In this document: piece by piece, positions 1-64,000 of the stretch
Position numbering within the stretch: position 1 is the stretch's first letter
How the letters are laid out: the number at the start of each line of letters is the position of its first letter
IMG/VR virus record: IMGVR_UViG_3300045988_145033
Span: 96,001-160,000 of that record
Length of the DNA: 64,000 bases
Source of the DNA: a virus
Direction: 5' to 3' (one strand)
Notes under the pieces: generated by a model
Told to the model about the DNA's origin: nothing
Seen by the model: only the letters and a program-made list of their open reading frames with translations
Databases searched by the model: none
Made by a program: the position numbers and the translations under genes

Positions 1-2
1 TA

Positions 3-836
3 CAGTATGGAAAGGCTACAGCACACGCTCAAAGTGATGAGCTTAATTTAATACCTTTATATGATACAGCGGGACTTGATAGTGAGTTTGACTTATTTAT
101 ATGTGGACACTATGTTAGAAAGGAATTTTATGAATTTGTAAATTATAATAATAATTTATTTATATTCTTAAAGAAAAGATTTCCTAAGAATAACTATGTA
201 TCTTGTATTGTACATGCTGATGATATATATAATATTAAAAAGGGTACTGTAAGTGATATAGAAGGTAAGGACCATATATCAAGATATAATAAGATTTATT
301 ACGCTGGTAAACTTATTCCTTATAATCATATACACGACTTCTTAGAAGGTAAGTATTATGATATAGCTCTTGATACACTTCCTGATATAAATGATGCTAA
401 GATAGAAATACTTGAGTATAAGAATAATAAAATGTATGATTTTATATCAGACGGAAATAGTCAAAACCTTTTAAAAGGATTCCACAAGATATCAGAAGTA
501 GAAAAGAAAGTTGCAATATTTCCTATGGTCGATATCTATAACTATATAAAAACTCAAGTTTCAAATAACATCATTTTGGCTAATAATTATCCTATTCATA
601 ACCACGATGATGATATTATAAAAAGGACCAAGTTCGTATACGATTGTATTACTATTGGAAAGAAATTAAGAGGAATTGTCAGCGGGAATGATATAATAGA
701 CACAGGAGTGAAAGACTATATAACGACCACTTATCAAGATTTGATAAACTCCAATGGGGTACTGGTACTAAGTAATAATGAGACAGTTATTTCACAAGCA
801 CCTATGCCAGTTATATTTGAAAGGTATGATGATTAG
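3..836 (+). CDS. 5'-truncated CDS (hypothetical protein); open in frame 3 from the window edge to the stop at 834-836
   Basis: No stop codon in frame from nt 3. The ORF track lists only the 432..836 part because no start codon lies inside the window. Codon usage matches neighbouring genes. Confidence 0.5.
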   Translation, partial: QYGKATAHAQSDELNLIPLYDTAGLDSEFDLFICGHYVRKEFYEFVNYNNNLFIFLKKRFPKNNYVSCIVHADDIYNIKKGTVSDIEGKDHISRYNKIYYAGKLIPYNHIHDFLEGKYYDIALDTLPDINDAKIEILEYKNNKMYDFISDGNSQNLLKGFHKISEVEKKVAIFPMVDIYNYIKTQVSNNIILANNYPIHNHDDDIIKRTKFVYDCITIGKKLRGIVSGNDIIDTGVKDYITTTYQDLINSNGVLVLSNNETVISQAPMPVIFERYDD

Positions 837-1140
837 CTAATACTAAGAAAAGAGGTGAAAACTCTTTCCTTTCTTTATTTTTTAATCCTGCACAATTAAA
901 TAGCTTTTGATAAGTACATATACGGTGTATAATGAGAAAGTGTCGTTTGGCAAATTCGGTCGAATTTTAGTAGTATTCTTTATCTGAGTATATTCTAAGA
1001 TATACCTTGAACGGCAGATACAATAAGAATATGAGAAAATTCTTTATGTGGTTTTTAAATTTTATAATACATATTTCTAATATCAATTTCGTTTATAAAC
1101 AAATGAACGATGGCTATTATTAGTATTAGTAAAAATATAT

Positions 1141-1312
1141 TAGGTGTCCTTTTTATTGAAGAGTTGAATTATTAAAAGATGAAACCCCGTTCACCGATTG
1201 AACGGTAACAAATGAATTTTGGGTGTCCCACCTCATTAACGAATAGAAAATTGTGAAATTAACTATTCAGGATAAAGATTTAAAATTATAAGTTTATGAA
1301 TTTTAGGTGTCC
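1141..1312 (-). repeat. three copies of a GGACACCYAA motif (minus orientation) at 1141-1149, 1221-1229 and 1304-1312, spaced 80 and 83 bp, with hairpin ccgttcaccgattgaacgg between them
   Basis: Exact 9-mers TAGGTGTCC, GGGTGTCCC and TAGGTGTCC in an ORF-free AT-rich spacer. Confidence 0.6.
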
Positions 1313-1407
1313 TACTGTGTAATTTGTAATTGTAAAAATATAAAATTAGATATTTTCATAATGATAAAAAAGATTACGAGATATCTGGTCATGTAATAAT
1401 ACAAAAG

Positions 1408-1436
1408 ATATATGCTCCCATTATGGGAGCATATAT
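1408..1436. terminator. palindromic terminator (atatgctccc-attat-gggagcatat)
   Basis: Perfect palindrome flanked by A/T runs. Member of the CTCCC/GGGAG palindromic family. Confidence 0.5.
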
Positions 1437-1437
1437 T

Positions 1438-1710
1438 TTAATGTATTTCCTCTGCATGTGGTTTGTACTGATTAAGCAGTCTACCGTGTTTTATAAAGGC
1501 GTAAGTTGCGAGTATATTTAGAACTACGATGTTTATGAAAATAAACGACACGAAGTGTAATCCTAAGATATATAACACGCTAAGAACAAAGGCACATCTT
1601 TTAAAAAATACAGAAGCCTTTTCGTTCCACGTCCTTACATAGATATAGAATAATAAAAAAGCTATGGCAAATAATACGACAATATTCAGCAATAATTTTA
1701 AAAGATACAT
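1438..1710 (-). CDS. small integral membrane protein (about 3 TM helices)
   Basis: 90 aa, hydrophobic. RBS AGGAAGGAGG upstream. Immediately downstream of the terminase gene in the same operon. Confidence 0.5.
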   Translation of the reverse strand: MYLLKLLLNIVVLFAIAFLLFYIYVRTWNEKASVFFKRCAFVLSVLYILGLHFVSFIFINIVVLNILATYAFIKHGRLLNQYKPHAEEIH

Positions 1711-1723
1711 TCTAACCTCCTTC

Positions 1724-4270
1724 CTAAAACGGTTTAAGTGATTTTGGTTTTAATCTATTGACACGTCTTCCATTACCGAAGTAACTTCCGTTCACACCCA
1801 TAGTTATCTCCTCATCACCGCTTCCATTTTCCAAAGCATTATATATTTCATGAGCTTTACGCTCGAATTCCACCGCATCGTTTCCTCTCTTGTAAGTATC
1901 ATCTTCAAGAGTTCTAAATCCTAACATTTGTCCATTTTCTAAAGCATTTTGCTTTAGAAACTCTTGATACTTTTGCTCTTCAGTTAAACCAGCATAAGGG
2001 TCAACCTTAATATCAAATACATCTAGTTTATTGTATGATAAACTTTCATCATCCGGTACATTAGGATAATGAAGTCCGAATTTAATATCCATATCTATAT
2101 CTTTATATAGTACATATAAAGCCATAAGATATGCCATTAAAACGTCATCGTGATAACCCGGTAAGTGGTCTACTCTACCAGCTGATGATATAGTAAGTGA
2201 CATAAGCTCACGTGATATATCTTCTGATACGAAGTATGTCTTGTATCTATTAACTCTCATATTTAGAATTTCTCTTGTCATAGTTTCACGAACATCGTGT
2301 GTCATATCAAGTCCATATTTACCTTTAGATATTTTACCGTCATTTGAGTTAATATAGAAAGAACTATCGTCTTTTGCTGTTTGATAATAAATATTATCAA
2401 CTATATCAGAGCAATGTATAAGCTTATCTACAACTCCACGTCCTATACCATTTCTTTCTACTACAAATATACCATTAGGTACATATTGTCTGTAGAATTC
2501 AATTATAGTTTTAGCAAATATCTCAGTATCGTCTTCATTACTTCTAAAGGTAAAAAGTACCTTAGTGGTATCAGGGTCTATACCTACCATAGTAGAATAG
2601 TCGGAGTCTTTAGTTCCCCCACCACCTGCTATATCGACACCTATTACGACTTTCTTAAATCTTGCTAGTTCAAAGCCGTCATAAGTTGTAAATACATGTC
2701 TATTATTTAAGACAATAGTTTTCTTTCTTTGGTTTTTGGTATAAATATCAATAAGCTCCAAAGCTCTTCTTGAGAATGGTGAACGAATAAGAGTTCTTTT
2801 CCATTTAAGCATAACTTCCACATCAAAGACTTCTCTATCAAGTTTTCTTAATCTTTCTATCAACCATTCTTGAGTAAAACCAAGTTCATTATACATAAAT
2901 GAGCAAAATACTATATCTTTCTTACCATTCGCTCTCATATATGTCTTTAGTTCTTCTTTTGATAAATCAAACATTATAAGATTAAATCTTACACAGTTTT
3001 CAAATAAAAGCTTATATAACCATTCTCCTTCCTTAGTTGTAGCATCGGGTGGAGTAGAAGTCATAGTAATATTGTGTGGAGTTCCAACTTTTTCAGCGTT
3101 CGCTGCCGCTTCTTCGTGAGCAGGTTGTGCTGAACCATAAGCAAGATAATTATATTTAGACCAACCAATTTCGTCAAATCCTATTTTAACTAAACTCTTT
3201 CCCCGTCCAGTCTTCATAGCACCTTCTTTAGTTTGTCCTGTAGTTCCAGCGTATATTTTATTATTCCAAAGTTTATGATGAATTTCTATACCTTTTGCAT
3301 AATCATCACAGTCTACTATAGTTATATTACCAGTAGTATCTTCTTTTGCTTTAAATCTATAAAACTTAAGATAAGCTGGTAAGAACTGTAATATATTTAT
3401 AACGTCTTGTAAGTTATCCTTTGCTTTAGGTAAGTTATTTGCAAAAAGTGCCATATTAGCATTACGAGAAGCAAAGTTCCAACACCAACCAACGATAGCA
3501 TTATCAGTTCCTGATTTATACGTTTGTCTTGGTTGTTCAAGATAATACGTAATATCATTCGCTGTTAAATACATTGAAGTAAATGAACCTATATGAAATC
3601 TCATCTTAGTAGGTCCAGCTGGAGTTGATACTCTTGCTACTTCACGACAATAATAGAATATATTAGAACAAGTCTCAAGCTGTATTCTATCCATTTGGTC
3701 TTGTGTTAGATTTTTAGAATGTGGGTCTACACCATCAAGTGATGTATCATTTAAAAGAAGTGGTAACCACCATCTATGTACACCTAAGTTAAATAAAACC
3801 TTAGCAAAGTTAATTGCGTGTGGGTTTGTAGATTGGAATTGAACCTTTGGTATTTTAGGTGGTGGAAACTGTTTCATTAAATCTTCCATCATTCTATCCA
3901 TAGTAGATATATCTTTGGTGTCATTTATAACTCTACCAGTTTCTATGTCTATATTAGGGTCTATCTCTCCTTTTACATCATAGTCAACTTTAGGTATATA
4001 ACCCTCACTAGGTGCGTTAGGGTCATGTACCGTTTCATTAGGATTTATATAGTTAGAATAAATATGATTACCTTCGGAATCTACATCCACATGATTTTCT
4101 GAAACTATAGTTCCAGCAAGTTCTATAGATAATCTGTCAAATCCTATATCTCCTGTCATTTCATTATCTTTTTGAAATTGTCTTATATCACTTTGTACTT
4201 CTTTTTTGAAACTAGAATTTATCTCTTCTTCTTGTAAAAACTTATTAAATTTACTAAAACTATTATCCAC
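1724..4270 (-). CDS. terL: terminase large subunit (ATPase plus RNaseH-like nuclease), with a long N-terminal extension
   Basis: Nuclease motif I VVIGVDIAGGGGTKDSDYSTMVGID and C-terminal LPGYHDDVLMAYLMAL (HDD motif). Candidate Walker B IVDCDD and motif III AGTTGQT. Start is a GTG 2 nt after the upstream stop (translational coupling). Confidence 0.6.
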   Translation of the reverse strand: MDNSFSKFNKFLQEEEINSSFKKEVQSDIRQFQKDNEMTGDIGFDRLSIELAGTIVSENHVDVDSEGNHIYSNYINPNETVHDPNAPSEGYIPKVDYDVKGEIDPNIDIETGRVINDTKDISTMDRMMEDLMKQFPPPKIPKVQFQSTNPHAINFAKVLFNLGVHRWWLPLLLNDTSLDGVDPHSKNLTQDQMDRIQLETCSNIFYYCREVARVSTPAGPTKMRFHIGSFTSMYLTANDITYYLEQPRQTYKSGTDNAIVGWCWNFASRNANMALFANNLPKAKDNLQDVINILQFLPAYLKFYRFKAKEDTTGNITIVDCDDYAKGIEIHHKLWNNKIYAGTTGQTKEGAMKTGRGKSLVKIGFDEIGWSKYNYLAYGSAQPAHEEAAANAEKVGTPHNITMTSTPPDATTKEGEWLYKLLFENCVRFNLIMFDLSKEELKTYMRANGKKDIVFCSFMYNELGFTQEWLIERLRKLDREVFDVEVMLKWKRTLIRSPFSRRALELIDIYTKNQRKKTIVLNNRHVFTTYDGFELARFKKVVIGVDIAGGGGTKDSDYSTMVGIDPDTTKVLFTFRSNEDDTEIFAKTIIEFYRQYVPNGIFVVERNGIGRGVVDKLIHCSDIVDNIYYQTAKDDSSFYINSNDGKISKGKYGLDMTHDVRETMTREILNMRVNRYKTYFVSEDISRELMSLTISSAGRVDHLPGYHDDVLMAYLMALYVLYKDIDMDIKFGLHYPNVPDDESLSYNKLDVFDIKVDPYAGLTEEQKYQEFLKQNALENGQMLGFRTLEDDTYKRGNDAVEFERKAHEIYNALENGSGDEEITMGVNGSYFGNGRRVNRLKPKSLKPF

Positions 4271-4272
4271 AA

Positions 4273-5745
4273 TTATCCTTCGTAACCTTCAGGGTATGCG
4301 ATATTAATTGTCATTCTTGATTTCTTGTGGTCGAATTTTCTAGTTTCTTCTATATCTTTATTTAAAGTCTTTATAACTATATTACAAGCTTCTATTGCTT
4401 CTTTAGTCTTTAGCTTTCTTCTTAAAGCTTGTGCTTCTTGCAGTACAATATACGCATTATTTATAGCATCCTTTTTGGAATATTTAGTTGTGATATACTC
4501 CATATCTATTTTAGCAATAGATGCTTCTCTTGCTATATCTGTAACTTTCATCATTTCTTTTTCTATTTCATCTTCTGTAAATGTAATAGATTCTGCGTAC
4601 ATTCTTATCTCTTTTCTTGCCATTTTATCTTGAAGTGCTGCAAGTATATCGCAAGATTCGGCATATTTTAGAAGCTCTTTAGATGCAAGTATTTGAGACG
4701 GTCTATCAGTTTTTATTTCGCTAAATCTATTACGAGATTTGTCTATTGCTGATAAGAAAGTTTCCATTTGTCCAAAAGATGCTGGAGTTTCAGAAAATCC
4801 AGAGTTTACTGACCTCATTATTCTTGAAAGTAGATAATCAAATGATGAACCTTTTTGGTTTTTACCAAGAGCTGAACGAAGTACAGTTTCTACATTTAAG
4901 AATTTGTGAGTATGATGTGTATTTATAATATTTTTAATAATATAAGCTACAGCTTCATCTAGTATTCTAATATTTTTGGTATCTCCTTTTACAGCATCGT
5001 TTATAACCTCAAATATTGTAAGAACGATAAGAGAAGTTCTAAAAGATTCTTGTGGAGTCTTATGATAATCGTTTACCCATCTATTTATAACACCATAAGA
5101 ATTCGTATCAACATTTTCCCTATTATTAGCATAATCTATAGTAGATGAAAAACTTTGCATAAGTCTATTAGCTTTTATAATTTGAGAAAGTCTTCCACAT
5201 AATTTAGGGAAGTTAGATACATAGGCTACAATTTGAGGAATAAATTCTTTATATATCTTTTCTTGTAAAAGTTTACTATCTATAGTTTCAGCCTTTATCT
5301 TATCACTTATTGTATCTATATATAGCTCATCTATAACCACCATTAAAGATGATATTTTGTAATCATTTACAAATACCTCTAAATCTCTTTGTAAAGCTTC
5401 AGCTAAATCCATATTCTCATATTCTTCTAAATCCTCATCATATTTAGATACTTCTATAGTAGCTGTATTTTTAGGAACAGCAAGCTCAGTTGCTCTACTT
5501 TTAACAATAGTCTCCATAATAGCATCAGCAGCACTCCACTGAGTTTCGTCTACACCCTTTCTATTAGGAAAACCTAGAGAAAAAATATAATCGGGATATA
5601 TGTCTATCATATCACTTGCATCTTCTGGATTAAAGCCTCTTATGTCTCTTTTACAGTAGGTAAAATTAAGAGTTATACCAGAAGCTTTATATATCTGAGA
5701 TGCCAAGTTATATAGTGGCTCTTTAAGTATTTCCAACTTATTCAT
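4273..5745 (-). CDS. hypothetical protein, 490 aa (contains an MYAES motif; possible head/packaging protein)
   Basis: Strong RBS AAGGAGG. Late-type AACA-N6-TA element upstream. Position directly upstream of terL. Confidence 0.5.
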   Translation of the reverse strand: MNKLEILKEPLYNLASQIYKASGITLNFTYCKRDIRGFNPEDASDMIDIYPDYIFSLGFPNRKGVDETQWSAADAIMETIVKSRATELAVPKNTATIEVSKYDEDLEEYENMDLAEALQRDLEVFVNDYKISSLMVVIDELYIDTISDKIKAETIDSKLLQEKIYKEFIPQIVAYVSNFPKLCGRLSQIIKANRLMQSFSSTIDYANNRENVDTNSYGVINRWVNDYHKTPQESFRTSLIVLTIFEVINDAVKGDTKNIRILDEAVAYIIKNIINTHHTHKFLNVETVLRSALGKNQKGSSFDYLLSRIMRSVNSGFSETPASFGQMETFLSAIDKSRNRFSEIKTDRPSQILASKELLKYAESCDILAALQDKMARKEIRMYAESITFTEDEIEKEMMKVTDIAREASIAKIDMEYITTKYSKKDAINNAYIVLQEAQALRRKLKTKEAIEACNIVIKTLNKDIEETRKFDHKKSRMTINIAYPEGYEG

Positions 5746-5779
5746 ATATTAAAACCTCCTTGTTTTACTTAAAATATTA

Positions 5780-5791
5780 TATTTTGGTGTT
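5780..5791 (-). promoter_or_regulatory. late promoter AACAccaaaaTA
   Basis: Minus strand, upstream of 4273..5745 (the terminase operon). Confidence 0.4.
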
Positions 5792-5816
5792 CGTAACAGA
5801 TGTATCTAGGAACATA

Positions 5817-5858
5817 GAAAAAAAAATAAAGGTGAGGCGAACCCCACCAATATTCTTT
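5817..5858 (-). terminator. intrinsic terminator (GGUGGGGUUCGCCUCACC plus U-run on the minus strand)
   Basis: A-run, GC hairpin, T-run. The A.C mismatch on plus becomes G.U on minus, so it is minus-oriented. Member of a conserved family. Confidence 0.6.
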
Positions 5859-6292
5859 TATTTCTTTCTTCTGTAAAGAGGTTGGTTTGTTCCTTCCTCT
5901 CTAAGTTGGTCCTTACTTCTTATGTATTCATAGAACCCTTTATGCTTGAAGTCAGCCTTTTTAGTAACTGACCCATCAGGGTTTTGAGTTTCTGTTACAA
6001 TTCTTTCTGAATAAGCATAGAAGCAAGGTATCCATGAGTTAAGGTCCAAACAAATCACATTTACTGCTGGTGGGAATCCAGCTACGTGTATTGCTGTACA
6101 GAAGTTTTGTTCCATGTAGTCAATAACATCATTGCAGACATATAAGTAATTGTCTGGTGTCATTTGACTCCAAGCTTTTTTCAATTCTTCACTCAATTCC
6201 ACAACTTGGTATCCCTTTTCAGCAAGTTCTTGGATTTGATTAAGACCTAATACGTGATTTGAGCAGTTTAACAAGTTTTCTAATTTTTTCAT
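5858..6292 (-). CDS. hypothetical early protein, 144 aa
   Basis: Stand-alone cassette: class A promoter plus conserved leader upstream, intrinsic terminator downstream. RBS AGGAGG. Confidence 0.55.
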   Translation of the reverse strand: MKKLENLLNCSNHVLGLNQIQELAEKGYQVVELSEELKKAWSQMTPDNYLYVCNDVIDYMEQNFCTAIHVAGFPPAVNVICLDLNSWIPCFYAYSERIVTETQNPDGSVTKKADFKHKGFYEYIRSKDQLREEGTNQPLYRRKK

Positions 6293-6340
6293 TTTTGTAC
6301 CTCCTAGTACGGTTATTTTAAATTAAGACTATTTGGAACT

Positions 6341-6356
6341 CCTGAGCCTTCTCAGG
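6341..6356 (-). promoter_or_regulatory. conserved 5'-leader hairpin (stem CCUGAG/CUCAGG, loop AAGG)
   Basis: Between the class A promoter and the RBS. Base-pair covariation across four cassettes. Confidence 0.5.
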
Positions 6357-6368
6357 TTTATTCCTTTT

Positions 6369-6396
6369 GTCTACGTTTATTATATATAATTGAAAT
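6369..6396 (-). promoter_or_regulatory. early promoter, class A: TTTCAATTATATATAATAAACGTAGAC
   Basis: One of 11 copies of TATATWATAWAYGTAGAC, all on the minus strand. About 95 nt upstream of the ATG at 6292. Confidence 0.5.
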
Positions 6397-6410
6397 ATAA
6401 AATCGTGTAA

Positions 6411-6671
6411 TTATCGTTTATTCCAATCTTCGTCAGGGTCGAAACTATTTTCTTTCTCCCATTTAACTTGAGCTTCTCTTGCATTACGAACAGCATCATT
6501 TCCATTATTTCTTGTAATAGATGCACCTTCTGTTACAAAGAAAAAACTCATATTATATTTCTTACAAAGTGCTTCCACTTCCTTACATAACTTTCTCGCC
6601 TTTTCCAACTTCTTTTCATCAATAACCTCTTTTTGAGACTCTGCTATCTTTCTTATTAAGCTTGTATTCAT
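6411..6671 (-). CDS. hypothetical small protein, 86 aa
   Basis: ATG at 6671 preceded by AAGGAGG. The ORF-track N-terminal extension (to 6818) would overlap the divergent + gene and lacks an RBS. Confidence 0.45.
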   Translation of the reverse strand: MNTSLIRKIAESQKEVIDEKKLEKARKLCKEVEALCKKYNMSFFFVTEGASITRNNGNDAVRNAREAQVKWEKENSFDPDEDWNKR

Positions 6672-6715
6672 ATTAAAACCTCCTTTATTTAATCGTTTGC
6701 TACAAAACCACCAGA

Positions 6716-6727
6716 AACACCCGAATA
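6716..6727 (+). promoter_or_regulatory. late promoter AACAcccgaaTA
   Basis: AACA-N6-TA, 28 nt upstream of the ATG at 6755. Confidence 0.45.
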
Positions 6728-6754
6728 TATTAATTTTAAAAGGAGGACTCGAAT

Positions 6755-8212
6755 ATGTATGTAAAAAAAGGTATTCCTTATAATATAGTAAGTGATGACG
6801 GATATACTGGTAATTCATTTATTACAATGTCTGATATAATTGCTAATGATATAATAATGGAAGCGATTTTTAATAATAAATCAAGAGAGCAAATAAAAGG
6901 ATTAGAAACAGAACCAGTTTCTCGTGAACTTTGTGAAAGTGTACTAGATAATATAAAATCTGATGAAGTTGAATATTCTATAGATAAGATAATAGATATA
7001 GATGCAATATATACATCATCTATACAATCACTAGATAGAGAATTCAATGTAGATGAAGTAACTTTACAAGGATGCGAATTTATTGTAGATGATTATGGTT
7101 CTTCATTCACTGTAATAAAAGTGGTAACTTATGAAAATATCGAAGGAAATGAACTTAATCAAGTTCATTATTTACTACCGCTTTTCCACCATGATGTAGT
7201 TCTTGCAAATAAAGTAACGTATGCTTTACACGTATCTGGAAATGGAGAATGTGAATTTTTAAGACTTCCTATGATAGAATCAGGAGACACGTATGCTATT
7301 GATAGTCGTGAACTTGTAAATAAACTATTGGAAACTAAAGCATATTCTATGTGGTTTATGAACCTTATACAACATAAGAAACTTTTAGTAGTTCCGAAAG
7401 AAGATTTCGCTGTTCAACTTGCAAGACTTGGAATTGTGAACTTTATACCAGCACAAGGATTAGGAGTTTATCTTGACGGACAAAATAAAACTCTTATGGG
7501 TAATATAGTTGACAATAACATAAGACTTCAAAAGTTTGACGTTGATGAGATTAATAATTCTAAAGATATGATAGTTATGTATGATAATCGTTCATACAAT
7601 GAAAATCTTCTAAATCATAGACTTCCTATATCTATATCTATATTAGATGAGGGACAAGTTATGTATGCTGGAATGTATATGGACGATACATTTATAGAAA
7701 TAGCAGATAATAGAATGAAGTATATGGAAGCTGACACTTCTACTAAAATTGGAAGGCTTGCTGAAAAAGCTAAAAGAATACCAAGACAAATAGTAGAAAA
7801 AGGTGAAAAGCTTATATCTGAGCTTAGAGGCTTTATGGTTGAATGGAGAAAGGCAAAAGATGATGCTTTAAGAGAAAAGGTTATAAATGATGAGTTTATT
7901 CCTATTCTTGATAACTCTATGCAATGGCTTGTAGGTGCCGCAACTGGATTTGGAATATACTTTCTTGTCACAGCAAACCCACTTATTGCTATACTTGGTG
8001 GATATGGAGCTAAAGTTGTAAAAGGAGTTCATGATGCTAAAACTCGTGAAAGAGTTTTAAAGATGATAAAAGATGAACTCGAAATAATAGATGAGAAGAT
8101 AAACGATGCTAAAAACTCAGATGACAGAAAGAAGAAATATGCTCTTATGAGAATTAAGCAATCACTTGAAAAGAAGCTACTTGGTATAGTAAGAACTAAG
8201 AAATACGTATAA
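6755..8212 (+). CDS. head-module protein, 485 aa, C-terminal hydrophobic segment (portal or prohead protease candidate; function not assignable)
   Basis: RBS AAGGAGG. AACA-N6-TA element 28 nt upstream of the ATG. First gene of the plus-strand head block. Confidence 0.5.
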   Translation: MYVKKGIPYNIVSDDGYTGNSFITMSDIIANDIIMEAIFNNKSREQIKGLETEPVSRELCESVLDNIKSDEVEYSIDKIIDIDAIYTSSIQSLDREFNVDEVTLQGCEFIVDDYGSSFTVIKVVTYENIEGNELNQVHYLLPLFHHDVVLANKVTYALHVSGNGECEFLRLPMIESGDTYAIDSRELVNKLLETKAYSMWFMNLIQHKKLLVVPKEDFAVQLARLGIVNFIPAQGLGVYLDGQNKTLMGNIVDNNIRLQKFDVDEINNSKDMIVMYDNRSYNENLLNHRLPISISILDEGQVMYAGMYMDDTFIEIADNRMKYMEADTSTKIGRLAEKAKRIPRQIVEKGEKLISELRGFMVEWRKAKDDALREKVINDEFIPILDNSMQWLVGAATGFGIYFLVTANPLIAILGGYGAKVVKGVHDAKTRERVLKMIKDELEIIDEKINDAKNSDDRKKKYALMRIKQSLEKKLLGIVRTKKYV

Positions 8213-8229
8213 GGAGGTGTAATACTTAT

Positions 8230-8883
8230 ATGAGAGGTTTCTTAAATAAACTAGAAGAAGTTAATAAAAAGAAAAGACCAAATCTTTATGGTGAAGCTGA
8301 TATAGATGGCTTCGATACATCTACATTTGATTTACCTGATTATATGGGAGCAGATAATGACCCAGTTCCACCAGAACCTGAACCAGAAGAACCAGAGTTT
8401 CAAGAACCTGAAGATGATACAGGAGATGATATACCAGAACCCGAGCCTGAAGAACCAGAGTTTACAGACCCTGACCCAGATGATGGCTTTGACCCTGAAA
8501 ACCCTGAACTTCAAGAAGATGCAGGAGAACCCGGAGATACTCCAAATGAAGACAACGCTTTTACAGAAGGGGAAGATGAGGATACTCCTGTATTTAGAAG
8601 AAAGACTAAAAAACTTAATAAAGCATTTGCATCTTTGTATGACCAATATAAAGACTTAATAGCAAAGCTTAAGAATATAGACGCTACAGGAGATAAGGCT
8701 ACAGTTATAAATACTTATATAGATGAGTATGAAGAAAACTTACAAGCCTTAGTTGAGTATGTAAATGATAATACTGATACTTGGGTTATAAGATTTCAAA
8801 CCTATGTAGAATTTCGTGCTACATTTGCAACTATTAATAAGAAACTGTCTTCTATAGAGGAAGATGTAAATATACTGTCGTAA
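8230..8883 (+). CDS. acidic Pro/Glu-rich protein with tandem PEPEPEEPEF repeats (scaffold-like)
   Basis: 217 aa, very acidic. Two 30-nt near-identical repeat units at 8371-8400 and 8434-8463. Lies between the 485-aa gene and the putative capsid gene, as scaffolds do in T4-like layouts. Confidence 0.5.
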   Translation: MRGFLNKLEEVNKKKRPNLYGEADIDGFDTSTFDLPDYMGADNDPVPPEPEPEEPEFQEPEDDTGDDIPEPEPEEPEFTDPDPDDGFDPENPELQEDAGEPGDTPNEDNAFTEGEDEDTPVFRRKTKKLNKAFASLYDQYKDLIAKLKNIDATGDKATVINTYIDEYEENLQALVEYVNDNTDTWVIRFQTYVEFRATFATINKKLSSIEEDVNILS

Positions 8884-8896
8884 AAACAGTTGAAAA

Positions 8897-8908
8897 AACA
8901 GCAGTTTA
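8897..8908 (+). promoter_or_regulatory. late promoter AACAgcagttTAGATTAAAA
   Basis: Upstream of the putative capsid gene. Confidence 0.5.
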
Positions 8909-8949
8909 GATTAAAATTAAAATTGAAAAATAACTAGGAGGTATAAAAT

Positions 8950-10704
8950 ATGGATAATAATACTATGCTTGTAAGAACAAGCTTACGTTCACCTAGCAAT
9001 GACGGTAAAGCTAGAGTTAAAGCATCTATCGTTGGTGTAAAAGACGTTCTTACTGGATTTAAACAATATGCGGAGTCTCAAGGGATTAACTTCTCTTCTA
9101 ACTCAGCACCTTCAGCTATGAAAGCTCATATGCAAGGATTAAAAGACCAAATGACTGCTAAAATAGTTGCAGACAGTCAAAGCACTAGATTTGGAAATGA
9201 CACGCAAGGAAGAGTTATGTATGCTGAAATGCAAAAAATAGCTAAATCAGACGTAGCAACAATAGGAGCAAGACTTGAAAATGAAATAAACCTATATGCG
9301 GAAGGTATGATGGCAGGGGAATATCACCCATTCCAACTTGCAATATTACCACACGTGTACTTAGAAACATTATCTCAAAATAGTAGATTTTTAATGCCTA
9401 CTAAAGAATATGTATCTGAACAATTACCACCAAGAAAAATGATTACAAGACAAGTGGTAATCGAAGGTAAGAAATATGACTTCCCTCATTGCTTAAAGAA
9501 TCCTGAAGTAATGAGAAAATTAAGAACTGCTGGAAGTAAAGCTATTGAATACAAATTAACAGATATGACAAAAACTGCATTTAATATCTTTACTGAATCT
9601 CATGAAGGAACTGTAGGAGAATCAACTCTTATTCCTCAACTTGACATCATAAAAGTAAAATACCATGATGCAGGAACAGCAGCAGATGAAGAAGTTGAAT
9701 TAAATGTATCTAATATAAACCCAGATGCACATAACTACACTATGGGTAGATTATTCAAAACTTTAAAATCACCGAAAGCAAATGCTACTACAGAAGTAAC
9801 TATATCAGCTGAAGTAAACTTTGCAACTGGAGATATTAAACTTATTAAATCTACTGAAGTAAAAGAAATTACATTCAGAGCTCATATGTCTGGAGCTTAT
9901 AATAGAAAATCAGCATCAATAGATATTGAAACTAAACCAATCATACAAGTGATTAAAAATAGAATCAATATGCTATTTGACTATGACCCGGGTTCAATGC
10001 AAAACTTCTTATCTTTAGAAAATATAGATGGAGTTTTGGAAGGACAATCTATTATATTCGACGTTGTTGTATCAGCAAAAGACCAATTTGTATTTGATAC
10101 ATTAAATGGAGTATTAGACCAATTAAAAACAGCAAAAGCTGCTGGTTTTGATTTTGAAAATTCAGATATGGGATACTATACTGGAACTCACTATACTAAA
10201 CCGGGGGTAACTAATGGATTTAGACCTACATCTCCTGAACAATGGGACATTGAAGAACTAGGAAGAAGAATGAAAGAAGTTCACACTAATATGGGAACTA
10301 AATTCAAATCTGTTTCTGGTTTACAATTCAACTGGTGGGCATCTCCAGTGAACACTGCAAGATTTATAAGAAGTACACCAATCTTAACTAAGAATGAAAA
10401 CTATGGTGGTATGACAAATGAATACGCTGTATATGGACTTCAAATAGCAGGACAAACTTGCAAAATGGTAGAAACTGAAAGAGCGTTAGATAATGAAGGA
10501 TTAAAATGTGTTCCTTATTCTAATATGGAATCTCAACCAACATTTGAATTCCAACAAGGACCACACGCATTATATACTGATGGAACATTCAGAAATCCAA
10601 CAAGACCTCATATGCCAGCTATAGCATACTATGATTACTATGATTGTAACTATATCTATGCAATACTTGGACATATTGATATCAAAGATACAGTTGCACC
10701 ATAA
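8950..10704 (+). CDS. putative major capsid protein, 584 aa (two YAE motifs near the N-terminus)
   Basis: Strong RBS. Late element AACAgcagttTA at 8897-8908. Followed by a strong GAAA-tetraloop terminator, as expected for a highly expressed structural gene. Motifs MYAEM and LYAEG within the first 120 aa suggest propeptide processing. Confidence 0.4.
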   Translation: MDNNTMLVRTSLRSPSNDGKARVKASIVGVKDVLTGFKQYAESQGINFSSNSAPSAMKAHMQGLKDQMTAKIVADSQSTRFGNDTQGRVMYAEMQKIAKSDVATIGARLENEINLYAEGMMAGEYHPFQLAILPHVYLETLSQNSRFLMPTKEYVSEQLPPRKMITRQVVIEGKKYDFPHCLKNPEVMRKLRTAGSKAIEYKLTDMTKTAFNIFTESHEGTVGESTLIPQLDIIKVKYHDAGTAADEEVELNVSNINPDAHNYTMGRLFKTLKSPKANATTEVTISAEVNFATGDIKLIKSTEVKEITFRAHMSGAYNRKSASIDIETKPIIQVIKNRINMLFDYDPGSMQNFLSLENIDGVLEGQSIIFDVVVSAKDQFVFDTLNGVLDQLKTAKAAGFDFENSDMGYYTGTHYTKPGVTNGFRPTSPEQWDIEELGRRMKEVHTNMGTKFKSVSGLQFNWWASPVNTARFIRSTPILTKNENYGGMTNEYAVYGLQIAGQTCKMVETERALDNEGLKCVPYSNMESQPTFEFQQGPHALYTDGTFRNPTRPHMPAIAYYDYYDCNYIYAILGHIDIKDTVAP

Positions 10705-10756
10705 TAAGATAAAGGCGTTCCACTGCCATAAATGAAGGAGCTATATAATACATGAG

Positions 10757-10792
10757 TGCTACCCGAAAGGGTAGCATTTCATTTACTTTTTG
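10757..10792 (+). terminator. intrinsic terminator (UGCUACCC-GAAA-GGGUAGCA plus U-run) after the capsid-like gene
   Basis: Perfect 8-bp stem, GNRA loop, T-rich tail. Confidence 0.65.
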
Positions 10793-10795
10793 AAA

Positions 10796-10807
10796 AACAG
10801 CGACGTA
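10796..10807 (+). promoter_or_regulatory. late promoter AACAgcgacgTA
   Basis: Upstream of 10839. Confidence 0.4.
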
Positions 10808-10838
10808 AGAGAGAAAGAATCTAAAGGAGGAACTAAAA

Positions 10839-11204
10839 ATGAATATTGAAATTAAAGAAGATTTTGTAGCACCCTTTTTAAATGTAGACCCTACTTGGAT
10901 AGATGAGCTTATAGCATCTAAAACCGATATACAAAATAAGGTAATTTGTATAGAAGAGTTATCCGAGCTTACTAAAGAGATTACAAAGGAGATAAGAGGT
11001 GAAGATAATAAATATGAGATAGTTGATGAAATGGTAGATGTTATAATATCACTTCAAATTATGGCAAGACTGTATCATATAACTCAAAATACTCTTGATA
11101 GTGCGTATAATAAAAAGATGAGAAGAAACCTAGAGAGGATTAGAGTTAATAAGTGGACAAGTGATATTATAAATAAGATAAAGGGTGGTGTAAATGGGAA
11201 TTAA
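10839..11204 (+). CDS. MazG-like nucleoside triphosphate pyrophosphohydrolase
   Basis: EELSELTKEITKE ... EIVDEMVDVIISLQIMARL matches the MazG/HisE E-x2-E ... E-x2-D helix motifs. 121 aa. Late element upstream. Confidence 0.5.
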   Translation: MNIEIKEDFVAPFLNVDPTWIDELIASKTDIQNKVICIEELSELTKEITKEIRGEDNKYEIVDEMVDVIISLQIMARLYHITQNTLDSAYNKKMRRNLERIRVNKWTSDIINKIKGGVNGN

Positions 11205-11826
11205 ATACGAAGCACTCACAAAGAATATAGAGAAGAACTTTAAGCTAAAACTTTGTGCAAATGATGATAAGTCTATAAAGTATATAAATAGATTCATAAA
11301 GGATAAGAAATATATAGTTGTAGGGGAAGCAGTATATCTTATATCTGATATAGAAAGTGTAGGAGATGACGTTATAATTCACTGTAAGCCTTTAGATGAC
11401 GTTATGTTTGTTTATGGCTTAGATATTCAAGTAGAGACCGACTATGAGCTAGATATGGCTCGTATCGACTTTAAAGCGACGTCTGTTGATAGTAAACCTT
11501 TTCTATCCATAGATGATGAGAACTACGAAACTGAACTTAAAGAGAGTATAGTAGTCGATACTAATAAGAAAGAATCAAGTATTGATAGAGTATTTCATTA
11601 TGTAGCTTCTGTTGATTTAGTAGTTTATATAAATGGAGTATATACTGAGATAGTAGAGCCTTTAATAGACGTTAATGATTTAGTTCATCTTGATAAAGCT
11701 GACGTTATGAAAATAGGAAATACGCTATACGATAAGAACAAAGCTATCGCTAAAATCATAAAAGAGCTACCACAAAACAGTAAAAATGTGGAAAAAAAGA
11801 AAGGACTTTTTTCTTTCTTAAAATAA
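11194..11826 (+). CDS. hypothetical protein, 210 aa
   Basis: Overlaps the previous stop by 11 nt (ATG at 11194). RBS GGGTGGTG. Confidence 0.45.
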   Translation: MGIKYEALTKNIEKNFKLKLCANDDKSIKYINRFIKDKKYIVVGEAVYLISDIESVGDDVIIHCKPLDDVMFVYGLDIQVETDYELDMARIDFKATSVDSKPFLSIDDENYETELKESIVVDTNKKESSIDRVFHYVASVDLVVYINGVYTEIVEPLIDVNDLVHLDKADVMKIGNTLYDKNKAIAKIIKELPQNSKNVEKKKGLFSFLK

Positions 11827-11998
11827 TAATTTATATCTATGTATTTATTTAGGGAAGGAGTGTGTTCGATATGGATATATTGCATTGTGACATAATAGAT
11901 TTATTTAATCTGCTCATGTATGCTATTGCAACTTCATGCTATATCACAACAGTGGGAGTCCTTGATTTAATCTTAGAACCTAAATGATAAAATTATGT

Positions 11999-12030
11999 AA
12001 ACGGTGGGATTTTCCCACCGTTTATTTGTG
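11999..12030 (+). terminator. intrinsic terminator (aaacggtggga-tttt-cccaccgttt)
   Basis: Perfect stem followed by a T-run. Confidence 0.55.
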
Positions 12031-12080
12031 TAACGAACAATTTTTTGATATAAATTAATATAATTCAGGAGGTTTAAAAT

Positions 12081-12872
12081 ATGGATAAAAGACCAAAGAT
12101 TATAACTCTTTATGGAGAGTCTGAAATATCAGCAACTCCTAGAAAGAGAATAGTTGATAGAAAATATGTAGGTAATCAAATAGTATGGGTACAAGAATGT
12201 CTTACATTTGGAAGAACTACAAGAAATGGAAATGATTTCTTAGAAGAAAACTTTAGAGAAGCAGTAGAAGACCCTTTCGTTAATGACAGATTAAAAGGTA
12301 ATAGATTCTTCTCAGAACTTGACCACCCTAGCAAAAGCGATACAGAAAGATTCGTGCAAGTATACTTACAAAATATAGCATATAGAAATAAGCACTTCTT
12401 CTTTGAAAATGGAACTATGTATTCTGAATGTGAAACTATAGATACTCCATCTGGAAAGATAGTAAGAACTCTTATAGAATCTGATGCTGAAATAGCTGTA
12501 TCTTTTAGAGGATATGGAGTGCCTAAACTTGACGGAAATGGAGAAACTATAAAGCTTGTAGCATTTGACGTTGTATATCAACCAAGTGACCCAACTTCAC
12601 TTTCAAGAGAAGAATCATTTAGAAATCAAATGTATGCAGAAGGATATAGTGCATCTGAGTTCGCAAGAATAGCAATGAGGGATAATTTAGTTGCTTATGA
12701 TACTATTCCTAAAAATTCAGGACTTTATGCTGAAGCTTCATTTGAAGGTATAAGACCTAAGCAAGTTATAAAATACGGAGATGACGTTTTAGGTATTACT
12801 TATGAAACTAAGGAAGAAATAGAAAGAAATGCTAAAGCTCAAGGATTTAGAAACTTTATCATAAATCTATAA
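12081..12872 (+). CDS. head-associated protein, 263 aa, with three Y(G/A)E motifs
   Basis: RBS AGGAGG. Motifs LYGESE, MYAEG and LYAEAS. Located within the structural block. Confidence 0.45.
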   Translation: MDKRPKIITLYGESEISATPRKRIVDRKYVGNQIVWVQECLTFGRTTRNGNDFLEENFREAVEDPFVNDRLKGNRFFSELDHPSKSDTERFVQVYLQNIAYRNKHFFFENGTMYSECETIDTPSGKIVRTLIESDAEIAVSFRGYGVPKLDGNGETIKLVAFDVVYQPSDPTSLSREESFRNQMYAEGYSASEFARIAMRDNLVAYDTIPKNSGLYAEASFEGIRPKQVIKYGDDVLGITYETKEEIERNAKAQGFRNFIINL

Positions 12873-12886
12873 GGAGCTCTGATAAT

Positions 12887-13702
12887 ATGAACCCTAATAG
12901 ACTTATAAAAGATGTAAAGGAAAAATTAGGAATAGGAACTTTTATAGAAACTAAATATACAGATTATGATTTATATGATAGGATATTATCATCTGCAAGA
13001 ATGTGGTTCTCAAGAATATACGCTTATGAAATATTTATACCGTCTATGAAATTTGATAATTCTTTAAGATATAATGGTAGAGTGTATTCATATAAGATAC
13101 CAGAATATATCACAAAAGAGCTAGCTTATGAAAAAACTGGAGTTATAGATGTAAGACATTTGCGTCAAGCATTTTCAACTGTAGAAGATACAGGTATGAT
13201 GTATCTTCCTACAGCAGATACTATGTATCCGCCACCAGCTGACGGTGTAGGTTCTACCTATATGGGAGCTATGAGTGCAACTCCGTCATACTATATGCAA
13301 GGACTTGCTCCATATATAGGAATGGCTCAAACTCAAGCATCTTATGAAATGTATAGAAAACCTATAAAGGCTAAGTTCCGTTCTCCTAATATAATAGAAT
13401 TCGATTTAAGAGGAATGTCACCTGTTGGAACTAATTGGGAGCTACGTTTAAAAGTAGGACACCCTATGAGTTTATTTAGTGTAGATGAGCCACACTATCT
13501 TATATTTCAAAACTTAGCTGTATTTGATATACAGGAGTTCTTATGGAATAGTGAACTTAAAGGACTTGATGGACTTACTAACGGTTATGATAATATATCT
13601 TTAAAGATAGATGATTGGGCTAATGCCTCTGAGCGTAGAGCTGAGTATATAGAAAAGCTTGAAGCTGATGTAGTTCTAATGGAAGGAATTACGACTTATT
13701 AA
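12887..13702 (+). CDS. hypothetical structural protein, 271 aa
   Basis: RBS AAGGAG. Operon partner of 12081..12872. Confidence 0.45.
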   Translation: MNPNRLIKDVKEKLGIGTFIETKYTDYDLYDRILSSARMWFSRIYAYEIFIPSMKFDNSLRYNGRVYSYKIPEYITKELAYEKTGVIDVRHLRQAFSTVEDTGMMYLPTADTMYPPPADGVGSTYMGAMSATPSYYMQGLAPYIGMAQTQASYEMYRKPIKAKFRSPNIIEFDLRGMSPVGTNWELRLKVGHPMSLFSVDEPHYLIFQNLAVFDIQEFLWNSELKGLDGLTNGYDNISLKIDDWANASERRAEYIEKLEADVVLMEGITTY

Positions 13703-13957
13703 AATGTGACAACACTAGATTGTGATAAGTTAGGTATATAACATCTGAAGCTAGAAAAACTGGTACAAGAATATTAGTCGACAATATCTTGGATAGAGTG
13801 TACACAATTAGTTCTAACGTAAGTCCGGTAAACCGCATGGAAGCGTTCAGCAATAGGGCGGAAGTGTTACGAGTGGTTTAGAAGCCTTCGGTAGTTTGAT
13901 GCCTTTATATGCAAACCTTATCACCCGGATAGTCTTTTATACTTTTAGAATATAGAT

Positions 13958-14000
13958 AAAAAAAAATAAAGGGAGGCGAAAGCCTCTCCTTATTTTTATT
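13958..14000. terminator. bidirectional terminator between convergent genes (gggaggcgaaagcctctcc)
   Basis: A9 upstream and T-run downstream. Confidence 0.5.
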
Positions 14001-15039
14001 CTGTCATTTCTCTTAGCTCTTTATAAAGCTTTTCATTAAATAGCATTTCTTCTCTATCAAGTTCCATAACATAGCAAGTTATCTCAGTTCTTTCAAGAGT
14101 ACGAGATGTCCAGAATTCTACATATCCACTATTACGTGGGTAGAATTCTTTTGGAACATTTACCATATCTATAAAGTAGACTCTCTTATTTGCTATTTTA
14201 AGAGTCTTATACTTTTCAGGTATTTCATTCCAATCATCAGAAGGAAGCTCAAGAACTTGTACTCCAGAAAGTCCAACTTGAGTTGCAAACTCAGTATTAA
14301 TATGATTACCCTTATGATACGCTAAGATAAATGGTGTAGTTGTATCTACAGTATTTTTCTTAGAAGACGCATAATAGTTATTTAATTGGTCTTCCGTCAT
14401 ATACTTAGATGCTACTTTAAATCCGAATTCGTATATAAGATAACCTATACAAGCATCAGCTATCTTATTATCGTTATCGAATTTAATATGCTTTAAAACG
14501 TTAGATGAGTAATTACCCACCTTTAAAAGTTTCCAAAGCATAGGAAGATTTAGGAAGTTTGCTGAAATTTCGGGAATTACACCTTTATCAAGCTTGTACA
14601 TTATATCATCATAAGGTGCAAGTCCTAACGCATATACCACATTTCTACAGTGATATATACGGATTTTCTTTTCAGAAGCTTCTACAATATCGGTAAATCT
14701 TGTGTGAGCATCATTATCCCACTCACCACTATCGTAGAAATCTATCATCTCAAATTCAGCCGTTTGAGACGTCTTATCAAACTCGCCAGTGTATCTTAGA
14801 AGTTTGTGAGATATATTTCCACCACTTCTATGAGATACGCATACAACATCACCTTTATTAAGTATAAATAAACCGTGATTGTCATTTGATAAAGTTCCAC
14901 CGGTACGGATAAAAATACAATCTTTCTTATGACCATATTTATCTCCGATAAGTTCAGTATGTCCTGAGTTAGTCATACCTCCCCCTTTTTCCCAGAATGC
15001 TGGGTAACCCTTTTTAGTAAATGCTATTTGTAATTTCAT
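13996..15039 (-). CDS. hypothetical early protein, 347 aa
   Basis: Stand-alone cassette with a TA-rich early promoter variant upstream and a terminator downstream. RBS AAGGAGG. Confidence 0.5.
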   Translation of the reverse strand: MKLQIAFTKKGYPAFWEKGGGMTNSGHTELIGDKYGHKKDCIFIRTGGTLSNDNHGLFILNKGDVVCVSHRSGGNISHKLLRYTGEFDKTSQTAEFEMIDFYDSGEWDNDAHTRFTDIVEASEKKIRIYHCRNVVYALGLAPYDDIMYKLDKGVIPEISANFLNLPMLWKLLKVGNYSSNVLKHIKFDNDNKIADACIGYLIYEFGFKVASKYMTEDQLNNYYASSKKNTVDTTTPFILAYHKGNHINTEFATQVGLSGVQVLELPSDDWNEIPEKYKTLKIANKRVYFIDMVNVPKEFYPRNSGYVEFWTSRTLERTEITCYVMELDREEMLFNEKLYKELREMTE

Positions 15040-15100
15040 AATATCATTCCTCCTTTTAATTTTAAATTAAGACATTATTGCCTTTTAATATTATTTATTA

Positions 15101-15123
15101 CTATAGTTATTATATATAATCAA
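15101..15123 (-). promoter_or_regulatory. early promoter variant
   Basis: GATTATATATAATAACTATAG upstream of 13996..15039. Confidence 0.35.
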
Positions 15124-15144
15124 ATGCAAAAATTCGTAGGAGCA

Positions 15145-15190
15145 TAAAAAAAATAAGGAGAGGTTTGTGAACCCCTCCAAATTATTTTAG
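15145..15190 (-). terminator. intrinsic terminator (ggagaggtttgtgaacccctcc)
   Basis: A-run, hairpin, T-run. Confidence 0.5.
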
Positions 15191-15438
15191 ATTTTAGTCA
15201 CAGTAATAAATGCAGAGAATATGACAGTATTGTTACCGCTGTCATAAGTTGATGAATATTGTATTTGCGGAATACCATTATATCCATCATTCTTGAATTT
15301 ACAAACCATTTCCAAAACTAAATCTGTTAAAGGAGTTGCCCCCTTTTCAGAAGATGTCCAAACGTGTCCCATACAAACATCTCCTCTCATTTCTCTTTCC
15401 AATCTGTCTCCAATAGTTTCATTAAATAATGTAGTCAT
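15187..15438 (-). CDS. hypothetical early protein, 83 aa
   Basis: Class A promoter, conserved leader hairpin and terminator. Confidence 0.5.
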   Translation of the reverse strand: MTTLFNETIGDRLEREMRGDVCMGHVWTSSEKGATPLTDLVLEMVCKFKNDGYNGIPQIQYSSTYDSGNNTVIFSAFITVTKI

Positions 15439-15480
15439 TTTAAACCTCCTCAGGTATTTTAAATTTTGGCATTAAGAACT

Positions 15481-15496
15481 CTCAACCCTTGTTAAG
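15481..15496 (-). promoter_or_regulatory. conserved 5'-leader hairpin (CUUAAC-AAGG-GUUGAG, one G.U)
   Basis: Same leader position as the other cassettes. Confidence 0.5.
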
Positions 15497-15517
15497 TTTA
15501 TTCTCTTGCTCTTACTT

Positions 15518-15547
15518 TTATTATATATAATTGAAAATAAAAATTAC
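15518..15547 (-). promoter_or_regulatory. early promoter, class A
   Basis: TTTCAATTATATATAATAAAAGTAAGAG upstream of 15187..15438. Confidence 0.5.
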
Positions 15548-15569
15548 GTAACTTCTTCTAGGAACATAG

Positions 15570-15612
15570 AAAAAAAAAATAAAGGTGAGGATAAACCCCA
15601 CCAATATCTTTA
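15570..15612 (-). terminator. intrinsic terminator, same family (ggtgaggataaaccccacc)
   Basis: Conserved 55-nt module that includes CTATGTTCC. Confidence 0.6.
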
Positions 15613-15987
15613 TTAATTTTTATAAGCTGTATAGTCTCTTATAATATCAAGACAAGTTTCTAAGTTGTCAGATAGTTCAAATCCTGCTGGACCTCTATCT
15701 TTCATATCAAGCATAAGAGCAACTTCTTCTCTTATTTGTTCACGATTAAGCCATTCTCTCATCCTTGTAGGACTATAGCTTTTACCTTTCTTAAATTCAG
15801 TTAATATAAACTCATTATTCTTTATTTCAAATGATACTATAAACTCATTTCTTGGAGATAGTTCTTTATCTTTAAGCTCGTGTCCTTTATCATCAAATAT
15901 TACGGTTTCAAATAATACCTCTATAATCTTATGATTCTTAGTCCATTTCTTATTAGTTTTTGTTAGTCTTATCATTCTTGAAACCAT
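15613..15987 (-). CDS. hypothetical protein, 124 aa (last gene of a 6-gene early operon)
   Basis: Start ATG overlaps the upstream stop (TAATG). Terminator directly downstream. Confidence 0.5.
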   Translation of the reverse strand: MVSRMIRLTKTNKKWTKNHKIIEVLFETVIFDDKGHELKDKELSPRNEFIVSFEIKNNEFILTEFKKGKSYSPTRMREWLNREQIREEVALMLDMKDRGPAGFELSDNLETCLDIIRDYTAYKN

Positions 15988-16319
15988 TATTCATCACACC
16001 CTTCTGTAAAGATTTCTTGCATTTTATACGTATTAGTATCTCTATCAAAGTGAGCTAAATCAAGTCTCACCTTATTATTAATACAAGCATTTATAACAGC
16101 TGCTGTTGCTTGAGTAAGTCCAGTTACATACAAAACTAACTTATCCTCTTTTAAGTTAAAGCTGTCCCCTTCAGCACCTACTATTTCAATAACTCTTCTA
16201 TTAGCAAGTCTGAATAAATCTCCAAATGCTAGAGGATTTGCTATATCCCCTTCGAATACATATTCACTTACTGGTAATTCATGTCTCCCTTTTATTAAAC
16301 CTACTTTTAATTCTCTCAT
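15987..16319 (-). CDS. hypothetical protein, 110 aa
   Basis: RBS AAGGAGG. Part of the operon. Confidence 0.5.
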   Translation of the reverse strand: MRELKVGLIKGRHELPVSEYVFEGDIANPLAFGDLFRLANRRVIEIVGAEGDSFNLKEDKLVLYVTGLTQATAAVINACINNKVRLDLAHFDRDTNTYKMQEIFTEGCDE

Positions 16320-16339
16320 CTTTATTCCTCCTTAAAATT

Positions 16340-16702
16340 TTAATAATCGCATATAGTATATATAACTTCCATCATAGTAGCAAGCACATAATAGTAATAC
16401 TTATATTCTTCATCATTGTCTTTAGCTTTATTATATTTATCAACAAGCTCCATATATTCCTTATAAGTTGGTATTTCCTTTTTATCAAAGTATGATGAGC
16501 ATAAATCATCGCATACTTGTAACTTAAATAATTCAGGTACATCTTTTGCAAATAGTTTATCCCATTCTTCATCAACTATAATTGATATATCTGGTAGGTT
16601 AAGTATAGCATAATCATCGACTGTTATTTTGTGAGTTTCTTCCCACGCCTTAACTAAGGCTGCTACATTTAGTATTTCTTTTTCTCCTATTCTTTTTAGC
16701 AT
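16340..16702 (-). CDS. hypothetical protein, 120 aa
   Basis: RBS GGAGG. Overlaps the upstream gene by 7 nt. Confidence 0.5.
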   Translation of the reverse strand: MLKRIGEKEILNVAALVKAWEETHKITVDDYAILNLPDISIIVDEEWDKLFAKDVPELFKLQVCDDLCSSYFDKKEIPTYKEYMELVDKYNKAKDNDEEYKYYYYVLATMMEVIYTICDY

Positions 16703-17091
16703 TCTACTACCTCCAATTTTGTAACTTTATTAAGTTGCTTAGTCACACCAGTTAAAGCAGTTTCTATGTCGTGTTGTATCATGTACATTGTCTTATCGTA
16801 TCTTGAAGTTAGAACTAAATCTTCATGTGATAATACAAACGCTTCAAATATAAATATAGTGTCGGCTTGTTTTAAGATATTTTTAACTATAGCTGTACTT
16901 ACATCATTTTTGATATCTATGGATACTATCTCAAACTCTCCACAGAATATACTACACTTTAATCCAAATAATGGCTTTCTTACTTCTTCCTTATATTTAG
17001 ATACTGTAACCAAATTAGCTACAATACCTATAGTTCTTGTGTATAATAATTTATTTTCTTCAGTTTTGCTAAATTCTATATATTTTCTCAT
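16696..17091 (-). CDS. hypothetical protein, 131 aa
   Basis: RBS AAGGAG. Confidence 0.5.
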   Translation of the reverse strand: MRKYIEFSKTEENKLLYTRTIGIVANLVTVSKYKEEVRKPLFGLKCSIFCGEFEIVSIDIKNDVSTAIVKNILKQADTIFIFEAFVLSHEDLVLTSRYDKTMYMIQHDIETALTGVTKQLNKVTKLEVVEC

Positions 17092-17104
17092 AGTTATCTC
17101 CTTT

Positions 17105-17512
17105 TTATTTTGATAGAAAATCTAATATAAATTTTGGTACATTTTGATATCTAGTCAAGCATTCTACTTTAATATCATCTCTTGTGAAGTGTATAGCATA
17201 AGATACCATATAAGGTTTTGTGTATACATTATGTATATCATTATAAGTATCTTCGTAGATAGTTATAACTTTACCTTCAGGTATACTTTTCTTTATCTTA
17301 TCATACGCCACAGAATACACTCCTTGAATGATGTTTACAGCGTCTGTGATGCCCAAATTTACCTTTGAAAGATGTAAAGCGTGCATTTCATTGTCTTTAC
17401 GAAATACCACTTCAGATACCCTTACATCAGCTGATATGACACCTAGATAAAATGAATCTTTATCATCAGTGTGAATATGTCTTATACATTCAGTGTCTAT
17501 AAGTTTAAGCAT
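17105..17512 (-). CDS. hypothetical protein, 135 aa
   Basis: RBS AAGGTGGTG. Overlaps the upstream stop. Confidence 0.5.
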   Translation of the reverse strand: MLKLIDTECIRHIHTDDKDSFYLGVISADVRVSEVVFRKDNEMHALHLSKVNLGITDAVNIIQGVYSVAYDKIKKSIPEGKVITIYEDTYNDIHNVYTKPYMVSYAIHFTRDDIKVECLTRYQNVPKFILDFLSK

Positions 17513-17867
17513 TTATATCACCACCTTCTATGTCATACTCAAGCATATCATGACCAGCATAATCAAGAGCTATAACTTTTAAATCAAGAAGCTTAGGTAA
17601 GTTTATTGGTTTATCTAAGTCATCTTCATATTCATTTAAGAACTCTTCAAAATCCCAAAGAGATACCTTGTTATTATAGTCAGGATATAGAATTGAACCG
17701 TACACTTTAGAGTACATTACAACCGCCATATTCCCACCTTTAAACAGTGATACCCAATCCTTCCAAAGAGCATCATGTATTCTCATATTATGCTCCTTTG
17801 ATGAATGTCCATTCTTATAGTTCTCTATAAGACTCCTTGCCAGTGTTTTCCATTTTTGTAAATCCAT
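17505..17867 (-). CDS. hypothetical protein, 120 aa (first gene of the operon)
   Basis: RBS AAGGAGG. Class B promoter about 50 nt upstream. Confidence 0.5.
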   Translation of the reverse strand: MDLQKWKTLARSLIENYKNGHSSKEHNMRIHDALWKDWVSLFKGGNMAVVMYSKVYGSILYPDYNNKVSLWDFEEFLNEYEDDLDKPINLPKLLDLKVIALDYAGHDMLEYDIEGGDINA

Positions 17868-17915
17868 AGAATTTACCTCCTTTAAATTTTTATTTGACTT
17901 TGGCTTGATTGCCTT

Positions 17916-17937
17916 GTCTTATGTATATAATATATAG
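17916..17937 (-). promoter_or_regulatory. class B promoter (6-gene early operon)
   Basis: TATATATTATATACATAAGAC. Confidence 0.45.
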
Positions 17938-17965
17938 CTTATTATAAGAATGCTGTGGAACGTAG

Positions 17966-18006
17966 AAAAAAAAAATAAAGGTGAGGATAAACCCCACCAA
18001 TATTCT
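17966..18006 (-). terminator. intrinsic terminator, same family
   Basis: Near-identical to 15570-15612. Confidence 0.6.
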
Positions 18007-18007
18007 T

Positions 18008-18241
18008 TTATTCATTTAAAGTTAATCTGCGTTTTAGAAGATATATATAATCTTCTAAGATTTTAATATCTGTAGAGAAGTCTTCTCCAAGATATTTATT
18101 TTTTATTGGTGCGTCTGGATTATGTATCCAGTTTGAAGCCTTCATTTGTTCTGAGACTTCTCCTTTCTTTAGTGCAAACAGTCTTCCTTCGGCTGTTTTA
18201 ATTTTGTTTTGGATTACTTCGATTTCTTTTTTATTTAACAT
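18008..18241 (-). CDS. hypothetical early protein, 77 aa
   Basis: Class A cassette. Confidence 0.5.
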   Translation of the reverse strand: MLNKKEIEVIQNKIKTAEGRLFALKKGEVSEQMKASNWIHNPDAPIKNKYLGEDFSTDIKILEDYIYLLKRRLTLNE

Positions 18242-18282
18242 ATTATCTACCTCCTCAGGTATTAAATTTAGACGTCGGAATT

Positions 18283-18298
18283 CTCAACCCTTGTTAAG
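18283..18298 (-). promoter_or_regulatory. conserved 5'-leader hairpin (CUUAAC-AAGG-GUUGAG)
   Basis: Same. Confidence 0.5.
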
Positions 18299-18310
18299 TT
18301 TATTCCTTAT

Positions 18311-18337
18311 CTCTACATTTATTATATATAATTGAAA
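18311..18337 (-). promoter_or_regulatory. early promoter, class A
   Basis: TTTCAATTATATATAATAAATGTAGAG upstream of 18008..18241. Confidence 0.5.
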
Positions 18338-18353
18338 AAAAAAACGTAGAAAT

Positions 18354-18746
18354 TTACTTATTTGCAATCTTTTCTACATTCTCTGTGAAGAAATCATCAT
18401 AAGATTTTGCATACTTTAAGTAATATTTCTCTTTAGGTTTTTCTCCGTTACTTGTTTGTCTTATTATGTTTGCGAAGTCTTTAATAGATACACCTATAAA
18501 TTCTATTATCTCTTTATTTGTGAGTAGAGTCTCATCCTCACAATGATTAATCTTTACAGATATATCATTGCATATAAAACTATATCTTCTTTTAACTACT
18601 ATATCTAAGTCTATAAGTCCACTAAAACTTAATCTATTAGATTCATTCAAATCAGCTCTTACTTTATATTCTATAAATATATCACCGCACTCAATACCAT
18701 ATTGCCATATCTTAAATATGTATCTGTCATCATTTGTTCTTTCCAT
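18354..18746 (-). CDS. hypothetical protein, 130 aa
   Basis: RBS AAGGAGAG. Confidence 0.45.
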   Translation of the reverse strand: MERTNDDRYIFKIWQYGIECGDIFIEYKVRADLNESNRLSFSGLIDLDIVVKRRYSFICNDISVKINHCEDETLLTNKEIIEFIGVSIKDFANIIRQTSNGEKPKEKYYLKYAKSYDDFFTENVEKIANK

Positions 18747-18798
18747 TATATCACTCTCCTTTATATTCTATTTAAAAGTTTTTCAAAAAATAAAATAA

Positions 18799-18826
18799 TA
18801 TACTCCCCGAAGGGAGTATACATTTA
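18799..18826. terminator. palindromic terminator (tatactcccc-gaa-gggagtata)
   Basis: Same family. Confidence 0.55.
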
Positions 18827-19315
18827 TTATTTGTCATCCATTGTAGCGTGGTCTGAGTCAATGATAGTTTGTTCAGGTTCTATTCTTTCGTCATTCATAT
18901 CACCTAAAGTAACTTCACCGTCAGCTTTATTTTCAGTTTCAGGCATTATATCTGTAGCTCCTACTTTAATAGAGTCTCCATCAATAACAGCACCTGCTCC
19001 TGCTTCTAATTGGTCTATTAATGATTCGTGGAATTTAGTAGCTTTGTCTATTTTACCTAAAGCTTCAGCATATTCAACTTCAACATTAACACTTTCTACA
19101 GTGTCACTTCCCGGTTCAACTGGTATATCTACAGTTATACTTGGAACTTCAGGAGCATCAGCATCTACATTAACTTCAGCCGTGTCACTTGCTTCTATTG
19201 AAACAGTTTGAGCATCATCTAAAGTGTCAGCTGGAGCTACTTCAGATTCTCCGTAAATATTTGGTTTATTGAATAAAGAGAAGTCTACTCCGTCTTTACC
19301 TATTTTTTGATACAT
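18827..19315 (-). CDS. highly acidic protein, 162 aa, with a VEYAEALG motif
   Basis: D/E-rich throughout. Late element AACAtttttaTA upstream. Palindromic terminator downstream. Confidence 0.5.
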   Translation of the reverse strand: MYQKIGKDGVDFSLFNKPNIYGESEVAPADTLDDAQTVSIEASDTAEVNVDADAPEVPSITVDIPVEPGSDTVESVNVEVEYAEALGKIDKATKFHESLIDQLEAGAGAVIDGDSIKVGATDIMPETENKADGEVTLGDMNDERIEPEQTIIDSDHATMDDK

Positions 19316-19355
19316 ATTTATACCTCCTAGTTATTTTTAATTTTATTAATTTCTC

Positions 19356-19367
19356 TATAAAAATGTT
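19356..19367 (-). promoter_or_regulatory. late promoter AACAtttttaTA
   Basis: Minus strand, upstream of the acidic 162-aa gene. Confidence 0.4.
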
Positions 19368-19370
19368 AAT

Positions 19371-19739
19371 TTATTGCTTTCTATCCATTTTATCTGAGAT
19401 TTTGTTATACAAAGAATCGAAGGACTTATTAAGTTCAGTTCTATCAGGTATTGCACCTAGTCTATACTTAATCTCATCCATATCTTCTTGTAGCTTTTTA
19501 ATATTATCTTCATGTGTAGAAAGCCTTACATCAGATGCAACTGAACGGTGTTTAAGTTCTTCCATAGTAACCTGTATATCGTGTATAGACCCGTTTATAT
19601 GATTTATTTCTATTGCTTGCTGATAAGTTGTAATAGTAAGAGTTACAAGTCCAACTATAGCTCCTCCTATTAAGGTAGTAAGTAAGGTTCCGGCATTTTC
19701 AAGTATTGATGAAAATGGTCCTTTATTGTTATTTGACAT
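19371..19739 (-). CDS. N-terminal TM plus coiled-coil protein, 122 aa (holin-like or membrane-tethered)
   Basis: Hydrophobic segment LLTTLIGGAIVGLVTLTITTY followed by a heptad-like region. RBS AAGGAGG. Confidence 0.45.
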   Translation of the reverse strand: MSNNNKGPFSSILENAGTLLTTLIGGAIVGLVTLTITTYQQAIEINHINGSIHDIQVTMEELKHRSVASDVRLSTHEDNIKKLQEDMDEIKYRLGAIPDRTELNKSFDSLYNKISDKMDRKQ

Positions 19740-19753
19740 AACCTAAAACCTCC

Positions 19754-20197
19754 TTATTCAGATTTAGATTTTTTGTTCTTTTTCCCTTTCTTTTCTGTAG
19801 CTTCTTCAGATTCGACAGTTTCTGATGCTTCTTCTGTAGATTCTCCGGAACCAGTAGTTTCTTCTTCAACTAATCCTTCCTCTTCTTCTACAAGTTCTTC
19901 TTCGGGATACATTGCTTCTTCCATTTCTTGTGCTTCTTTTACGATATCCTCATTTACATAACCTAACTCATACAATTTATTATATAAGCTATCATTTAAT
20001 ACAACTGGTGTATCTAAATTATGAATTGTAATTTCAACTTGTCCATTTGCCTTTGCTGCTATTATATCTCCCATTCCAACCCATACTGGATTTAATATAG
20101 GTAGCGGATAAGGAAGTCCGTGTCCGTGAGTTACAGCATCACTATTGTCCTTTAATCTCGCAGTTATCAGTAATTGTCTTTCTTCTATTTTAGCCAT
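19754..20197 (-). CDS. hypothetical protein with an acidic E-rich C-terminal tail, 147 aa
   Basis: RBS AGGAGG. Confidence 0.45.
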   Translation of the reverse strand: MAKIEERQLLITARLKDNSDAVTHGHGLPYPLPILNPVWVGMGDIIAAKANGQVEITIHNLDTPVVLNDSLYNKLYELGYVNEDIVKEAQEMEEAMYPEEELVEEEEGLVEEETTGSGESTEEASETVESEEATEKKGKKNKKSKSE

Positions 20198-20216
20198 TTA
20201 TAAACCTCCTATATAT

Positions 20217-20351
20217 TTATTACATTTGAAATTCTGCCTCTTTTTGTTGATTAGCTATTATTGCAAGAGTGTCTTTATTATCTTGATATAATCCAACGTC
20301 AAGGCAGTGCATTATTTCTGGTATCAGTACATAACTTAACATAAAATCCAT
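20217..20351 (-). CDS. possible 44-aa small ORF translationally coupled to the upstream gene
   Basis: ATG lies 2 nt after the TAG of the 451-aa gene. GGAGGTG sits 8 nt upstream within the upstream coding end. No similarity evidence. Confidence 0.25.
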
Positions 20352-20352
20352 A

Positions 20353-21708
20353 CTATCTCTTCACCTCCGCTAAATCATCTAATAGGAACTTAGGGTCTTT
20401 TTGAGCTCCATCTATTGTAAGTTTTAGAAGATATAGTATTATAGGAACTATTAAGAAATCCTCTAAAGTATCATCAACTTCCAAATCTACAGTTTCATCT
20501 AAGATACTTGCTGGGTCTTCAGCTATTCTCATAATAGATGATATAATATCACTATCGCTATCCAAAAGCTTTTCTGAACTTTTCTTTAAACTGTCAAGCT
20601 CTACAAGAGTTGGAATCTTTTTAACATTCGAGCTATCCTTTATTAGATACTCAGCTGTCTTATCAGACGGTATTCCTATAGACATTAAAGCTACATTTGG
20701 AGATGCGAATTGATTTAACTGAGTTAGATATCTTTGCTTAGGAAACCATTTCATAAGCTTTGTATATCTTCCACCTACTTCAAATTCCTTTACATCAAAT
20801 CTTGAAAAATTACCCAAAAAAGAAGATAAGTCATCATAAGTTATATCACCATACATTGATTTTTCAAAATCAAATGGTGTCATATCCTCATGTGTGAGTA
20901 TAAGCTCACCTACATACTTTTGTGAAAACTCATACATTATAGGACGCATTCTTCTTTGAAACTCTACAAGCATAGGGGAGTAGTATATCATATCTATTGG
21001 GTGCTCGGGATTATCTTCACATACATGAGAATATAAAAGTAAATTATATTCTTCATTGTAAAACGTTTCCAAGTATTCATTATTAATTCTTGCATAAGTT
21101 GCAACTAGCTTTCTTATATAAGCTACCGTTCCTATATCTATGATAGTTACTTTATTGTCTCCAACATTACCCATCACAAAATCGTAATTTCCTACAGTTT
21201 GCTTTTCAAGTTGCTTAAACTTATCAGGGTCTTTGTCAGATACAGCATAATAAGTATAAGTTATATGATGATGAGGTTCTTGAAGTATCGTATTAGCATC
21301 AGCTCTTGTCACACGAAACATAAGTTCCTTTGCTCCCGGTAAGGATATTACAAGCAAATCTCCTACTTGTGGATAAAACCCCGGAAGAATTAAACTCTCA
21401 TTATCAAGCTCTATAGTTATACCTTTTATATCCGTCTTTCTAGTTTCCCTATTAAACTCTTTAAAGGCATAAAGCGGAGTATTATTAATTCTATTATATC
21501 TTACAGGTGAGTCTGGTGATAACCAGTCATATACTTGTCCCATACCTTTAGAACCCGTACTATCAGCATTTGATATATTATAGTATCTACAGAAGATAGG
21601 TTTTGACTCCATTCTTCTTACATTGTATTTATAGTATCTTCTCGCTTGATTTCTGAGCATCTTATTCGTCGTATCAACCGTTTGGTCTTTTAAATTCAAG
21701 GATTTCAC
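20353..21708 (-). CDS. hypothetical protein, about 450 aa (start more likely the TTG at 21699)
   Basis: The track start is a GTG with zero spacer to GGAGG, whereas a TTG 9 nt downstream has good spacing. Late element AACAcctttTTA upstream on the minus strand. Confidence 0.45.
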   Translation of the reverse strand: MKSLNLKDQTVDTTNKMLRNQARRYYKYNVRRMESKPIFCRYYNISNADSTGSKGMGQVYDWLSPDSPVRYNRINNTPLYAFKEFNRETRKTDIKGITIELDNESLILPGFYPQVGDLLVISLPGAKELMFRVTRADANTILQEPHHHITYTYYAVSDKDPDKFKQLEKQTVGNYDFVMGNVGDNKVTIIDIGTVAYIRKLVATYARINNEYLETFYNEEYNLLLYSHVCEDNPEHPIDMIYYSPMLVEFQRRMRPIMYEFSQKYVGELILTHEDMTPFDFEKSMYGDITYDDLSSFLGNFSRFDVKEFEVGGRYTKLMKWFPKQRYLTQLNQFASPNVALMSIGIPSDKTAEYLIKDSSNVKKIPTLVELDSLKKSSEKLLDSDSDIISSIMRIAEDPASILDETVDLEVDDTLEDFLIVPIILYLLKLTIDGAQKDPKFLLDDLAEVKR

Positions 21709-21732
21709 CTCCTATTAAAATTGTAAATTTCT

Positions 21733-21744
21733 CTAAAAAGGTGT
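21733..21744 (-). promoter_or_regulatory. late promoter (divergent) AACAcctttTTA
   Basis: Minus strand, upstream of 20353..21708. Confidence 0.4.
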
Positions 21745-21757
21745 TCGATACAGTGAA

Positions 21758-21769
21758 AAACAGCCCTTT
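21758..21769 (+). promoter_or_regulatory. late promoter AACAgcccttTAGTTAAAAA
   Basis: Upstream of 21808. Confidence 0.45.
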
Positions 21770-21807
21770 AGTTAAAAATTATAAATAAAATAGGAGGTTT
21801 AAAATAT

Positions 21808-23640
21808 ATGGAAGATATAACTTTATATGGAAATGAAGTTCTACCAGAAGTAAGAGAATATATGTATGCTGAAGCTGAAATGACAGTATCGTATAATTTA
21901 ATACAAGATTATTTCTTCAATCTTATGGATAGCTTTAGAGATGAAACTATATACTATGGTGAAGCTGATGATGATGGTGAAGTTAAAACTGGATTTTTTG
22001 CGAAGATAGGACAAATGTTTGTAAAGATGTGGAAAGCTATTATAAACTTTATTAAAACTGTATTTAGAAAAACTTGGGAAATACTTTCAAAACCATTCAG
22101 TTTTAAAATGAATAGAGCTAATAACTCGTCTGGTGGCGGAGGTGGCGGTGGCTCATCAACACCTACTGAAAGAACTGCTGGTGGAGGCGGTGCTGAAGAA
22201 ACTGCTAATAGAATAACTACTACAGATTTTAGACAATACCAAGAAATTGCAAACTTAAGAAGAAATCTAGTTTCATATCTTGGAAAAATGTCTACGGTAG
22301 AAAAGGATAAACTTTTAGCTACATTTGCTATAATGAAGGATGATAGTGTAAAAAATATAAGTCTTACTAAGATAGACAATAAAGGTACATACGATACACA
22401 CATAAAAAATATGGAAGCTATAAAGAAGAACTTGCTTGAAAACTTTAAACTTATATACGAATATGATGAGTTAAAGGATACAGATGCTATTAAAAACGTA
22501 GCAGCTACTCCAGCCATGAACCTTGTGTATAAGGAAGTACCAAAGCATTCTTTAATAAATGTAAAATATGAAAAGCCTAAAGAAGATGAAGAAGTAGTTA
22601 AAAAAGGAATAGCATCTCTATTCGGGATACAAATGATAGCTAAAAAGATTATAGAATGTACATCTAAAGTTACAGATACGACACAAACTGTTCAAAAGAA
22701 AAAGTCTGAAGCTAGTATAGCTAAAGATATTAAGAGTTTGATTAATACAATATTAGCGATAAATATGAGTGATACTGGAACTCACACTGGACTTATAACG
22801 GATAAGGATAATGATATAAAGGTATTTGGAGACTATAATATAGTAGAGCTTTCTAAAGCTGTTAATGTTATATACGTATACTCATTTGGAGAAGATGCTT
22901 TAAAATTACTTAAAAAAGACCCTACAGGTATAATACAAGCTAAATTAAATTCAAATACAGTAATAAAGCCAGAAGCATATGAAACTAATAAAGGTATATT
23001 CTTAAAGAAAATGGTTAATGTCAATATAGCTGACAAGGTGTTAGAAACTGTTCAAATTAAAGCCGATGGAAATCAACCAGAATCTTTAACTTCTATTCTT
23101 AGTAAAGAATTTAAAGCAGCCGAAGGCAAAAAACCAGCAACAACATATGATGCACTAAGAGACCAGCTACTTAATGCTTTAGCGACATTTAAAGATTTAA
23201 GAGAGAATAATGAAAAGAAAGATAACGATGGTAAAACTGAATATGATAAAATAACAGATGAAAATGAAGCAGTTAAAGCGTCTGATATGTGGAAAGGTAT
23301 AGTAACTAATGCTGCAAAGATAATTAAGAATGTAGCTAGTAGTGCACCAGAAATGGCAAGAACTATAACTAGAATAGATACAGCCATAGTTATACATAAG
23401 CACTTATATAATACTATTCTTAGTGTATCGGTTACTGCTAACTTATGGGACGTATATTGTCATATGTATAAGGTAGCTAAAGACAACTTAGAGAATAATA
23501 AAGAGTTGATAAAGGATACAACAGGAAGCGATGACGCTACTAAAGAGCACAAACTAATAAAAGAAAAGTTAGCAGCATTAGATACAGAAGTTGCAGATTT
23601 AAAAGTTCAACTACAAAAAGAACTTAAAGGAAAACAATAA
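21808..23640 (+). CDS. paralog 1 of a propeptide/hydrophobic-helix/poly-Gly family, 610 aa (candidate internal or ejection protein)
   Basis: N-terminal YMYAEAE and YYGEADDDGE, then amphipathic helix GFFAKIGQMFVKMWKAIINFIKTVF, then G7 run. Late element upstream. Confidence 0.5.
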   Translation: MEDITLYGNEVLPEVREYMYAEAEMTVSYNLIQDYFFNLMDSFRDETIYYGEADDDGEVKTGFFAKIGQMFVKMWKAIINFIKTVFRKTWEILSKPFSFKMNRANNSSGGGGGGGSSTPTERTAGGGGAEETANRITTTDFRQYQEIANLRRNLVSYLGKMSTVEKDKLLATFAIMKDDSVKNISLTKIDNKGTYDTHIKNMEAIKKNLLENFKLIYEYDELKDTDAIKNVAATPAMNLVYKEVPKHSLINVKYEKPKEDEEVVKKGIASLFGIQMIAKKIIECTSKVTDTTQTVQKKKSEASIAKDIKSLINTILAINMSDTGTHTGLITDKDNDIKVFGDYNIVELSKAVNVIYVYSFGEDALKLLKKDPTGIIQAKLNSNTVIKPEAYETNKGIFLKKMVNVNIADKVLETVQIKADGNQPESLTSILSKEFKAAEGKKPATTYDALRDQLLNALATFKDLRENNEKKDNDGKTEYDKITDENEAVKASDMWKGIVTNAAKIIKNVASSAPEMARTITRIDTAIVIHKHLYNTILSVSVTANLWDVYCHMYKVAKDNLENNKELIKDTTGSDDATKEHKLIKEKLAALDTEVADLKVQLQKELKGKQ

Positions 23641-23648
23641 TAAAATTA

Positions 23649-23678
23649 ATACTCCACCATTACGGTGGAGTATCTTTA
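23649..23678. terminator. bidirectional terminator between convergent paralog genes (atactccacc-attac-ggtggagtat)
   Basis: 10-bp perfect stem. Confidence 0.55.
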
Positions 23679-25310
23679 TTTATCATCGTCATCACTTTTT
23701 ACAGATATATAATATAGTGCTTGTACTACAGTTGATATATCTTCTTGAATCTTTTTATAGAATGGATTATTTACATTTCTTATAAATTTTTGAGATATAT
23801 CTACAATCTTTGATACAACCAGTGTTATATTGATACTACGATTTAAAATATTTTCTAATGCTATCTTTGTAGAATACTCATCGAATTGTAAAGTTTCATC
23901 TGATTGAAATTCATTTAGTTTATCTCTTATTTCCTTACCTTTACTATGTAGAGCATTTATAGATTTTGATAAATCGTTTAGTTCTATCGTATTATCGTCT
24001 ATAACCTTCATAAGTTTAGCTGTTATTCTAGTTTCTATATCAGCTAAATCAGAACGAGCTATAGCATAAACAGTTTTCTCATTATCGCTTAATTTTCTAA
24101 ATTCAGAGAAAACTAAAGTATTTTTGATTTCAGCTAAATTAGAATTTCTAACGAACTTCATATCTTGTAGTATACTCGCAAGTGTATTTAAAGTCTTATC
24201 GTCAAGTATAGGTATATTCTGAACCTTACCTTTAGTTTCGTTTATAATTCTACTTTCAAGTTTAGCGACATCTGGACTTCCTTTTAACTTATCGTCTATA
24301 GACAGTATAAGATTCGTGTATTCTGTTGCTGATTTTTCCGATAATCCCTCAAATACAGTAGAGTACCCTGTATTAATTTCTTTCTGCAACTGTGTTATTT
24401 CAGCGTCTGTAGGCTTTCTATTTGCATTACCGTCCGTATCAATCTTAATTCTTTTTATAGTCATTATAGAATTTGGAGTAGTCTGATAAATCATAGCAAC
24501 CAACATAAGAGAGTCAGCATTTATAAGAGTATCGGTCATGAAATCTGCTATAAAATATTTACCACCTTTAGACAAAGCTTGTATTTTTTCAACTTTATCG
24601 AAATATGTATCAATATCTTCGAAATCCTCAAAAGGATATTGTCTTAAAATATCGCTATATTTAGTTCCGTCAAATGCTTTATCTTCAGCGATATTTCCAC
24701 GAACAACATCAAGAACAAGATTTGCTATATCTTTTGATATAACAAATACACCATTTGATGTCTTGTCTATATCAACTCTTATATCCTTTACAGCTTCCCT
24801 ACTTATATCATTTATCATCTCGTCAGTTAAAGGTTTACCTTCTTCGTTGCTTATAATATTATCAAGTCTTTTACGTATTCTTAAAGTAGCTTCTCCGTCT
24901 CTTAAACCGCCATATTTACGTATAGCTTCTTTAGCTCTTAATGTCATCATCTTAAGATTAGCCGCTCTTATAATTTCAGGTTGACGTCCGACTCTTCCAA
25001 TATTTACAGAAGAGTAGTCTGAACCTCCACCTCCACCCGAATAAATGTCAACACGGTCTCCTTTTAGTTTATCTTTGACTTTCTTGAATATGAAGCTAAA
25101 GATACCGAATATAACAGTTTTAATTCCCATCAATATTTTAAGCAATAAAGATATAGCCGATTTAGCCATATTTCCTATAGCTTGAAAGATAGACTTTACA
25201 GATTCATCATAAAGTCTAAGTTTATTTTCTGTCTCTATTCTATCCTTTAAAGCTTGTAGCTGATATGTAGCAGCTACAGCTTCGTAATATTCTATAGAAT
25301 AATCTTCCAT
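23676..25310 (-). CDS. paralog 2 of the same family, 544 aa
   Basis: Hydrophobic helix ISLLLKILMGIKTVIFGIFSFIF followed by a GGGGG run. RBS AAGGAAGTG. Confidence 0.5.
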   Translation of the reverse strand: MEDYSIEYYEAVAATYQLQALKDRIETENKLRLYDESVKSIFQAIGNMAKSAISLLLKILMGIKTVIFGIFSFIFKKVKDKLKGDRVDIYSGGGGGSDYSSVNIGRVGRQPEIIRAANLKMMTLRAKEAIRKYGGLRDGEATLRIRKRLDNIISNEEGKPLTDEMINDISREAVKDIRVDIDKTSNGVFVISKDIANLVLDVVRGNIAEDKAFDGTKYSDILRQYPFEDFEDIDTYFDKVEKIQALSKGGKYFIADFMTDTLINADSLMLVAMIYQTTPNSIMTIKRIKIDTDGNANRKPTDAEITQLQKEINTGYSTVFEGLSEKSATEYTNLILSIDDKLKGSPDVAKLESRIINETKGKVQNIPILDDKTLNTLASILQDMKFVRNSNLAEIKNTLVFSEFRKLSDNEKTVYAIARSDLADIETRITAKLMKVIDDNTIELNDLSKSINALHSKGKEIRDKLNEFQSDETLQFDEYSTKIALENILNRSINITLVVSKIVDISQKFIRNVNNPFYKKIQEDISTVVQALYYISVKSDDDDK

Positions 25311-25322
25311 TTTATCACTTCC

Positions 25323-26765
25323 TTATTTTAAAAATTCAGCGAAATTAGTTCTAATGAATTCTTCGTTTTCTTTATCGTCTCCAGATACAAGTTGTAATAG
25401 ATTTTTCTCTTTACCTTTTATCTTTCCAGTTATGTTATTTAGTATATCTCTTCTCATGTTATGGAATATTTTACTATCTATTACATTTTTAACAACTTGT
25501 CCAATTTGTACCGAATACATAACTGAAGATGTCATAGCTATCGTAACGGTAATCCATTTATTTATTTCAGATATTATACCTTTATCTTCAATAGCATTAT
25601 TCTCATCTAAGTTATCTACTATAGACTTTATAGAATTTTGATATCCTGATAGTTTTCCAATTTTTTCTTTTATTGTTTTTATTTTACTATCGTCAATATC
25701 TTTACCTTCTGCTAGTTCACTAAATATACTATATATTTTTGATTGATTGCTTATTTTTTCAGCGTTAAATGAGATTTGTAAATTCATTCTTTCATCATCA
25801 GCACTATCATTATCAAATTCCCAAGTAAAATTATAAAATGTGCTCATTAAATTCTTATGACTTTCTGATTTTATTTGTAGAACTTTAGATATATCACCGT
25901 AGTTTAAAATGTTCTTTGGAGATGCACTGTCAGTATATAGTTTAGATAAAACTTCGTTCGAATCTTTTTCAAATTTATCCACAGACTCTTTATTACTGAA
26001 ATCAACACTTTGAGTTTTTAATGGAGCTAGTAAAGCTATTAAATCTTCTTGCACATCTTTATATAAAGACTTTGTAGTATTTGCAATATTAGAACTTACA
26101 CCTATAGCTGTACCGTCGACTTTCCCGATATATCTATTCACATTTAATTGAGTTGCAGCAGATAGTAGTAATATACCCGGTGCATTTAATACCGTTTCTA
26201 ATATGAATTTAGGAAAAGTATCGTCATTGTCACTAGATACAATCTTTTTAAACTCAGCATTTGATTTATTATAGCTCTCATCATTTAATAAAACGACTGG
26301 TTCGCTCATATTGCTGTATTTATCTCTTATCGTAGACAATGTCGCTCCTTCGAAAACTTTATTCATAAGTTCAGACCTTATTTTTAATTTAGGTGTGCTA
26401 GAAGATGAGCCTCCACCACCTCCACCACCGAAAGAAATACCATTACCTTTCTTTCTTCTGAAATACATAATAAGTCCTATAATTACTAAAAGTAGTAGTC
26501 CTTTTATTCCTAATACCATTTTAAGTATAATAAGTATAGCTTTCTTTATGAATACTAAAAGTGCCGCAAATATTCCTCCAACGCTTTCAGCATACATTAT
26601 TTCTCTTCTTTGATACATCTCAAGCATTACTCTACCTTCTTCTAAAGCCATATAACTTTCGCAAATAGCAAGCTCATCAACTTCAGGAATTTCAATATCA
26701 CGATGTCTGCTACTATTATCAATATCAGCTACAGACTCCATATATAAATTTACTATATTATCCAT
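25323..26765 (-). CDS. paralog 3 of the same family, 480 aa (strongly hydrophobic helix pair)
   Basis: MYAESVGGIFAALLVFIKKAILIILKMVLGIKGLLLLVIIGLIMYF, then G7 run. Late element with TAGATTAAAA upstream. Confidence 0.5.
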   Translation of the reverse strand: MDNIVNLYMESVADIDNSSRHRDIEIPEVDELAICESYMALEEGRVMLEMYQRREIMYAESVGGIFAALLVFIKKAILIILKMVLGIKGLLLLVIIGLIMYFRRKKGNGISFGGGGGGGSSSSTPKLKIRSELMNKVFEGATLSTIRDKYSNMSEPVVLLNDESYNKSNAEFKKIVSSDNDDTFPKFILETVLNAPGILLLSAATQLNVNRYIGKVDGTAIGVSSNIANTTKSLYKDVQEDLIALLAPLKTQSVDFSNKESVDKFEKDSNEVLSKLYTDSASPKNILNYGDISKVLQIKSESHKNLMSTFYNFTWEFDNDSADDERMNLQISFNAEKISNQSKIYSIFSELAEGKDIDDSKIKTIKEKIGKLSGYQNSIKSIVDNLDENNAIEDKGIISEINKWITVTIAMTSSVMYSVQIGQVVKNVIDSKIFHNMRRDILNNITGKIKGKEKNLLQLVSGDDKENEEFIRTNFAEFLK

Positions 26766-26796
26766 ATTAAACCTCCATTTTTTTTTGTTTTTAATC

Positions 26797-26808
26797 TAAA
26801 ACGCTGTT
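26797..26808 (-). promoter_or_regulatory. late promoter AACAgcgtttTAGATTAAAA
   Basis: Minus strand, upstream of 25323..26765. Confidence 0.5.
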
Positions 26809-26836
26809 TTAAAGGTATTTATAAGATAAAAAAAAA

Positions 26837-26866
26837 TAATACCCCGAAGGGTATTATTTTATCATA
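26837..26866. terminator. palindromic terminator (taatacccc-gaa-gggtatta)
   Basis: Same family. Confidence 0.55.
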
Positions 26867-26870
26867 TAAT

Positions 26871-28109
26871 TTATTCCTTAGCTGTAGAAGTTTGCACATT
26901 TTTCAATTTATCTAAAGATGTACATAAAGGTTTTACATAACCGATAAATCTATCAAGTTGTATTTTACCTGTGTTGAATGCAGTTACAACAGCTGTAGAA
27001 ACTCTTGTCATGTATGTAGAGTACACAGTAGATATTCTCATAAGAGCAGACGCGTTATCTTTTACATTTTGATTTTCATTTTCTTTATCAGTACGGTCAT
27101 TATAAATACCTTCGGCTTTATTTTCGATTCTTGCCATTAATTTCTTCAAGTCGTCGATTTTTTCTTTATATTCAGATACACCTTTATCTAAAGCGTCTTC
27201 TATATCATCATATACGATATTTTTAGCCGCACTATTTAATTTAGCTATAGCTTTAGGTATATCTCCTCCTTTCTTAACTGTGTCAGCTTTAGAATCCCAT
27301 AATTTTGCAATAGCTTCTGCTGGTTTTTGAGTTGAAGTGTCACCGAATATAGCACCATTTAAGTCAGGGTCAGTAATACCACCATTTTTTATAGCACTAT
27401 CGTATATGTATCTGACTAATGATTCGTCGTCTCTCATATGTCTAGCTTGTTGAACATCTTTAAATAGCCCTTCAACAGTTTTACCAGCACCTTCACTAGC
27501 AGATTTTAAATCTGTAATCTTTTCTAGTTCTTCAGTTAATTTTGAAATCGTTACAGTTTCTCCAGTTTTATCAGTTAAATTAATTTGTAGTAAAGTTTTA
27601 GTTCTTGTTGTAGCACCCTTAGCTAGTTTACTTCCTATAGTACCCATAATTATATTAGATATAGCTTCGTAAGCATAATCTTTAAAACTTATTTTATCGT
27701 CTTCATTGAAAGTTGTAAGTTTAGAAACTTTGTCTAATACATCTTTAATGTATTGAATATCCATTCTGTAGTTTTTGTTAGCTTTGAATCTTCCTAATAA
27801 TTTGATTACAAAGTCTTTTGCTTTTTCATACAATTTAACGATAGCTGCTATAATCTTTTTGAAGAACCCACCTTCAGCTTCTCCATACATAATAGCTCCT
27901 ACTAAAGATAGTCCTTTAGAATCCATTAATTCTTGAGTAGCTTCAGCATATAAAACACCATTTCTTTCCATATTTGCAGACGCTTCAGCATAAGCCATGA
28001 ATGATTCCATTAAGTCGGCTTCAGATGCTTCAGGTACTCCACCGTATAATGTTCCATGTTGTGGTAATGTTGCTTCACGATACAATTTCATGAATGTATT
28101 TTCTGACAT
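26871..28109 (-). CDS. paralog 4 of the same family, 412 aa
   Basis: AYAEAS, LYAEAT, IMYGEAEGGFFKKIIAAIVKLY. Late element with TAGATTAAAA upstream. Confidence 0.5.
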   Translation of the reverse strand: MSENTFMKLYREATLPQHGTLYGGVPEASEADLMESFMAYAEASANMERNGVLYAEATQELMDSKGLSLVGAIMYGEAEGGFFKKIIAAIVKLYEKAKDFVIKLLGRFKANKNYRMDIQYIKDVLDKVSKLTTFNEDDKISFKDYAYEAISNIIMGTIGSKLAKGATTRTKTLLQINLTDKTGETVTISKLTEELEKITDLKSASEGAGKTVEGLFKDVQQARHMRDDESLVRYIYDSAIKNGGITDPDLNGAIFGDTSTQKPAEAIAKLWDSKADTVKKGGDIPKAIAKLNSAAKNIVYDDIEDALDKGVSEYKEKIDDLKKLMARIENKAEGIYNDRTDKENENQNVKDNASALMRISTVYSTYMTRVSTAVVTAFNTGKIQLDRFIGYVKPLCTSLDKLKNVQTSTAKE

Positions 28110-28153
28110 ATTTTATACCTCCTAGTTATTTTAAAATTTATTTTGTTTTAATC

Positions 28154-28165
28154 TACACCTATGTT
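28154..28165 (-). promoter_or_regulatory. late promoter AACAtaggtgTAGATTAAAA
   Basis: Minus strand, upstream of 26871..28109. Confidence 0.5.
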
Positions 28166-28228
28166 TATTTTCCTTGAAATAGGTATACTTTTCATATAAT
28201 TTGTTAGCTTGTACGCAAAAGGGTCAGA

Positions 28229-28241
28229 AACAAGGAAAATA
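28229..28241 (+). promoter_or_regulatory. late promoter variant AACA-N7-TA
   Basis: AACAaggaaaaTA upstream of 28271. Also TTGAAA-N15-TATAAT nearby. Confidence 0.3.
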
Positions 28242-28270
28242 GTTACATTAATATATAAGGAGGTAGCAAA

Positions 28271-31200
28271 ATGTCTGATATAAAAAGAATAGCATTTATA
28301 CCCTATGACAAGAAGCATAGAAACTATACGGAAGCTGATATTGTTGTAGGGGAGCTTATTATAGATAGCGAGACAGGTTATGCGTGGATAAAAGTTAAAT
28401 CAGGCGATTTGATTCCACTTCGTGGTGCAGGATATATAGATTTGATAAACTATATCGCTTCCACTATGGCGATAGGAATAGAGCCTAAAGATATACATTC
28501 ATTCTTACTAGATACAGCAAAAAGAATTCCTAATGAGAATATACCTACAGGTGTTTTAAAAGTAAGAGTACCGAAAGGAACTTCTACAGAATTTAAAGAA
28601 ATAGGAATAGTTACAAATGGAGAAAATTGTATAATATACACAGGAGAAAAAGATAGTGTCACACAAGAACCTATCACAGTTACAGTAAAGGACGTTTATT
28701 TAGACTATTCTAAATTTAAGAAAGAAACTAAAGAAACTCTTGCAGACCATACTACAAGAATTACATCTTTAGAAACTGAAATAGCTCAAAGAGCAAAAGA
28801 TACTAAAACTTTCTATGATAAATTTACAGAAGCTGAATCTGCTGATTTGGTTTATTGTATTCACCCAGATATGACAGCAACTAAACCAACAGAACCCACA
28901 AACTACATATTTGAGACTTCTATGGTTTTACATATGGATAATGGAGAGTCTGTAAATAGACACTCACTTGGATATCATATGGATTACAAAAATCACAGAA
29001 TAGATAAAGATAATGCTTATGTAAAGGACATAGGTAATAAGGTAGATTTATCTGTAAGATTTTATTATAAAAATGAATGTATTTGGGTACAACCTACTCA
29101 AATAGACGGTGAGTTTATTTTAAGAGATAAATCACCAAACGCTGGCTCATTTGTACCTTATAAAGGACAAGTTACAAAAGAATCATTTGCAGCATCAGGT
29201 TTAACACCGGGAGATTTAATAATTCCTTTAGGTTCTTCTAATAATGAAGAATCTGTATCTTGGACTTATTATCAAGCAAATCATGGTTTTCCACCTATGA
29301 GTGCTGTATACTTTGATAAAGAAGATAATAAATGGAAACTAGCAACTTTAAAGAATAGAGCTAAAAATATAGCAATTCCTATAGATGAGAACTGGCTTAC
29401 TATATATTCGGCTGGACATATTAAAGTACCAGAAAATGCTAAAGCTAACTTAAGTGATGAAGATTTCGTATCTAATGAAATGTACTACTTAAGCCAAACT
29501 ATAAATGGTGGATTTCAAAAAGAATATCCAACTTATATTTATCAGGAACTAGGATACGCTTATATGAAATACGGTTCTATGTGGTTTGCAATTCATATAG
29601 ATACACCAGTTGAACTTGCAGCTTACACTATTAAGAATATGGCAACTAAAGAAGATTTAAAGAATAGACAACTTGTGGTACAAGTAGCAACTCCGGATAT
29701 AGCAAAGCTTGATGAACCATTAGGAACTGTAATGACAGTCGCTGATGATAGTGGAGAAGAAACTTGGCATATAAGAAAGGTACAAGAAACTAGAAAAGAT
29801 AGTGAAAGTATACAAATAAGAAATGGTTTATGGGCAAATATCATCGAAGTATCTGGTAAGATAAAAGAAGAGGATATGGCTGGTAAACTAGATAAAGGTA
29901 TAAACTTTGCAAAATATAAAGCTGAGTATCCAGATGCTGTTGCTATTATAGAAAAGATAATAAATGGTATAGGGTATAAAACTGGAGATAGATTAAAGAC
30001 TTGGCAAGAGCTTATGGAAGATTTAGAAAAGTATGTAAAGAAAGAGCAAATAACTCAATCTATGACAGAAAATAGTATAGATAAAATACCTTCTGCTAAT
30101 ATCTTTAATCAACTTCTAAAACTTGTACAAGATATTAAACTCGGACATACTGGAAGTATAGTACCGCAAGAAAATACAGCGGTACATATTCAATCTGGTA
30201 TACTTCAAAGAACTGCTGTGACTATTCAATCGAATGTAGACGTTTTATACAATCCTACATTATTTATAGACGGTCAGCAATACGATAGAGCTTACTGGTC
30301 ATTTGATGCAAATACTGGTATCATAACTTTAAAAGAGCCTTATGATATGTATACAGATGCTAGATGGACAATATTTGACGTATTTCCTACAGATATTAAA
30401 TATATATCAAATAGTGTAGGAGCAATTCAAATAGCACCTTATGCTAACTCGCTTAAAGATTATGACGTCATAAAATGTCTTGGAGAAAATTCAAAATACG
30501 ACGGTGGTTATCAACTACGTATGGTTGTACCAGAATCTGATATTACAAACTCGTCATCTCAATGGCATTTCTTAGCTAGTCAACCTAGAGTAAAATTTAA
30601 AAATAAATGGCTTGTAGAGCTTCCAAAAACTCACGTAAAAAGAGAACTTGAAAGAAAGTTAGAAAAAGAAATATTTGACGCATATGTTAAAAAGAATGCA
30701 GTATATACTTTAGAAGATGTAGGATACGATAATATCGAAGGTATAGGATACGTGAAGGGTAAATATAAACTTAAATCTGAAAATGAGCTTACATTAAGAT
30801 TTAATATAAAGGTCACTAAAGACTTACTTGTACAACCGCCACAAGGACAAACAGAAGACCCTTTAAAGAATATGCAAATGGATTATTTAAGATTTGTAGC
30901 TAATCTTCCAGAAGGTATAGAGAAGAGTGATTTATTATTTGAGTATGCTCAAGTTTCAGTATACGATTATAAAGAAGAGCCAGATTTTATAGATGTCGAT
31001 GAATATAACTTCACTGATAGTTCCAGTCAAACTCATCAAAGAAAGACTAGAATTAAGAAATTTGGTTTTGGAATTATGTATCAGTATACTTCAGATGTAA
31101 GACCGCTTACAAAATACGACGGACTTTCAAGTAGACCTACTCCTAGTGGAAATAAAAATAGAGACGGTTCACTTGAGTATATGGACGATATGTCGGTAAA

Positions 31201-31417
31201 CTATGACGTTTATAATGAGCTTAAAACTAGAGATAAGAATAATAATGTTATAGGAGAAGGAAGATTTGGAACTAATCCAATGGAACCGAAGTTCCCTAAT
31301 CATAACGCATTTATTCTTTTAATTCAAAGATACTTTGAAGGTTTGGCTGTAGGTTTTAATAAGCACTTATTTGAAGACTACTACTTAAATGTGACTATTA
31401 AAATACCTATGAGATAA
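28271..31417 (+). CDS. large virion structural protein, 1048 aa (tail fibre or baseplate candidate)
   Basis: Size and position. RBS AAGGAGG. AACA-N7-TA variant upstream. Confidence 0.4.
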   Translation: MSDIKRIAFIPYDKKHRNYTEADIVVGELIIDSETGYAWIKVKSGDLIPLRGAGYIDLINYIASTMAIGIEPKDIHSFLLDTAKRIPNENIPTGVLKVRVPKGTSTEFKEIGIVTNGENCIIYTGEKDSVTQEPITVTVKDVYLDYSKFKKETKETLADHTTRITSLETEIAQRAKDTKTFYDKFTEAESADLVYCIHPDMTATKPTEPTNYIFETSMVLHMDNGESVNRHSLGYHMDYKNHRIDKDNAYVKDIGNKVDLSVRFYYKNECIWVQPTQIDGEFILRDKSPNAGSFVPYKGQVTKESFAASGLTPGDLIIPLGSSNNEESVSWTYYQANHGFPPMSAVYFDKEDNKWKLATLKNRAKNIAIPIDENWLTIYSAGHIKVPENAKANLSDEDFVSNEMYYLSQTINGGFQKEYPTYIYQELGYAYMKYGSMWFAIHIDTPVELAAYTIKNMATKEDLKNRQLVVQVATPDIAKLDEPLGTVMTVADDSGEETWHIRKVQETRKDSESIQIRNGLWANIIEVSGKIKEEDMAGKLDKGINFAKYKAEYPDAVAIIEKIINGIGYKTGDRLKTWQELMEDLEKYVKKEQITQSMTENSIDKIPSANIFNQLLKLVQDIKLGHTGSIVPQENTAVHIQSGILQRTAVTIQSNVDVLYNPTLFIDGQQYDRAYWSFDANTGIITLKEPYDMYTDARWTIFDVFPTDIKYISNSVGAIQIAPYANSLKDYDVIKCLGENSKYDGGYQLRMVVPESDITNSSSQWHFLASQPRVKFKNKWLVELPKTHVKRELERKLEKEIFDAYVKKNAVYTLEDVGYDNIEGIGYVKGKYKLKSENELTLRFNIKVTKDLLVQPPQGQTEDPLKNMQMDYLRFVANLPEGIEKSDLLFEYAQVSVYDYKEEPDFIDVDEYNFTDSSSQTHQRKTRIKKFGFGIMYQYTSDVRPLTKYDGLSSRPTPSGNKNRDGSLEYMDDMSVNYDVYNELKTRDKNNNVIGEGRFGTNPMEPKFPNHNAFILLIQRYFEGLAVGFNKHLFEDYYLNVTIKIPMR

Positions 31418-31428
31418 GGAGGACTGAA

Positions 31429-32229
31429 ATGAAACATACACCAAATAAAATACATATATACTCAGCCACAGGAAAGTATATAGCAACGCAACCATATACA
31501 CTAAAAGACTTTCAAGAAGACCCAAAAAGATTTTATGATGCTTGGGATAATTCTATGATAGTTACTGATACTTGGTATGATTTCCCTTGTCTTGACGGAA
31601 CAAAACGTGGCATAAGAGAGATGACAGCGGAAGAACGTGTAACTTCAGGAAGTGTCGACTTGCAAGACGGTCAATATCTTGAACTGGCTACAGGTAAGAT
31701 AGTATCAACTCCTATTCCTGAATGGCTTTTAAAACCTAGATGGAATAAAGATAAAAAAGAATGGTATGAGGGTGCAACTCCCGATGAGCTTCATGATTAT
31801 ATTGTAGATATGAGCTATAAATGGAGAGATGAAAGATTTGAGCTAGGTTTTCAGTGGCTTGATAAAAAAGGTGGTAAACATCATCAAAGAGTAAGAGAAA
31901 ACGATAGAAGTCGTTTCTTGGAAGCTAAAGCTGTACTTGAGATTACAAAGGAAATAGACCCTAACCAAACTATAGAATGGCAATTCTCAGATACTGATAG
32001 TTTTGATGTAGATTATAACGACATTAAAGCTTTAATGGTTATGGGTGGAATGCTAGTTCAAGTTGGATACAGAGTAAACTCAGCTTGGAGAAAAGTTCCT
32101 AAAGATAAAATAGATTTAAAAACTATGACTAGAGAGAACTTCTTTAAAACTATTGATACTGAGTTTAAAAAGGTTATGGTTAAATATGCACCAGCACCTA
32201 CTCCTCTTACACCAGCTCAAGAAGATTAA
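31429..32229 (+). CDS. hypothetical protein, 266 aa
   Basis: RBS AAGGAGG, 11 nt after the previous stop. Confidence 0.45.
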   Translation: MKHTPNKIHIYSATGKYIATQPYTLKDFQEDPKRFYDAWDNSMIVTDTWYDFPCLDGTKRGIREMTAEERVTSGSVDLQDGQYLELATGKIVSTPIPEWLLKPRWNKDKKEWYEGATPDELHDYIVDMSYKWRDERFELGFQWLDKKGGKHHQRVRENDRSRFLEAKAVLEITKEIDPNQTIEWQFSDTDSFDVDYNDIKALMVMGGMLVQVGYRVNSAWRKVPKDKIDLKTMTRENFFKTIDTEFKKVMVKYAPAPTPLTPAQED

Positions 32230-32237
32230 AAAAAAAT

Positions 32238-32262
32238 AAATGGTGGCGTGATGCCACCATTA
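32238..32262. terminator. bidirectional terminator (aatggtggc-gtga-tgccaccatt)
   Basis: Between convergent 31429..32229 and the primase gene. A9 upstream. Confidence 0.55.
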
Positions 32263-33249
32263 TATTTCATATTTATAAATATCCATAGGTTTTGTCATAT
32301 CTCCCACATCTTTATATGCTTTATTTCTCACAACGTAGATATCCTTTACTCTATATCTTATATCCTTAAAGAAGGATTTAATAAGTCTGTCATCTACATC
32401 ACTATCAGCAATGTAAACTATGTGTCTATAAGGATTGTACTTAGTTATAGCTTTTATAAAGCCTTTTTGATTTGTAACCGTTCCTGAAACCCATATACCC
32501 TTATTCTCAGGCATTATATACTCCATGGTATTTATAAGGTCAAATGGACCTTCACAAATAGTAATATAAGAATTATCATCTAAATAATTATTAGCTCTTT
32601 CTATAGTATATGGTTTATGAGTTATAAATCTTGACATATTAGAATTATCAAGAAGTGAGAACTTCATAAATCTTTTAGTATCATCTACACTACGAAGAAG
32701 TATATTAGTTCCAGTGGGATTTAGAAAACCTATAGATTTTACATTGTAATCTAAAAGTTTATCTTTAACTAAATCTGGTAATATATCTTTATTTATTTCT
32801 ACAAAGGAACGTAGATTTTCAACTATTCTGTATTTATTCTTTGTATTCATATTAAGTTCTAATTTCGTTCTATTGTAGAAATACTTTTGAACATCGCTAT
32901 CTTCTTTAGTTTCTATATTGTATTTAATCTCTGTAGTAAGTTCTTGTGATATAAGCTCATGTGTTATACTTCTATTGCTTTCCACAAACTCCGTAATATC
33001 GCTATCTAGTATTCCCATTCTTAGAAGATGAGATTTATTCATAATACCGGACGCTGTACACTTAAGTTGAAAGCAATGAACTATTAAAGCATCATCACTT
33101 TGTGATACTCTTATATTGCAATGCCTAGTATGTGGGTTTGGACTATCTCCACAAAAAGGACAAGAAATGGTGTACCATACACCATTTGATTGTCTTCTTG
33201 CATTAAATTTATTCATAAGAATAGATACCAGTTTTTCTTTAGGTTTCAT
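32260..33249 (-). CDS. DnaG-like DNA primase (CHC2 zinc finger plus Toprim)
   Basis: CPFCGDS...H..C...C zinc ribbon at the N-terminus. Toprim motifs ICEGPFD and YIADSDVDDR. Confidence 0.6.
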   Translation of the reverse strand: MKPKEKLVSILMNKFNARRQSNGVWYTISCPFCGDSPNPHTRHCNIRVSQSDDALIVHCFQLKCTASGIMNKSHLLRMGILDSDITEFVESNRSITHELISQELTTEIKYNIETKEDSDVQKYFYNRTKLELNMNTKNKYRIVENLRSFVEINKDILPDLVKDKLLDYNVKSIGFLNPTGTNILLRSVDDTKRFMKFSLLDNSNMSRFITHKPYTIERANNYLDDNSYITICEGPFDLINTMEYIMPENKGIWVSGTVTNQKGFIKAITKYNPYRHIVYIADSDVDDRLIKSFFKDIRYRVKDIYVVRNKAYKDVGDMTKPMDIYKYEI

Positions 33250-33260
33250 AGTATCTCCTT

Positions 33261-33467
33261 TTAAATAAGCTCAACTAAATACTTAATAATTGTATATATC
33301 ATAAAGTACCACATACAAGTAAGTATAAAGAATTCTAAATTTACCGAAAATACAGTCTTTTCCTTTTTAGAATTAAGATGCACCATAAAGTAATCTATCA
33401 TCATAACTAATGCGAATACGATACCTATAATAAGAGCAATGTAGTGAAGTATTTTAAATAATAGCAT
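33261..33467 (-). CDS. small membrane protein, 68 aa (2 TM)
   Basis: Hydrophobic. Start overlaps the upstream stop (TAATG). Confidence 0.4.
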   Translation of the reverse strand: MLLFKILHYIALIIGIVFALVMMIDYFMVHLNSKKEKTVFSVNLEFFILTCMWYFMIYTIIKYLVELI

Positions 33468-34618
33468 TAGAATACACCAACCTTTCTCATATCAAATATA
33501 GATTTAATAAGTTCTATATCGGAACCTAGTCTTCTTTTCTCATCTTCAGTCACTATCTTATAGACGTCTTCTATATCATTTGAATTTACAGATAGATTAC
33601 CTTCATAAGCAAAACACATATCATTAAAGTTAGTTTTACCTTTATCTGGAGTATCACGTCTTATATCTGTACTACCTTTTCTTAGCTTATCTTGATATTT
33701 CCAAGCAATATCTGCAAAGTCTATAAATATACCATCCATACATTCAAATTTCAAAAAGTATTCAAAGAACTCTAAACTGTATCTTTTTACTATATCATTT
33801 ATTTCTGGATTCTTCTCAGCTATTTCTTTATTCTTTCTATCTATACCCATAGCAAGAGATGAGTTGTGAACACCGTCATTTGTTATAGATACTGTAACAT
33901 AGTAGTCTCTATACTTTTCAGATAAAAGCTCTTCTTTCTTTGCAGTTGCAGCTTCTACCCATTCATCTAAAGGTACAGTAAATATATCAAAGACATAAGA
34001 GTATTTATTTCTCTTGTCTCTTAAATCCACAAGCTTTGCAAATATATCTCTCATAGTTTTAGAAGATAAATCTTTTTCCATACGAATAGCTACATCTCTT
34101 TCTATATTATACCTTTTTACGAAATCAGAATAAGTGTATAAATCCTTCATTTCAGTACCTTCAAGTAAGTCTTTTATACAAGCATAAAAGAACGAGCCTA
34201 ATACATATTTGTATTGGTCGTCGCTACTTTCAGGATTTATAGTATGTCTCCATTTATCATATCCTTTCATATCTATAATTTCTCCGAAGTCTCTTATTTC
34301 TATGATATGGTAAAGTCCTTCATCGTCTTTTATAAGTTCTCCATTTTTGTCAAGATAGCTTATAGCATAAAAATTGCTAGTTGCTAAAGTTTTATCTTCT
34401 TTATTAAGTTCAAGATATGATACAGCAAGAATTACCATATCGTTATCTATGTTTGCGTCGTAGAACGCTTTACTTCCTGTAGAATATATCTTTCTTTGAT
34501 ACTCTACCTCTCTTTTATAAGCGGTTTTAAGCTTTTCCTCATACTTATCATTTTTCAAAAACTCTCTTAACTTTTCACTTACATTTGCTAAAATTAGTGT
34601 ATTAACTACTATTTCCAT
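33467..34618 (-). CDS. hypothetical protein, 383 aa
   Basis: RBS AAGGAGG. Confidence 0.45.
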   Translation of the reverse strand: MEIVVNTLILANVSEKLREFLKNDKYEEKLKTAYKREVEYQRKIYSTGSKAFYDANIDNDMVILAVSYLELNKEDKTLATSNFYAISYLDKNGELIKDDEGLYHIIEIRDFGEIIDMKGYDKWRHTINPESSDDQYKYVLGSFFYACIKDLLEGTEMKDLYTYSDFVKRYNIERDVAIRMEKDLSSKTMRDIFAKLVDLRDKRNKYSYVFDIFTVPLDEWVEAATAKKEELLSEKYRDYYVTVSITNDGVHNSSLAMGIDRKNKEIAEKNPEINDIVKRYSLEFFEYFLKFECMDGIFIDFADIAWKYQDKLRKGSTDIRRDTPDKGKTNFNDMCFAYEGNLSVNSNDIEDVYKIVTEDEKRRLGSDIELIKSIFDMRKVGVF

Positions 34619-34640
34619 AACATTTCCTCCTTAAAATTTA

Positions 34641-35612
34641 TTAATTAAATATTTGGTTACTATCTATTAAATTTCTCATATAAACTTCAGTGTCTTCTAT
34701 ATTCTTTAGAATCCTTTTCTTAATATCATCAGTTATTGCTTTACTCTCAAGTAAAGATGATACATAAACACCTTTAGCTAAATCTCCTTCTATATTAAGT
34801 TTATCCTTTATAGGATATATCTCTTCTCTTACTATACGAATAAGTCTCAGCCAAGCATCACATTCGTGCATATATCTTGGAATACTAAACTTATCTAAAA
34901 CTGGATTTACTTTAGTATTTACATACTCAAGTGCTGTGTCATAGTAAGCGTCCGTAATTGATAAACCTCTTGAAGTTACAGAAGTTTCACCATCTGTACA
35001 AGTTCTAAAGTTTAGGAACATACAGTTTTTATCTGTAGCTCCAATATCTTTCATTATATCGACTCCTACAAGTTTTGATATATCATCAGCCGTATACTCT
35101 AGCATTATAACGTCAAGAAGATTAGGATTGTCAAACATATCATTCACAAGGGAAGAGCTACAGCATTCCTTAATCTCTTCCCATATAAGTGCATCTGTGC
35201 AATCATCTTTTATTTTATATATTTTCTTTGTCCATTCTTTCATACTATACTTTTTAGGATTTCTCATATAATCATAGTATACAGGCATAAGTATATTATC
35301 TACCGCATAGCATTTAGATAAATCTAGTTTATCCTTAGACTGTATATATGAGCCTTTATATGTAAGAGTGGTATCTTTATCTTTAAGTCCTGTAAACACG
35401 TAGTCTTTAGTATGATGAACTTCATTATTTTCATCAGTATATACCTTTCTTATAACACGAATATCTACTTCTTTACTATCATATGTCTCCAATATAGCTT
35501 TGACTATATCCTTTCCAAATATAGACGTGTACATACTTTTAAAGAACTCGGTATCATTTTTGTGTGCTACTGCTGTATATATTTCAAATTTATGTACTTT
35601 ATATTTTCTCAT
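34641..35612 (-). CDS. hypothetical protein, 323 aa
   Basis: ORF. Weak RBS AAAAGGA. Confidence 0.4.
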   Translation of the reverse strand: MRKYKVHKFEIYTAVAHKNDTEFFKSMYTSIFGKDIVKAILETYDSKEVDIRVIRKVYTDENNEVHHTKDYVFTGLKDKDTTLTYKGSYIQSKDKLDLSKCYAVDNILMPVYYDYMRNPKKYSMKEWTKKIYKIKDDCTDALIWEEIKECCSSSLVNDMFDNPNLLDVIMLEYTADDISKLVGVDIMKDIGATDKNCMFLNFRTCTDGETSVTSRGLSITDAYYDTALEYVNTKVNPVLDKFSIPRYMHECDAWLRLIRIVREEIYPIKDKLNIEGDLAKGVYVSSLLESKAITDDIKKRILKNIEDTEVYMRNLIDSNQIFN

Positions 35613-35626
35613 ATTATTATATCCTT

Positions 35627-37366
35627 TTAAAAATATTTATTTATATCAAATGAAGACCAATCTTCATCATAATTTACATTACTAAAATCTAAGTCTTCTG
35701 ATATCGTAGGTTTTTGCTTAAAATATTTGTGAGCATTACTTAAGAAATCTATAAACTCATCTCTTATCTCAACAGGCTTAGATTTATTTTGCATGGTATT
35801 TCCTACCTTCACTTTAAGCTCATATAAATACTTCTTCTCAACTATATGAGTTATAGAAGATAGACAACCGTCTACATTCGCTGCTATAAATGTAGGTATA
35901 GTTCCTCCGAAATCAGCAAGTGTAACTTGAGCGTTATTTACAGATGAGTAAACCTTACCAAATAAAGCAAGAGCTAGGTTTTCATAGTCTTTATGTATTA
36001 AATCAAATATGTGTATAACCATAGCTTTATAATCACTCATAGTCATAATATTAACAGGCTCTGATATAGAGTATCTCATATTAAGATATAGCGATATTAA
36101 AAACTTGCCTAAGTTGTGCTTTTGAATATGAAAGTTACGACTCATAGCTATAGTTCCATTATCAGTAAGAGATACGGCTTCTTTTACAGCTTCATCTCTT
36201 ATACTTATCATATACTCGTAGTTCTCTTTATTCTCATTTATACGAGCATCAAATACATCTTTTTCTGCATTCAAATCAGCTCCTTCTACTCTCATAGAAT
36301 AACTAGGTTTGAAGTTAGTTAAAGTATTTTGCAAAATTTGATTTAGAGTCGCTGATAAGTATTTTGCTATCTTCATAAAATAGAACTTTCTTTCAGCTGG
36401 GTCCATATCAGAATTCACATCAAAATCATCTCTTTCATCATTTTTATCTTCATCATCTTTTCTTGCAAGACGTGAAGCTTTCTGTGCTTCTATTGAAAGA
36501 GACGGCACAATTCTGTGTATTCCATTAAACATTTCATAGATTACTTTTTGATATAGATATGGCATATTAACTCCAACTATACCAAATTTATCTATGATAG
36601 TTTTGTCTGATAGTTTCTTAGAATCTATATAAGGCGATAAGTAGTCAAATGCCACTTTATCAAAGAAGTTCTTTCTTATAGCTCCTATAGATTCTGGGTA
36701 ATACTTCATTATTGTATTTCTAAGTATTATATCAGAAAGTCCATTTGGGAATTCTTCCATTCCTTGAGATGTATCAAATATAACATCTGAAATCATAGAC
36801 ACGTAGTCCCCTGCATCCATTACTGTAAGATAAGATATATAAAATATCCTAGAGAAAGTGAATAGCATAGAGAATGTATATATGTCATAACTTGCAAGTC
36901 TTGCTTCTTCTTGGTCTCCACCTTGAATATTATCTACAGCTACAGCATGCGTGTATCTGTCTATAATATCTATTATTCTTTCATCTTTAGCGAATCTATT
37001 TAAAACATTCGTAAAGTATTTCTTTTTAACAGCATGTGCTGACAGTTTCTCTCCGTATAACTCCTTTGAGTTTTCAAGCATATAAGAACATCTTTTCTGA
37101 ATTGTATCAGTCTGTAAAGACTTTGCTAGTTCAAACAAGTGTCCTATTATGTATCTGTAGTCTGTGTCAGTTTCAGACTCATACGGTGCTCTATTTTGCT
37201 TAACCCACGTAAGCATCCTATTTAGAGCATTAACAACAGATACCGCAGTGGGAGATGTCATTCCCCCATTGCTTCTTGCTCTTTTGAAACGAAGAGGTGT
37301 ATTACCTATGTGAAATATAATATCCTTTCCATTTTCCAAAAATTTAGCATAAACATTATTACTCAT
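35627..37366 (-). CDS. hypothetical protein, 579 aa
   Basis: RBS AAGGAGG. Class B promoter upstream. Confidence 0.45.
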   Translation of the reverse strand: MSNNVYAKFLENGKDIIFHIGNTPLRFKRARSNGGMTSPTAVSVVNALNRMLTWVKQNRAPYESETDTDYRYIIGHLFELAKSLQTDTIQKRCSYMLENSKELYGEKLSAHAVKKKYFTNVLNRFAKDERIIDIIDRYTHAVAVDNIQGGDQEEARLASYDIYTFSMLFTFSRIFYISYLTVMDAGDYVSMISDVIFDTSQGMEEFPNGLSDIILRNTIMKYYPESIGAIRKNFFDKVAFDYLSPYIDSKKLSDKTIIDKFGIVGVNMPYLYQKVIYEMFNGIHRIVPSLSIEAQKASRLARKDDEDKNDERDDFDVNSDMDPAERKFYFMKIAKYLSATLNQILQNTLTNFKPSYSMRVEGADLNAEKDVFDARINENKENYEYMISIRDEAVKEAVSLTDNGTIAMSRNFHIQKHNLGKFLISLYLNMRYSISEPVNIMTMSDYKAMVIHIFDLIHKDYENLALALFGKVYSSVNNAQVTLADFGGTIPTFIAANVDGCLSSITHIVEKKYLYELKVKVGNTMQNKSKPVEIRDEFIDFLSNAHKYFKQKPTISEDLDFSNVNYDEDWSSFDINKYF

Positions 37367-37396
37367 AATATCCTCCTTTTAAATTTAGACTATATT

Positions 37397-37419
37397 GTCC
37401 TTACATATATTATATATAA
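37397..37419 (-). promoter_or_regulatory. class B promoter
   Basis: TATATATAATATATGTAAGGAC upstream of 35627..37366. Confidence 0.45.
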
Positions 37420-39890
37420 CTTAAATACGGTATAACTTTCAAGTCCCCCACAGAAGTCATTTCTATAACCCCTATGCTGTCAGCCTCTGTTGCAGAATAG
37501 TATTCGTTATGTGATATAGCAAATACTTGTAAGTCTTTAACTGATGCAAAATTAACTATTATATCTAAGAACTTTCTTTTATTTTCTTTAGACAGAGTTG
37601 CGTCCATTTCATCAAGTATAAAGACATTATAATTTGGTATCATGACGCTATTTAAAGCAAGAGTTGTAGCAAGAGCCATAATAGCCTTCTCACCATCACT
37701 CATCTTAGATATATCGTCTGATACAAACTCATCTTTTTGAACCTTTATTATAAAATCTTTTTCAGTTATTGTAAAATCGTGAACTCTATAAGGAATGTCT
37801 GTAAGCTCTAAGAAGTTATTAGTAATTTCCTTTAGGTTTAGAACTATTCTTCTCATAACTTTAACTGGTAAATGTTTAGTTAAAGTCTCTCTTATTTTTT
37901 CACTATCCTTTTCATCTATTGTGGCTTTTTTGAGTTCATCTTCTACATATTCCCTTAAAGATATATTAAAATCTATTTTCTTTAAACTTTCTTCAAGTTC
38001 TTTTATATTTTCTTCAACTCTTTTAAGTTTCTCTTGAGTCTCAGCTTGCTCTATTCTTTTTGCTTTATCTTTAGCTATGATATTTCTTATGGATACACTA
38101 TCTTCTATTATAGAGAGTTGTATCTCTTGCATATCATTTAAAGACATATTAAAATATTCAGAAGTTTCTATATCTTGTGATACTCTTGGCATCTTCTCAT
38201 TTACCTTTTCTATCTTAGCTAGAGTTTCCTTATATTCTACGTTCCAAGTATCAAGGTTTGTCTTAATTACAACTATATCTCTATTGATAGCTTTATCGTA
38301 CTCTTGTTTCTTTTCAAAATAAGATATAGCAACTCTTGATACATATATTATATCTTCAACAATACCGTCAAAAGAAAAAGCATTGCCATTAAGCAAGTAT
38401 CTTCTGAAGTTATCTTTTGATTTTAGAAAATCTCCGAGTATAGATAAAGTATCATTATTCTCTATAATAGAATATACAAGTTTTATATTATATAGTGCAT
38501 TTACTTGAGTATCATACTTGTCAAGCTTTAACTTAACTTCTGATAATCTTTCTTTACTATCTTGTATATCCTTTACTATAGCTTCATATTCTTCAAGTCT
38601 TGCCCTCATATTTATAAACTCTTTTCTAAGTAAGCAAGTCTCATCTTTGCAAGACTCGGGTGGAGAAACTAGATTATCAGCTACGTATTTCTCTTCTCTT
38701 AATCTTTCTAGTCTTTCTATCTTATTTTCTAATTCACTATATAAAGCTTTAATAGGTGCTACACTTGTGTGTACTTCATTGTATACATCTTTCATATCTA
38801 CAAAATTAGAAATGTCTTCTATATTACTTAGAAACTCTTTAATCTGATTATAACCTAATATAAAAGAAGATAGCTTATCGTTTGTAGTAAAATGTCTTTT
38901 ATTATTAATAGATAAATATTCGTGATTATTAAGTTCTTTCTTTATTACATCTACGTCTATTTCAGATGCTATCTGACTTTCTGCAAGTCTTAAGTTAGCA
39001 TCTACTATATTTTTAGATAGAAGCTCTAATGCTCCTTGAAGTTTTGACTTTTCATTTCTTCTAGCGGACATATAATCTCCTAGAGTTGTAAGTATCTTAT
39101 ACTCATCTATTATATCTCTTATCTTAGTTATTATATCGGAATCTCTATCAAGTTCTTCTACTTGCATTTTAAGCTTTAATACTTCTTCATCAGACATACA
39201 GACATTCTCGTCTTTTACTTTATTTTCTAAATTCTTAAGTTGAGCTATCTCAGCCATAGTATTTGATTTATCCATGAGTAAACTCTCAGAACTTGGAAGA
39301 TTTGATAGTTCTTTTTCTTTTGCTTCTCTTGTCTTTTTAGAATGAATGTATTTTTCAGATATAACTTTCACAAGTTCTTTTGTATCTCCTATCGGTGATA
39401 TAGATTGCATGAAATCTCTTCTTGCTCCAGATTTCATATTTACTATACCTCTGTCTTCAGAATTAAGATACGCAAGTTTCATAAGTTTTGTATCAAGTCC
39501 TATCATCTGCTTAATACGAGCTTTAACTTCATTAACTGATGAACTTTCAACTATCTGAACTTGCTTCCCGTTTTCTATCTTAGCAAGGTCAGCAATACAA
39601 GAATGTGACTCTCCATTAGGTTTATATATATAATGAACTTTATAATCTTCGCTATTATATGTAAAATACACAATCTTCTCACCAGTTTCGTAAGGTACAA
39701 TATCGTATCCGTCGGAAATCGACGGAAGCAAGTTAAGTTCAGATGCGAGTGTTGATTTCCCAGTTCCATTATCTCCTACTATCATAATAGTGTGATAATC
39801 TTGTGGAAATTCTATATCTATTTTAGTTCTTTTTGTTCCTTTTACAAAACGATTAAAATTAACAAGTATTATTCTTTTAAGTTTAACCAT
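37410..39890 (-). CDS. SbcC/Rad50-like (T4 gp46-like) recombination ATPase with a long coiled coil
   Basis: Walker A GDNGTGKST at the N-terminus. ABC signature MSDGEKA and Walker B VFILDEMD at the C-terminus. About 500 aa of coiled coil between them. Confidence 0.6.
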   Translation of the reverse strand: MVKLKRIILVNFNRFVKGTKRTKIDIEFPQDYHTIMIVGDNGTGKSTLASELNLLPSISDGYDIVPYETGEKIVYFTYNSEDYKVHYIYKPNGESHSCIADLAKIENGKQVQIVESSSVNEVKARIKQMIGLDTKLMKLAYLNSEDRGIVNMKSGARRDFMQSISPIGDTKELVKVISEKYIHSKKTREAKEKELSNLPSSESLLMDKSNTMAEIAQLKNLENKVKDENVCMSDEEVLKLKMQVEELDRDSDIITKIRDIIDEYKILTTLGDYMSARRNEKSKLQGALELLSKNIVDANLRLAESQIASEIDVDVIKKELNNHEYLSINNKRHFTTNDKLSSFILGYNQIKEFLSNIEDISNFVDMKDVYNEVHTSVAPIKALYSELENKIERLERLREEKYVADNLVSPPESCKDETCLLRKEFINMRARLEEYEAIVKDIQDSKERLSEVKLKLDKYDTQVNALYNIKLVYSIIENNDTLSILGDFLKSKDNFRRYLLNGNAFSFDGIVEDIIYVSRVAISYFEKKQEYDKAINRDIVVIKTNLDTWNVEYKETLAKIEKVNEKMPRVSQDIETSEYFNMSLNDMQEIQLSIIEDSVSIRNIIAKDKAKRIEQAETQEKLKRVEENIKELEESLKKIDFNISLREYVEDELKKATIDEKDSEKIRETLTKHLPVKVMRRIVLNLKEITNNFLELTDIPYRVHDFTITEKDFIIKVQKDEFVSDDISKMSDGEKAIMALATTLALNSVMIPNYNVFILDEMDATLSKENKRKFLDIIVNFASVKDLQVFAISHNEYYSATEADSIGVIEMTSVGDLKVIPYLSYI

Positions 39891-39919
39891 AATATGTTCT
39901 CCTTTATACTTTTATTCTC

Positions 39920-39931
39920 TAGTGGGGTGTT
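39920..39931 (-). promoter_or_regulatory. late promoter AACAccccacTA
   Basis: Minus strand, upstream of the SbcC-like gene. Confidence 0.4.
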
Positions 39932-39947
39932 TGTGAAAAATTACAAA

Positions 39948-39978
39948 AAAAAAGAATATGGGGATTTCTCCCCATATT
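39948..39978 (-). terminator. intrinsic terminator (atatgggga-tttc-tccccatat)
   Basis: Ends the RNAP / membrane-protein operon. Confidence 0.5.
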
Positions 39979-39981
39979 AAT

Positions 39982-40554
39982 TTATACATAATATATTGAC
40001 ATATTTCTTAGCTTATCTATCTTGTCTTCTAATTTTCCTATAAGAGCTACTTTCTTTGCTTCAGGAATATCATCGCAAGTTTTAAGCCAAATCATATATT
40101 TATCTAAAGACTTAATAGCAAACTTCTTTTCATAATCATCATAGATAAGCTTAGTAGATAGATTCTCTAAATATCTATCTATATCATCAAGGACTGTAAG
40201 AGTTAAGTCTTTATCATTAGCTTTAGAGTAATTAGATAGTATGAAGAATTTTAAAGTAATTAGTTCATCCATATCACCGTACTTCATAGAACGTTCACTT
40301 TCTATCCAATCTTTTTGAGTTTTCATATAAGACCTATACTCAGCTTTCTCATCGTGACTCAATTTATCATAATCTACAGACGATAGGGTCTTGTAAATAT
40401 CAGACGTTCTATCAAGAATGTATTTTGCTTTATTCTTAGCTTCCATTATATTTTTATATCTCGCTTTTATAAGAGATATAAGCATAAGAGATACCATCAC
40501 CACAAGTGTAAAAACAGCTCCAAGATACACTATCATATCAGTTTTTGTTACCAT
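39982..40554 (-). CDS. N-terminally membrane-anchored protein, 190 aa (paralog of 42080..42643)
   Basis: TM LGAVFTLVVMVSLMLISL. Shared blocks with the 187-aa protein (W-x-S-E-x-M-x-G; VL-D/E-DID; Y-x-WL). Confidence 0.5.
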   Translation of the reverse strand: MVTKTDMIVYLGAVFTLVVMVSLMLISLIKARYKNIMEAKNKAKYILDRTSDIYKTLSSVDYDKLSHDEKAEYRSYMKTQKDWIESERSMKYGDMDELITLKFFILSNYSKANDKDLTLTVLDDIDRYLENLSTKLIYDDYEKKFAIKSLDKYMIWLKTCDDIPEAKKVALIGKLEDKIDKLRNMSIYYV

Positions 40555-40564
40555 ATTTTCCTCC

Positions 40565-40906
40565 TTATTCTCCTAATACAAATCTAATATCTTTTATCCA
40601 TTTAACTCTTTCTTTCTTAACTAGAAAGAAAGCTTCTGGTGATTTAAGCCAATTCTCATAGAACTTAAGTTTATTCTTAATTCCTACTCTTTCCTCTTTA
40701 GTAGCCCTATCTATTTTAATATTAGAGAATAACTCTCTCATTTCATCATAGATAGCATAGGCTTTAAATCTTTCCTCTTTTTTCTTTTCCTTAGCTTCTA
40801 CATTTTTAGCAAATCCGTCAGCAAATGGTTTTATTACTAAAAACCACAAAATTGCAAGTCCGCCTAAACTCATAAGTCCTTTAATCAATCCTTCTCCGTA
40901 TGTCAT
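40565..40906 (-). CDS. N-terminally membrane-anchored protein, 113 aa
   Basis: TM GLMSLGGLAILWFLVI. RBS AAGGAGG. Confidence 0.45.
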   Translation of the reverse strand: MTYGEGLIKGLMSLGGLAILWFLVIKPFADGFAKNVEAKEKKKEERFKAYAIYDEMRELFSNIKIDRATKEERVGIKNKLKFYENWLKSPEAFFLVKKERVKWIKDIRFVLGE

Positions 40907-41448
40907 TTTTCTTCCTCCTTATTACCATGCGTATAATAGAAAACTATAGCATCTAATAATTCCTTTTCATCTTTATAATATTCTAAAGGTTTTTCATTGA
41001 GATAATTCTTCATATCTATATTAAGTTTTACCCATACTGGTTGTATATCAGTTTCTTCATATAGCTTTATTTCCTTAGCATATTTATCGAGTCTACTATC
41101 ATCTTTTATCTCAGTAAAGCAATAATCTATGACAGCATCTAAAAGCTCATCATTACTTTTATGAAACTTTAAAGGCTTCTTACTTTTGAAGTTCTCTATA
41201 TCTTCTAATACACAAGGGTTTATATCTTCTACACTTGCAAGTTCGTCCATAAGTTTTTCGAGTTCTAAATGAGCTTTATGTAAATCTACCATTTTAGTTT
41301 TGTCTTCTTCAATTTCAGCAATTATCTTATCCATATTATCTACAGCATTTTGTGTACGCTTTCTCTGAATGTATACACGTATAAGAGTATAGATACTCAT
41401 AGCTATAGATATAATTCCTATCGTCGATGATATAATTCTTAGAAGCAT
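40903..41448 (-). CDS. N-terminally membrane-anchored protein, 181 aa
   Basis: TM IISSTIGIISIAMSIYTLI. RBS AAGGAAGTG. Confidence 0.45.
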   Translation of the reverse strand: MLLRIISSTIGIISIAMSIYTLIRVYIQRKRTQNAVDNMDKIIAEIEEDKTKMVDLHKAHLELEKLMDELASVEDINPCVLEDIENFKSKKPLKFHKSNDELLDAVIDYCFTEIKDDSRLDKYAKEIKLYEETDIQPVWVKLNIDMKNYLNEKPLEYYKDEKELLDAIVFYYTHGNKEEEK

Positions 41449-41660
41449 TAGTATTCACTTCCTTTACCATACTTATAATCCATAAGTATTGAGTTATATT
41501 CATCTATAGATACTGTAAATTCGGTTTCTCCAGTTTCTTGCTTTTCAAGATAAGGTATTATAACTTCATTTGTATCTTGTGTTAGTTTAACCGTATTCAT
41601 TCTCATAGCTTCTATAATAGCCTCTCTTTTTTCTTTAGTCATTTTCTTATCCCCTTCCAT
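41448..41660 (-). CDS. small hypothetical protein (63-70 aa; start at 41660 or at the internal ATG 41639)
   Basis: ORF in operon context. Confidence 0.35.
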   Translation of the reverse strand: MEGDKKMTKEKREAIIEAMRMNTVKLTQDTNEVIIPYLEKQETGETEFTVSIDEYNSILMDYKYGKGSEY

Positions 41661-41938
41661 TCTTTAAAGTTATAGTTTAAGATTTCTCCACTCAAATGAT
41701 TTAACTCATTTCTAGTATCGTTATCATCAGTTTGTATAGATAACGCTGACATCAATGAAGAATATCTGCCTATATGCTTTTCTAAATTATCTTTAATATT
41801 CTCTATGATATTATCTCTATTTATTACAGCTGAAATTAAAGCTTCTTTAGAAAGTGTATTTAAAAACTCTTTATCGGATTCTTGAAACTTATACCCTTCT
41901 ACATCTCCTACCTTGTCAAGAATGGCAGTTTCCTGCAC
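41639..41938 (-). CDS. hypothetical protein, about 99 aa, GTG start and weak RBS
   Basis: ORF only. No in-frame ATG upstream. Confidence 0.3.
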   Translation of the reverse strand: MQETAILDKVGDVEGYKFQESDKEFLNTLSKEALISAVINRDNIIENIKDNLEKHIGRYSSLMSALSIQTDDNDTRNELNHLSGEILNYNFKEWKGIRK

Positions 41939-42079
41939 ATTCCTAACGGATTCTGACTTAGTTTGCTCGGAACTTAATTCTTTCTTTTTATTATCCCCAA
42001 ATAAGAACCTTACAGTCCCGTCAGCTTCTATTATTATCTCACTAGATTCTCCTACAAGTTTATCAAGTATTTCATCCTA

Positions 42080-42643
42080 TTATCTTATACTTTGTAAATG
42101 TAAAATAGCTTTCTCTAATTTAGCTTTATATAATTCTCTTTCGCTATTACTTTCACACAAAAGGTCATTACTATTAAGCCACGATATATACATTCTATAA
42201 GCTTTTGTGTAGAACTTTATCTTATAATCATATGTAGAAGATAGTCTATTCGTTTCCCACGTAATATCATCTATATCTTCTAAAACTACACTTCTTAATG
42301 AACGATTCATACTATTAGAAAATAAGTCAAGACATTCACGTCTTAATCTCATTACATCTTCTACATTTCCGTGACGCATAACATCTTCGGATTTTAACCA
42401 TTCGAGTTGTAATCCCGCATACTCACGGTAGTTGTCTATAATAGAATAGTGTCCTGTATATATTACCTCTGAAGATGCTATCTTTAAAGCGTCACAAACA
42501 TCTTTCATTCTGTCCTCTATATATTTTCTCTTTTCTTTATTACTAGGTGTATTACCATATCTATCATTAATTTCATTAAATATGATAATTAGCATGAATG
42601 AGGTAAGTACACCAAGCATAAATATTATAAAATCTCTATACAT
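42080..42643 (-). CDS. N-terminally membrane-anchored protein, 187 aa (paralog of 39982..40554)
   Basis: TM FIIFMLGVLTSFMLIIIF. RBS AAGGAAGG. Follows the RNAP beta-N gene directly. Confidence 0.5.
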   Translation of the reverse strand: MYRDFIIFMLGVLTSFMLIIIFNEINDRYGNTPSNKEKRKYIEDRMKDVCDALKIASSEVIYTGHYSIIDNYREYAGLQLEWLKSEDVMRHGNVEDVMRLRRECLDLFSNSMNRSLRSVVLEDIDDITWETNRLSSTYDYKIKFYTKAYRMYISWLNSNDLLCESNSERELYKAKLEKAILHLQSIR

Positions 42644-42645
42644 AG

Positions 42646-43950
42646 TTACTTACCTTCCTTATGTGATAAATGTACATCTGGTATAGAAAACGCAAGAAGT
42701 CCAGCAAGTCCTACGTTATCTGAAGTTGAAGTTCCTATTGGGTCTATTATACCTAGCTGGTCCATTCTAAAACTTCTATCACGAGTTATCTCAGCGTCAT
42801 CTTCTATATTTGAGATATAACCAAAGAAGTTGTATACATCAACTTCATTCGCAGACTTTGTGATAGCGTACTGATTATTATTCTTAATAATAGTACACAC
42901 GGTTCTTGGGTCTACATTTATCTTAGATTTATATGTATTCAAGTTTTGCTTTTTCGCTTTCTTACCAGCTATTTTGAGTCCCTTTTTAATCTCCATTCTA
43001 AGTTTACCTCTTAGAGATGTATGAAGTGATATTACTTCTTCAGTACCACCATAAGTTGTAGCTATTATGTATCTATACAAACTATCAACAACGTCAGTTG
43101 GTGGAATACTATCTCTTACATTTTCAACATCCATATCTTCTAAATCCCAGTGGTCTAAATCTTCTATGGTATTTTCTAAGATTTGAGCAAACTCAGCCTT
43201 TCTATCTTCATCTTCTATATCTAGTATCTTCTCTACATCCTTTTTGGTAAGCTCTGGATTTCTTCCTAAGAATAGCAAAGGATTATAGTTACTTGAGAAT
43301 ATATTAGTTATAAATATAGGCTCTCCAGTATTTGGAGATTTATCTACAGATAAGTAACTCACATAGCTTGGATGTTGACATTTAAGCTTTCCTTCTTTTG
43401 TAAGAGATATACTATCTTGTATATGAAACTTATTGAAATAATGATTTCCATTAAGTCTTATTACATTATTTATAAGTCTCGGAATGTACAAATTCACTCT
43501 TATGAAAAGAGATTGTGGTTCTTCTTCAGTACTCATCATATTTAAATCATATGTAAGTATTTCTTGCTTTAAGTGCTCATCATACCATTCAAGTTTAGGC
43601 AAACTTAAAAGTTCTCTTCTTGTATTTGCTTTACCCGGTCCTATGGTGTTATCCGAAACCTTATCTTCGGATAGTAAAAACCAACATTCCATACAAGATA
43701 TAACATCATCTGACATATCTATATATATGTCTTCCTTTGTCTTTGTCTTGTGCATATAATCCACATTTGTCATTCTGAAATCTTCCTCTAAATTAACAGG
43801 AAGCATTCTGTAACCATAAAGTCTTACTCCAGTTACAGTCTTTAATATATCAACTACTATAGTTTTAAGTTCTCTTCTTTCTTTATCTACAACCATAGGG
43901 TTAATAGAATTTATCGAAAGTTTCTCTCTTATTCTATTATTAAACTTCAT
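42646..43950 (-). CDS. multisubunit RNA polymerase beta subunit, N-terminal module
   Basis: The C-terminus TRDRSFRMDQLGIIDPIGTSTSDNVGLAGLL aligns with bacterial beta [34 protein letters not shown] (E. coli residues about 545-580). Confidence 0.55.
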   Translation of the reverse strand: MKFNNRIREKLSINSINPMVVDKERRELKTIVVDILKTVTGVRLYGYRMLPVNLEEDFRMTNVDYMHKTKTKEDIYIDMSDDVISCMECWFLLSEDKVSDNTIGPGKANTRRELLSLPKLEWYDEHLKQEILTYDLNMMSTEEEPQSLFIRVNLYIPRLINNVIRLNGNHYFNKFHIQDSISLTKEGKLKCQHPSYVSYLSVDKSPNTGEPIFITNIFSSNYNPLLFLGRNPELTKKDVEKILDIEDEDRKAEFAQILENTIEDLDHWDLEDMDVENVRDSIPPTDVVDSLYRYIIATTYGGTEEVISLHTSLRGKLRMEIKKGLKIAGKKAKKQNLNTYKSKINVDPRTVCTIIKNNNQYAITKSANEVDVYNFFGYISNIEDDAEITRDRSFRMDQLGIIDPIGTSTSDNVGLAGLLAFSIPDVHLSHKEGK

Positions 43951-43969
43951 TATAGCTCCTTTCTAAAAA

Positions 43970-43998
43970 AGAAAGGCGAGCTTAACTCGCCAATCTTA
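43970..43998 (-). terminator. terminator or attenuator hairpin (ggcgag-cttaa-ctcgcc) directly before the RBS of the RNAP beta-N gene
   Basis: Hairpin plus TTTCTTTTTTAG on the minus strand, followed at once by AAAGGAG-N5-ATG. Confidence 0.45.
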
Positions 43999-44577
43999 TT
44001 ATAAAACTGATGTATGTTCAACGTCAGATTTGAACGCCATATTAACTGAGTTATCGGTTGAATATTTGTAAACTACAGTTGGCTCTCCGTGTTCATCAGT
44101 TACAACAAATGCTGCAATTCTTAATGGACCTATTGCAGCCTCTTGTTTAGCAAGGTCTGTATACAATCTGTAAGTTAATCCTTCAGATTGTAAGAAATCT
44201 ACATTTTCTCCAGATTCTATACAAATTCCTATTGCTTCCATTAGCTTATTTTCAATAAGCATTAAGTCATACAGAAGACTATCAATATAATCTTTTGAAG
44301 TAGCTCCTTTGAACTGAGCTATAATTAATTTAATATTTTCTGGTATTCTCATTTCATCTTGAACGCTGTATCTTTTGATACTTGGAATACCATTCACGTT
44401 TTTGAATTGTAATGATATAGTCGAATCTATATCTTTTGCTTCAGCATGCAATACAGCTCCACCTTGAATTAAACCAGTTATAAGATAACTTAATTGGTTA
44501 TTATCTGTCCAAGTTAAACCACCTTCAAGTTGTTCTGCTACCCATTGTTCCGCTTCTTTCTTTAAATTTCTTGCCAT
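43999..44577 (-). CDS. hypothetical protein, 192 aa
   Basis: RBS AAGGAGG. Lies between the two RNAP beta module genes. Confidence 0.45.
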   Translation of the reverse strand: MARNLKKEAEQWVAEQLEGGLTWTDNNQLSYLITGLIQGGAVLHAEAKDIDSTISLQFKNVNGIPSIKRYSVQDEMRIPENIKLIIAQFKGATSKDYIDSLLYDLMLIENKLMEAIGICIESGENVDFLQSEGLTYRLYTDLAKQEAAIGPLRIAAFVVTDEHGEPTVVYKYSTDNSVNMAFKSDVEHTSVL

Positions 44578-44604
44578 TTTTATTCCTCCTTAAAATTTGT
44601 GTAA

Positions 44605-45870
44605 TTATTTATTATTATTTTCGTCTAAAGCTGTATATCTTCTTAATAAATCTACTAAGTATTGTACATCTTTAGATTCATAGTTACCAGACTCAAATGC
44701 CGCATAAAGTTCAGCAAAACCATACGCACCTATAGGTACTTCCATTCCACCTTCAGATAGAAGCTTGTATTCATTTTGTGTCATATCTGTAGCTTCATAT
44801 CTTTCTTTATTACCGTCATTTACTTTAGGTAATTTAATAAGAGCTGTTCCTGATACATATTCTTCAGGAACTACTGTAAATTTAACCTTTAGAATATGAG
44901 ATAATTTCTTAAGTTGAGAAAGTGTTACACTATCACTTTCTATAGCATTACATATTGCTTTTGCTTGAGAAACCATTTCTCTTGGAACATAGAAAGTTTG
45001 TCCACTTATAGCTTCTTTTATGTAGTTGAAGTTCATAGGGTCTATATCACCTTCTGTGAATACATAGTTAAATTCTATATACTCATCAATATCACCACCA
45101 AATATGTCAGAAACTCCCATAAGCTCAGACAGTCTGTATTCTGATATATCATTACCAGAAGCAATATTATATATAACATACGATGCTATCTTATTACTAC
45201 TTGTGTAATCTCTTGATAGTTTTAGATTAGCTAAATCTACTACATTATGGTGTATTAAATCTGATACAAACTTCAAGCCATTTCCCGGAACTATATTTAT
45301 ACCATTCCAAGAAAGTGTATTAGATATATCAAATTCATCAGGATATGTTATTCCCATCTTACTTGAATGTATTTGAACTGAGCTAAGTTCTTCTATTGGA
45401 ATAGCGATACCTTCTTCTGTATTAGATTTAACATAATGCTTACCGTCTTTACTGTAAACTGATAAATCATAACTTGGATATAGAGCGTCTTTATGAGCTA
45501 CCCACCCAAAGCATACCTTTCTTACATCAAAATCTTTATATTTACTTTCTAATACGAGATGAGATGAATTGTTCCATACAATATCTTTCAAGTCCTTTTC
45601 TGGAATAAGATGAACAGCTTTACCGCTATCAACACTCGGTACTACAACTAAAGAAGTTAGCTCACCAAAATTATCCTTTTGCTTTCTAAGTATTCTTTCA
45701 GCATCACTATTTTTTGGTTTTTTGTTTTCAAAAAGTATTGCGTTTTCTCTCTCTTGTAGTTCCTTTTGTTTCTTTTCTTCTAATGCTTTTGCATCTTTAA
45801 CAGCTTCACGAGCAGCTGTTCCAGCTCCTTTTGCAATTTCTGCATTTTTCTTTGTCATTCTAATTGTCAT
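44605..45870 (-). CDS. hypothetical protein, 422 aa (start at ATG 45870, MTIRM...), adjacent to the RNAP genes
   Basis: AAGGAGG 8 nt upstream of the ATG at 45870. The track's longer ORF would overlap the upstream gene. Class B promoter 50 nt upstream. Confidence 0.5.
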   Translation of the reverse strand: MTIRMTKKNAEIAKGAGTAAREAVKDAKALEEKKQKELQERENAILFENKKPKNSDAERILRKQKDNFGELTSLVVVPSVDSGKAVHLIPEKDLKDIVWNNSSHLVLESKYKDFDVRKVCFGWVAHKDALYPSYDLSVYSKDGKHYVKSNTEEGIAIPIEELSSVQIHSSKMGITYPDEFDISNTLSWNGINIVPGNGLKFVSDLIHHNVVDLANLKLSRDYTSSNKIASYVIYNIASGNDISEYRLSELMGVSDIFGGDIDEYIEFNYVFTEGDIDPMNFNYIKEAISGQTFYVPREMVSQAKAICNAIESDSVTLSQLKKLSHILKVKFTVVPEEYVSGTALIKLPKVNDGNKERYEATDMTQNEYKLLSEGGMEVPIGAYGFAELYAAFESGNYESKDVQYLVDLLRRYTALDENNNK

Positions 45871-45906
45871 TTTTAATTCCTCCTTAAAATTTTTATTATG
45901 ACTTTC

Positions 45907-45926
45907 GCCTACATATATAATATATA
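45907..45926 (-). promoter_or_regulatory. class B promoter embedded in an inverted repeat
   Basis: cgccTATATATTATATATGTAGGCG. The GTAGGCG half-site is the reverse complement of the CGCCTA start of the element. Confidence 0.45.
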
Positions 45927-45937
45927 GGCGAAATATC

Positions 45938-47824
45938 TTATTCTTCATCATTGAAATTAGGATTGTTTAATTTAACACCCATAGCCATAAATAGAGCATT
46001 TACATTTTGTATACTTTCTTGCTCTGTCATAGAATTTATGTATTTCAAATCATCAGGGTGAAGTGAGTTCACTTGAACGTCAGCAACAAGCGATGATTTT
46101 CTAACTGGTGTATTTCTTATTCTACTTTCACCTGTTCTTAATATAATACCACGAGAGTCAAAGCTACCCTTTGCTCTTAGAGACAACTGAGTTTCAGCAA
46201 CTTGCTTCAAAGGTGTTACAAAAAGTTTAGATACAAATGCTTCTCCTAAACACATTTCTCCATGTTCTGTATTCATATAAACTTTAGTTCTTTTTACGTT
46301 AAGTCCTACAGAGTTCATATAGTTACGAGCTTCATAGCAAGTACCAATAGTAGTTCCACTATGATAAGTAGATTGATACCAACGAATTTGTGGGTCTTTT
46401 ATAAAATCTTCAAATCCGCCATTTTCAAATTCATACTTATAAGCTTCATACATCTTCTTATCCATAATAGATAATATCTTTAAGATATGAGTTTTCATTT
46501 CATCTAGTGGCTTTAGCTTCTCTCTTATAAATCTTTCTATTACCATTGTGATATAAGTTTGAAACATTTCCATCGGAACTTCCATAATAGCACGATTAAA
46601 TAGTGCTAGACAGTTTCCAAGATATTCAAGGTTTCCATATTCTTTTGTGTAATATTTACCACTATTAAATACACTAGAAACTGTGAACTTATTTCCACAT
46701 CTACCTGTAATCTTTTGTCCATTTATAGGAACTTCTCTATCGACAGTTGTAATCTTTAAAACTATTGCTTTCTTTGAAAGTATTTTCTTATATTTAAAAC
46801 CGCCTTCTTTATCATAGATAGTTCTTAAGAAGTTATACTTATCTATAAAATCATATGAGAATTTAGATTCAGAATACTCATCATTTTCATAGAATTCTTT
46901 TAAGGAATCGAGTACCTCTCTTTCATACTTTCTAGTAGCTTCTATAAGTCCCGCAAGATATGTATTTTGACATTGTTCTCCAAGTTTTTGTCTACAAGTT
47001 ATATCAACTACTTTTCCTCTTGCATATACTCTTTTGTCATTCTTATTAACTGAATCCATTCCACTTGCGAGTTTCACTCTTTGATACTCTCCCTTTTGCT
47101 TTGCTATTGCTAAAAGTAAATCATTTTGTATATCTTCTCCTACAAGTGGGAAAGGTCTATAAGTATCATCAGTTCCATATAGATTCTTTAGTATATCATT
47201 ATCGACATCTATTATCTCCTCCGTAACTTGATACTTCCAACCAGCAAATCTTTCAGCTAGGCTCGTAGAAATCAGTCCTGCATCTTCGATAGATTTGACA
47301 TCAATAGATAATACAGATAAAGCATTTACTCCCCATTTATACTCCATATCCTCTCCATATGAATTAGTACGTATGATAGATTCGTCTTTTGGTATTTCAT
47401 CTCCTTCTTTATACGAAGATAAGTCATCTATCATTTTAACTCCATAGCCAGCTCCAGTTTCTTCATATCCGTGGAACTCTATATAGTTAAATTCATCGTT
47501 TTCTTTATCATATAGAATATACGAAGTCACACCACAATATTCTCCATTTATATACTTCGGAATAGCTTTACAAAGTGTATAGTTATTCTCGGCAAATATA
47601 TTTTTAGTAGATTTAAGAATATCATACGAGTATGCTGTATCTACTATTGGAACTTCACCGTTCTCTATTGGACGATACTGGTTCGAGGCATTCGAGAACA
47701 TATTACCTCTATTTTTGGAAACCATACCCTCGTGTGGTATTATGTTACCTTTACCATTGAACCTATCGAGCATTTCATTCCATTCAGGAATTTCCTTGTA
47801 TAGAGTTGTCTTTAATTCTTTCAT
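45938..47824 (-). CDS. multisubunit RNA polymerase beta subunit, C-terminal module
   Basis: GQKITGRCGNKF matches beta GDKMAGRHGNKG. Downstream HGEMCLGEAF matches FGEMEVWALEAYG. N-terminal GNMFSNASNQYRP resembles motif NMQRQAVP. 628 aa. Confidence 0.6.
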   Translation of the reverse strand: MKELKTTLYKEIPEWNEMLDRFNGKGNIIPHEGMVSKNRGNMFSNASNQYRPIENGEVPIVDTAYSYDILKSTKNIFAENNYTLCKAIPKYINGEYCGVTSYILYDKENDEFNYIEFHGYEETGAGYGVKMIDDLSSYKEGDEIPKDESIIRTNSYGEDMEYKWGVNALSVLSIDVKSIEDAGLISTSLAERFAGWKYQVTEEIIDVDNDILKNLYGTDDTYRPFPLVGEDIQNDLLLAIAKQKGEYQRVKLASGMDSVNKNDKRVYARGKVVDITCRQKLGEQCQNTYLAGLIEATRKYEREVLDSLKEFYENDEYSESKFSYDFIDKYNFLRTIYDKEGGFKYKKILSKKAIVLKITTVDREVPINGQKITGRCGNKFTVSSVFNSGKYYTKEYGNLEYLGNCLALFNRAIMEVPMEMFQTYITMVIERFIREKLKPLDEMKTHILKILSIMDKKMYEAYKYEFENGGFEDFIKDPQIRWYQSTYHSGTTIGTCYEARNYMNSVGLNVKRTKVYMNTEHGEMCLGEAFVSKLFVTPLKQVAETQLSLRAKGSFDSRGIILRTGESRIRNTPVRKSSLVADVQVNSLHPDDLKYINSMTEQESIQNVNALFMAMGVKLNNPNFNDEE

Positions 47825-47862
47825 TTACTTTTCCTCCTTTAAACTTAAATTAACACATCTTG

Positions 47863-47882
47863 TGTCTACATATATAATATAT
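47863..47882 (-). promoter_or_regulatory. early/middle promoter, class B (drives the RNAP beta-C gene)
   Basis: TATATATTATATATGTAGAC, about 50 nt upstream of the ATG. Confidence 0.5.
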
Positions 47883-47888
47883 AGATAA

Positions 47889-47922
47889 AAAATAAAGGGT
47901 GGGTTTAACCACCCCAGTATTT
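47889..47922 (-). terminator. intrinsic terminator (gggtgg-gtttaa-ccaccc)
   Basis: Downstream of the lipoprotein gene. Confidence 0.55.
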
Positions 47923-48552
47923 TTAATTTCCAGTTAATTCTCTAGCTCTTTTTGCAAAGTCTGTAAAATTTTGACTTTGATATTGAACTGAAGTTACAAC
48001 GTGGTCCACTCTTTTGATTTGGTTGTTATACCATTGAATAGCTTCTTGCGGACCATATGTTCTTTCTATTCCGTTTTTGATAGATGCGATATGTTGTAAG
48101 AAATCTTTAGATTGTCCTAATATTAATATCTTATCATCACCTTGAATAGTGAATGGAATAAATATAGCCATTCTATCCCAAGTAATCATTACTTGTCCGG
48201 AATAGTCATTGAAGTATATCATATAAACATAGTGTCTTCTAACTCCAATACTATCAGCATACTTATCTACTCTAGCTACAGTATCTCCAATACTGTATCC
48301 TTTATAAGTAGATTGTAATACCTTATTAGTTATAGATAAATCAAATTCATTGAAATCTCTAACATCCCACGCTTCAGTATCATTTATATAATACTTAACG
48401 TAATTAAGATATTCAGATGAAGATAAATAACTGTAGTCTACATTACTCGCGTATCCCACATCTTGATTCTTTCTACCAGCACAATAAGCATCACAACTTA
48501 CAAACATTAAACTCATTACCATAACCATTAAAACCTTTACTAATTTTTTCAT
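47923..48552 (-). CDS. secreted protein or lipoprotein, about 209 aa
   Basis: Signal peptide MKKLVKVLMVMVMSLMFVSC with Cys at the end of the h-region. ATG at 48552 preceded by GGAGG. Own promoter-like element and own terminator. Confidence 0.5.
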   Translation of the reverse strand: MKKLVKVLMVMVMSLMFVSCDAYCAGRKNQDVGYASNVDYSYLSSSEYLNYVKYYINDTEAWDVRDFNEFDLSITNKVLQSTYKGYSIGDTVARVDKYADSIGVRRHYVYMIYFNDYSGQVMITWDRMAIFIPFTIQGDDKILILGQSKDFLQHIASIKNGIERTYGPQEAIQWYNNQIKRVDHVVTSVQYQSQNFTDFAKRARELTGN

Positions 48553-48601
48553 AATAAATACCTCCATAAATTTTTTATTTTGCTTTCGGATATTTCCGTC
48601 G

Positions 48602-48625
48602 CTTACGTTTATTATATATGTATAC
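48602..48625 (-). promoter_or_regulatory. early promoter variant (drives the lipoprotein gene)
   Basis: ATACATATATAATAAACGTAAGCGAC. Confidence 0.4.
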
Positions 48626-48660
48626 AAAAAAGAAAGGTGTAAGTAAATTACACCAATCCT
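48626..48660 (-). terminator. intrinsic terminator (ggtgtaagtaaattacacc) overlapping the HTH gene stop
   Basis: Hairpin plus TTTCTTTTTTG on the minus strand. Confidence 0.5.
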
Positions 48661-48989
48661 TTTAGTGATTTGAATTTTTTAATTAGGTTATAGACCTTAA
48701 CCAAATCGCTTTGAGATAGACTAACTATCTCACTATTTATTTCAGAAATGTAATCTACCAAATCCTCACATAAAAGGTAACGGATATCTACCTTCAATGC
48801 TCTTGACAAGTTAGATAAAGATGAGACCTTAATTTTCTTAAACACACAAGTCTCGTACTTGTGAACTTGCATATATGTCTCTCCAATTAAGTCACCAAGT
48901 TCACTTTGAGAAAGCCCTAATCTAGTTCTTTCTCTGAAAATCCTTCTTGCCATTTCTCTAGTCAATTCCACTCTTAGTATTGCTGTCAT
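48648..48989 (-). CDS. XRE-family helix-turn-helix transcriptional regulator
   Basis: LGLSQSELGDLIGETYMQVHKYE is a typical HTH_3. 113 aa. Class A promoter plus leader. Confidence 0.6.
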   Translation of the reverse strand: MTAILRVELTREMARRIFRERTRLGLSQSELGDLIGETYMQVHKYETCVFKKIKVSSLSNLSRALKVDIRYLLCEDLVDYISEINSEIVSLSQSDLVKVYNLIKKFKSLKGLV

Positions 48990-49031
48990 ATCTAGTACCT
49001 CCTTAAGGGTATTAAATTATCCCGATGAGTT

Positions 49032-49047
49032 CTTAAGCCTTCTTAAG
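49032..49047 (-). promoter_or_regulatory. conserved 5'-leader hairpin (CUUAAG-AAGG-CUUAAG)
   Basis: Same. Confidence 0.5.
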
Positions 49048-49058
49048 TTTACTCTTGG

Positions 49059-49086
49059 GTCTACATTTATTATATATAATTGAAAA
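49059..49086 (-). promoter_or_regulatory. early promoter, class A (drives the HTH regulator)
   Basis: TTTCAATTATATATAATAAATGTAGAC. Confidence 0.5.
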
Positions 49087-49094
49087 AAAAACGT

Positions 49095-49475
49095 CTATTT
49101 TCGTATTTCTATAAATCTATCTCCTTTATATACTATGACTTCTATAAGAGATTTATATTCATCTTGTATTTCAAATAGTATAGTAAATCTAGGTTCATTT
49201 TCGGTATATACACCTTTTGCTTTAGTTTCTTTATATAGACGTATATTAGATATATCTCTCATAGATACTTCTAATACCTTTACATCTTTATGATATTTAT
49301 TAATATAATAAACTGTAAGCTCATTCACGTACTCATCTACGGTTTTAACAACTGGTGGCTTAGGTCTCATAATAGACATATTAATATTTAAAATTGTTAT
49401 ACCTATTGATGCGAATATTCCTAGTACAAGAAAAAGGGACACAATATCCCTTTTAGTAATTTTTTGTAAATTCAT
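49095..49475 (-). CDS. N-terminally membrane-anchored protein, 126 aa
   Basis: TM IVSLFLVLGIFASIGITILNI. RBS AAGGAGG. Confidence 0.45.
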   Translation of the reverse strand: MNLQKITKRDIVSLFLVLGIFASIGITILNINMSIMRPKPPVVKTVDEYVNELTVYYINKYHKDVKVLEVSMRDISNIRLYKETKAKGVYTENEPRFTILFEIQDEYKSLIEVIVYKGDRFIEIRK

Positions 49476-49487
49476 TATATAACCTCC

Positions 49488-50807
49488 TTAAAATATCTCA
49501 TCTAACATATTTCTCATTTTAGTGACTTCAGCAAGGTTATCTACGTGTCTTGTATACTTTTCAAAGTTCTTAGCGTATACTTCAAATACTTTTCTTCTAA
49601 AAGCTTCGTCTTCCATAAACTTAGGGAAGAAGTCTTTTCTATAAAATTTATTTTCTTTGTCTCCTTTTAAATACTTATAAGAACCAGCGTCTTCTAAAAC
49701 TGTATGAGTTGACATCATATCAACTATAGTTGACATAAGTGGATTAAATCCATAAAGTGGGTCAGCTACTATACAGAATTTAGTTGTAGCATCGTGCATA
49801 GCAAATCTTGATTTATACACATTACATTCAACTGTCTTTGAGTCAGGAACTTTAAGTCCTAAATCTTCTTCAAGTTTTGCTGCACTATCATATTTATACT
49901 TATTAAGTATTACACCAAACTCAGTTTCGAACTCAAGTTGTTTTCCACCAGAGATATTAACTTTCTTATCAAGTACAGCATAAGACTTTTGAGAATAAGT
50001 TACGTCCATTCCAATCTTTTCACCGACGTGTACTATCGCAAATAGCATAATATTAGCTTCTAGCATAAATGGTCTCATTTGTTCTAAATACATTCCATTG
50101 AAGTTATTTCTTCTTGCGTGGAAAGTGTTAGAAGCTTCGTCTGTTATATCAAGTTGTGTACTTCTAAGCTGTGTCCACGAATCGACCACAAGAACTGTAG
50201 GAACGTACTTCTTTGTAGGTTCGCCGTCCATATTTATAGTATCATACATAAATTTATCAGGAGCTTCAGTCTTTAATTTATATAAATCCATAACTAACTT
50301 AAATAAGCCTTCGATAGATGTGTGCTTTTTATGTCTGTGAGTTATTCTTATAAGATTATTACGAATAGCATCGTTTCCTAACCCACAACACACTTGCATC
50401 CAGTCAGCTTCTAAACCTTCTTCGGGAGTAAAGTATTCTATCCAAGATGGCATACCTTTTTGTATGAATGGTCTCACAATATTACCCGCTATATTCATTG
50501 CAAATACCGATTTACCTTTATGTGTAGTTCCACCTATAGTAAATAGAACCCCATCTCTTAATCCTCTATTTTTAATAATCTTATCTTTGTCTACTCTACT
50601 TGGATTATTTCTACCTAAAAAGAAATCAATAGTCATAAATCCTGTAGGATAGCAAACTCTATTTAAGTTATACTCTGCTCTTTTATCTCTTACTTTTTGA
50701 TATTTCTTAAGCTCCTCATCAAGTTGATTTGAAATCTTCATCTCGATTTCTTCCATTTGTTTTATTTCTTCTTCTGTCATATCTTGAAAGTCTTCTTTGA
50801 TAGCCAT
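49488..50807 (-). CDS. DnaB-like replicative helicase (RecA-fold ATPase)
   Basis: Walker A FTIGGTTHKGKSVFAMNIAGN matches DnaB GxxxxGKTAFALNIA. Walker B VLVVDSWTQL. ATG immediately after the upstream TAA. Confidence 0.5.
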   Translation of the reverse strand: MAIKEDFQDMTEEEIKQMEEIEMKISNQLDEELKKYQKVRDKRAEYNLNRVCYPTGFMTIDFFLGRNNPSRVDKDKIIKNRGLRDGVLFTIGGTTHKGKSVFAMNIAGNIVRPFIQKGMPSWIEYFTPEEGLEADWMQVCCGLGNDAIRNNLIRITHRHKKHTSIEGLFKLVMDLYKLKTEAPDKFMYDTINMDGEPTKKYVPTVLVVDSWTQLRSTQLDITDEASNTFHARRNNFNGMYLEQMRPFMLEANIMLFAIVHVGEKIGMDVTYSQKSYAVLDKKVNISGGKQLEFETEFGVILNKYKYDSAAKLEEDLGLKVPDSKTVECNVYKSRFAMHDATTKFCIVADPLYGFNPLMSTIVDMMSTHTVLEDAGSYKYLKGDKENKFYRKDFFPKFMEDEAFRRKVFEVYAKNFEKYTRHVDNLAEVTKMRNMLDEIF

Positions 50808-51080
50808 TTATTCATCTTCTCCTTCTTCTCCGTCTTTTATTACATTGTCAATCCTGTCTTTGATATCGTAAGTAAAACTCATATTTCTTGAATTTAATGT
50901 AACTATACTTCCAGCATTTACTAAGATATCTGTGAGCACATCTGTACTATCTTCAGTCATATTTCGAGTACACACATTTATAATTCTTTCGATAAACTTT
51001 AATATCTCTGTATTATTCTTGGAGATATTATCAGCATTTACTCGTATTAAATCATACTCCCCTTTTAAATATAAACCCAT
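50808..51080 (-). CDS. hypothetical protein, 90 aa
   Basis: RBS AAGGAGG. Late element with TAGATTAA upstream. Confidence 0.45.
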   Translation of the reverse strand: MGLYLKGEYDLIRVNADNISKNNTEILKFIERIINVCTRNMTEDSTDVLTDILVNAGSIVTLNSRNMSFTYDIKDRIDNVIKDGEEGEDE

Positions 51081-51105
51081 TTGTTGCCTCCTTTTTAAAT
51101 TAATC

Positions 51106-51117
51106 TAAAATCGTGTT
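51106..51117 (-). promoter_or_regulatory. late promoter AACAcgatttTAGATTAA
   Basis: Minus strand, upstream of 50808..51080 and the helicase operon. Confidence 0.5.
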
Positions 51118-51134
51118 CCTTGCAAAAGACAAAA

Positions 51135-51160
51135 AATATGGGGTTTTCACCCCATATTAT
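51135..51160 (-). terminator. intrinsic terminator overlapping the SLT gene stop (atatggggt-tttca-ccccatat)
   Basis: Palindrome spanning the TGA. Confidence 0.45.
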
Positions 51161-52178
51161 AAACTATTTTTCCTTTTAATATATTATTTGCTTCTTTCCT
51201 TGAAAGTCCTAAAGCTACCATATTATTTACAAGTTTAGTTCTATAACTATTTGCATAATATTTAGGAGAACCACAATACTCTCCCATAGCTCTATCGTAG
51301 CTTCCGTGCTTTTTAAGATACTTAAAATATCCTAGCATATACTCTATACTAACCATAGGGTCTTTTAATCTTTCGTGGTTATACGGAGTATTGTAACCAA
51401 GTACATTACTATGTATATACTCTCCTGTACCTCTTACTATTTGTCCTAAGCCTGTTGCTGATGATTTCTTATTTTTAGCACTAGCATAGAAGTTTGATTC
51501 TCCCGCAACTATTCCTAAAACTACATAAGGATTTACATTATATTCTCTTGCCTTATCAAATACATCATCTAAGAAGTCATAAGTCATATAAGATACATCT
51601 CTTCCATATGATTTAGCTTTAGCTATTATTATATCATATTTTGCATATTTATTCAGAAGTCTAGCTTCATTCTTTTCAACTTCTTTTTCTATCTCTTCTT
51701 TATACTCTGATTTAGTTTCAGGTATCTTAAGTTTCCCATTTATTATATCAATTTCTACATCTCTATAATACATAGTAGGAAAGCTTATATGGTATACACT
51801 ACCAAGTGGAGTTAGATTAAATACCTTTTTAACTGAAGCATCTTTTCCTTTTGGTTTATATACTTGCTTCGCTTCTTTATGCTCTCCTATAGTCTTTATT
51901 TCTTTTTCTTCTATTTCTTTACCACTTTTAACTATAACCGCATCTTTTTTAGATTCTAAATCTGCTATTTTCTTTTTAAGTTCAATATTTTCTTTTGTAG
52001 CAACGTCAAGCTCATACTTTGCATTTTCTAAATCCATTTTAATTCTATTAGCTTCTTTCTTTCCAGCATGAGAAGCTATCATATAAGTCATTGCAAAGTT
52101 CATTATAAATATTATACCCGTAAATAGTATAAACATTTTGAACGCCCGTTTATTTAATTTTCCTTTATTATCTACCAT
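51147..52178 (-). CDS. membrane-anchored lytic transglycosylase (SLT domain) with a coiled coil
   Basis: N-terminal TM. SLT catalytic motif GESNFYASAKNKKSSATGLGQIV. Confidence 0.55.
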   Translation of the reverse strand: MVDNKGKLNKRAFKMFILFTGIIFIMNFAMTYMIASHAGKKEANRIKMDLENAKYELDVATKENIELKKKIADLESKKDAVIVKSGKEIEEKEIKTIGEHKEAKQVYKPKGKDASVKKVFNLTPLGSVYHISFPTMYYRDVEIDIINGKLKIPETKSEYKEEIEKEVEKNEARLLNKYAKYDIIIAKAKSYGRDVSYMTYDFLDDVFDKAREYNVNPYVVLGIVAGESNFYASAKNKKSSATGLGQIVRGTGEYIHSNVLGYNTPYNHERLKDPMVSIEYMLGYFKYLKKHGSYDRAMGEYCGSPKYYANSYRTKLVNNMVALGLSRKEANNILKGKIVYNMG

Positions 52179-52189
52179 TATTATACCTC

Positions 52190-52873
52190 CTAGTAATCTT
52201 TATCTAAAAATCCCGGCTCTATACCCATACCGTAGTAACAAGCCGTAATGTATTTAAGTGCTACTTTGCCATCTTCAGGTGCTTCAGGAATATTAGTTCT
52301 TCCTGTATTTCTTATATTAGTATATGCTTCCTTTTTAGCTATATCATTATCTGCTCTAAAAGTAAACATTTCTTCTATAACTTTTTCATATCCTCCAGAT
52401 AGAAGTTGAGCAACTTCGTTATCTGAAATACCTGCACCTTTTGAACCGTTTACAACTTGGTTAGTCTTATCTCTCATTACTATATCTTCAGAGTGACGGT
52501 TTTCCCCTTGAGCCGTTTGCATAAGCTTTATAACAGGAACACGAAGTATTATCTGTTTCTTGTCTGATATGGGTGCTCCTATTTCTGGGTCATTCATCAT
52601 AAAAGGCATAGTAACTCTTTCCTCTAAATTACGTCCAAGCACTTCTTTATAAGACTTTGCAATATTTGCTAAAGTAAAAGTCTTTTCAAGTGGAAGCTCT
52701 TTTACTCTCATAACTCCCTCTTTTAGAAACGCTTTAAACTCATTATCGTCCATAGCTCCAAATAATACTTTATAATGATTATAATTTGCAGCCTTTTTTG
52801 TATCTCCACCTTCAGCTATAAGTAACATATCTAAAAGTCTTTTCTTACATTTTTCTATTTTAGCATCAGCCAT
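52190..52873 (-). CDS. hypothetical protein, 227 aa
   Basis: RBS GGAGG. Confidence 0.45.
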   Translation of the reverse strand: MADAKIEKCKKRLLDMLLIAEGGDTKKAANYNHYKVLFGAMDDNEFKAFLKEGVMRVKELPLEKTFTLANIAKSYKEVLGRNLEERVTMPFMMNDPEIGAPISDKKQIILRVPVIKLMQTAQGENRHSEDIVMRDKTNQVVNGSKGAGISDNEVAQLLSGGYEKVIEEMFTFRADNDIAKKEAYTNIRNTGRTNIPEAPEDGKVALKYITACYYGMGIEPGFLDKDY

Positions 52874-52882
52874 TTAAACCTC

Positions 52883-54031
52883 CTAACTCATCTTAACGAT
52901 GATATCATATATTAAAACTATGTGTAGCTTTAAAAAGCTTCTTGGGAACTCTCTTCCTCTTATTTGATATTTAGCTTTCATTGCTTCAGGAAACGTCATA
53001 TCAATATGCTTTGCTTTTGCTACTATTCCTACGAAGTTACGCTTCATCGCTTCAAATGAAAATGATGGAGCTTTTTCTCCATAGAAATCAACTAGATACT
53101 CACAGTAAGTAATTACATCTTTTAAATGTTCTTCATATATCTTTTTAAATTCTTCATAATACATAGTATTATTTGTACGACGAACGAGTGATGCGTCAAG
53201 TCCTAATGATAACTTTTCAGCAATTTGTGCTTTAAGCGAAGCAAGTTTTATAGTTTCGTTTTCTACAGTTATATTAGTTTCTTCATCATATACGTCCTTT
53301 TGGTCATATAATCTTTCGTTCTTGTATTGGTCATATAAATCTCTTACACCTCTCATATTATGATTTACACGAGTTCTTATACTCATCAAGATATATACAA
53401 CAACATCATCTATTAAAAGCTCATCTTTTTTAAATTTATTTTTAATAAACTCATCTGTTACAGTTTTCATTATAGCCTTAACCATACCTAAAGATGAACC
53501 TTCAGATTTTAAAAGATACTTTTGTGACATTACTGGTTTATTATCTTTCATTCCATATACTATAAATCTCATTATCCCCGGATTTAAACTACCATTTTTA
53601 GTATAGTATTTATACATAAGTCCAGTTAAGAATTTAATACCTAGAAATTCTATAAACTCTCTTTTTCCAGTTTCTAAATAAGATATAAGTAAGGCTAAAG
53701 ATAATGGGTCATTAGGAGTATCCCAGCCAAGTTTTAATATTCTATGTGTATGAGCAAATGCTCTAAACTCACCCTCATCAATTCCATAAGCCTGCATGAA
53801 TTTTCTTCTTTCTCCATTTCCAAATACAACAAGTTCAAGAAGTGGAGTAGCAAGAGCATCAGCATTTCTTGTCATATAATCAGCTATCAGTCTTAGAACT
53901 TGTGGGTGCTTCTTAGTTATGTCTTTACCGCCGAAAAACTCATATATTTCTCTTGTAGCTTCTTTTGGGTCATAGACTTTCAGATTAATATCTGAACTTT
54001 TCTTTTCTATGTCCTTATCGTTAAACTTCAT
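52883..54031 (-). CDS. hypothetical protein, 382 aa
   Basis: RBS AGAGGTG. Confidence 0.45.
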   Translation of the reverse strand: MKFNDKDIEKKSSDINLKVYDPKEATREIYEFFGGKDITKKHPQVLRLIADYMTRNADALATPLLELVVFGNGERRKFMQAYGIDEGEFRAFAHTHRILKLGWDTPNDPLSLALLISYLETGKREFIEFLGIKFLTGLMYKYYTKNGSLNPGIMRFIVYGMKDNKPVMSQKYLLKSEGSSLGMVKAIMKTVTDEFIKNKFKKDELLIDDVVVYILMSIRTRVNHNMRGVRDLYDQYKNERLYDQKDVYDEETNITVENETIKLASLKAQIAEKLSLGLDASLVRRTNNTMYYEEFKKIYEEHLKDVITYCEYLVDFYGEKAPSFSFEAMKRNFVGIVAKAKHIDMTFPEAMKAKYQIRGREFPRSFLKLHIVLIYDIIVKMS

Positions 54032-54077
54032 AAATTATCACCTCTTTCTCAAAAAAATGTTAGTGACAGATATGAAA

Positions 54078-54116
54078 ACCAAAAATAAAGGGTGAGGATA
54101 AACCCCACCCAATATT
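54078..54116 (-). terminator. intrinsic terminator, same family (gggtgaggataaaccccaccc)
   Basis: Downstream of 54117..54950. Confidence 0.55.
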
Positions 54117-54950
54117 TTATCTTTTCTTTAAGCTACCTTTGAAACTTGGTTTTTCAACCGAACCTTCACCAGCTTTATTTATAGCGTTACCTGTTCCAAA
54201 AGGAGATTTGAATTCCTCTCTTCTTATTGGACCATGTGCTGTAAGTCTTGGACCGAAACTTTCACGTTTGTTAATTTCTGTAAAAGTTTCAACTATTTCA
54301 CTACCTTCAACGAAAGCATCAGCCGCAGTTGTTGCAGGTACGACACTAGCTTGACTTGCTATCTTACCATTAGTAAGATTAATTAAGTCTTGGAATATAC
54401 CGATTTCCCCGTCGATATATTGTAAGAAGTTCGCTCTTGTATATTTCATAGCGTCTTCTGTTAAAAGTCTTAGTGCATAGTTTTGTCCTACGAATCCCTT
54501 GTATGCTGGGTTTTCCATACCAGAGTTCGCAACGTCAGTTAAAGTTCTTGCAGGTATTGACCAATATTGCATATCTTTAACCATTTTTAATAAGTCTCTC
54601 GCAGTTTCAAATAAGTTCAAAAGACTTCTTTGTTCTTCTCCAACCTTTACCATATTTGGTTGGAAAAATGTATAGGCATATTTACCAGTAGCTTCATTTT
54701 TAGCTACTCCATAAACAGTGCCTTTTAAAGTTAAAGTATCTTCACCAATTCTGTAAGTACGAGTTTCCTCTTTAATCTTTTGTAAAGATACCTCGAAACC
54801 TGATACGTTTCCTGTCGTATCGATTTTTGGAACAACCCCTATATCTAGTTGTCCCGGATTGATGTGTTCTATGATATCGTTTACTGATTCACTGAACACT
54901 CCTTGCACATTTCTTGTTGATGGTTTGACATTCTTAAAGTTTACTGTCAT
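54117..54950 (-). CDS. hypothetical protein, 277 aa
   Basis: RBS AAGGAGG. Class B promoter. Terminator downstream. Confidence 0.5.
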   Translation of the reverse strand: MTVNFKNVKPSTRNVQGVFSESVNDIIEHINPGQLDIGVVPKIDTTGNVSGFEVSLQKIKEETRTYRIGEDTLTLKGTVYGVAKNEATGKYAYTFFQPNMVKVGEEQRSLLNLFETARDLLKMVKDMQYWSIPARTLTDVANSGMENPAYKGFVGQNYALRLLTEDAMKYTRANFLQYIDGEIGIFQDLINLTNGKIASQASVVPATTAADAFVEGSEIVETFTEINKRESFGPRLTAHGPIRREEFKSPFGTGNAINKAGEGSVEKPSFKGSLKKR

Positions 54951-54988
54951 TTTTAATTCCTCCTTAAAATTTTTTATTTAACCTCTCG

Positions 54989-55010
54989 GTCTACGTATAT
55001 AATATATATT
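54989..55010 (-). promoter_or_regulatory. class B promoter
   Basis: TATATATTATATACGTAGAC upstream of 54117..54950. Confidence 0.5.
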
Positions 55011-55881
55011 AAAAATCTGGAATGTTGATGAAGTCATTTAAGACTTCTCTCTCGAAGTCTTTTGTACATTTCAACTTTACAGACATTATTGTTGAAGGGA
55101 TATTCCATACAGACGGAATATACGATTCAGTATATTGTTTGTGATTTTCTTCTTTTCTATTTTCCTTTAATTTTTCAAGAACTTTTTGTAATATATTTTT
55201 CTTAACTTTAATATACTTCTCATCAGCTTTATAAAGTAAATCCATAGGCATACTAAATACAGGACCTTCGTACACAGTTTCAAAAGTAGACATAATTCTT
55301 TCTCCTACTTCTTTTGGAGAAAGCATATATCTTGTACCTCTACCTATATTAGTTCTAAGTCTATTATTAAAGTCAGTTATATTAGAAAGTATTAAAGCTA
55401 CGAACTCAGAGCATATAAAAGAAGTTTCATTTGCATATTTAGTTATTCTTTTCTTAGGTATCCAAGGAGCAAATCTTGCAAGTTTTCCAAATGAATAAGA
55501 TACCTTTTTATAGTTTTGCTTGAATTGCTCAATATTGTAAACCATCTTCTCATAGGTATCTATTGGAATAAATCTACGAGTTATCTTCATATCTTGGTCT
55601 CTTGCGTGTTCAGGAAACTCAAATATACTCTCAACAGCAACACCATTATTTTTAGCTGTATTTCCTACAGATACAGTTTCATAATAATTCATAGCAACTA
55701 TAGCGTGAGAGTATTTAGAACGAGTAAAGGTTTTGATAACTTTAGATATCCAAGAAGAACCTGATGTAAGAATTACATATATCGGAACCATTCCATTATT
55801 AGTTGCAGCTTCTGAATATAATGTAGACGTTCTTAAAGGATTAAAGATTTCACTTTCAGCTATCTCTTTTAATATACTCAT
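55009..55881 (-). CDS. permuted papain-fold (YiiX/YaeF, NlpC/P60-like) cysteine peptidase candidate
   Basis: His-containing SKYSHAIVAM precedes Cys-containing FICSEFVALI. The His-before-Cys order is typical of permuted NlpC/P60 enzymes. Confidence 0.4.
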   Translation of the reverse strand: MSILKEIAESEIFNPLRTSTLYSEAATNNGMVPIYVILTSGSSWISKVIKTFTRSKYSHAIVAMNYYETVSVGNTAKNNGVAVESIFEFPEHARDQDMKITRRFIPIDTYEKMVYNIEQFKQNYKKVSYSFGKLARFAPWIPKKRITKYANETSFICSEFVALILSNITDFNNRLRTNIGRGTRYMLSPKEVGERIMSTFETVYEGPVFSMPMDLLYKADEKYIKVKKNILQKVLEKLKENRKEENHKQYTESYIPSVWNIPSTIMSVKLKCTKDFEREVLNDFINIPDF

Positions 55882-57047
55882 TTCTTATCACCATCTTTCT
55901 TAGCATCTTTTTCTATTATCTTATCAAGCTCATCTTCAGCTTCTTGTGATTTCTTATATGCCTTTTTGTAATCTTCGTGAATACACTTTCTTTTAAGAGC
56001 TTTAATCCATTCTTCTATAGAGTGCTCTTCTACAAACTTCTCACCTAAGATAATCTTTGATATTATATAAAGATTAGATTCTTTCTCGGTTCTATCCTTA
56101 AAAGTATCGTATGTCATCTTAGCACCTTTACAATAGAATACTTCTATATTTTCCTGAACCTTATCGCTTTCTATATATCTCATAAGATTAACTGTAACCA
56201 TATATCCCTTTGGTGGAAATATAAAGAAAGCAAATCCATCTTCTACATTTCTTATAGGTAGAGCAAAGTATTTATCCTTTTCTCCAGAACCTAATATAAA
56301 TGCTGGAAATTCAACTCCTTCAAATTCTTTTGCGTATTTAGGTGGAGTAAACCAACCTTCACTATATAGTAAAGCGAAGTCTATTCTTGGTGGTATTACA
56401 ACTCTTCCTTTCTTTATGAGTTTCTCTATGGTGATAAAAGTGGAATCGAGTGCTTTTACTTCTTTTTCTCCTTCTACTTGAACGTAGTTAAAATTCCAGT
56501 TATCAAGTATCTCTTTAAAGATAGCGATATTCTTCTTTCTATCCTTTATAAAGTGTGGAGACATATTAGGATTATCAAGTCCGTCTTTTCCAGATATTAT
56601 AAGATTTAAAGGTTTTACAAATATATCAGGAATATGATTTAAGTTCTTACCTTCAAACTTATAAGGAATAACAACAGAAGCTGGTGCTTCTACTTCTTCT
56701 GAAGTATATCCTTTATTATCTAAGTATTCGAGTATTCCGTATTCAATATTTGATAATACTATCTTTTGTCCACCATCTTTAAACGTATAAGTTTTAGCTA
56801 TACTTCTATTAGCCATAAGTTTATCCTTTTGAAATTCAGGAATACTAGCAAGATTGGTAGTTCCATATTTATCAAGCATTCTTTTATTTCTTATCTCTAC
56901 ATACTTCTTGACACAATCATCTGAGCAAAATCTATTGTATCTTCCTTTCTCTTCATTCCAAGAAGTAGGCTTTTTACAGATGACGCATTTACCTATATTT
57001 TTTCTATATTTATTACGCTCTAAAAACGCTTTTTGTTTCTCAGTCAT
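55878..57047 (-). CDS. zinc-ribbon-containing protein, about 389 aa (start at ATG 57047, MTEKQ...)
   Basis: AAAGGAG 8 nt upstream of the ATG at 57047. N-terminal CVIC...C..C cluster. Confidence 0.45.
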   Translation of the reverse strand: MTEKQKAFLERNKYRKNIGKCVICKKPTSWNEEKGRYNRFCSDDCVKKYVEIRNKRMLDKYGTTNLASIPEFQKDKLMANRSIAKTYTFKDGGQKIVLSNIEYGILEYLDNKGYTSEEVEAPASVVIPYKFEGKNLNHIPDIFVKPLNLIISGKDGLDNPNMSPHFIKDRKKNIAIFKEILDNWNFNYVQVEGEKEVKALDSTFITIEKLIKKGRVVIPPRIDFALLYSEGWFTPPKYAKEFEGVEFPAFILGSGEKDKYFALPIRNVEDGFAFFIFPPKGYMVTVNLMRYIESDKVQENIEVFYCKGAKMTYDTFKDRTEKESNLYIISKIILGEKFVEEHSIEEWIKALKRKCIHEDYKKAYKKSQEAEDELDKIIEKDAKKDGDKK

Positions 57048-57097
57048 ATATAACTCCTTTCGGGACAAAACCCCTATTTCTCAACGAAATGTTTTAA

Positions 57098-57109
57098 AAC
57101 AGCTGGGTA
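57098..57109 (+). promoter_or_regulatory. late promoter AACAgctgggTA
   Basis: 30 nt upstream of the gp25-like gene. Confidence 0.45.
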
Positions 57110-57138
57110 AATGGTATTTTTAAAGGAGGTGCATTGAA

Positions 57139-57585
57139 ATGAAAGCTGTTCCAATACCACAGAAAGATTTGATTAAATATATAGAAACTCCTATGAGTTT
57201 ATCTGAATTTAATAAAAATGAACGCTACGAGGATATTCGTGGCATTATAAATTTTCTTTTAAATTTAATAGTAATGGTGCCGGGAACTATACCCGAGATG
57301 CCAGAAATGGGTTACGATTTGCATGGAAGAAGACACTTTATAATGAATGGAAAGTCTCTTATGAAGCAAACTGATGACCTTAAAAAACAAATAGCACTAT
57401 ATTGCAATCATAATGCAATAACAGCAACTACTGTGTATCCTACAACTGACCATATAACAGGAGAGCAATCCGTTACAGTTATAGAAATAATGCTAGCAAC
57501 TGGAGAGGTTGTAAAACTGTATGATGACGGTTATGATACAAAGATAGGCGTTAATATAATAGATGGAAAAGATTTTAGTAAATAA
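57139..57585 (+). CDS. baseplate wedge protein, gp25/GPW family
   Basis: LNLIVMVPGTIPEMPEMGYDL matches T4 gp25 LLGIITTRKGSRPFDPEFGCDL. 148 aa. Late element AACAgctgggTA 30 nt upstream. Confidence 0.65.
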   Translation: MKAVPIPQKDLIKYIETPMSLSEFNKNERYEDIRGIINFLLNLIVMVPGTIPEMPEMGYDLHGRRHFIMNGKSLMKQTDDLKKQIALYCNHNAITATTVYPTTDHITGEQSVTVIEIMLATGEVVKLYDDGYDTKIGVNIIDGKDFSK

Positions 57586-57598
57586 GGAGGAATAATTA

Positions 57599-59383
57599 AT
57601 GGAAGAAAAAATGACACTTGCCGAATATGGTAAGAAGTTACAAGAGGGAGAAGGTATAACTCCTATTAAAGAAGAAAGCGAAGTATTTGGTGAAGAAACT
57701 AAAAGTGAGAATACTGTAAGCGTTAATACTCCAGCAAGTGAGAGCTTAGATGATGTAGAAGTATTTGACCCAAAAGATGCTTCTAAATTTATACCTAGTA
57801 TGCAAAGAGTAGCAAACTTATCAGAACGTGGTGGAATAATTCCTGCTATGAATGAAGAAGAAATAGCAGATATGAATAAGAAACTTGAAGGTGCTGAAAA
57901 TCTATACATGAAGTATACAGAAAAGGACGCTATTGCATCTATAGAAGCTTTAAGAAGACACGGATATACAGATGCTGAAATAGATGAACTTCCATATCTT
58001 AAACTTCTATCTATAGGTAAAGCTATAATAGAAGACGAGAAAGCTGGAACTGTAGGAGATATGAAAGATAAAGTAGATGAAAATGGAAATATAGATATGT
58101 CTCATATGAATGAAGAAGTTACAAATAGTGGACTTAAAAAGGTAGATGAAACTGTAAGAGTCGACTCAGCTGTTTCTGGTGTTCAATCTAATAATCCTAA
58201 CCCTACAGTAATAGATAAAGACGGTAAAGACTTAACTAAAGAGGAAGAAGATGAATTAGTAGAAAAATCTCTAAATGATATGCTAGATGCTAATAAAAAG
58301 GTGTATATTAAATATGCTGATAAACCTTTAAACTCTTATAGAAGAGCAAAGGAATCAAAAGCTAAGAAGCTACTTTCAAGACAAAAAAGAGGAAATAAGG
58401 TAGAAGTATTCCTACCTAACTCAAATCTTATGCTTGAAGTATTTGAAATTCATCAACCTATGATAATAAATGAAGTTATGACTTTAACTCAAATGAGCCA
58501 AGATATAATGGCTAAGAAAAGAGTAGTGGAAGCTATACTTGAAAGGTCAAATCCTATGTGCTCAGACGGTGATGAGATAACTGTAGACGGTATGATGAAC
58601 TATATATCTTATGACGATTTAGGATACATTTATTTAGCAGCGGCTTATGCAAATACTATAGGAGAAGTTCCTTATGGTGTAAGATGTGAAAAATGTGGAA
58701 CACAAGGAACTATAAAGCTTGATATACCTAAACTATTCACAAAGGCTATACAAGATATACCTGATGATGTAAAAGCTCAATATAACCCTTCTGATAGCTT
58801 TGGTAAGTGTATAGAAAAATCGCTAGCTAATAAGATAGTAGAAGTAAAAGATAAAGATGCAAGAGTTGTAGTAACTCTATCTAATCCGTCTTTACTTGCT
58901 AACTGTACACTAGGACAAGCTATAAAGACATATATTTGCGAATCATTTGCATCTATGATACCTGAACAATTCAAGTTCCAATCTATAGATACTAAGTTTG
59001 ATTTCTTAGCAAATCTTGAATCTAATGAGATTATGAAAACTGTATCAGCTTGTGTAATCTTGTCTTATATAGAAAAGGTAGATATATTCACATTTGAAGG
59101 CGGAGAAGATAATTGGGATAATCCTGAATTCTTAGATGCTTCTTATGATAGTGATGAAGACGGAGTGGACTTAATGATAGAAACTATGCTATCTTTAGAA
59201 AAGTCTACTATGGATATAATAGAAAAGACTATAGAAAAGGAATATATAAGAAAGAGAATAGAGCTTGATACTGGAGCTTGGTCTTGTCCTAATGAAAAGT
59301 GTAAAGCTATTAACTCTTCGAGGGTTGAGGGTTTAGAGCTATTGATTCTTTCTTTGTCTCACAAGATGGAAGAAAGCAAATAG
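57599..59383 (+). CDS. putative baseplate protein, 594 aa, acidic
   Basis: Directly downstream of the gp25-like gene. RBS AAGGAGG. Confidence 0.35.
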   Translation: MEEKMTLAEYGKKLQEGEGITPIKEESEVFGEETKSENTVSVNTPASESLDDVEVFDPKDASKFIPSMQRVANLSERGGIIPAMNEEEIADMNKKLEGAENLYMKYTEKDAIASIEALRRHGYTDAEIDELPYLKLLSIGKAIIEDEKAGTVGDMKDKVDENGNIDMSHMNEEVTNSGLKKVDETVRVDSAVSGVQSNNPNPTVIDKDGKDLTKEEEDELVEKSLNDMLDANKKVYIKYADKPLNSYRRAKESKAKKLLSRQKRGNKVEVFLPNSNLMLEVFEIHQPMIINEVMTLTQMSQDIMAKKRVVEAILERSNPMCSDGDEITVDGMMNYISYDDLGYIYLAAAYANTIGEVPYGVRCEKCGTQGTIKLDIPKLFTKAIQDIPDDVKAQYNPSDSFGKCIEKSLANKIVEVKDKDARVVVTLSNPSLLANCTLGQAIKTYICESFASMIPEQFKFQSIDTKFDFLANLESNEIMKTVSACVILSYIEKVDIFTFEGGEDNWDNPEFLDASYDSDEDGVDLMIETMLSLEKSTMDIIEKTIEKEYIRKRIELDTGAWSCPNEKCKAINSSRVEGLELLILSLSHKMEESK

Positions 59384-59610
59384 GTTTTTTACATAATGTC
59401 GTTATCATCTTAGAAGGTAAGTATTCATATGAAACTCTAGCAGAAATGCCTATGAGTGAAATAGAAGCTCTACTTCAACATAATCAAGAATTTATAAGGA
59501 TTAGAGATGAGATGATGGAGAAACAAAGACAGAAAGCAGAGCAAGAATCAAGAAACGGAAATAAAAAAGGTAGAACTACTAAAGAACCAATATATTATTA
59601 AAATAAAAAT

Positions 59611-59636
59611 ATATGTGTGGGATATCCCACACATAT
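59611..59636. terminator. perfect 26-nt palindrome atatgtgtgggatatcccacacatat
   Basis: Follows the baseplate gene after an A-run. Bidirectional hairpin. Confidence 0.45.
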
Positions 59637-59728
59637 ATTTAGAAATACAAAATATTTCGGAGATAACTTTTATGAGAAGACAATATAAAGAATATTATCG
59701 ACTTACAAAAAGTTATTTAAGAAGATGT

Positions 59729-60315
59729 GGGACACCCAATGAATATTGATATTGACATTTCAACTCAAAGAAGTGTTCCTAATATTGTAATAAAAGATTT
59801 AGGTAGGCTTTCGCCTACCAATGTCATACATTATTAAATAACTTGTATAAAAGGACACCTAAATAATCTACATAAATTTAAGTACGAGTGATATAATATT
59901 CAAACCGAAAAGGATGAAATTATTTCAAATACGTGTTGTGCATATTTTAAGGTGGGCATATGCCCACCCGAGATGTGTCTTGTTAGTTGAATTTGAACCA
60001 AATAGTTCAAGCTCTCTTCACAAGTGGTAGAATAGGACACCTAAGAGAACCTTGATAAAATCATTATCATGGCTATTAATAGCCATATAAATGTTAAATT
60101 GAGGGGTGGAGCTCAAAGCTCCACACAATAGGACACCTAAGTCATTAATTAAATTTTATTAAGTTTTCTTCATGGGGTATCATACTTTGATATCCAAAAA
60201 AGTAATTAAGAATCTTCTCACTTAAAGAGGATTCTGATTCTTAGAAGAGAAAGTAAAGAGAACTACCTCTATCGTAATTCTCTTTCCTTGTCTAAATGAA
60301 TAAAGTGGGACACCC
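59729..60315 (+). repeat. five copies of a GGACACCYAA motif (plus orientation) at 59729, 59852, 60034, 60130 and 60307, each preceded by a short perfect hairpin
   Basis: Copies are GGGACACCCAA twice and AGGACACCTAA three times. Adjacent hairpins: ggtaggctttcgcctacc, ggtgggcatatgcccacc, gtggagctcaaagctccac. Confidence 0.6.
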
Positions 60316-60405
60316 AAGGTATTATATGATTTCTACATGAGTAATAAGATAACAATTTTTCCAAATGTTTATGCTATCATTTATCTTGTTAGTCAATTTT
60401 AAAAA

Positions 60406-61104
60406 TTACATAGTAACCATACATAGTCCATCTGAGCTATCAAGAGATACAATCTTACCGAATATCTCTTTTATCTCTTTATCATAATCTTCTACAGATT
60501 TATGCTTTTCGTATGTATTTATTATATTATCTAAATAATGAACTATTTGAGCTATTCTTTTAACCCAAGTTTCATCTTTAGCACTTTCTATGTGATGGTC
60601 AGGTTTACCGTCTTTCATTACTATCTTATATATAAGCTCATCAAATACAAAAGTATATACTTTAGCATTATTACCTTCAGGGTGTATAGATAAGCTATCA
60701 AGAACCATAACACTATCAGTTATTGCTTGTTCATTCTCTCTTTTACTCATATCAGTAATAAGTACATTCACATCAAATAACTCATATCCATTATTTCTCA
60801 AATCATTATGAGCTTTATATCTTTCAAGTATAGTCTTATTAGCATCCCAAGTAATATCAGCTTTTTCTATATTATGATTACCTATTACTATTATCTCATT
60901 CTCAGTTCTTATTCTAATAGTAATATCATTATTAAAAGGATGTCCGTTATATATCCCTATTTCAGTTTCTACACTCTTACCTTGCTTTCTATAATGTGAT
61001 GATACACCTTCTACTATATTTGATATAAATATACCTTTATCCTCTTTACTTAAATACTTAGTAGTACCTATTATATCAATATTTAAAACTACCTTACATT
61101 TCAT
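60406..61104 (-). CDS. hypothetical protein, 232 aa
   Basis: RBS AAAGGAGG. Late element AACAttttcgTA upstream. Confidence 0.45.
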   Translation of the reverse strand: MKCKVVLNIDIIGTTKYLSKEDKGIFISNIVEGVSSHYRKQGKSVETEIGIYNGHPFNNDITIRIRTENEIIVIGNHNIEKADITWDANKTILERYKAHNDLRNNGYELFDVNVLITDMSKRENEQAITDSVMVLDSLSIHPEGNNAKVYTFVFDELIYKIVMKDGKPDHHIESAKDETWVKRIAQIVHYLDNIINTYEKHKSVEDYDKEIKEIFGKIVSLDSSDGLCMVTM

Positions 61105-61132
61105 ATTAATTATCCTCCTTTAAACTTAATTA

Positions 61133-61144
61133 TACGAAAATGTT
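61133..61144 (-). promoter_or_regulatory. late promoter AACAttttcgTA
   Basis: Minus strand, upstream of 60406..61104. Confidence 0.4.
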
Positions 61145-61204
61145 CATAAACTCTCAAGTTACAATACTTTTTATTTTTATTAAAAAACTTTTTTCAAAAA
61201 AGTG

Positions 61205-61395
61205 GAAACACTGTTGTGTAAAAAACAACCTTGACGTTGGTTGTTGTCCGAGCAGAGCGAGGAGCTGAAGCGTGAGCGGAACCCCAAACCATCCCGACCG
61301 GTGCCCCTAAGGCAAGGAGTGGAGGGTGGTTAGGGGTTGCCGAGGAACGAGCAAGAACTAATGGCAACGGTGGGAATATCGACCAAGGCAAAAGA
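61205..61395 (-). ncRNA. GC-rich (>55% GC) structured element, candidate small non-coding RNA with its own terminator; identity unknown
   Basis: Sharp GC island in 30% GC DNA. The only ORF here (65 aa) is Pro/Ala-rich, unlike every other protein. Minus-strand hairpin ACAACC-N8-GGTTGT plus T5 lies at 61218-61244. Confidence 0.35.
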
Positions 61396-61500
61396 ATAAA
61401 TAAAAATATAATATAAATGTTACTAAATATACAGAAATAGTAATCCTAAATGGATTATTAATTAATATAAAAAATTATAAACAACATATTGCAGTAGCAA

Positions 61501-61540
61501 AAAAGAAACGGCTTCGCCTACTCCGCCTGCGGCGAGCCAT
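61501..61540 (-). terminator. GC-rich hairpin plus U-run (minus strand)
   Basis: Revcomp ggctcgccgcaggcggagtaggcgaagcc then GTTTCTTTTTT. Confidence 0.4.
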
Positions 61541-61686
61541 ACGATACTGGTTACAGTAGTAGTAATACTATATGTAAATACTTATATAAACAAAATAAAT
61601 GATATTATTTGAGATAAGTATGTCAAAAATGTAATAGTAATATTTCGTTTTTAATTCAGCCTTATTTAGAATTTTTCTTCTAAAAA

Positions 61687-61714
61687 TATATACTCCCGAT
61701 ATGGGAGTATATAT
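61687..61714. terminator. palindromic terminator (atatactccc-gatat-gggagtatat)
   Basis: Same family. Confidence 0.5.
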
Positions 61715-62239
61715 TTACTTTTTATTATCATAAATTGTAGTAGTAGATAAAAGGTATCTTACTTTCTTTTCTACATAGGTTTCTAAATTCATTCCTAAAG
61801 CATCTAATATATTAGATACAATAGTATGATACTTATCTGGTAGTATGTAATCAGCTTTAGTAAGTTTATAGTTATCTTGTCTTTTAAACTTATAGTAAAA
61901 CTTATATATTCTTGCAAATAAAGTATTATTAACTGAGTGCATTATATACCAAGTAATAATAGTAGTTACAAGTTCATATTGTGATATATAGAAATGGTCA
62001 TCTTTCACTTCTCCATTTATTTGTATCCAATTATCCCTATAATTATTAATATCTTCTAAAGGATATTTATAATCGGAATTATCTTTATCATGTACTATTC
62101 TTATATCCAGTTTATTCCATAATGTAAAGTAATCATCAAAATGAATACTTCTTAAATAGTAAGCTATTCTATTAAACATAAATTCATTTTCAAATAATTG
62201 TGGATACATAAATGTGGGTACTTTATAACCTTCTTGCAT
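61715..62239 (-). CDS. hypothetical protein, 174 aa
   Basis: RBS AGGAGG. Palindromic terminator downstream. Confidence 0.45.
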   Translation of the reverse strand: MQEGYKVPTFMYPQLFENEFMFNRIAYYLRSIHFDDYFTLWNKLDIRIVHDKDNSDYKYPLEDINNYRDNWIQINGEVKDDHFYISQYELVTTIITWYIMHSVNNTLFARIYKFYYKFKRQDNYKLTKADYILPDKYHTIVSNILDALGMNLETYVEKKVRYLLSTTTIYDNKK

Positions 62240-62346
62240 ATTAAAACCTCCTATAAATTATAATTCTATAAATAAGTTTTTAAAATCGTATGGAACACGA
62301 ATATGACGATTATATCACTTTAAATAATGTAAAAGGAGGTAGGAAT

Positions 62347-62586
62347 ATGGATTTAAAGAATACTAATAATACAATATCATCTAAAATATATAATATTCCT
62401 AAAGTAGTATTTAAAGAAGGAAGTTTAAAAATAACAGCAGGAGCTATGAGGGAAATAGTTGATATGTTATGTATAAAAGATGTAGATAATGTATTAGAAG
62501 AATTAGGAAAGATAATTCCTGTTAGTGAATCTCTTAAAAGTGATATAAAGATTAGAAATGGATTGCTTACAAACTGTAAAGTGTAA
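62347..62586 (+). CDS. hypothetical protein, 79 aa (start at ATG 62347)
   Basis: AAAGGAGG precedes the ATG at 62347. The track start at 62290 lacks an RBS. Confidence 0.4.
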   Translation: MDLKNTNNTISSKIYNIPKVVFKEGSLKITAGAMREIVDMLCIKDVDNVLEELGKIIPVSESLKSDIKIRNGLLTNCKV

Positions 62587-62601
62587 AGGAGGATTGGGAA
62601 T

Positions 62602-62820
62602 ATGTTTGAGAATTTGGCTCCGGTTACCCCCCTTGAAATTACGGTAATGAACTCAATAAAAATATCATTTTATTTCTATGCTGGAGTAGTATGTGCATAT
62701 CTTTTGACAAGACTTGAAGGAGATATGGAATCGCCATATATAGATAATGCGATAAAAGTTTTAGATATATGGTTTTTTACTTCAATTACAATGTATATAC
62801 TTCTAAAGATAGCGGGGTGA
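62602..62820 (+). CDS. small membrane protein, 72 aa
   Basis: RBS AAGGAGG. Two hydrophobic segments. Confidence 0.45.
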   Translation: MFENLAPVTPLEITVMNSIKISFYFYAGVVCAYLLTRLEGDMESPYIDNAIKVLDIWFFTSITMYILLKIAG

Positions 62821-62826
62821 TATTAA

Positions 62827-64000
62827 ATGCCACAAAAAATGAATTTTTTAACAGCTACAAATCTTGTAGGAGATAAAACTAAAATGGACTTCTCGTATAA
62901 GTTTACAGTATCAATACTTGATAAGAAAATACCTGATGCTTTTGTGCTGTCTTATTTTTATGATAGAGATTTCTTAAATTATATGTATCCGAAAAGGATA
63001 CTTAAAGTTTTACTTCTTCCACAAGACTATTATGATATAGTATCAAAACTTGCACCTGATAAACCTTTCGTTCCTGTTACGATTACAATAGATATAACTG
63101 CAAGACAAAGTGAGATTAATATGACACCCGTACACGTTACAGCGTCTTATTTACAAGGAGAGTTTACAGGTATAGTAGATAAGACTAAGGTTGACTCAAC
63201 TGTCCTTAAAACGGCTCAGCAAGCTTCTCAGGCAACAGGAGACAAGCAAGCTATAGGAGTTGAAAATGTATATGAACTTAATATAGCTTTATTTGATTTT
63301 GATGATTTAAACTTTACAAAAGAAGGAGTAGTATCTGGAAATATTGGAAGTGGTAAGAAAGTAGAAGATATAATAAAACACGCATTCGACGTATGTAAAG
63401 GAAAGAATAAGTGTAAACTTGCAATGGCACCGCCTGATAATAAAACTCCTGTAAAAAATTGTATCATATCAGCACAAGGATTTTTAGACTTCTTAAAATT
63501 TATAGATAGAGAATACGGGGTTTATAAATCTAAATACAATGTCTATGTAGAAGACGGAACTTGCTATATACTAAATACCGAAAAGAACGATACAGGTATG
63601 AATAAGGTTATGCAAGGAACGAAAGACGATAAGATAGATATAAATGTATATGAAGCTAAAAATAAACCTTTACAATTATACGGTATATCTTTAAACGAAG
63701 ACCACTTTAGATATAATGTATTTAAAAATAGTATGATACAAGATGAGATAACACTCGATGCTATAATGCGTCCAGTTGAATATACTATTAACTCATCAGG
63801 ACAAAAGTCTAAATCTCAAGAATCTCAAAATAAAAAGGAAACTATATCACCTACAGTTAAGGTAAATGCTGGAAGAACTAGAAGTATCACAAAGGATAAT
63901 AAAAATCCGTCTTTTAAAGGTGTAGTAATACTCGATGATGTTCCAGTCCACGTTATGCCTTATACGATTGTGAATTATGTAGCTGATAATAGAAAGGGTA
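62827..64000 (+). CDS. 3'-truncated CDS (hypothetical structural protein); open to the end of the window
   Basis: ATG at 62827 after GGGGTGA. No stop codon was seen in this frame to nt 64000 on a manual read, so it is absent from the ORF track. Confidence 0.45.
   Translation, partial: MPQKMNFLTATNLVGDKTKMDFSYKFTVSILDKKIPDAFVLSYFYDRDFLNYMYPKRILKVLLLPQDYYDIVSKLAPDKPFVPVTITIDITARQSEINMTPVHVTASYLQGEFTGIVDKTKVDSTVLKTAQQASQATGDKQAIGVENVYELNIALFDFDDLNFTKEGVVSGNIGSGKKVEDIIKHAFDVCKGKNKCKLAMAPPDNKTPVKNCIISAQGFLDFLKFIDREYGVYKSKYNVYVEDGTCYILNTEKNDTGMNKVMQGTKDDKIDINVYEAKNKPLQLYGISLNEDHFRYNVFKNSMIQDEITLDAIMRPVEYTINSSGQKSKSQESQNKKETISPTVKVNAGRTRSITKDNKNPSFKGVVILDDVPVHVMPYTIVNYVADNRKG

Follow-up and report, generated by a model that had tools for sequence, protein, structure and literature searches.

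Hairpins formed by short inverted repeats serve as promoters in phage N4, where each early promoter comprises a GC-rich heptamer, with a 3-nt loop at its centre, and inverted-repeat flanks whose non-conserved bases need only pair (PMC4496689). These promoters of the virion RNA polymerase (RNAP) are few and clustered, each copy being short and self-contained, with pairing rather than sequence conserved (PMC4496689); their stems are 5-7 bp long and carry a stable G-N-A-type loop, they lie upstream of early protein-coding genes, and they are read by a giant single-subunit RNAP. Phages of the AR9/phiKZ style, in contrast, have multisubunit RNAPs and a host-independent transcription; for the AR9-type non-virion RNAP, the strand that is read is the template strand, single-stranded DNA is accepted, and ACA forms part of the -10-like element (PMC7598289). 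The known AR9/phiKZ promoter classes are not inverted repeats. Intergenic small RNAs (sRNAs) have been reported in the jumbo phage 201phi2-1 by ONT-cappable-seq (PMC11512511).

Three other systems of small hairpins or small transcripts have features that bear on the present locus. The boxB element of lambdoid nut sites has a 5-nt GNRA-like loop; each early operon has a single such site, located beside boxA on the downstream side of a promoter. The sibling sRNAs LhrC1-5 of Listeria share a single-stranded seed and are homologous over their full length. REP/BIME elements are extragenic palindromes of ~35 nt that number in the hundreds, frequently alternate in orientation and have an associated RAYT transposase; links to gyrase or to RNA stability are possible.

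The DNA considered here is a stretch of 64,000 nucleotides (the window) from IMG/VR virus record IMGVR_UViG_3300045988_145033, and it is ~92-93% identical to the Fusobacterium nucleatum phages JD-Fnp1, JD-Fnp4, JD-Fnp6 and JD-Fnp7, the genomes of which are 175-180 kb. By annotation, the JD-Fnp phages encode several multisubunit RNA-polymerase-like genes, which fit the host-independent transcription described for AR9 and phiKZ (PMC7598289); a primase, gyrase-like subunits and a topoisomerase II are also encoded. Uncultured relatives with contigs of 174-176 kb and terminases 68-69% identical constitute a second clade (clade 2). The complete JD-Fnp4 genome served as the reference for genome-wide motif counts.

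A first-pass annotation of the window had drawn attention to three copies of a motif, GGACACCYAA, in an ORF-free spacer downstream of the terminase operon (array I), and to an oppositely oriented second array (array II), and had judged their number too high for chance. Each of these observations held. On the + strand, TAGGTGTCC is present at 1141-1149 and 1304-1312, and GGGTGTCCC at 1221-1229. A scan of both strands for GGACACCYAA returned eight exact matches in the window, those of array I on the minus strand (1140, 1219 and 1303) and those of array II on the plus strand (59730, 59853, 60035, 60131 and 60308); 0.06 were expected, and none of 100 dinucleotide-preserving shuffles attained eight. 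There is no ORF of at least 40 aa within 837-1437, and this spacer is downstream of ORF 1724-4270 on the minus strand, which is the large terminase by the annotation of JD-Fnp1 and JD-Fnp4. The only further GGACACC 7-mer of the window, at 13457, lies within an ORF and has neither a YAA tail nor a pairing flank.

Uniform scatter of the motif through coding DNA, the outcome that the first-pass annotation had named as counting against its reading, was not what a genome-wide scan of JD-Fnp4 returned; rather, the copies mark landmarks. Among 13 occurrences of GGACACC, one is a coding chance match and the other 12 are intergenic, all of them in four non-coding loci: one copy alone at 3.4 kb, a group of four at 14.4-14.9 kb (corresponding to array II), three at 75.1-75.3 kb (corresponding to array I, downstream of the terminase), and four at a fourth locus, 127.3-127.7 kb. 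The orthologue of array II copy 1 was missed by this exact count because its sequence in JD-Fnp4 is GAGACACC. The three multi-copy loci rank among the largest non-coding gaps of the genome. Copies within one locus share an orientation, and the orientation of the loci alternates around the genome (+,-,+,-). Each of the four lies downstream of an operon co-oriented with the GGACACC sense, and three are situated between convergent operons; ten other convergent junctions, and most operon ends, are without the motif.

The periodicity of 80-83 bp to which the first-pass annotation had attached weight is correct for the window, where the copies of array I are spaced about 79-84 bp apart, and is not conserved beyond it: the spacing in array I is 72-88 bp in close relatives, that downstream of the terminase in clade 2 is 95-127 bp, and that in array II is 96-182 bp. 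With an overall spacing of 72-182 bp that varies between relatives, helical phasing is therefore not a property of the system.

When extended by two bases at its 5' end, every copy fits T-R-G-G[ACA]C-C-Y-A, which is an inverted repeat with covariation between R and Y (AGG..CCT versus GGG..CCC), also at orthologous sites. In array I, on the minus strand, copy 1 (1304-1314) is TAGG-ACA-CCTA followed by A, and its orthologue in JD-Fnp1, CGGG-ACA-CCCG, amounts to two compensatory pair changes. Copy 2 (1220-1230) is TGGG-ACA-CCCA, with the loop ACG in JD-Fnp6 and JD-Fnp7, and copy 3 (1141-1151) is a 3-bp hairpin, (A)AGG-ACA-CCT(A), which has become GGG-ACA-CCC through a compensatory change in JD-Fnp4, JD-Fnp6 and JD-Fnp7. 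In array II, on the plus strand, copy 1 (59728-59738) is TGGG-ACA-CCCA; its JD-Fnp1 orthologue is TAGG-ACG-CCTA, and single-step intermediates are found in JD-Fnp4 and in an IMG/VR relative. Copy 2 (59851-59861), (A)AGG-ACA-CCT(A), has its outer pair restored in JD-Fnp4, JD-Fnp6 and IMG8150 (CAGG-ACA-CCTG). Copies 3 (60033-60043) and 4 (60129-60139) are both TAGG-ACA-CCTA, the former opening an almost invariant 96-nt unit with three hairpins (60035-60130), and copy 5 (60306-60316) is TGGG-ACA-CCCA. The third loop base has changed from A to G in at least nine copies.

Clade 2 has no GGACACC at all, and hairpins with different stems are present at the same three loci that were examined. Downstream of the terminase these are TCCG-ACA-CGGA, TGCG-ACA-CGCA and GTACG-ACA-CGTAC; at the position of array II they are TACG-ACA-CGTA, GCG-ACA-CGC, GTGAG-ACA-CTCAC and AAG-ACA-CTT; and at the single-copy position the hairpin is TGCG-ACA-CGCA. 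All of these have the same G-closed A-C-R loop as the hairpins of the window.

Covariation was assessed with 61 distinct 17-mers, orthologous and paralogous, from the two clades, at sites chosen by alignment position and not by pairing. The closing pair is G:C in 61/61. Pair 2 is GC in 44 instances, CG in 12, AU in 3, GU in 1 and other in 1, pair 3 is GC in 30, AU in 29, CG in 1 and other in 1, and pair 4 is formed in 39/61; the apex G-AC-R-C is invariant (61/61). The covariation score was 0.392 compared to 0.151 for shuffled sequences (0/500 attained the observed value) and at most 0.156 when the partner column was slid, with the caveat that the counts are not independent events, the sequences being related and drawn from only two related clades in the collections searched. 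Relatedness cannot, however, account for the exchange of whole stems between the clades. The element is thus a stem of 3-5 bp, variable in sequence but covarying, in which an invariant G:C pair closes an A-C-R triloop (Y-G-U on the other strand) between A-rich flanks. The conserved span is ~17 nt, R-N-A-R-[T-R-S-G-A-C-R-C-S-Y-A]-M-R; farther out nothing is conserved, and the flanks of different copies are unrelated. Hairpins with a stem of at least 4 bp on a G-ACA-C apex are formed in the window solely by six of the eight motif copies, and the excess of G-ACA-C hairpins in JD-Fnp4 (26 compared to 14 in shuffles) is the motif family itself.

The covariation of the arms, together with their wholesale exchange in clade 2, indicates a small conserved stem-loop formed by single-stranded RNA or DNA and not a phased double-stranded protein site. 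Arm sequences differ among copies and clades while their complementarity is kept, unlike the half-sites of iterons, parS or operators. A protein-bound site had been proposed in the first-pass annotation, and of that proposal the recognition element survives: the motif is very probably recognized by a protein, while cooperative binding to duplex DNA at helical-phase spacing is not supported. Arrays of cooperative double-stranded DNA sites for a partition, packaging, initiator or transcription factor would account for copies that are clustered and co-oriented in ORF-free DNA, and for the position of array I next to the terminase operon. Such arrays are nevertheless very improbable here, given the unconserved spacing, the four separate loci as against the single site expected of pac or par, and arms that covary as base pairs and are replaced as a whole in clade 2 with their pairing kept, which would not be predicted if a dimer recognized its half-sites independently; a packaging role in particular is unlikely to account for four separate loci.

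As an isolated structure the hairpin is weak, with predicted energies of -1.6 to -4.2 kcal/mol for the RNA form and -0.8 to -3.2 kcal/mol for the DNA form, and this marginal stability in turn implies a partner protein. The sequence traits of a protein-binding RNA hairpin of the boxB kind, which is used here solely as a functional analogy, are present, namely one or more conserved flanking bases, a covarying stem and a conserved loop. That the symmetry has no dedicated function, the quasi-palindrome having been spread by duplication of non-coding modules and kept symmetrical by template-switch correction, would be compatible with the very short arms and with the existence of a second repeated module in the islands, the terminator hairpin GGTAGGC-GAAA/TTTC-GCCTACC. 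This seems extremely improbable: alignments of the islands revealed copies that are positionally conserved while the surrounding non-coding DNA has diverged to only ~82% identity, the same three examined loci keep hairpins with an invariant apex in clade 2 at 69% terminase identity, and recent duplication fails as an explanation because the flanks of different copies are unrelated.

The four loci contain other elements besides the hairpins: sequences that resemble promoters and terminators, and one or more conserved structured RNAs. In the array I island, the perfect 7-bp hairpin that the first-pass annotation had placed between two of the motif copies, ccgttcaccgattgaacgg, was recovered at 1187-1205 between copies 2 and 3, its seven pairs enclosing a loop of 5 nt. 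It is GC-rich and, on the minus strand, terminator-like, with the tail GGTTTCATCTTTT; JD-Fnp4 has kept the stem by means of a compensatory change (tcgttc..gaacga). A bidirectional intrinsic terminator at 1405-1439, conserved in the alignment, closes the terminase operon and bounds the island. On its other side, at 890-1065 on the + strand and thus convergent with the GGACACC reading of array I, is a block, RNA-X, which comparative folding predicts to be a structured small RNA of the anti-motif strand: RNAalifold gave -21.3 kcal/mol for the + compared to -5.7 for the - strand, and the 28 predicted pairs include many G.U to A.U or G.C changes (in either direction) and four compensatory ones. The block is conserved more than array I and is common to both clades; it directly follows a conserved late-promoter-like sequence, (C/T)ACA-ATTAAA-TA, at 892-902, and its 3' end is an AT-rich hairpin with a U-run. 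The best sigma-70-like hexamers (907-935) are located inside the 5' hairpin of RNA-X, and sigma-70 promoters were dismissed, scan matches being no commoner than in shuffles.

Enrichment of k-mers upstream of JD-Fnp4 genes yielded two promoter classes. The first is an AT-rich motif of ~30 nt, TTTTTTTTCAATTATATATAATAAATGTAGA, with eight occurrences, usually ~85 nt upstream of genes, and it is reminiscent of the early promoters used by jumbo-phage virion RNAPs. The second, AACA-N6-T[A/G], typically AAAACA[CG]CnnTTTAG, is the AR9 late consensus; it has 32 forward and 15 reverse matches in gene-upstream regions, and the distance from the transcription start site to the ATG is 25-47 nt in 24/32 forward matches. 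Within the islands, the strict late pattern has ten matches on the anti-motif strand as compared to a single one on the motif strand (3.8 expected per strand), and that single match is the promoter of a real gene. With a position weight matrix (PWM) trained on gene-upstream sites only, conserved late matches were supported before array II copies 1 and 2 and at the single site of clade 2 (score 11.0), and each of these has a same-strand terminator beyond the hairpin. The first, GGAACACTTCTTTGAG at 59766-59777 on the minus (anti-motif) strand, scores 18.1 in the window and 14.7 in JD-Fnp4 and retains AACA-N6-TG in 6/6 aligned genomes; it would start a transcript of ~160 nt that runs through copy 1 and ends at the terminator at 59607-59640. 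The second, AACACGTATTTG at 59926-59937 on the same strand, is conserved, scores 13.0 in the window and 9.8 in JD-Fnp4, and lies upstream of both copy 2 and a minus-strand terminator with a GAAA loop and T-run (59802-59819). Promoter candidates of the fourth locus have poor PWM scores, and array I has no late promoter by the strict pattern. Intrinsic terminators with a T-run in the GGACACC sense are present at 1187-1205 in array I and at 127448-127469 of JD-Fnp4 in the fourth locus, and RNAalifold favoured neither strand for the units of array II. The islands are probably transcribed on both strands, and the promoter matches, the terminators and the predicted structured RNA are mostly on the strand opposite GGACACC.

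Several simpler assignments of the motif could be set aside. It is not a disguised member of the late or AT-rich promoter class, and differs from the late class in having GACA and not AACA, no conserved T(-1)/R(+1), and no downstream gene; nor is it an intrinsic terminator, with a stem of 3-5 bp and no T-run after it, and the terminator scan misses the motif copies. A 25-aa ORF with a ribosome-binding site that overlaps array II copy 1 has its start destroyed in a close relative.

The main rival to the reading preferred below is that the hairpin is itself a promoter, extruded or formed on single-stranded DNA and read by a non-canonical multisubunit RNAP to yield short non-coding RNAs in the GGACACC sense. 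The anatomy recalls that of the N4 early promoters (heptamer, 3-nt loop and positions that need only pair) with a stem of only 3-5 bp, the element is self-contained within ~17 conserved nucleotides, and the late consensus of the phage is of the AR9 type. Followed in the GGACACC direction, each locus starts past the terminator of an upstream co-oriented operon, many copies follow a GC-rich hairpin by 12-95 nt, and in two units there is a closing intrinsic terminator of the same sense, 25 and ~85 nt downstream. This reading is nonetheless unlikely. The motif has GACA instead of AACA, no T[A/G] start element, and no conserved purine-rich start position beyond +9; its stems are shorter than those of N4 and its loop is not of the stable GNA type; three of the four loci are without a downstream protein-coding gene; and both the late-promoter matches and RNA-X point the opposite way. 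The 2978-aa virion-type protein, the only giant protein of the phage, gave no sign of an N4-like single-subunit RNAP: a domain search returned a C39 peptidase domain only, with no PDB match, and the protein was rejected as an RNAP. The more specific proposal that the mini-hairpin constitutes a new promoter class for an AR9/phiKZ-type multisubunit RNAP, or for a dedicated specificity subunit, and that it drives genes for non-coding RNA, is to be regarded as unlikely.

The recognition sites of T7-type primases include GTGTC, and the invariant G-A-C of the motif is 5'-GTC-3' on the opposite strand, within GYGTC. A hairpin on unwound DNA might accordingly be a signal for priming or helicase loading, or else a topoisomerase target between convergent operons; the copies of a locus share an orientation, three of the four loci are in such positions, the phage encodes the primase, gyrase-like subunits and topoisomerase II noted above, and single-step wobble intermediates, which are equally frequent for both strands, betray no strand bias. 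A role of this kind is distinctly unlikely, however, as the phage primase matched no particular primase family, GC skew tracks the coding strand only and gives no origin signal, the convergent junctions that lack the motif number ten, and the +,-,+,- orientation would need two origins and two termini; for a JD-Fnp-type phage, no link between the hairpins and primase recognition was found.

The same placement could suit a factor-dependent terminator or insulator, the hairpins being stop or pause signals for a phage RNAP against read-through into convergent genes; all four loci are downstream of a co-oriented operon, three of them face a convergent gene, and copies are stacked 3-5 deep. Canonical intrinsic terminators are already present upstream of each array, though, and no U-run follows the hairpin; most operon ends and the ten convergent junctions do without the motif, and the DNA between copies is conserved and structured, which an insulator would not need. 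This explanation is accordingly quite improbable.

The explanation that is preferred, with a probability of roughly 0.4, is that one putative protein uses the hairpin as a handle shared by small non-coding transcripts and 3' tails, which probably belong to the anti-motif strand. Every copy would reside either in a small non-coding transcript of its own or in the untranslated 3' tail that follows a convergent gene. Candidates for the latter are array II copy 5, which lies between the stop of a convergent 232-aa ORF (60406) and its terminator (60255-60285), an arrangement that is the same in clade 2, and the single copy, which in both clades is flanked by the stop codon of a gene for a virion-RNAP subunit on one side and by a bidirectional terminator on the other. 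On balance, transcription would be of the strand opposite to GGACACC (for array I, the + strand), and the motif in the RNA would then read UURGG-UGU-CCYA. One putative RNA-binding or RNA-processing protein common to all copies would recognize it, and the purpose might be regulation, processing, stability or action against the host. The flanking ORFs had no match in Pfam, PHROG or NCBIfam, and no candidate binding protein was found among them.

Database searches did not assign the islands to any described family, and they are explained neither by a conserved ORF nor by a tRNA or an Rfam family. A tRNA and tmRNA scan found none, and Rfam returned no window match at the gathering score and nothing relevant at E<=1 in either island. 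A pattern scan of IMG/VR for two spaced copies returned 111 loci, only four of which are close relatives; the rest proved to be either unrelated repeats in coding sequence with a period of 18 nt (CCGGACACCCAA) or repeats of other kinds. A similar scan of GTDB bacterial genomes gave heterogeneous and unrelated matches, none Fusobacterium-like among those listed, and a scan of JGI metagenomes with terminase alignment recovered the same two clades only. The hairpin was thus found only in two related clades of Fusobacterium phages, among IMG/VR, the JGI metagenomes and the listed GTDB matches; it is specific to this lineage, and its ~12 copies punctuate the four non-coding loci of the phage. A CRISPR repeat or an RNA anti-CRISPR mimic, which would have identical repeats of ~23-40 nt and regular spacers, was rejected with only ~17 nt conserved and the spacing irregular, as were CsrA-type GGA sites, clade 2 being without GGA. 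ToxI-like repeats, attC and Ter sites were rejected on anatomy, and the annotated 'Cas system-associated protein', considered as a Cas6-like RNase, proved to be a helicase.

Phages of F. nucleatum are candidates for therapy, and the JD-Fnp group uses the host-independent transcription of AR9 and phiKZ. The hairpin family marks essentially all of the large non-coding DNA of the phage, and no described RNA family matches it. If the preferred reading of an RNA handle is correct, it would delimit a group of roughly a dozen small RNAs of the phage and point to a cognate protein that binds or processes them, in a host that is not known to have the classical sRNA chaperones. If instead the hairpin is a promoter, the promoter logic of N4 would be extended to multisubunit viral polymerases; it would be the first such promoter known for polymerases other than the N4-like single-subunit enzymes, and would suggest a 'Pol III-like' division of labour in a phage. 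For either, hairpins of 11 nt with natural compensatory variants are precise experimental targets.

With respect to the described systems, the motif has in common with the N4 virion-RNAP promoters that its copies are few, clustered, short and self-contained and that pairing is conserved rather than sequence; it differs in its 3-5 bp stem and A-C-R loop, in the lack of any ORF of at least 40 aa downstream in the islands, and in belonging to a phage with multisubunit RNAPs. With the AR9/phiKZ promoters, the late consensus of which (PMC7598289) is clearly in use in this phage, the hairpin apex shares ACA(C), but the motif is an inverted repeat and has GACA. Like the REP/BIME elements it is extragenic, palindromic and often between convergent genes, but it is 11-13 nt long, has 12 copies, and is in direct orientation within a locus. 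It has the short covarying stem, conserved loop and conserved single-stranded flank of boxB, and presumably a dedicated protein; unlike boxB, it has a triloop and occurs in arrays of 3-5 in non-coding DNA, with no known N-like protein. Like LhrC1-5, the islands are built of tandem short units with promoter- and terminator-like signals of their own and a shared short module, although the units here are unrelated outside the covarying hairpin. While it fails the defining tests that could be applied for each, the element resembles N4 promoters and boxB in its design and the sibling sRNAs in its layout.

Adjoining array I, the minus-strand set of GGACACCYAA mini-hairpin copies at window positions 1141-1312, lies a conserved and predicted structured small RNA, designated RNA-X (890-1065, plus strand), that is common to both phage clades, the JD-Fnp relatives of the window and the second, more distant group. 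RNA-X starts directly after a late-like (C/T)ACA-ATTAAA-TA element, its 5' end forms a 12-bp hairpin with many G.U pairs, and it contains an AT-rich terminator; no Rfam match was found for it.

Two further conserved blocks are associated with array II, the plus-strand copies at 59.7-60.3 kb. Between its copies 3 and 4, positions 60035-60130 (plus strand) are near-invariant across six genomes and hold three hairpins in succession: TGATAA..TTATCA, ATGGCTATT/AATAGCCAT, and GTGGAGC-loop-GCTCCAC; read on the minus strand, the last of these has a C(UUCG)G loop in the relatives. The second block, approximately 90 nt at 59640-59730 and highly conserved, lies upstream of copy 1. Within it lies an ORF of 25 aa that has a ribosome-binding site, but the start codon of this ORF is destroyed in one relative. 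Rather than representing this ORF, the block is more likely part of a candidate minus-strand RNA of approximately 160 nt, which would extend from a late-like promoter at 59766-59777 to a terminator at 59607-59640.

A second repeated module was recognized in the terminator hairpin GGTAGGC-(GAAA/TTTC)-GCCTACC, found in both orientations, with a copy at window positions 59802-59819 and others at 14915, 106516, 127450 and 127761 of JD-Fnp4, a complete relative genome; three of these four reside within hairpin islands, the non-coding loci that hold mini-hairpin copies. A further stretch of approximately 610 bp without a long ORF, located between 232-aa and 174-aa ORFs (window 61105-61714), has no copies of the hairpin motif, and the 232-aa gene has its late-type promoter there. 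With viral contigs, CCGGACACCCAA was observed to repeat at an 18-nt period in many unrelated members of 35-67% GC (loci L009-L119 of the IMG/VR pattern scan). These are probably coding tandem repeats and have no relation to the mini-hairpins; they are a confounder for any motif search.

A long AT-rich motif, TTTTTTTTCAATTATATATAATAAATGTAGA, is probably an early promoter class recognized by the virion RNAP. It occurs on the minus strand at window positions 6386, 15527, 18328 and 49076 and in eight copies in JD-Fnp4, one copy precedes the terminase operon, and a conserved leader hairpin (cttaagaaggcttaag) follows it. The motif usually lies approximately 85 nt upstream of its gene, the distance being only 2 nt for one JD-Fnp4 copy. 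Separately, AATTTTAAGGAGGAA, with approximately 16 occurrences in the JD-Fnp4 genome, is a ribosome-binding-site context conserved there over an unusual length, and it may serve as a joint regulatory and translation-initiation signal.

The late consensus AACA-N6-T[A/G] (AAAACA[CG]CnnTTTAG), of the AR9 type, was found at window positions 8897(+), 21733(-), 21759(+), 26796(-) and 51105(-), and genome-wide in JD-Fnp4. Given its location 25-47 nt 5' of many start codons, this sequence pattern suggests that the Fusobacterium phage would use template-strand promoter recognition like that of AR9.

Follow-up and report, generated by a model that had tools for sequence, protein, structure and literature searches.

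The window analysed here, a 64,000-nt stretch of DNA, belongs to a phage that is a roughly 180-kb relative of the Fusobacterium phages JD-Fnp1/4/6/7; JD-Fnp1 is a near-identical phage. Between its genes lies a short word, AACA-N6-TA, that an initial annotation had placed upstream of at least 14 genes. An exact scan of the whole window on both strands finds 13 copies, all where they had been claimed and none elsewhere, the site before 28271 being an N7 variant (Table 1). All 13 are intergenic and each is aimed at a gene, whose start codon lies 26-45 nt past the TA and is accompanied by a Shine-Dalgarno site. Sites that had escaped the first listing comprise AACA-N6-TG before 12081, 54031 and about 57047-57049, and AACT-N6-TAGA before 18746 and 62239; the window total is 13 TA and 3-4 TG promoter-type sites. 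Hairpins followed by a T-run stand 16-33 nt upstream of six sites, and two divergent promoter pairs, at 21734..21745 with 21759..21770 and at 57082..57093 with 57098..57109, share intergenic regions of only 70-99 nt.

Table 1. Predicted promoter sites, associated hairpins and RNA polymerase genes in the window
Feature	Position	Strand	Sequence	Gene behind the site, or basis	Hairpin (distance before site)
Late promoter core, exact; predicted +1 the A at 5780	5780..5791	-	AACACCAAAATA	490-aa gene 4273-5745, then large terminase 1724-4270	
Late promoter, exact	6716..6727	+	AACACCCGAATA	6755-8212, homologue of AR9 gp115 virion protein	
Late promoter, exact	8897..8908	+	AACAGCAGTTTA then GATTAAAA	8950-10704 (584 aa), probable major head protein from synteny only	
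Late promoter, exact	10796..10807	+	AACAGCGACGTA	10839-11204, MazG-like NTP pyrophosphohydrolase	10757-10785, terminator-like (22 nt)
Late promoter variant, G at +1	12036..12047	+	AACAATTTTTTG	prohead protease 12081-12872	12000-12031 (16 nt)
Candidate variant, T at -8; weaker, one core mismatch	18769..18780	-	AACTTTTAAATA then GA	would drive 18354-18746	18791-18819 (24 nt)
Late promoter, exact	19356..19367	-	AACATTTTTATA	18827-19315	
Late promoter, exact	21734..21745	-	AACACCTTTTTA	20353-21708, AR9 gp165-like virion structural protein	
Late promoter, exact	21759..21770	+	AACAGCCCTTTA	21808-23640	
Late promoter, exact	26797..26808	-	AACAGCGTTTTA then GATTAAAA	25323-26765	26830-26854 (33 nt)
Late promoter, exact	28154..28165	-	AACATAGGTGTA then GATTAAAA	26871-28109	
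Candidate N7 variant	28229..28241	+	AACAAGGAAAATA then GTTA	would drive 28271-31417 (1048 aa)	
gp226/gp68-family sigma-like nvRNAP subunit gene (579 aa)	35627..37366	-		predicted structure	
Early-type motif, one of about 11 sites	37401..37416	-	TATATAATATATGTAA	gp226-like gene	
Other early-type sites	6371, 15108, 15512, 17924, 18313, 45909, 47866, 48603, 49061, 54991				
Late promoter, exact	39920..39931	-	AACACCCCACTA	SbcC/SMC-like ATPase 37410-39890	39947-39977 (27 nt)
Probable nvRNAP beta-N subunit gene (434 aa)	42646..43950	-		hhalign vs AR9 gp105	
nvRNAP beta-C subunit gene (628 aa)	45938..47824	-		phmmer vs AR9 chain 7s00_C (gp089), E 8e-27	
Late promoter, exact	51106..51117	-	AACACGATTTTA then GATTAATT	50808-51080 and RecA/UvsX-like gene 49488-50807	51127-51157 (21 nt)
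Late promoter variant, G at +1	54050..54061	-	AACATTTTTTTG	52883-54031	
ATG of gene ending 55878	about 57047-57049	-			
Late promoter variant, G at +1	57082..57093	-	AACATTTCGTTG	gene ending 55878, AR9 gp233-like protein	
Late promoter, exact	57098..57109	+	AACAGCTGGGTA	57139-57585, AR9 gp232-like baseplate wedge protein	
Late promoter, exact	61133..61144	-	AACATTTTCGTA	60406-61104	
Candidate variant; weaker, one core mismatch	62267..62278	-	AACTTATTTATA then GA	would drive 61715-62239	

Form, distribution and conservation of the probable late-promoter motif

Both the 6-nt length of the spacer and the purine at +1 are specific features of the signal. In the spacing series AACA-Nk-TA, only k = 6 combines 0 coding copies with 13 non-coding ones; because no more than 11/125 copies with k = 4, 5, 7 or 8 are promoter-like, the probability that all 13 N6 copies would be so by chance is about 1e-14. 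When the bases after AACA-N6 are varied, the promoter-like share in the window is 13/13 for TA, 4/13 for TG, 0/26 for TC and 0/17 for TT, with corresponding shares of 22/31, 15/38, 1/90 and 3/73 in JD-Fnp1. The AR9 genome served as positive control, and there the same tally recovers the known late signal (66/274, 15/138, 3/196 and 9/359). The AR9 consensus had initially been quoted as AACA(N6)TW, a form that does not hold, the published one ending in T-A/G (PMC5312081) and no TT copy in the window being promoter-like. A position matrix favors bases beyond those of the AR9 consensus, with A preferred at -14, R at -12, C at -6, G at +2 and A at +3, and it carries no information upstream of -14, where no conserved -35-like element appears. 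A sigma-70 promoter (TTGACA and TATAAT, ~17 bp apart) was considered and rejected, as positions -7 to -2 are variable and nothing is conserved near -35. Four copies had also been said to share an 8-nt extension; three of them do carry the full TAGATTAAAA (8897, 26789-26808 and 28146-28165), whereas the fourth, at 51098-51117, reads TAGATTAATT.

The initial annotation had assumed a background of about one copy per 1.3 kb per strand with enrichment before genes, and had proposed shuffled sequence as a control. Dinucleotide shuffles of the window contain 77.9 +/- 8.2 copies of AACA-N6-TA, so the assumed background must be replaced by a ~6-fold depletion; the few copies left are without exception intergenic and gene-directed, and the observation proves stronger than first described. 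Codon permutation of the window's genes predicts ~56 copies within genes on both strands, yet coding DNA holds 0 against 35.3 expected in the sense and 0 against 20.6 in the antisense orientation, the values for JD-Fnp1 being 9 against 104 and 3 against 58. The AACA tetramer is itself the second most avoided in coding DNA, after GATC, with z-scores of -12.4 in the window and -23.1 in JD-Fnp1. That coding DNA has been purged almost completely of the motif, and even of the bare AACA, is a new feature of the phage.

Comparison of the upstream regions of orthologous genes in clade-2 relatives (76% major-head-protein identity) indicates which bases are retained: AACA and T-R are kept at fixed spacing amid diverged N6 and flanking sequence. 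At the 8897 position clade 2 reads AACATAGTGGTA, at the ortholog of the 12036 site it reads AACAATTTTTTA, the 5780 site is kept with a different N6, and TA and TG are exchanged at one and the same orthologous site. At the 61133 site JD-Fnp1 reads AACATTTTCATA, with one change within the N6. AACA-N6-TR is also kept before the SbcC-like ortholog in relatives L026, L027/L028 and L029; in relatives that keep this site the gp226-like protein is 47%, 35% and 22% identical, and conservation of the motif upstream of orthologs reaches down to about 20% marker-protein identity. In JD-Fnp1, the late motif lies upstream of sheath, portal and baseplate genes and also of DNA polymerase genes, and N7 late-like variants lie upstream of the virion-RNAP operons.

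Polymerase genes and a second, early-type motif

The initial annotation had linked the motif to RNA polymerase fragments nearby, and AR9-type machinery is indeed encoded beside it. The beta-C subunit of the non-virion RNA polymerase (nvRNAP) has AR9 gp089 as its tblastn counterpart, with further homologues in PBS1, S6 and phiR1-37. In the same gene cluster is a probable, if weakly marked, beta-N subunit, which resembles AR9 gp105 locally (hhalign E 7e-4 at a IPRLINNVIRLNGNHYF motif) and possesses a GIIDPIGTSTSDNVGLAGLL fork-loop-like motif; its pairwise Smith-Waterman score is not significant. The 579-aa gp226-like protein, assigned from its predicted structure, is the presumed reader of the motif, and profile comparison found no sequence similarity for it. 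JD-Fnp1 encodes the remaining nvRNAP subunits, beta'-N and beta'-C, along with both virion-RNAP subunits. Sequence identity between the RNAP subunits and those of AR9 is only about 23-25%.

A second motif is similar to the consensus of AR9 early promoters, AAATATATATTAT-(6N)-G (PMC5312081). The pattern TATATAWTAWANGTAR has 9 matches against 1.18 expected, all upstream of genes; several of the early-type sites read TATATATTATATA, and relatives L027/L028 have an exact AAATATATATTAT before the gp226-like gene. By its sequence and placement, this motif would be an AR9-type early promoter, used by the virion RNAP. The beta-C and gp226-like genes each lie behind such an AT-rich element, and the beta-C, beta'-N, beta'-C and gp226-like genes have the early motif only, never the late one. 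The late motif of the window precedes virion-protein, baseplate, protease and terminase-operon genes, and the two promoter classes are distributed in complementary fashion.

Reading of the motif and comparison with known systems

It is very probable that 5'-AACA-(6N)-T-R-3' is a late promoter read by the phage's AR9-like nvRNAP, with specificity provided by the gp226-like subunit and beta-N. The late consensus of AR9 is A(-11)ACA-(6N)-T-A/G(+1), of which -11 to -8 and +1 are essential (PMC5312081, PMC5449584), and a five-subunit nvRNAP reads it through gp226 and the beta-N protein gp105 (PMC5312081, PMC5449584, PMC9209446). Core, 6-nt spacing and +1 purine all match, which bears out the AR9-type interpretation first offered. 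It can be inferred that nvRNAP is the reader, that it recognizes the motif on the template strand, and that the A or G of T-R is the first transcribed base. By analogy with AR9, an injected virion RNAP would transcribe early genes, the nvRNAP subunit genes among them, from AT-rich TATATAWTAWA-N-GTAR promoters; the assembled nvRNAP would then initiate 7 nt past AACA, on the purine, yielding mRNAs with AT-rich leaders of 19-45 nt for head, tail, packaging, recombination and virion-RNAP genes. As these 12 nt seem to be nearly all that initiation requires, selection would have cleared both strands of coding DNA of stray motif copies and of the AACA tetramer. The label 'late' rests on the minority of downstream genes that are recognizable virion genes, and the class may comprise middle as well as late promoters, because the motif also precedes recombination or replication genes, namely the SbcC-like gene, the RecA operon and, in JD-Fnp1, the DNA polymerases.

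Other readings of the same sites are conceivable. The motif could be a promoter read by host RNA polymerase that a phage factor has redirected, as T4 gp55 does, and its position, orientation and terminator-promoter architecture would then look alike; this is unlikely, however, given that the motif coincides with the consensus published for the non-virion polymerase of AR9, that neither a -10 TATAAT nor a -35 element accompanies it, and that window and JD-Fnp1 together encode a full nvRNAP core set. A role in RNA, as a processing site or as a 5'-UTR element for stability or translation in transcripts begun elsewhere, would agree with the sense orientation and the fixed short distance upstream of Shine-Dalgarno sites. 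Yet several copies directly follow terminator-like hairpins, where little read-through RNA is expected, the motif is avoided nearly as strongly in antisense, which an mRNA element would not need, divergent pairs occupy shared intergenic regions, and the start codon follows at a variable distance whereas the motif's own spacing is invariant, so that this explanation is quite improbable. Least credible is a regulator's operator, or a packaging or replication signal, that resembles the AR9 promoter by coincidence: a conserved intergenic word this short may serve many functions, but nothing specific points to these, the half-sites are of unequal length (4 nt and 2 nt) with only their spacing fixed, orientation toward a gene is strict, the +1 purine rule is common to AR9, and the motif co-occurs with an AR9-type polymerase in distant relatives.

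With the nvRNAP-read promoter as the favored reading, the closest parallel is AR9, a Bacillus phage of the PBS1 group with an unrelated host and the only phage for which an AACA-N6-T-purine late signal had been reported; the signal now extends to a Fusobacterium phage. Both phages have the same core, spacing and +1 purine, place the motif before virion genes and not before nvRNAP genes, and lack a -35 element, as is likewise true of AR9 late promoters (PMC9209446). They also share homologous beta-C, beta'-N and beta'-C subunits, a subunit with a predicted gp226 fold, and a very similar AT-rich early promoter (TATATATTAT...). Differences are the host, here a Gram-negative anaerobe, the genome size (~180 kb versus 251 kb in AR9) and the gp226 counterpart, which is 115 residues longer and without detectable sequence similarity. 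AR9 also tolerates 274 copies of AACA-N6-TA, of which 188 lie within genes, and shows no avoidance of AACA, whereas here there are essentially none outside promoters. Uracil DNA is established for AR9, whose nvRNAP has a strict requirement for deoxyuridine at template positions -11 and -10 (3'-UUGU-5'); because of this requirement, and because JD-Fnp1 yielded no homologue of Ugi, dCMP deaminase or 5'-nucleotidase from AR9, base chemistry or details of recognition may differ from AR9.

Homologous RNAPs are also encoded by phiR1-37, a Yersinia phage that is related to AR9 and has uracil DNA, and the window's beta-C counts that of phiR1-37 among its closer relatives. Attempts to derive a late consensus for phiR1-37 had not succeeded (PMC5312081), and in 50 kb of its genome promoter-like copies number 8/38 at N6 versus 7/55 at N7, so that AACA-N6-TA is not clearly favored. 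In the Pseudomonas phage phiKZ, a gp68-containing nvRNAP reads a different late promoter, T(-3)ATG(+1); a promoter of this type was rejected for the present phage, TATG occurring at 0/13 predicted start sites, where the context is T-A-G-A or T-G-A. The late promoters of phiKZ are unpredictable from sequence (PMC7598289), in contrast to those of the present phage. T4 late promoters (TATAAATA at -10) are also short single elements that lack a -35 box and precede structural genes, but their sequence is another and their reader is host RNAP with gp55 and gp33, whereas the present phage encodes multisubunit polymerases of its own.

Distribution of the late-type motif

Thirteen exact copies of AACA-N6-TA are found on the two strands of the window, at the positions reported in the initial annotation. 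All 13 are intergenic, each faces a gene, and a Shine-Dalgarno site and start codon lie 26-45 nt downstream of every copy. The motif had been described as a frequent background sequence enriched locally upstream of genes; dinucleotide-preserving shuffles contain 77.9 +/- 8.2 copies, so the motif is about six-fold depleted rather than common background with local enrichment. An additional fourteenth site, upstream of 28271, is present but as an N7 variant, and the extension TAGATTAAAA ascribed to four copies is exact in three, the fourth reading TAGATTAATT.

Coding DNA was compared with a null in which codons are permuted while the codon content of each gene is retained, and the same comparison was made for the complete genome of JD-Fnp1 and for 250 kb of Bacillus phage AR9, whose published late promoter served as positive control. 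JD-Fnp1 is one of four Fusobacterium nucleatum phages (JD-Fnp1, 4, 6 and 7; genomes of ~175-180 kb) with ~90% DNA identity to the window. The motif is purged from window genes, and AACA alone is strongly avoided there (sense, 145 versus 347 expected; antisense, 143 versus 256), an avoidance that AR9 lacks under the same null. Among tetramers AACA is the second most significantly depleted after GATC (z = -12.4 for the window, -23.1 for JD-Fnp1). A four-nucleotide promoter core has been almost wholly lost from both strands of the genes, an effect about as strong as the avoidance of restriction sites and an unusually clear instance of selection against spurious initiation.

Counts of the late motif and of 4-nt palindromes in the window and comparison genomes
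Sequence	Window	JD-Fnp1	AR9
AACA-N6-TA in genes, sense (observed / expected)	0 / 35.3 +/- 5.5	9 / 104	120 / 151
AACA-N6-TA in genes, antisense (observed / expected)	0 / 20.6 +/- 4.8	3 / 58	68 / 90
N6-TA, promoter-like fraction	13/13	22/31	66/274
N6-TG, promoter-like fraction	4/13	15/38	15/138
N6-TC, promoter-like fraction	0/26	1/90	3/196
N6-TT, promoter-like fraction	0/17	3/73	9/359
GATC (observed / expected)	0 / 182	3 / 516	
GGCC (observed / expected)	0 / 37	0 / 109	
GCGC (observed / expected)	0 / 37	4 / 109	
CGCG (observed / expected)	2 / 37	11 / 109	

Both spacing and final base are constrained. When the spacer of AACA-Nk-TA is varied from k = 0 to 12, in-gene copies fall to zero at k = 6 only, where 13 non-coding copies stand, and number 15-47 at every other length. 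Copies counted as promoter-like if an ORF of 40 aa or longer, with its start codon and a Shine-Dalgarno site, followed 15-70 nt downstream, and the resulting fractions replace the T-W ending proposed initially with T-purine, the published AR9 ending. Further preferences are A at -14, R at -12, not-A at -7, C at -6, G at +2 and A at +3, with no conserved positions farther upstream. Promoters of the sigma-70 type and of the phiKZ TATG type were rejected on sequence.

Palindromes counted over the whole window and the whole JD-Fnp1 genome show a separate pattern of loss; CATG is low too, and depletion is absent for GCNGC and CCGG. The nearly absent 4-nt palindromes match the sites of the F. nucleatum enzymes FnuEI/FnuCI, FnuDI, FnuDIII and FnuDII, a pattern which suggests that the phage DNA encounters type II restriction in its host. 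Window genes further show about two-fold depletion of CTGC/GCAG, CCTC/GAGG and GGTC under the codon-permutation null; one possibility is that these are further restriction or defence target sites.

Organization of predicted late transcription units

Correctly placed AACA-N6-TG copies and two AACT-N6-TAGA variants add to the late-type sites of the window, and in JD-Fnp1 AACA-N6-TG precedes both DNA polymerase genes while N7 variants precede both virion-RNAP operons (coordinates are tabulated below). The +1 base or spacer length may tune promoter timing or strength. RNA processing at the motif, rather than initiation, would be a different explanation for such sites. However, a perfect hairpin followed by a T-run lies 16-33 nt upstream of six late sites, late promoters diverge from two intergenic regions, and genes avoid the motif nearly as strongly on their antisense as on their sense strand, all of which favour initiation of new transcripts.

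The window also contains long stretches with no convincing ORF (837-1437, 13703-13995, 59384-60405, 61392-61714 and 62821-63227); searches of these for tRNAs and Rfam families found none.

Polymerase genes and the early-type motif

Between JD-Fnp1 and AR9, 27 genes are common (phmmer, ORFs against ORFs), including both virion-RNAP subunits (AR9 gp145 and gp189) and the beta-C (gp089), beta'-N (gp270) and beta'-C (gp154) subunits of the non-virion RNA polymerase (nvRNAP). In JD-Fnp1, beta'-N and beta'-C are encoded by genes 99 and 153. The window beta-C matches phiKZ gp71 much more weakly (E 3e-3) than AR9, and beyond the Fusobacterium clade tblastn matched it best, at 22-25% identity, to AR9/PBS1, Staphylococcus phage S6 with its relatives and Yersinia phage phiR1-37. 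It belongs to an early minus-strand cluster (42646-47824) ordered beta-C, a 422-aa unknown, a 192-aa unknown and a 434-aa protein that, judged by its sequence, is probably nvRNAP beta-N. A local hhalign match links the 434-aa protein to AR9 gp105 (E 7e-4); Smith-Waterman alignment of the two was not significant, and a PDB profile search with its family gave zero matches. Few of the large and late-promoter genes gave a Pfam or PHROGs match, so that functional labels are based on AR9 homology and JD-Fnp1 annotation.

The specificity subunit of the AR9 enzyme, gp226, adjoins primase. Neither gp226 nor gp105 had a significant phmmer or BLASTP match among window and JD-Fnp1 ORFs, and PDB sequence searches with three candidate proteins returned only noise. 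A 579-aa protein was picked as the gp226 candidate because its gene lies near the primase gene and has an early promoter upstream, and because the protein is helical with an acidic central linker. Distant family members were added by profile search of 1.84 billion representative proteins, and a model built from 11 sequences reached a pLDDT of 74; profile-profile comparison of the family with gp226 (hhalign) found no sequence similarity. The 579-aa gene is presumed, from the modelled structure, to encode the nvRNAP specificity subunit. The 422-aa gene, which shows weak colinear matches to gp226, was set aside as its homologue because the 579-aa protein matched gp226 by structure; its product may be a further polymerase-associated protein.

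A second motif, a T-run followed by TATATAWTAWA-N-GTAR, occurs at about 11 intergenic minus-strand sites (9 matches to the pattern versus 1.18 expected) and is similar to the early consensus of AR9, AAATATATATTAT-(6N)-G (PMC5312081). Downstream of it lie small-gene clusters, beta-C, the gene after beta-C and the gp226-like gene, and in JD-Fnp1 it precedes the beta'-N and beta'-C genes; no nvRNAP gene is preceded by the late motif.

Coordinates of polymerase genes and predicted promoter sites (window unless stated)
Feature	Position	Strand	Remarks
gp226-like protein, 579 aa	35627-37366	-	candidate by position, early promoter, helical make-up
Probable beta-N, 434 aa	42646-43950	-	two hallmark beta motifs; beta-C cluster member
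422-aa gene	44605-45951	-	between beta-C and beta-N
nvRNAP beta-C	45938-47824	-	AR9 nvRNAP chain 7s00_C match, E 8e-27
AACA-N6-TG	12036-12047		upstream of prohead protease
AACA-N6-TG	54050-54061		upstream of 52883-54031
AACA-N6-TG	57082-57093		upstream of gene ending at 55878; divergent pair with promoter at 57098
AACT-N6-TAGA			upstream of 18354-18746
AACT-N6-TAGA			upstream of 61715-62239
JD-Fnp1 late-type sites, DNA polymerase genes and virion-RNAP operons	150097-150108, 180008-180019, ~13860, ~93930		
Early motif	6371-6386	-	
Early motif	15108	-	
Early motif	15512-15527	-	
Early motif	17924	-	
Early motif	18313-18328	-	
Early motif	37401-37416	-	
Early motif	45909-45924	-	own promoter of 422-aa gene, within end of beta-C
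Early motif	47866-47881	-	
Early motif	48603-48618	-	
Early motif	49061-49076	-	
Early motif	54991-55006	-	

Both motifs persist among relatives. In a second clade, found among IMG/VR contigs from human oral samples and carrying a 584-aa head protein 76% identical to that of the window, AACA and T-R stand at unchanged spacing upstream of orthologous genes, while spacer and flanks differ (head protein, AACAGCAGTTTA in the window and AACATAGTGGTA in the clade; 490-aa gene, AACACCAAAATA and AACACCCCTTTA, respectively). TA and TG are exchanged at single sites, the protease promoter having TG in the window and TA in the second clade, and the MazG gene promoter TA in relative L015 and TG in L025. 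More distant relatives, reached via the gp226-like protein (L026, 47% identity; L027/L028, 35%; L029, about 22%), retain AACA-N6-TR upstream of the orthologous SbcC/SMC-like gene; before the gp226-like gene they also retain an early block like that of AR9, in L027 the exact AR9 consensus AAATATATATTAT. In L026, an ENA contig of 108 kb, a diversity-generating retroelement (13750-17413) with a reverse transcriptase (RVT_1), a bAvd protein and an mtd-like target protein adjoins the polymerase module.

Comparison with AR9 and other large phages

Late promoters of large phages that encode RNA polymerases are considered not predictable bioinformatically (PMC7598289), and for phiR1-37, a uracil-DNA relative of AR9, no late consensus was obtained (PMC5312081); in the 50 kb of phiR1-37 examined here there was no clear N6 preference. 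The JD-Fnp paper mentions neither RNA polymerase, promoters nor uracil, and descriptions of the AACA late promoter in the literature that could be searched concern AR9 only. In the window phage the signal is sharp enough for late transcription units to be located from genome sequence directly.

The AR9 enzyme needs dU in the template at -11 and -10, a requirement relieved by the gp226 substitution V206G (PMC9209446). A dU genome is a feature of AR9; AR9-like nucleotide-metabolism genes were not found in the JD-Fnp1 gene content, which has no bearing either way on uracil versus thymine. It is possible, if somewhat doubtful, that the JD-Fnp clade combines thymine DNA with the AR9-type promoter, the diverged gp226-like subunit being a natural thymine-tolerant reader of 3'-TTGT-5' and specificity coming from the purging of AACA-N6-TR, and of AACA generally, rather than from uracil. 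Alternatively, the genomes of these common human oral phages may contain deoxyuridine, which would likewise be new. Either there is dU DNA in these phages or the template-strand AACA mechanism functions on thymine DNA, a directly testable question.

The annotation's reading of the motif as an AR9-type late promoter is supported, and by analogy with AR9 the nvRNAP would be what reads it. In AR9, early genes, including those for nvRNAP, are transcribed by the virion RNAP and late genes by nvRNAP thereafter; the complementary distribution of early and late motifs, with start sites predicted, matches this scheme. Unlike AR9, the window phage has purged the motif from its genes and prefers additional bases around it, and its specificity subunit, if correctly modelled, has diverged from gp226 past sequence recognition. 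The AACA-(6N)-TA/G promoter type was known; what appears new, from the genomes compared, is its occurrence in a Fusobacterium phage lineage and its purge from genes. The comparison supports the presence of an AR9-like two-promoter system, an early AT-rich block and a late AACA motif, in a distant lineage whose host is a medically relevant Gram-negative anaerobe of the mouth and which turns up repeatedly in human oral metagenomes.

Follow-up and report, generated by a model that had tools for sequence, protein, structure and literature searches.

The window analysed here, a 64,000-nt stretch of IMG/VR virus record IMGVR_UViG_3300045988_145033 (positions 96,001 to 160,000 of that record), comes from a Fusobacterium nucleatum phage of ~180 kb and is 92–96% identical to the phages JD-Fnp1, 4, 6 and 7. 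On its minus strand lie four near-identical cassettes, named class A (Table 1), each of which runs in order through a T-rich tract, the 19-mer TTCAATTATATATAATAAA, a (G)TAGAC-like box, a leader, an A/U-rich spacer of the AAUUUAA type, GGAGG and ATG. The 19-mer is present in four exact copies, against 0.79 matches expected in the window with up to three mismatches allowed. The genes served by these leaders encode three small proteins without assigned function (neither PHROGs nor Pfam yielded one for these three of the four) and one helix-turn-helix protein. The units of copies 1 and 3 each consist of one gene, closed directly by a strong terminator; the unit of copy 2 reaches its strong terminator after a second gene. 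Small early units of the window are closed by a family of intrinsic terminators (Table 1), and one member precedes the promoter box of copy 2 by ~25 nt. In most related copies the T-run of the upstream terminator abuts the box, an arrangement visible in the window at copy 3.

Table 1. Class A cassettes, their truncated relatives, further early-type cassettes and intrinsic terminators, in window coordinates
Feature	Position	Strand	Remarks
Copy 1, promoter-like box TTCAATTATATATAATAAA	6376..6394	-	T-rich tract just upstream; predicted +1 = A at 6372
Copy 1, whole 5'-terminal hairpin domain	6326..6372	-	MFE -16.0 kcal/mol; sense z = -4.25; covariance-model match 60.4 bits
Copy 1, P1	6372-6369/6329-6326	-	
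Copy 1, P2	6364-6360/6339-6335	-	
Copy 1, internal loop	6359-6357 opposite 6340	-	AAA opposite A
Copy 1, P3	6356-6351/6346-6341	-	CCUGAG/CUCAGG; loop AAGG 6350-6347
Copy 1, small hairpin around Shine-Dalgarno	6290..6309 region	-	GUACU-AGGA-GGUAC; GGAGG 6304-6300
Copy 1, gene	5858-6292	-	ATG 6292-6290; 144-aa ORF; terminator after it at 5831-5848
Copy 2, 19-nt promoter-like box	15517..15535	-	predicted +1 at 15513
Copy 2, hairpin domain	15469..15509	-	z = -3.04 sense, -0.16 antisense; covariance-model match 53.4 bits
Copy 2, P3	15496-15491/15486-15481	-	CUUAAC/GUUGAG, one U.G; loop AAGG 15490-15487
Copy 2, gene	15187-15438	-	Shine-Dalgarno 15449-15445; ATG 15438; 83-aa ORF
Copy 3, 19-nt promoter-like box	18318..18336	-	predicted +1 at 18314
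Copy 3, hairpin domain	18270..18312	-	z = -3.31 sense, -0.30 antisense; covariance-model match 64.3 bits
Copy 3, P3	18298-18293/18288-18283	-	CUUAAC/GUUGAG, one U.G; loop AAGG 18292-18289
Copy 3, gene	18008-18241	-	Shine-Dalgarno 18254-18250; ATG 18241; 77-aa ORF; terminator 17957-18003
Copy 4, 19-nt promoter-like box	49066..49084	-	predicted +1 at 49062
Copy 4, hairpin domain	49021..49059	-	covarying lower helices P1 CCC/GGG, P2 GAGU/ACUC; sense z = -2.76; covariance-model match 56.6 bits
Copy 4, P3	49047-49042/49037-49032	-	CUUAAG/CUUAAG; loop AAGG 49041-49038
Copy 4, gene	48648-48989	-	Shine-Dalgarno 49002-48998; ATG 48989; 113-aa helix-turn-helix protein
Truncated leader relative	15051..15090	-	P1-like hairpin only, P2 and P3 absent; covariance-model match 23.9 bits
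Second truncated leader	37368..37405	-	GGAC-AAUAUA-GUCU hairpin only; variant promoter box at 37406-37424
Six further early-type cassettes	predicted starts 54992, 48604, 47867, 45910, 37402, 17920	-	TATATAWTATATA-N-GTAGAC-like
Near-identical intrinsic terminators	5808-5854, 13947-13993, 15561-15607, 17957-18003, 47874-47920, 54068-54114	minus-strand reading	GGTGAGG..CCCCACC + T-run

No sigma-70-type -35/-10 promoter was called on the minus strand at the class A box, where a T-run occupies the -35 position. The box is almost identical to the promoters of g001 (ttttcaattatatattataaagatG) and g157 in the Bacillus phage AR9: TTCAATTATATATAATAAA-NGT-A in the class A cassettes is to be set beside ttcaattatatattataaagat-G for g001 and atatatataat-aaaaaa-G for g157. 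In AR9, the early promoters that have been mapped are used by the virion RNA polymerase and have the consensus AAATATATATTAT-N6-G+1 (PMC5312081). The class A box shares with the AR9 and phiKZ early promoters an extended, highly conserved A/T-rich element and a purine start, here a predicted one, 6 nt downstream, and it is preceded, as in phiKZ, by a T-rich tract. Gene content resembles these phages as well. The minus-strand ORF 45938-47824 matches a chain of the AR9 non-virion RNA polymerase (nvRNAP; 7S00_C, E = 8e-27) and is a homologue of the beta-type subunit g089, with a weaker match to phiKZ gp71; it sits behind a sister early cassette, as is expected of early genes in this strategy. A tblastn search of the JD-Fnp6 genome found homologues of the AR9 nvRNAP subunits g089 and g154 and of the virion polymerase (vRNAP) subunits g145 (1e-45) and g189 (2e-14), the latter pair on the opposite strand. 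This phage lineage thus encodes homologues of both AR9 sets of split multisubunit polymerases, virion and non-virion; the published description of the JD-Fnp phages makes no mention of RNA polymerases. By analogy with AR9, we place the transcription start at the invariant A of (G)TAGAC (see Table 1), and the promoter would be read by the phage virion RNA polymerase early in infection.

With the start placed at this A, the hairpin begins at +1 to +5. Minimum-free-energy (MFE) folds of the leaders, both the four window copies and their relatives, give one extended stem-loop with three helices, P1, P2 and P3. In the window this domain comprises 13–15 bp in about 40–47 nt. P1 pairs AGAC(A) with (U)GUCU and P2 pairs GGAAU with G/AUUCC, their places being taken in copy 4 by CCC/GGG and GAGU/ACUC; the internal loop is asymmetric, with AAA on its 5' side and a single A on its 3' side. 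Across the family, 13–17 base pairs are arranged in three coaxial segments with two internal loops, and they span approximately two helical turns. The Shine-Dalgarno sequence lies past the A/U-rich spacer, 16–22 nt downstream of the 3' end of the hairpin and ~40 nt from the tip of P3. No U-run follows the hairpin on the sense strand.

An earlier note on this DNA had described, in four leaders, a 6-bp stem closing an AAGG tetraloop, and had taken this conserved, structured 5' leader for a functional RNA. All four hairpins exist exactly as described, on the minus strand; the positions by which they were located (6341, 15481, 18283 and 49032) are right, each being the last base of a 3' arm. The stems do differ and still pair, in three distinct versions rather than four (copies 2 and 3 share CUUAAC/GUUGAG), and their changes are compensatory: among the window copies there are double changes at three of the six pair positions, besides one U.G. 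The view that this is a functional RNA in a conserved leader is supported, but the stem, our P3, is only the apical third of the three-helix stem-loop. Other particulars need amendment. The leader, put at about 90 nt, is a 5' UTR of 73–80 nt when counted from the predicted start. The GTAGAC box does belong to the cassettes; taken by itself, GTAGAC shows no enrichment across the window (26 occurrences, 20.7 expected). The AAGG loop, called invariant, is so only within the window; it is found in 31 of 66 distinct copies when the relatives are included, the others having AAUGG, AUGG, ACGG, AGGG and similar loops.

We assign the structure to the sense strand, and hence to the RNA, on two grounds: every one of the 61 wobble pairs predicted across 66 folds reads as G.U on that strand, and the two copies that contain G.U pairs (2 and 3) lose their structure when the opposite strand is folded (Table 1). 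In each of the 66 distinct full-length leaders the MFE structure is an extended hairpin at the 5' end, never shorter than 12 bp and on average 15 bp long, with a mean z of -3.95. The first paired base falls at +1 to +5, relative to a start that is predicted rather than mapped, in all of these 66 and in 10/10 predicted early cassettes of the window.

Relatives were collected by scanning IMG/VR with the 19-mer as the query and the leader left unconstrained, which gave 75 loci, mostly from human oral metagenomes. The earlier note had proposed a covariance-model search of the genome and its relatives, and such a model, built from 61 unique leaders and run with filters off, finds exactly four full copies in the window along with the two truncated versions that retain P1 only. 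It detects 85 copies (68 distinct) in all loci, several of them behind non-identical promoters; in the complete JD-Fnp6 genome it picks out seven, which share a single strand. RNAalifold, applied to a plain MAFFT alignment, recovered only P3, because P2 occurs in two registers (GGAAU/GUUCC and GAGU/ACUC); a 17-pair structure was then supplied by hand and the sequences were realigned to the covariance model. Rfam 15 gave no family match anywhere in the window at gathering thresholds, and a permissive Rfam scan of 6270-6420 returned only a chance match to SNORD111, on the wrong strand (E = 2.3). The class A leader is a well-supported new RNA motif, absent from Rfam 15, the function of which is inferred.

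Among the 68 distinct sequences, standard pairs fill 83% of pair cells, compared with 73% in shuffles, and double-sided changes are seen at 14 of the 17 modelled pairs, among them every one of the six pairs of P3. The observed covariation score, 0.305, compares with 0.144 for shuffled alignments (0/500 shuffles reach the observed value) and 0.04–0.08 with slid partners, although the shuffle control overstates significance because the 68 sequences are related to each other. Three lines of support are independent of that control. First, the relatives contain 21 distinct P3 stems and all 21 pair. Second, orthologous genes of different phages bear different P3 stems (one gene has five), and the leaders of one orthologous pair (L034 and L023) differ solely in one double change from G-C to U-A. 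Third, among the matches listed, 22/22 family copies have at least five pairs between flanking anchors, as against only 4/234 non-family sequences with the same anchors; one of these four exceptions (L044) is actually a family copy with a variant promoter. Further compensatory changes, in P1 (AGGCA/UGCCU, ACAGA/UCUGU) and in P2 (GAAGU/GCUUC), come from copies that the model detected independently of an exact promoter. These comparisons show that selection maintains the pairing of P1, P2 and P3 alike. When the P2 anchors alone were used to scan viral and bacterial collections, the matches listed were chance ones, with no new family members among them, and provided a negative control.

Two further groups of leaders came to light among these loci. 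In a variant class (L006, L017, L026, L033, L038, L052 and L071) the architecture is the same and P2, the internal loop and P3 are different (GAC-AA-UAAUAUG-AAUGG-CAUAUUA-G-GUC); these leaders precede orthologues of the window's 144-aa gene. Five other loci (L028, L049, L054, L063 and L070), on large viral contigs of 147–208 kb, carry the identical 19-mer box followed by an unrelated leader, which in three of them (L028, L054 and L063) has a G/C-rich hairpin immediately before the Shine-Dalgarno sequence.

Another key feature of the family is the uneven distribution of change along the leader. In orthologous leaders, P3 and its loop differ at 0.178 per site and the rest of the leader at 0.046; in the same comparison the genes differ at 0.165 per site in coding sequence and at 0.279 in third codon positions. 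Relative to the genes downstream, the hairpin base is the better conserved. From these values we conclude that the sequence of P3 drifts almost neutrally with pairing kept. The conserved parts are the hairpin base, the A-rich internal loop (a near-invariant UAAA/A) and the A-N-G-G apical loop: 64/66 apical loops end in GG and 60/66 begin with A, with CUG and GUUGU as exceptions. A few orthologous pairs have near-identical genes and quite different leaders, which points to exchange of cassettes by recombination; for example, the L067 and L039 proteins are 95% identical, yet nine of the 15 positions of P3 plus loop differ. A conserved partner for the GG of the loop, such as a CC near the Shine-Dalgarno sequence, was sought by eye; the window copies have one but most relatives lack it, which leaves a pseudoknot unsupported.

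The class A hairpin has simpler counterparts. All ten predicted early minus-strand cassettes of the window have a hairpin at +1 to +5, then an A/U-rich stretch and a strong Shine-Dalgarno sequence; JD-Fnp6 contains 19 such cassettes, all on one strand, of which 17 start with a hairpin. The short 5' hairpins of the six further window cassettes, several with GNRA loops, are followed by the same AAAUUUAA spacer and GGAGG. Overall, the non-class-A leaders have stems of 3–6 bp, often closed by GNRA loops (GAGA, GAAA), so that class A represents the elaborate version; the P2–P3 module is confined to class A among the early cassettes. The truncated leader at 15051..15090 likewise leads into the same AAUUUAAAA spacer and a Shine-Dalgarno sequence, and has a weaker copy of the promoter box upstream, at 15106-15124. 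One of the early promoters (window 45902-45936) has its A/T-rich box bracketed by a perfect 9-bp inverted repeat, TTTCGCCTA...TAGGCGAAA.

We hypothesize, with a probability that we put at about one half, that the class A leader protects and insulates early mRNAs as a hairpin at their 5' terminus, within cassettes that are portable units of early expression, and perhaps is a protein-binding site as well. The hairpin would form from the first nucleotides of the early mRNAs and would serve chiefly as a cap that shields them from decay starting at the 5' end; a putative RNase J is present in the host. It would also keep the downstream ribosome-binding region from mispairing and so insulate the translation start from upstream sequence. 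The same cassette could then confer high expression when placed before any gene, as a portable unit, and the conserved apical and internal loops suggest a second layer, namely a specific binding partner. The reading as a 5'-end cap draws on the extreme 5' position, a paired stem that is free in sequence, an open A/U-rich ribosome-binding region, and the presence of a hairpin in every early cassette. As to the host's enzymes, pull-downs from F. nucleatum have reported a putative RNase J, RNase III, RNase R and PNPase, and Fusobacteria are without CsrA, Hfq and ProQ (PMC11039985).

There are well-known stabilising stem-loops at the 5' ends of bacterial and phage mRNAs, among them the E. coli ompA leader hairpin, the T7 gene 10 leader and the B. 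subtilis ermC and aprE stabilisers. Class A shares with them a start near the (predicted) 5' end, a stem that is free in sequence with pairing kept (here, the 21 paired P3 stems and 0.178 against 0.046 differences per site), and an open ribosome-binding region thereafter. On the other hand, the class A hairpin is far more elaborate, with its three helices, A-rich internal loop and A-N-G-G loop, and it is repeated ~7 times per genome in a fixed cassette.

Several observations weigh against the cap. The early leaders of AR9, nine of which we folded, are 26–50 nt long and essentially unstructured despite near-identical promoters, in contrast to the present phage, in which a 5' hairpin follows every such promoter in the window and reaches 40–47 nt and three helices in class A; the AR9 host also has RNase J1. 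It follows that the 5' hairpin is a trait of this phage lineage and not a general need of the promoter type, and we discarded the idea that it is common to AR9-type early transcripts. At 3–4 bp and -2 to -4 kcal/mol, the short hairpins of the remaining cassettes would protect only weakly. Moreover, a simple thermodynamic clamp does not account for loops that end in GG and begin with A, or for the UAAA/A internal loop; stable GNRA loops, as in the short leaders, would serve a clamp equally well. Neither the loop bias nor the near-invariant internal loop is fully accounted for by any reading offered here. The AR9 report mentions an unexplained 5' UTR motif in early transcripts (PMC5312081).

It is these loops that give a specific operator its place as a serious, if doubtful, alternative: a phage-encoded, virion-delivered or host protein would bind the A-N-G-G loop and the internal loop and set the translation, timing or shut-off of the ~7 immediate-early mRNAs per genome. 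The nucleotides of both loops are kept while the P3 stem between them drifts, and the P2–P3 module occurs in class A only, other early cassettes managing with a plain short hairpin; both observations favour an operator. However, no candidate binding protein emerged, the few copies with quite different loops (CUG, GUUGU) fit poorly, and the conservation of the loop could stem from shared descent or from gene conversion among cassettes. A translational operator was among the functions that the earlier note had offered; in the form of direct blocking of the ribosome site it is unlikely, given the distance of the Shine-Dalgarno sequence from the hairpin and the A/U-rich spacer between them. Two specific readers of the loop were considered and rejected. 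A CsrA-type site is contradicted by the host's lack of CsrA and by the fact that just 9 of the 64 GG-ending loops continue as GGA; KhpB is unsupported, its published binding being largely sequence-independent and directed to single strands.

The conserved features of class A, namely hairpin base, A-rich internal loop and A-N-G-G loop, might also be an identity tag carried by the ~7 immediate-early mRNAs, the reader of which (a phage protein that is delivered in the virion or made early, or else the phage's own polymerase) would grant them privileged stability or translation, or impose a scheduled shut-off. We raise this proposal beside the host's lack of the usual global RNA-binding proteins, and consider it unlikely.

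The earlier note had also suggested an RNase processing site, which, like a protein operator, is a possible function. Hairpins cut by RNase III, typically with about two helical turns (roughly 20 bp) of near-continuous double-stranded RNA, occur in phage early transcripts, such as the T7 R1.1-type sites and the conserved sites in SP82 early leaders, which are likewise repeated, conserved and interrupted hairpins in the early mRNAs of lytic phages. Cleavage of class A by RNase III, removing the triphosphate end and setting mRNA stability or translatability, would suit three coaxial helices with small internal loops that extend over some two helical turns in a host with a putative RNase III, as well as these precedents. 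The fit is nevertheless poor enough for us to think it improbable: class A lies at the extreme 5' end and not between cistrons, it has fewer paired bases (just 13–17 bp, in A/U-rich stems), and the 3–6-bp hairpins at the same position in the sister cassettes cannot be substrates.

More improbable still is a co-transcriptional signal to the polymerase, be it for pausing, promoter escape, attenuation or anti-termination. The hairpin would indeed form immediately after initiation, and the 5' arm of P1 overlaps the conserved, initially transcribed AGAC; even so, the U-run is absent, AR9 promoters of the same type work without a hairpin, and read-through is not evidently needed in units that end at a strong terminator directly (copies 1 and 3) or after a second gene (copy 2). 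The terminators and the missing U-run also make anti-termination, another of the functions suggested in the earlier note, unlikely. The elements known to act on downstream terminators are the lambda nut site, where boxB has a 5-bp stem and a GNRA-like pentaloop next to boxA, and the two-hairpin put element of HK022. Class A has neither a boxB-like loop nor the two-hairpin architecture of put, and we rejected its membership of both families: it is a single extended hairpin with A-N-G-G loops, in units that end at strong terminators.

Promoters of the N4 type extrude a hairpin from the template strand, at a site upstream of the start. We find it barely credible that class A acts at the DNA level (as a template-switch palindrome, a cruciform or N4-like promoter hairpin, an antisense terminator or a recombination hot-spot cassette like those of T4): although copy 1, read in reverse complement on the plus strand, receives a terminator-like score and leaders have been swapped between orthologous genes (L067 and L039), only copy 1 so qualifies, the stems are too A/T-rich for a terminator, two of the four copies are unfolded on the antisense strand, the hairpin lies downstream of the predicted start, wobbles are tolerated only as G.U on the sense (non-template) strand, and recombination explains the spread of the cassette but not the pairing kept in 21 different stems. 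The T4-type PeSL elements, ~100-bp conserved cassettes of promoter and structure before small genes of no assigned function, have as their stem-loop a G/C-rich terminator that lies at a sigma-70 promoter or upstream of it (PMC2839356, PMC4122927). Class A is similarly a promoter-plus-structure cassette before small genes, with signs of exchange by recombination. It differs in that its hairpin is an A/U-rich transcribed leader, downstream of a promoter that is not of the sigma-70 type and of the predicted start, with separate G/C-rich terminators; membership of the PeSL group was rejected on these grounds, there being no sigma-70 consensus promoter and the hairpin not being a terminator.

F. 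nucleatum phages are under development against a cancer-associated bacterium, and we know of no account of their gene expression. The present data supply a testable map of early transcription units, with an AR9-like promoter, predicted start, leader, ribosome site and terminator, and a new RNA structure for which the covariation evidence is unusually clean. Should the hairpin stabilise or insulate the mRNA, as in our preferred reading, the cassette could be used as it stands for strong expression in a host that is difficult genetically; should a factor bind the conserved loops, they offer a route into post-transcriptional control in a phylum that has no Hfq, ProQ or CsrA.

Two minor features of the window remain to be described. 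A second small hairpin encloses the Shine-Dalgarno sequence on the minus strand at 6296-6309 (GUACU-AGGA-GGUAC), 18247-18260 (UACCU-GAGG-AGGUA) and 15443-15455 (GACU-GGGA-GGUC). It is present in roughly 55 of the 66 distinct leaders, at -2.5 to -5 kcal/mol, with an outer pair that covaries (G-C, U-A, A-U), and could tune translation initiation. Finally, imperfect tandem repeats of a CCAGAACC-rich unit at 8370-8474 on the plus strand encode a Pro/Glu-rich stretch within ORF 8230-8883.
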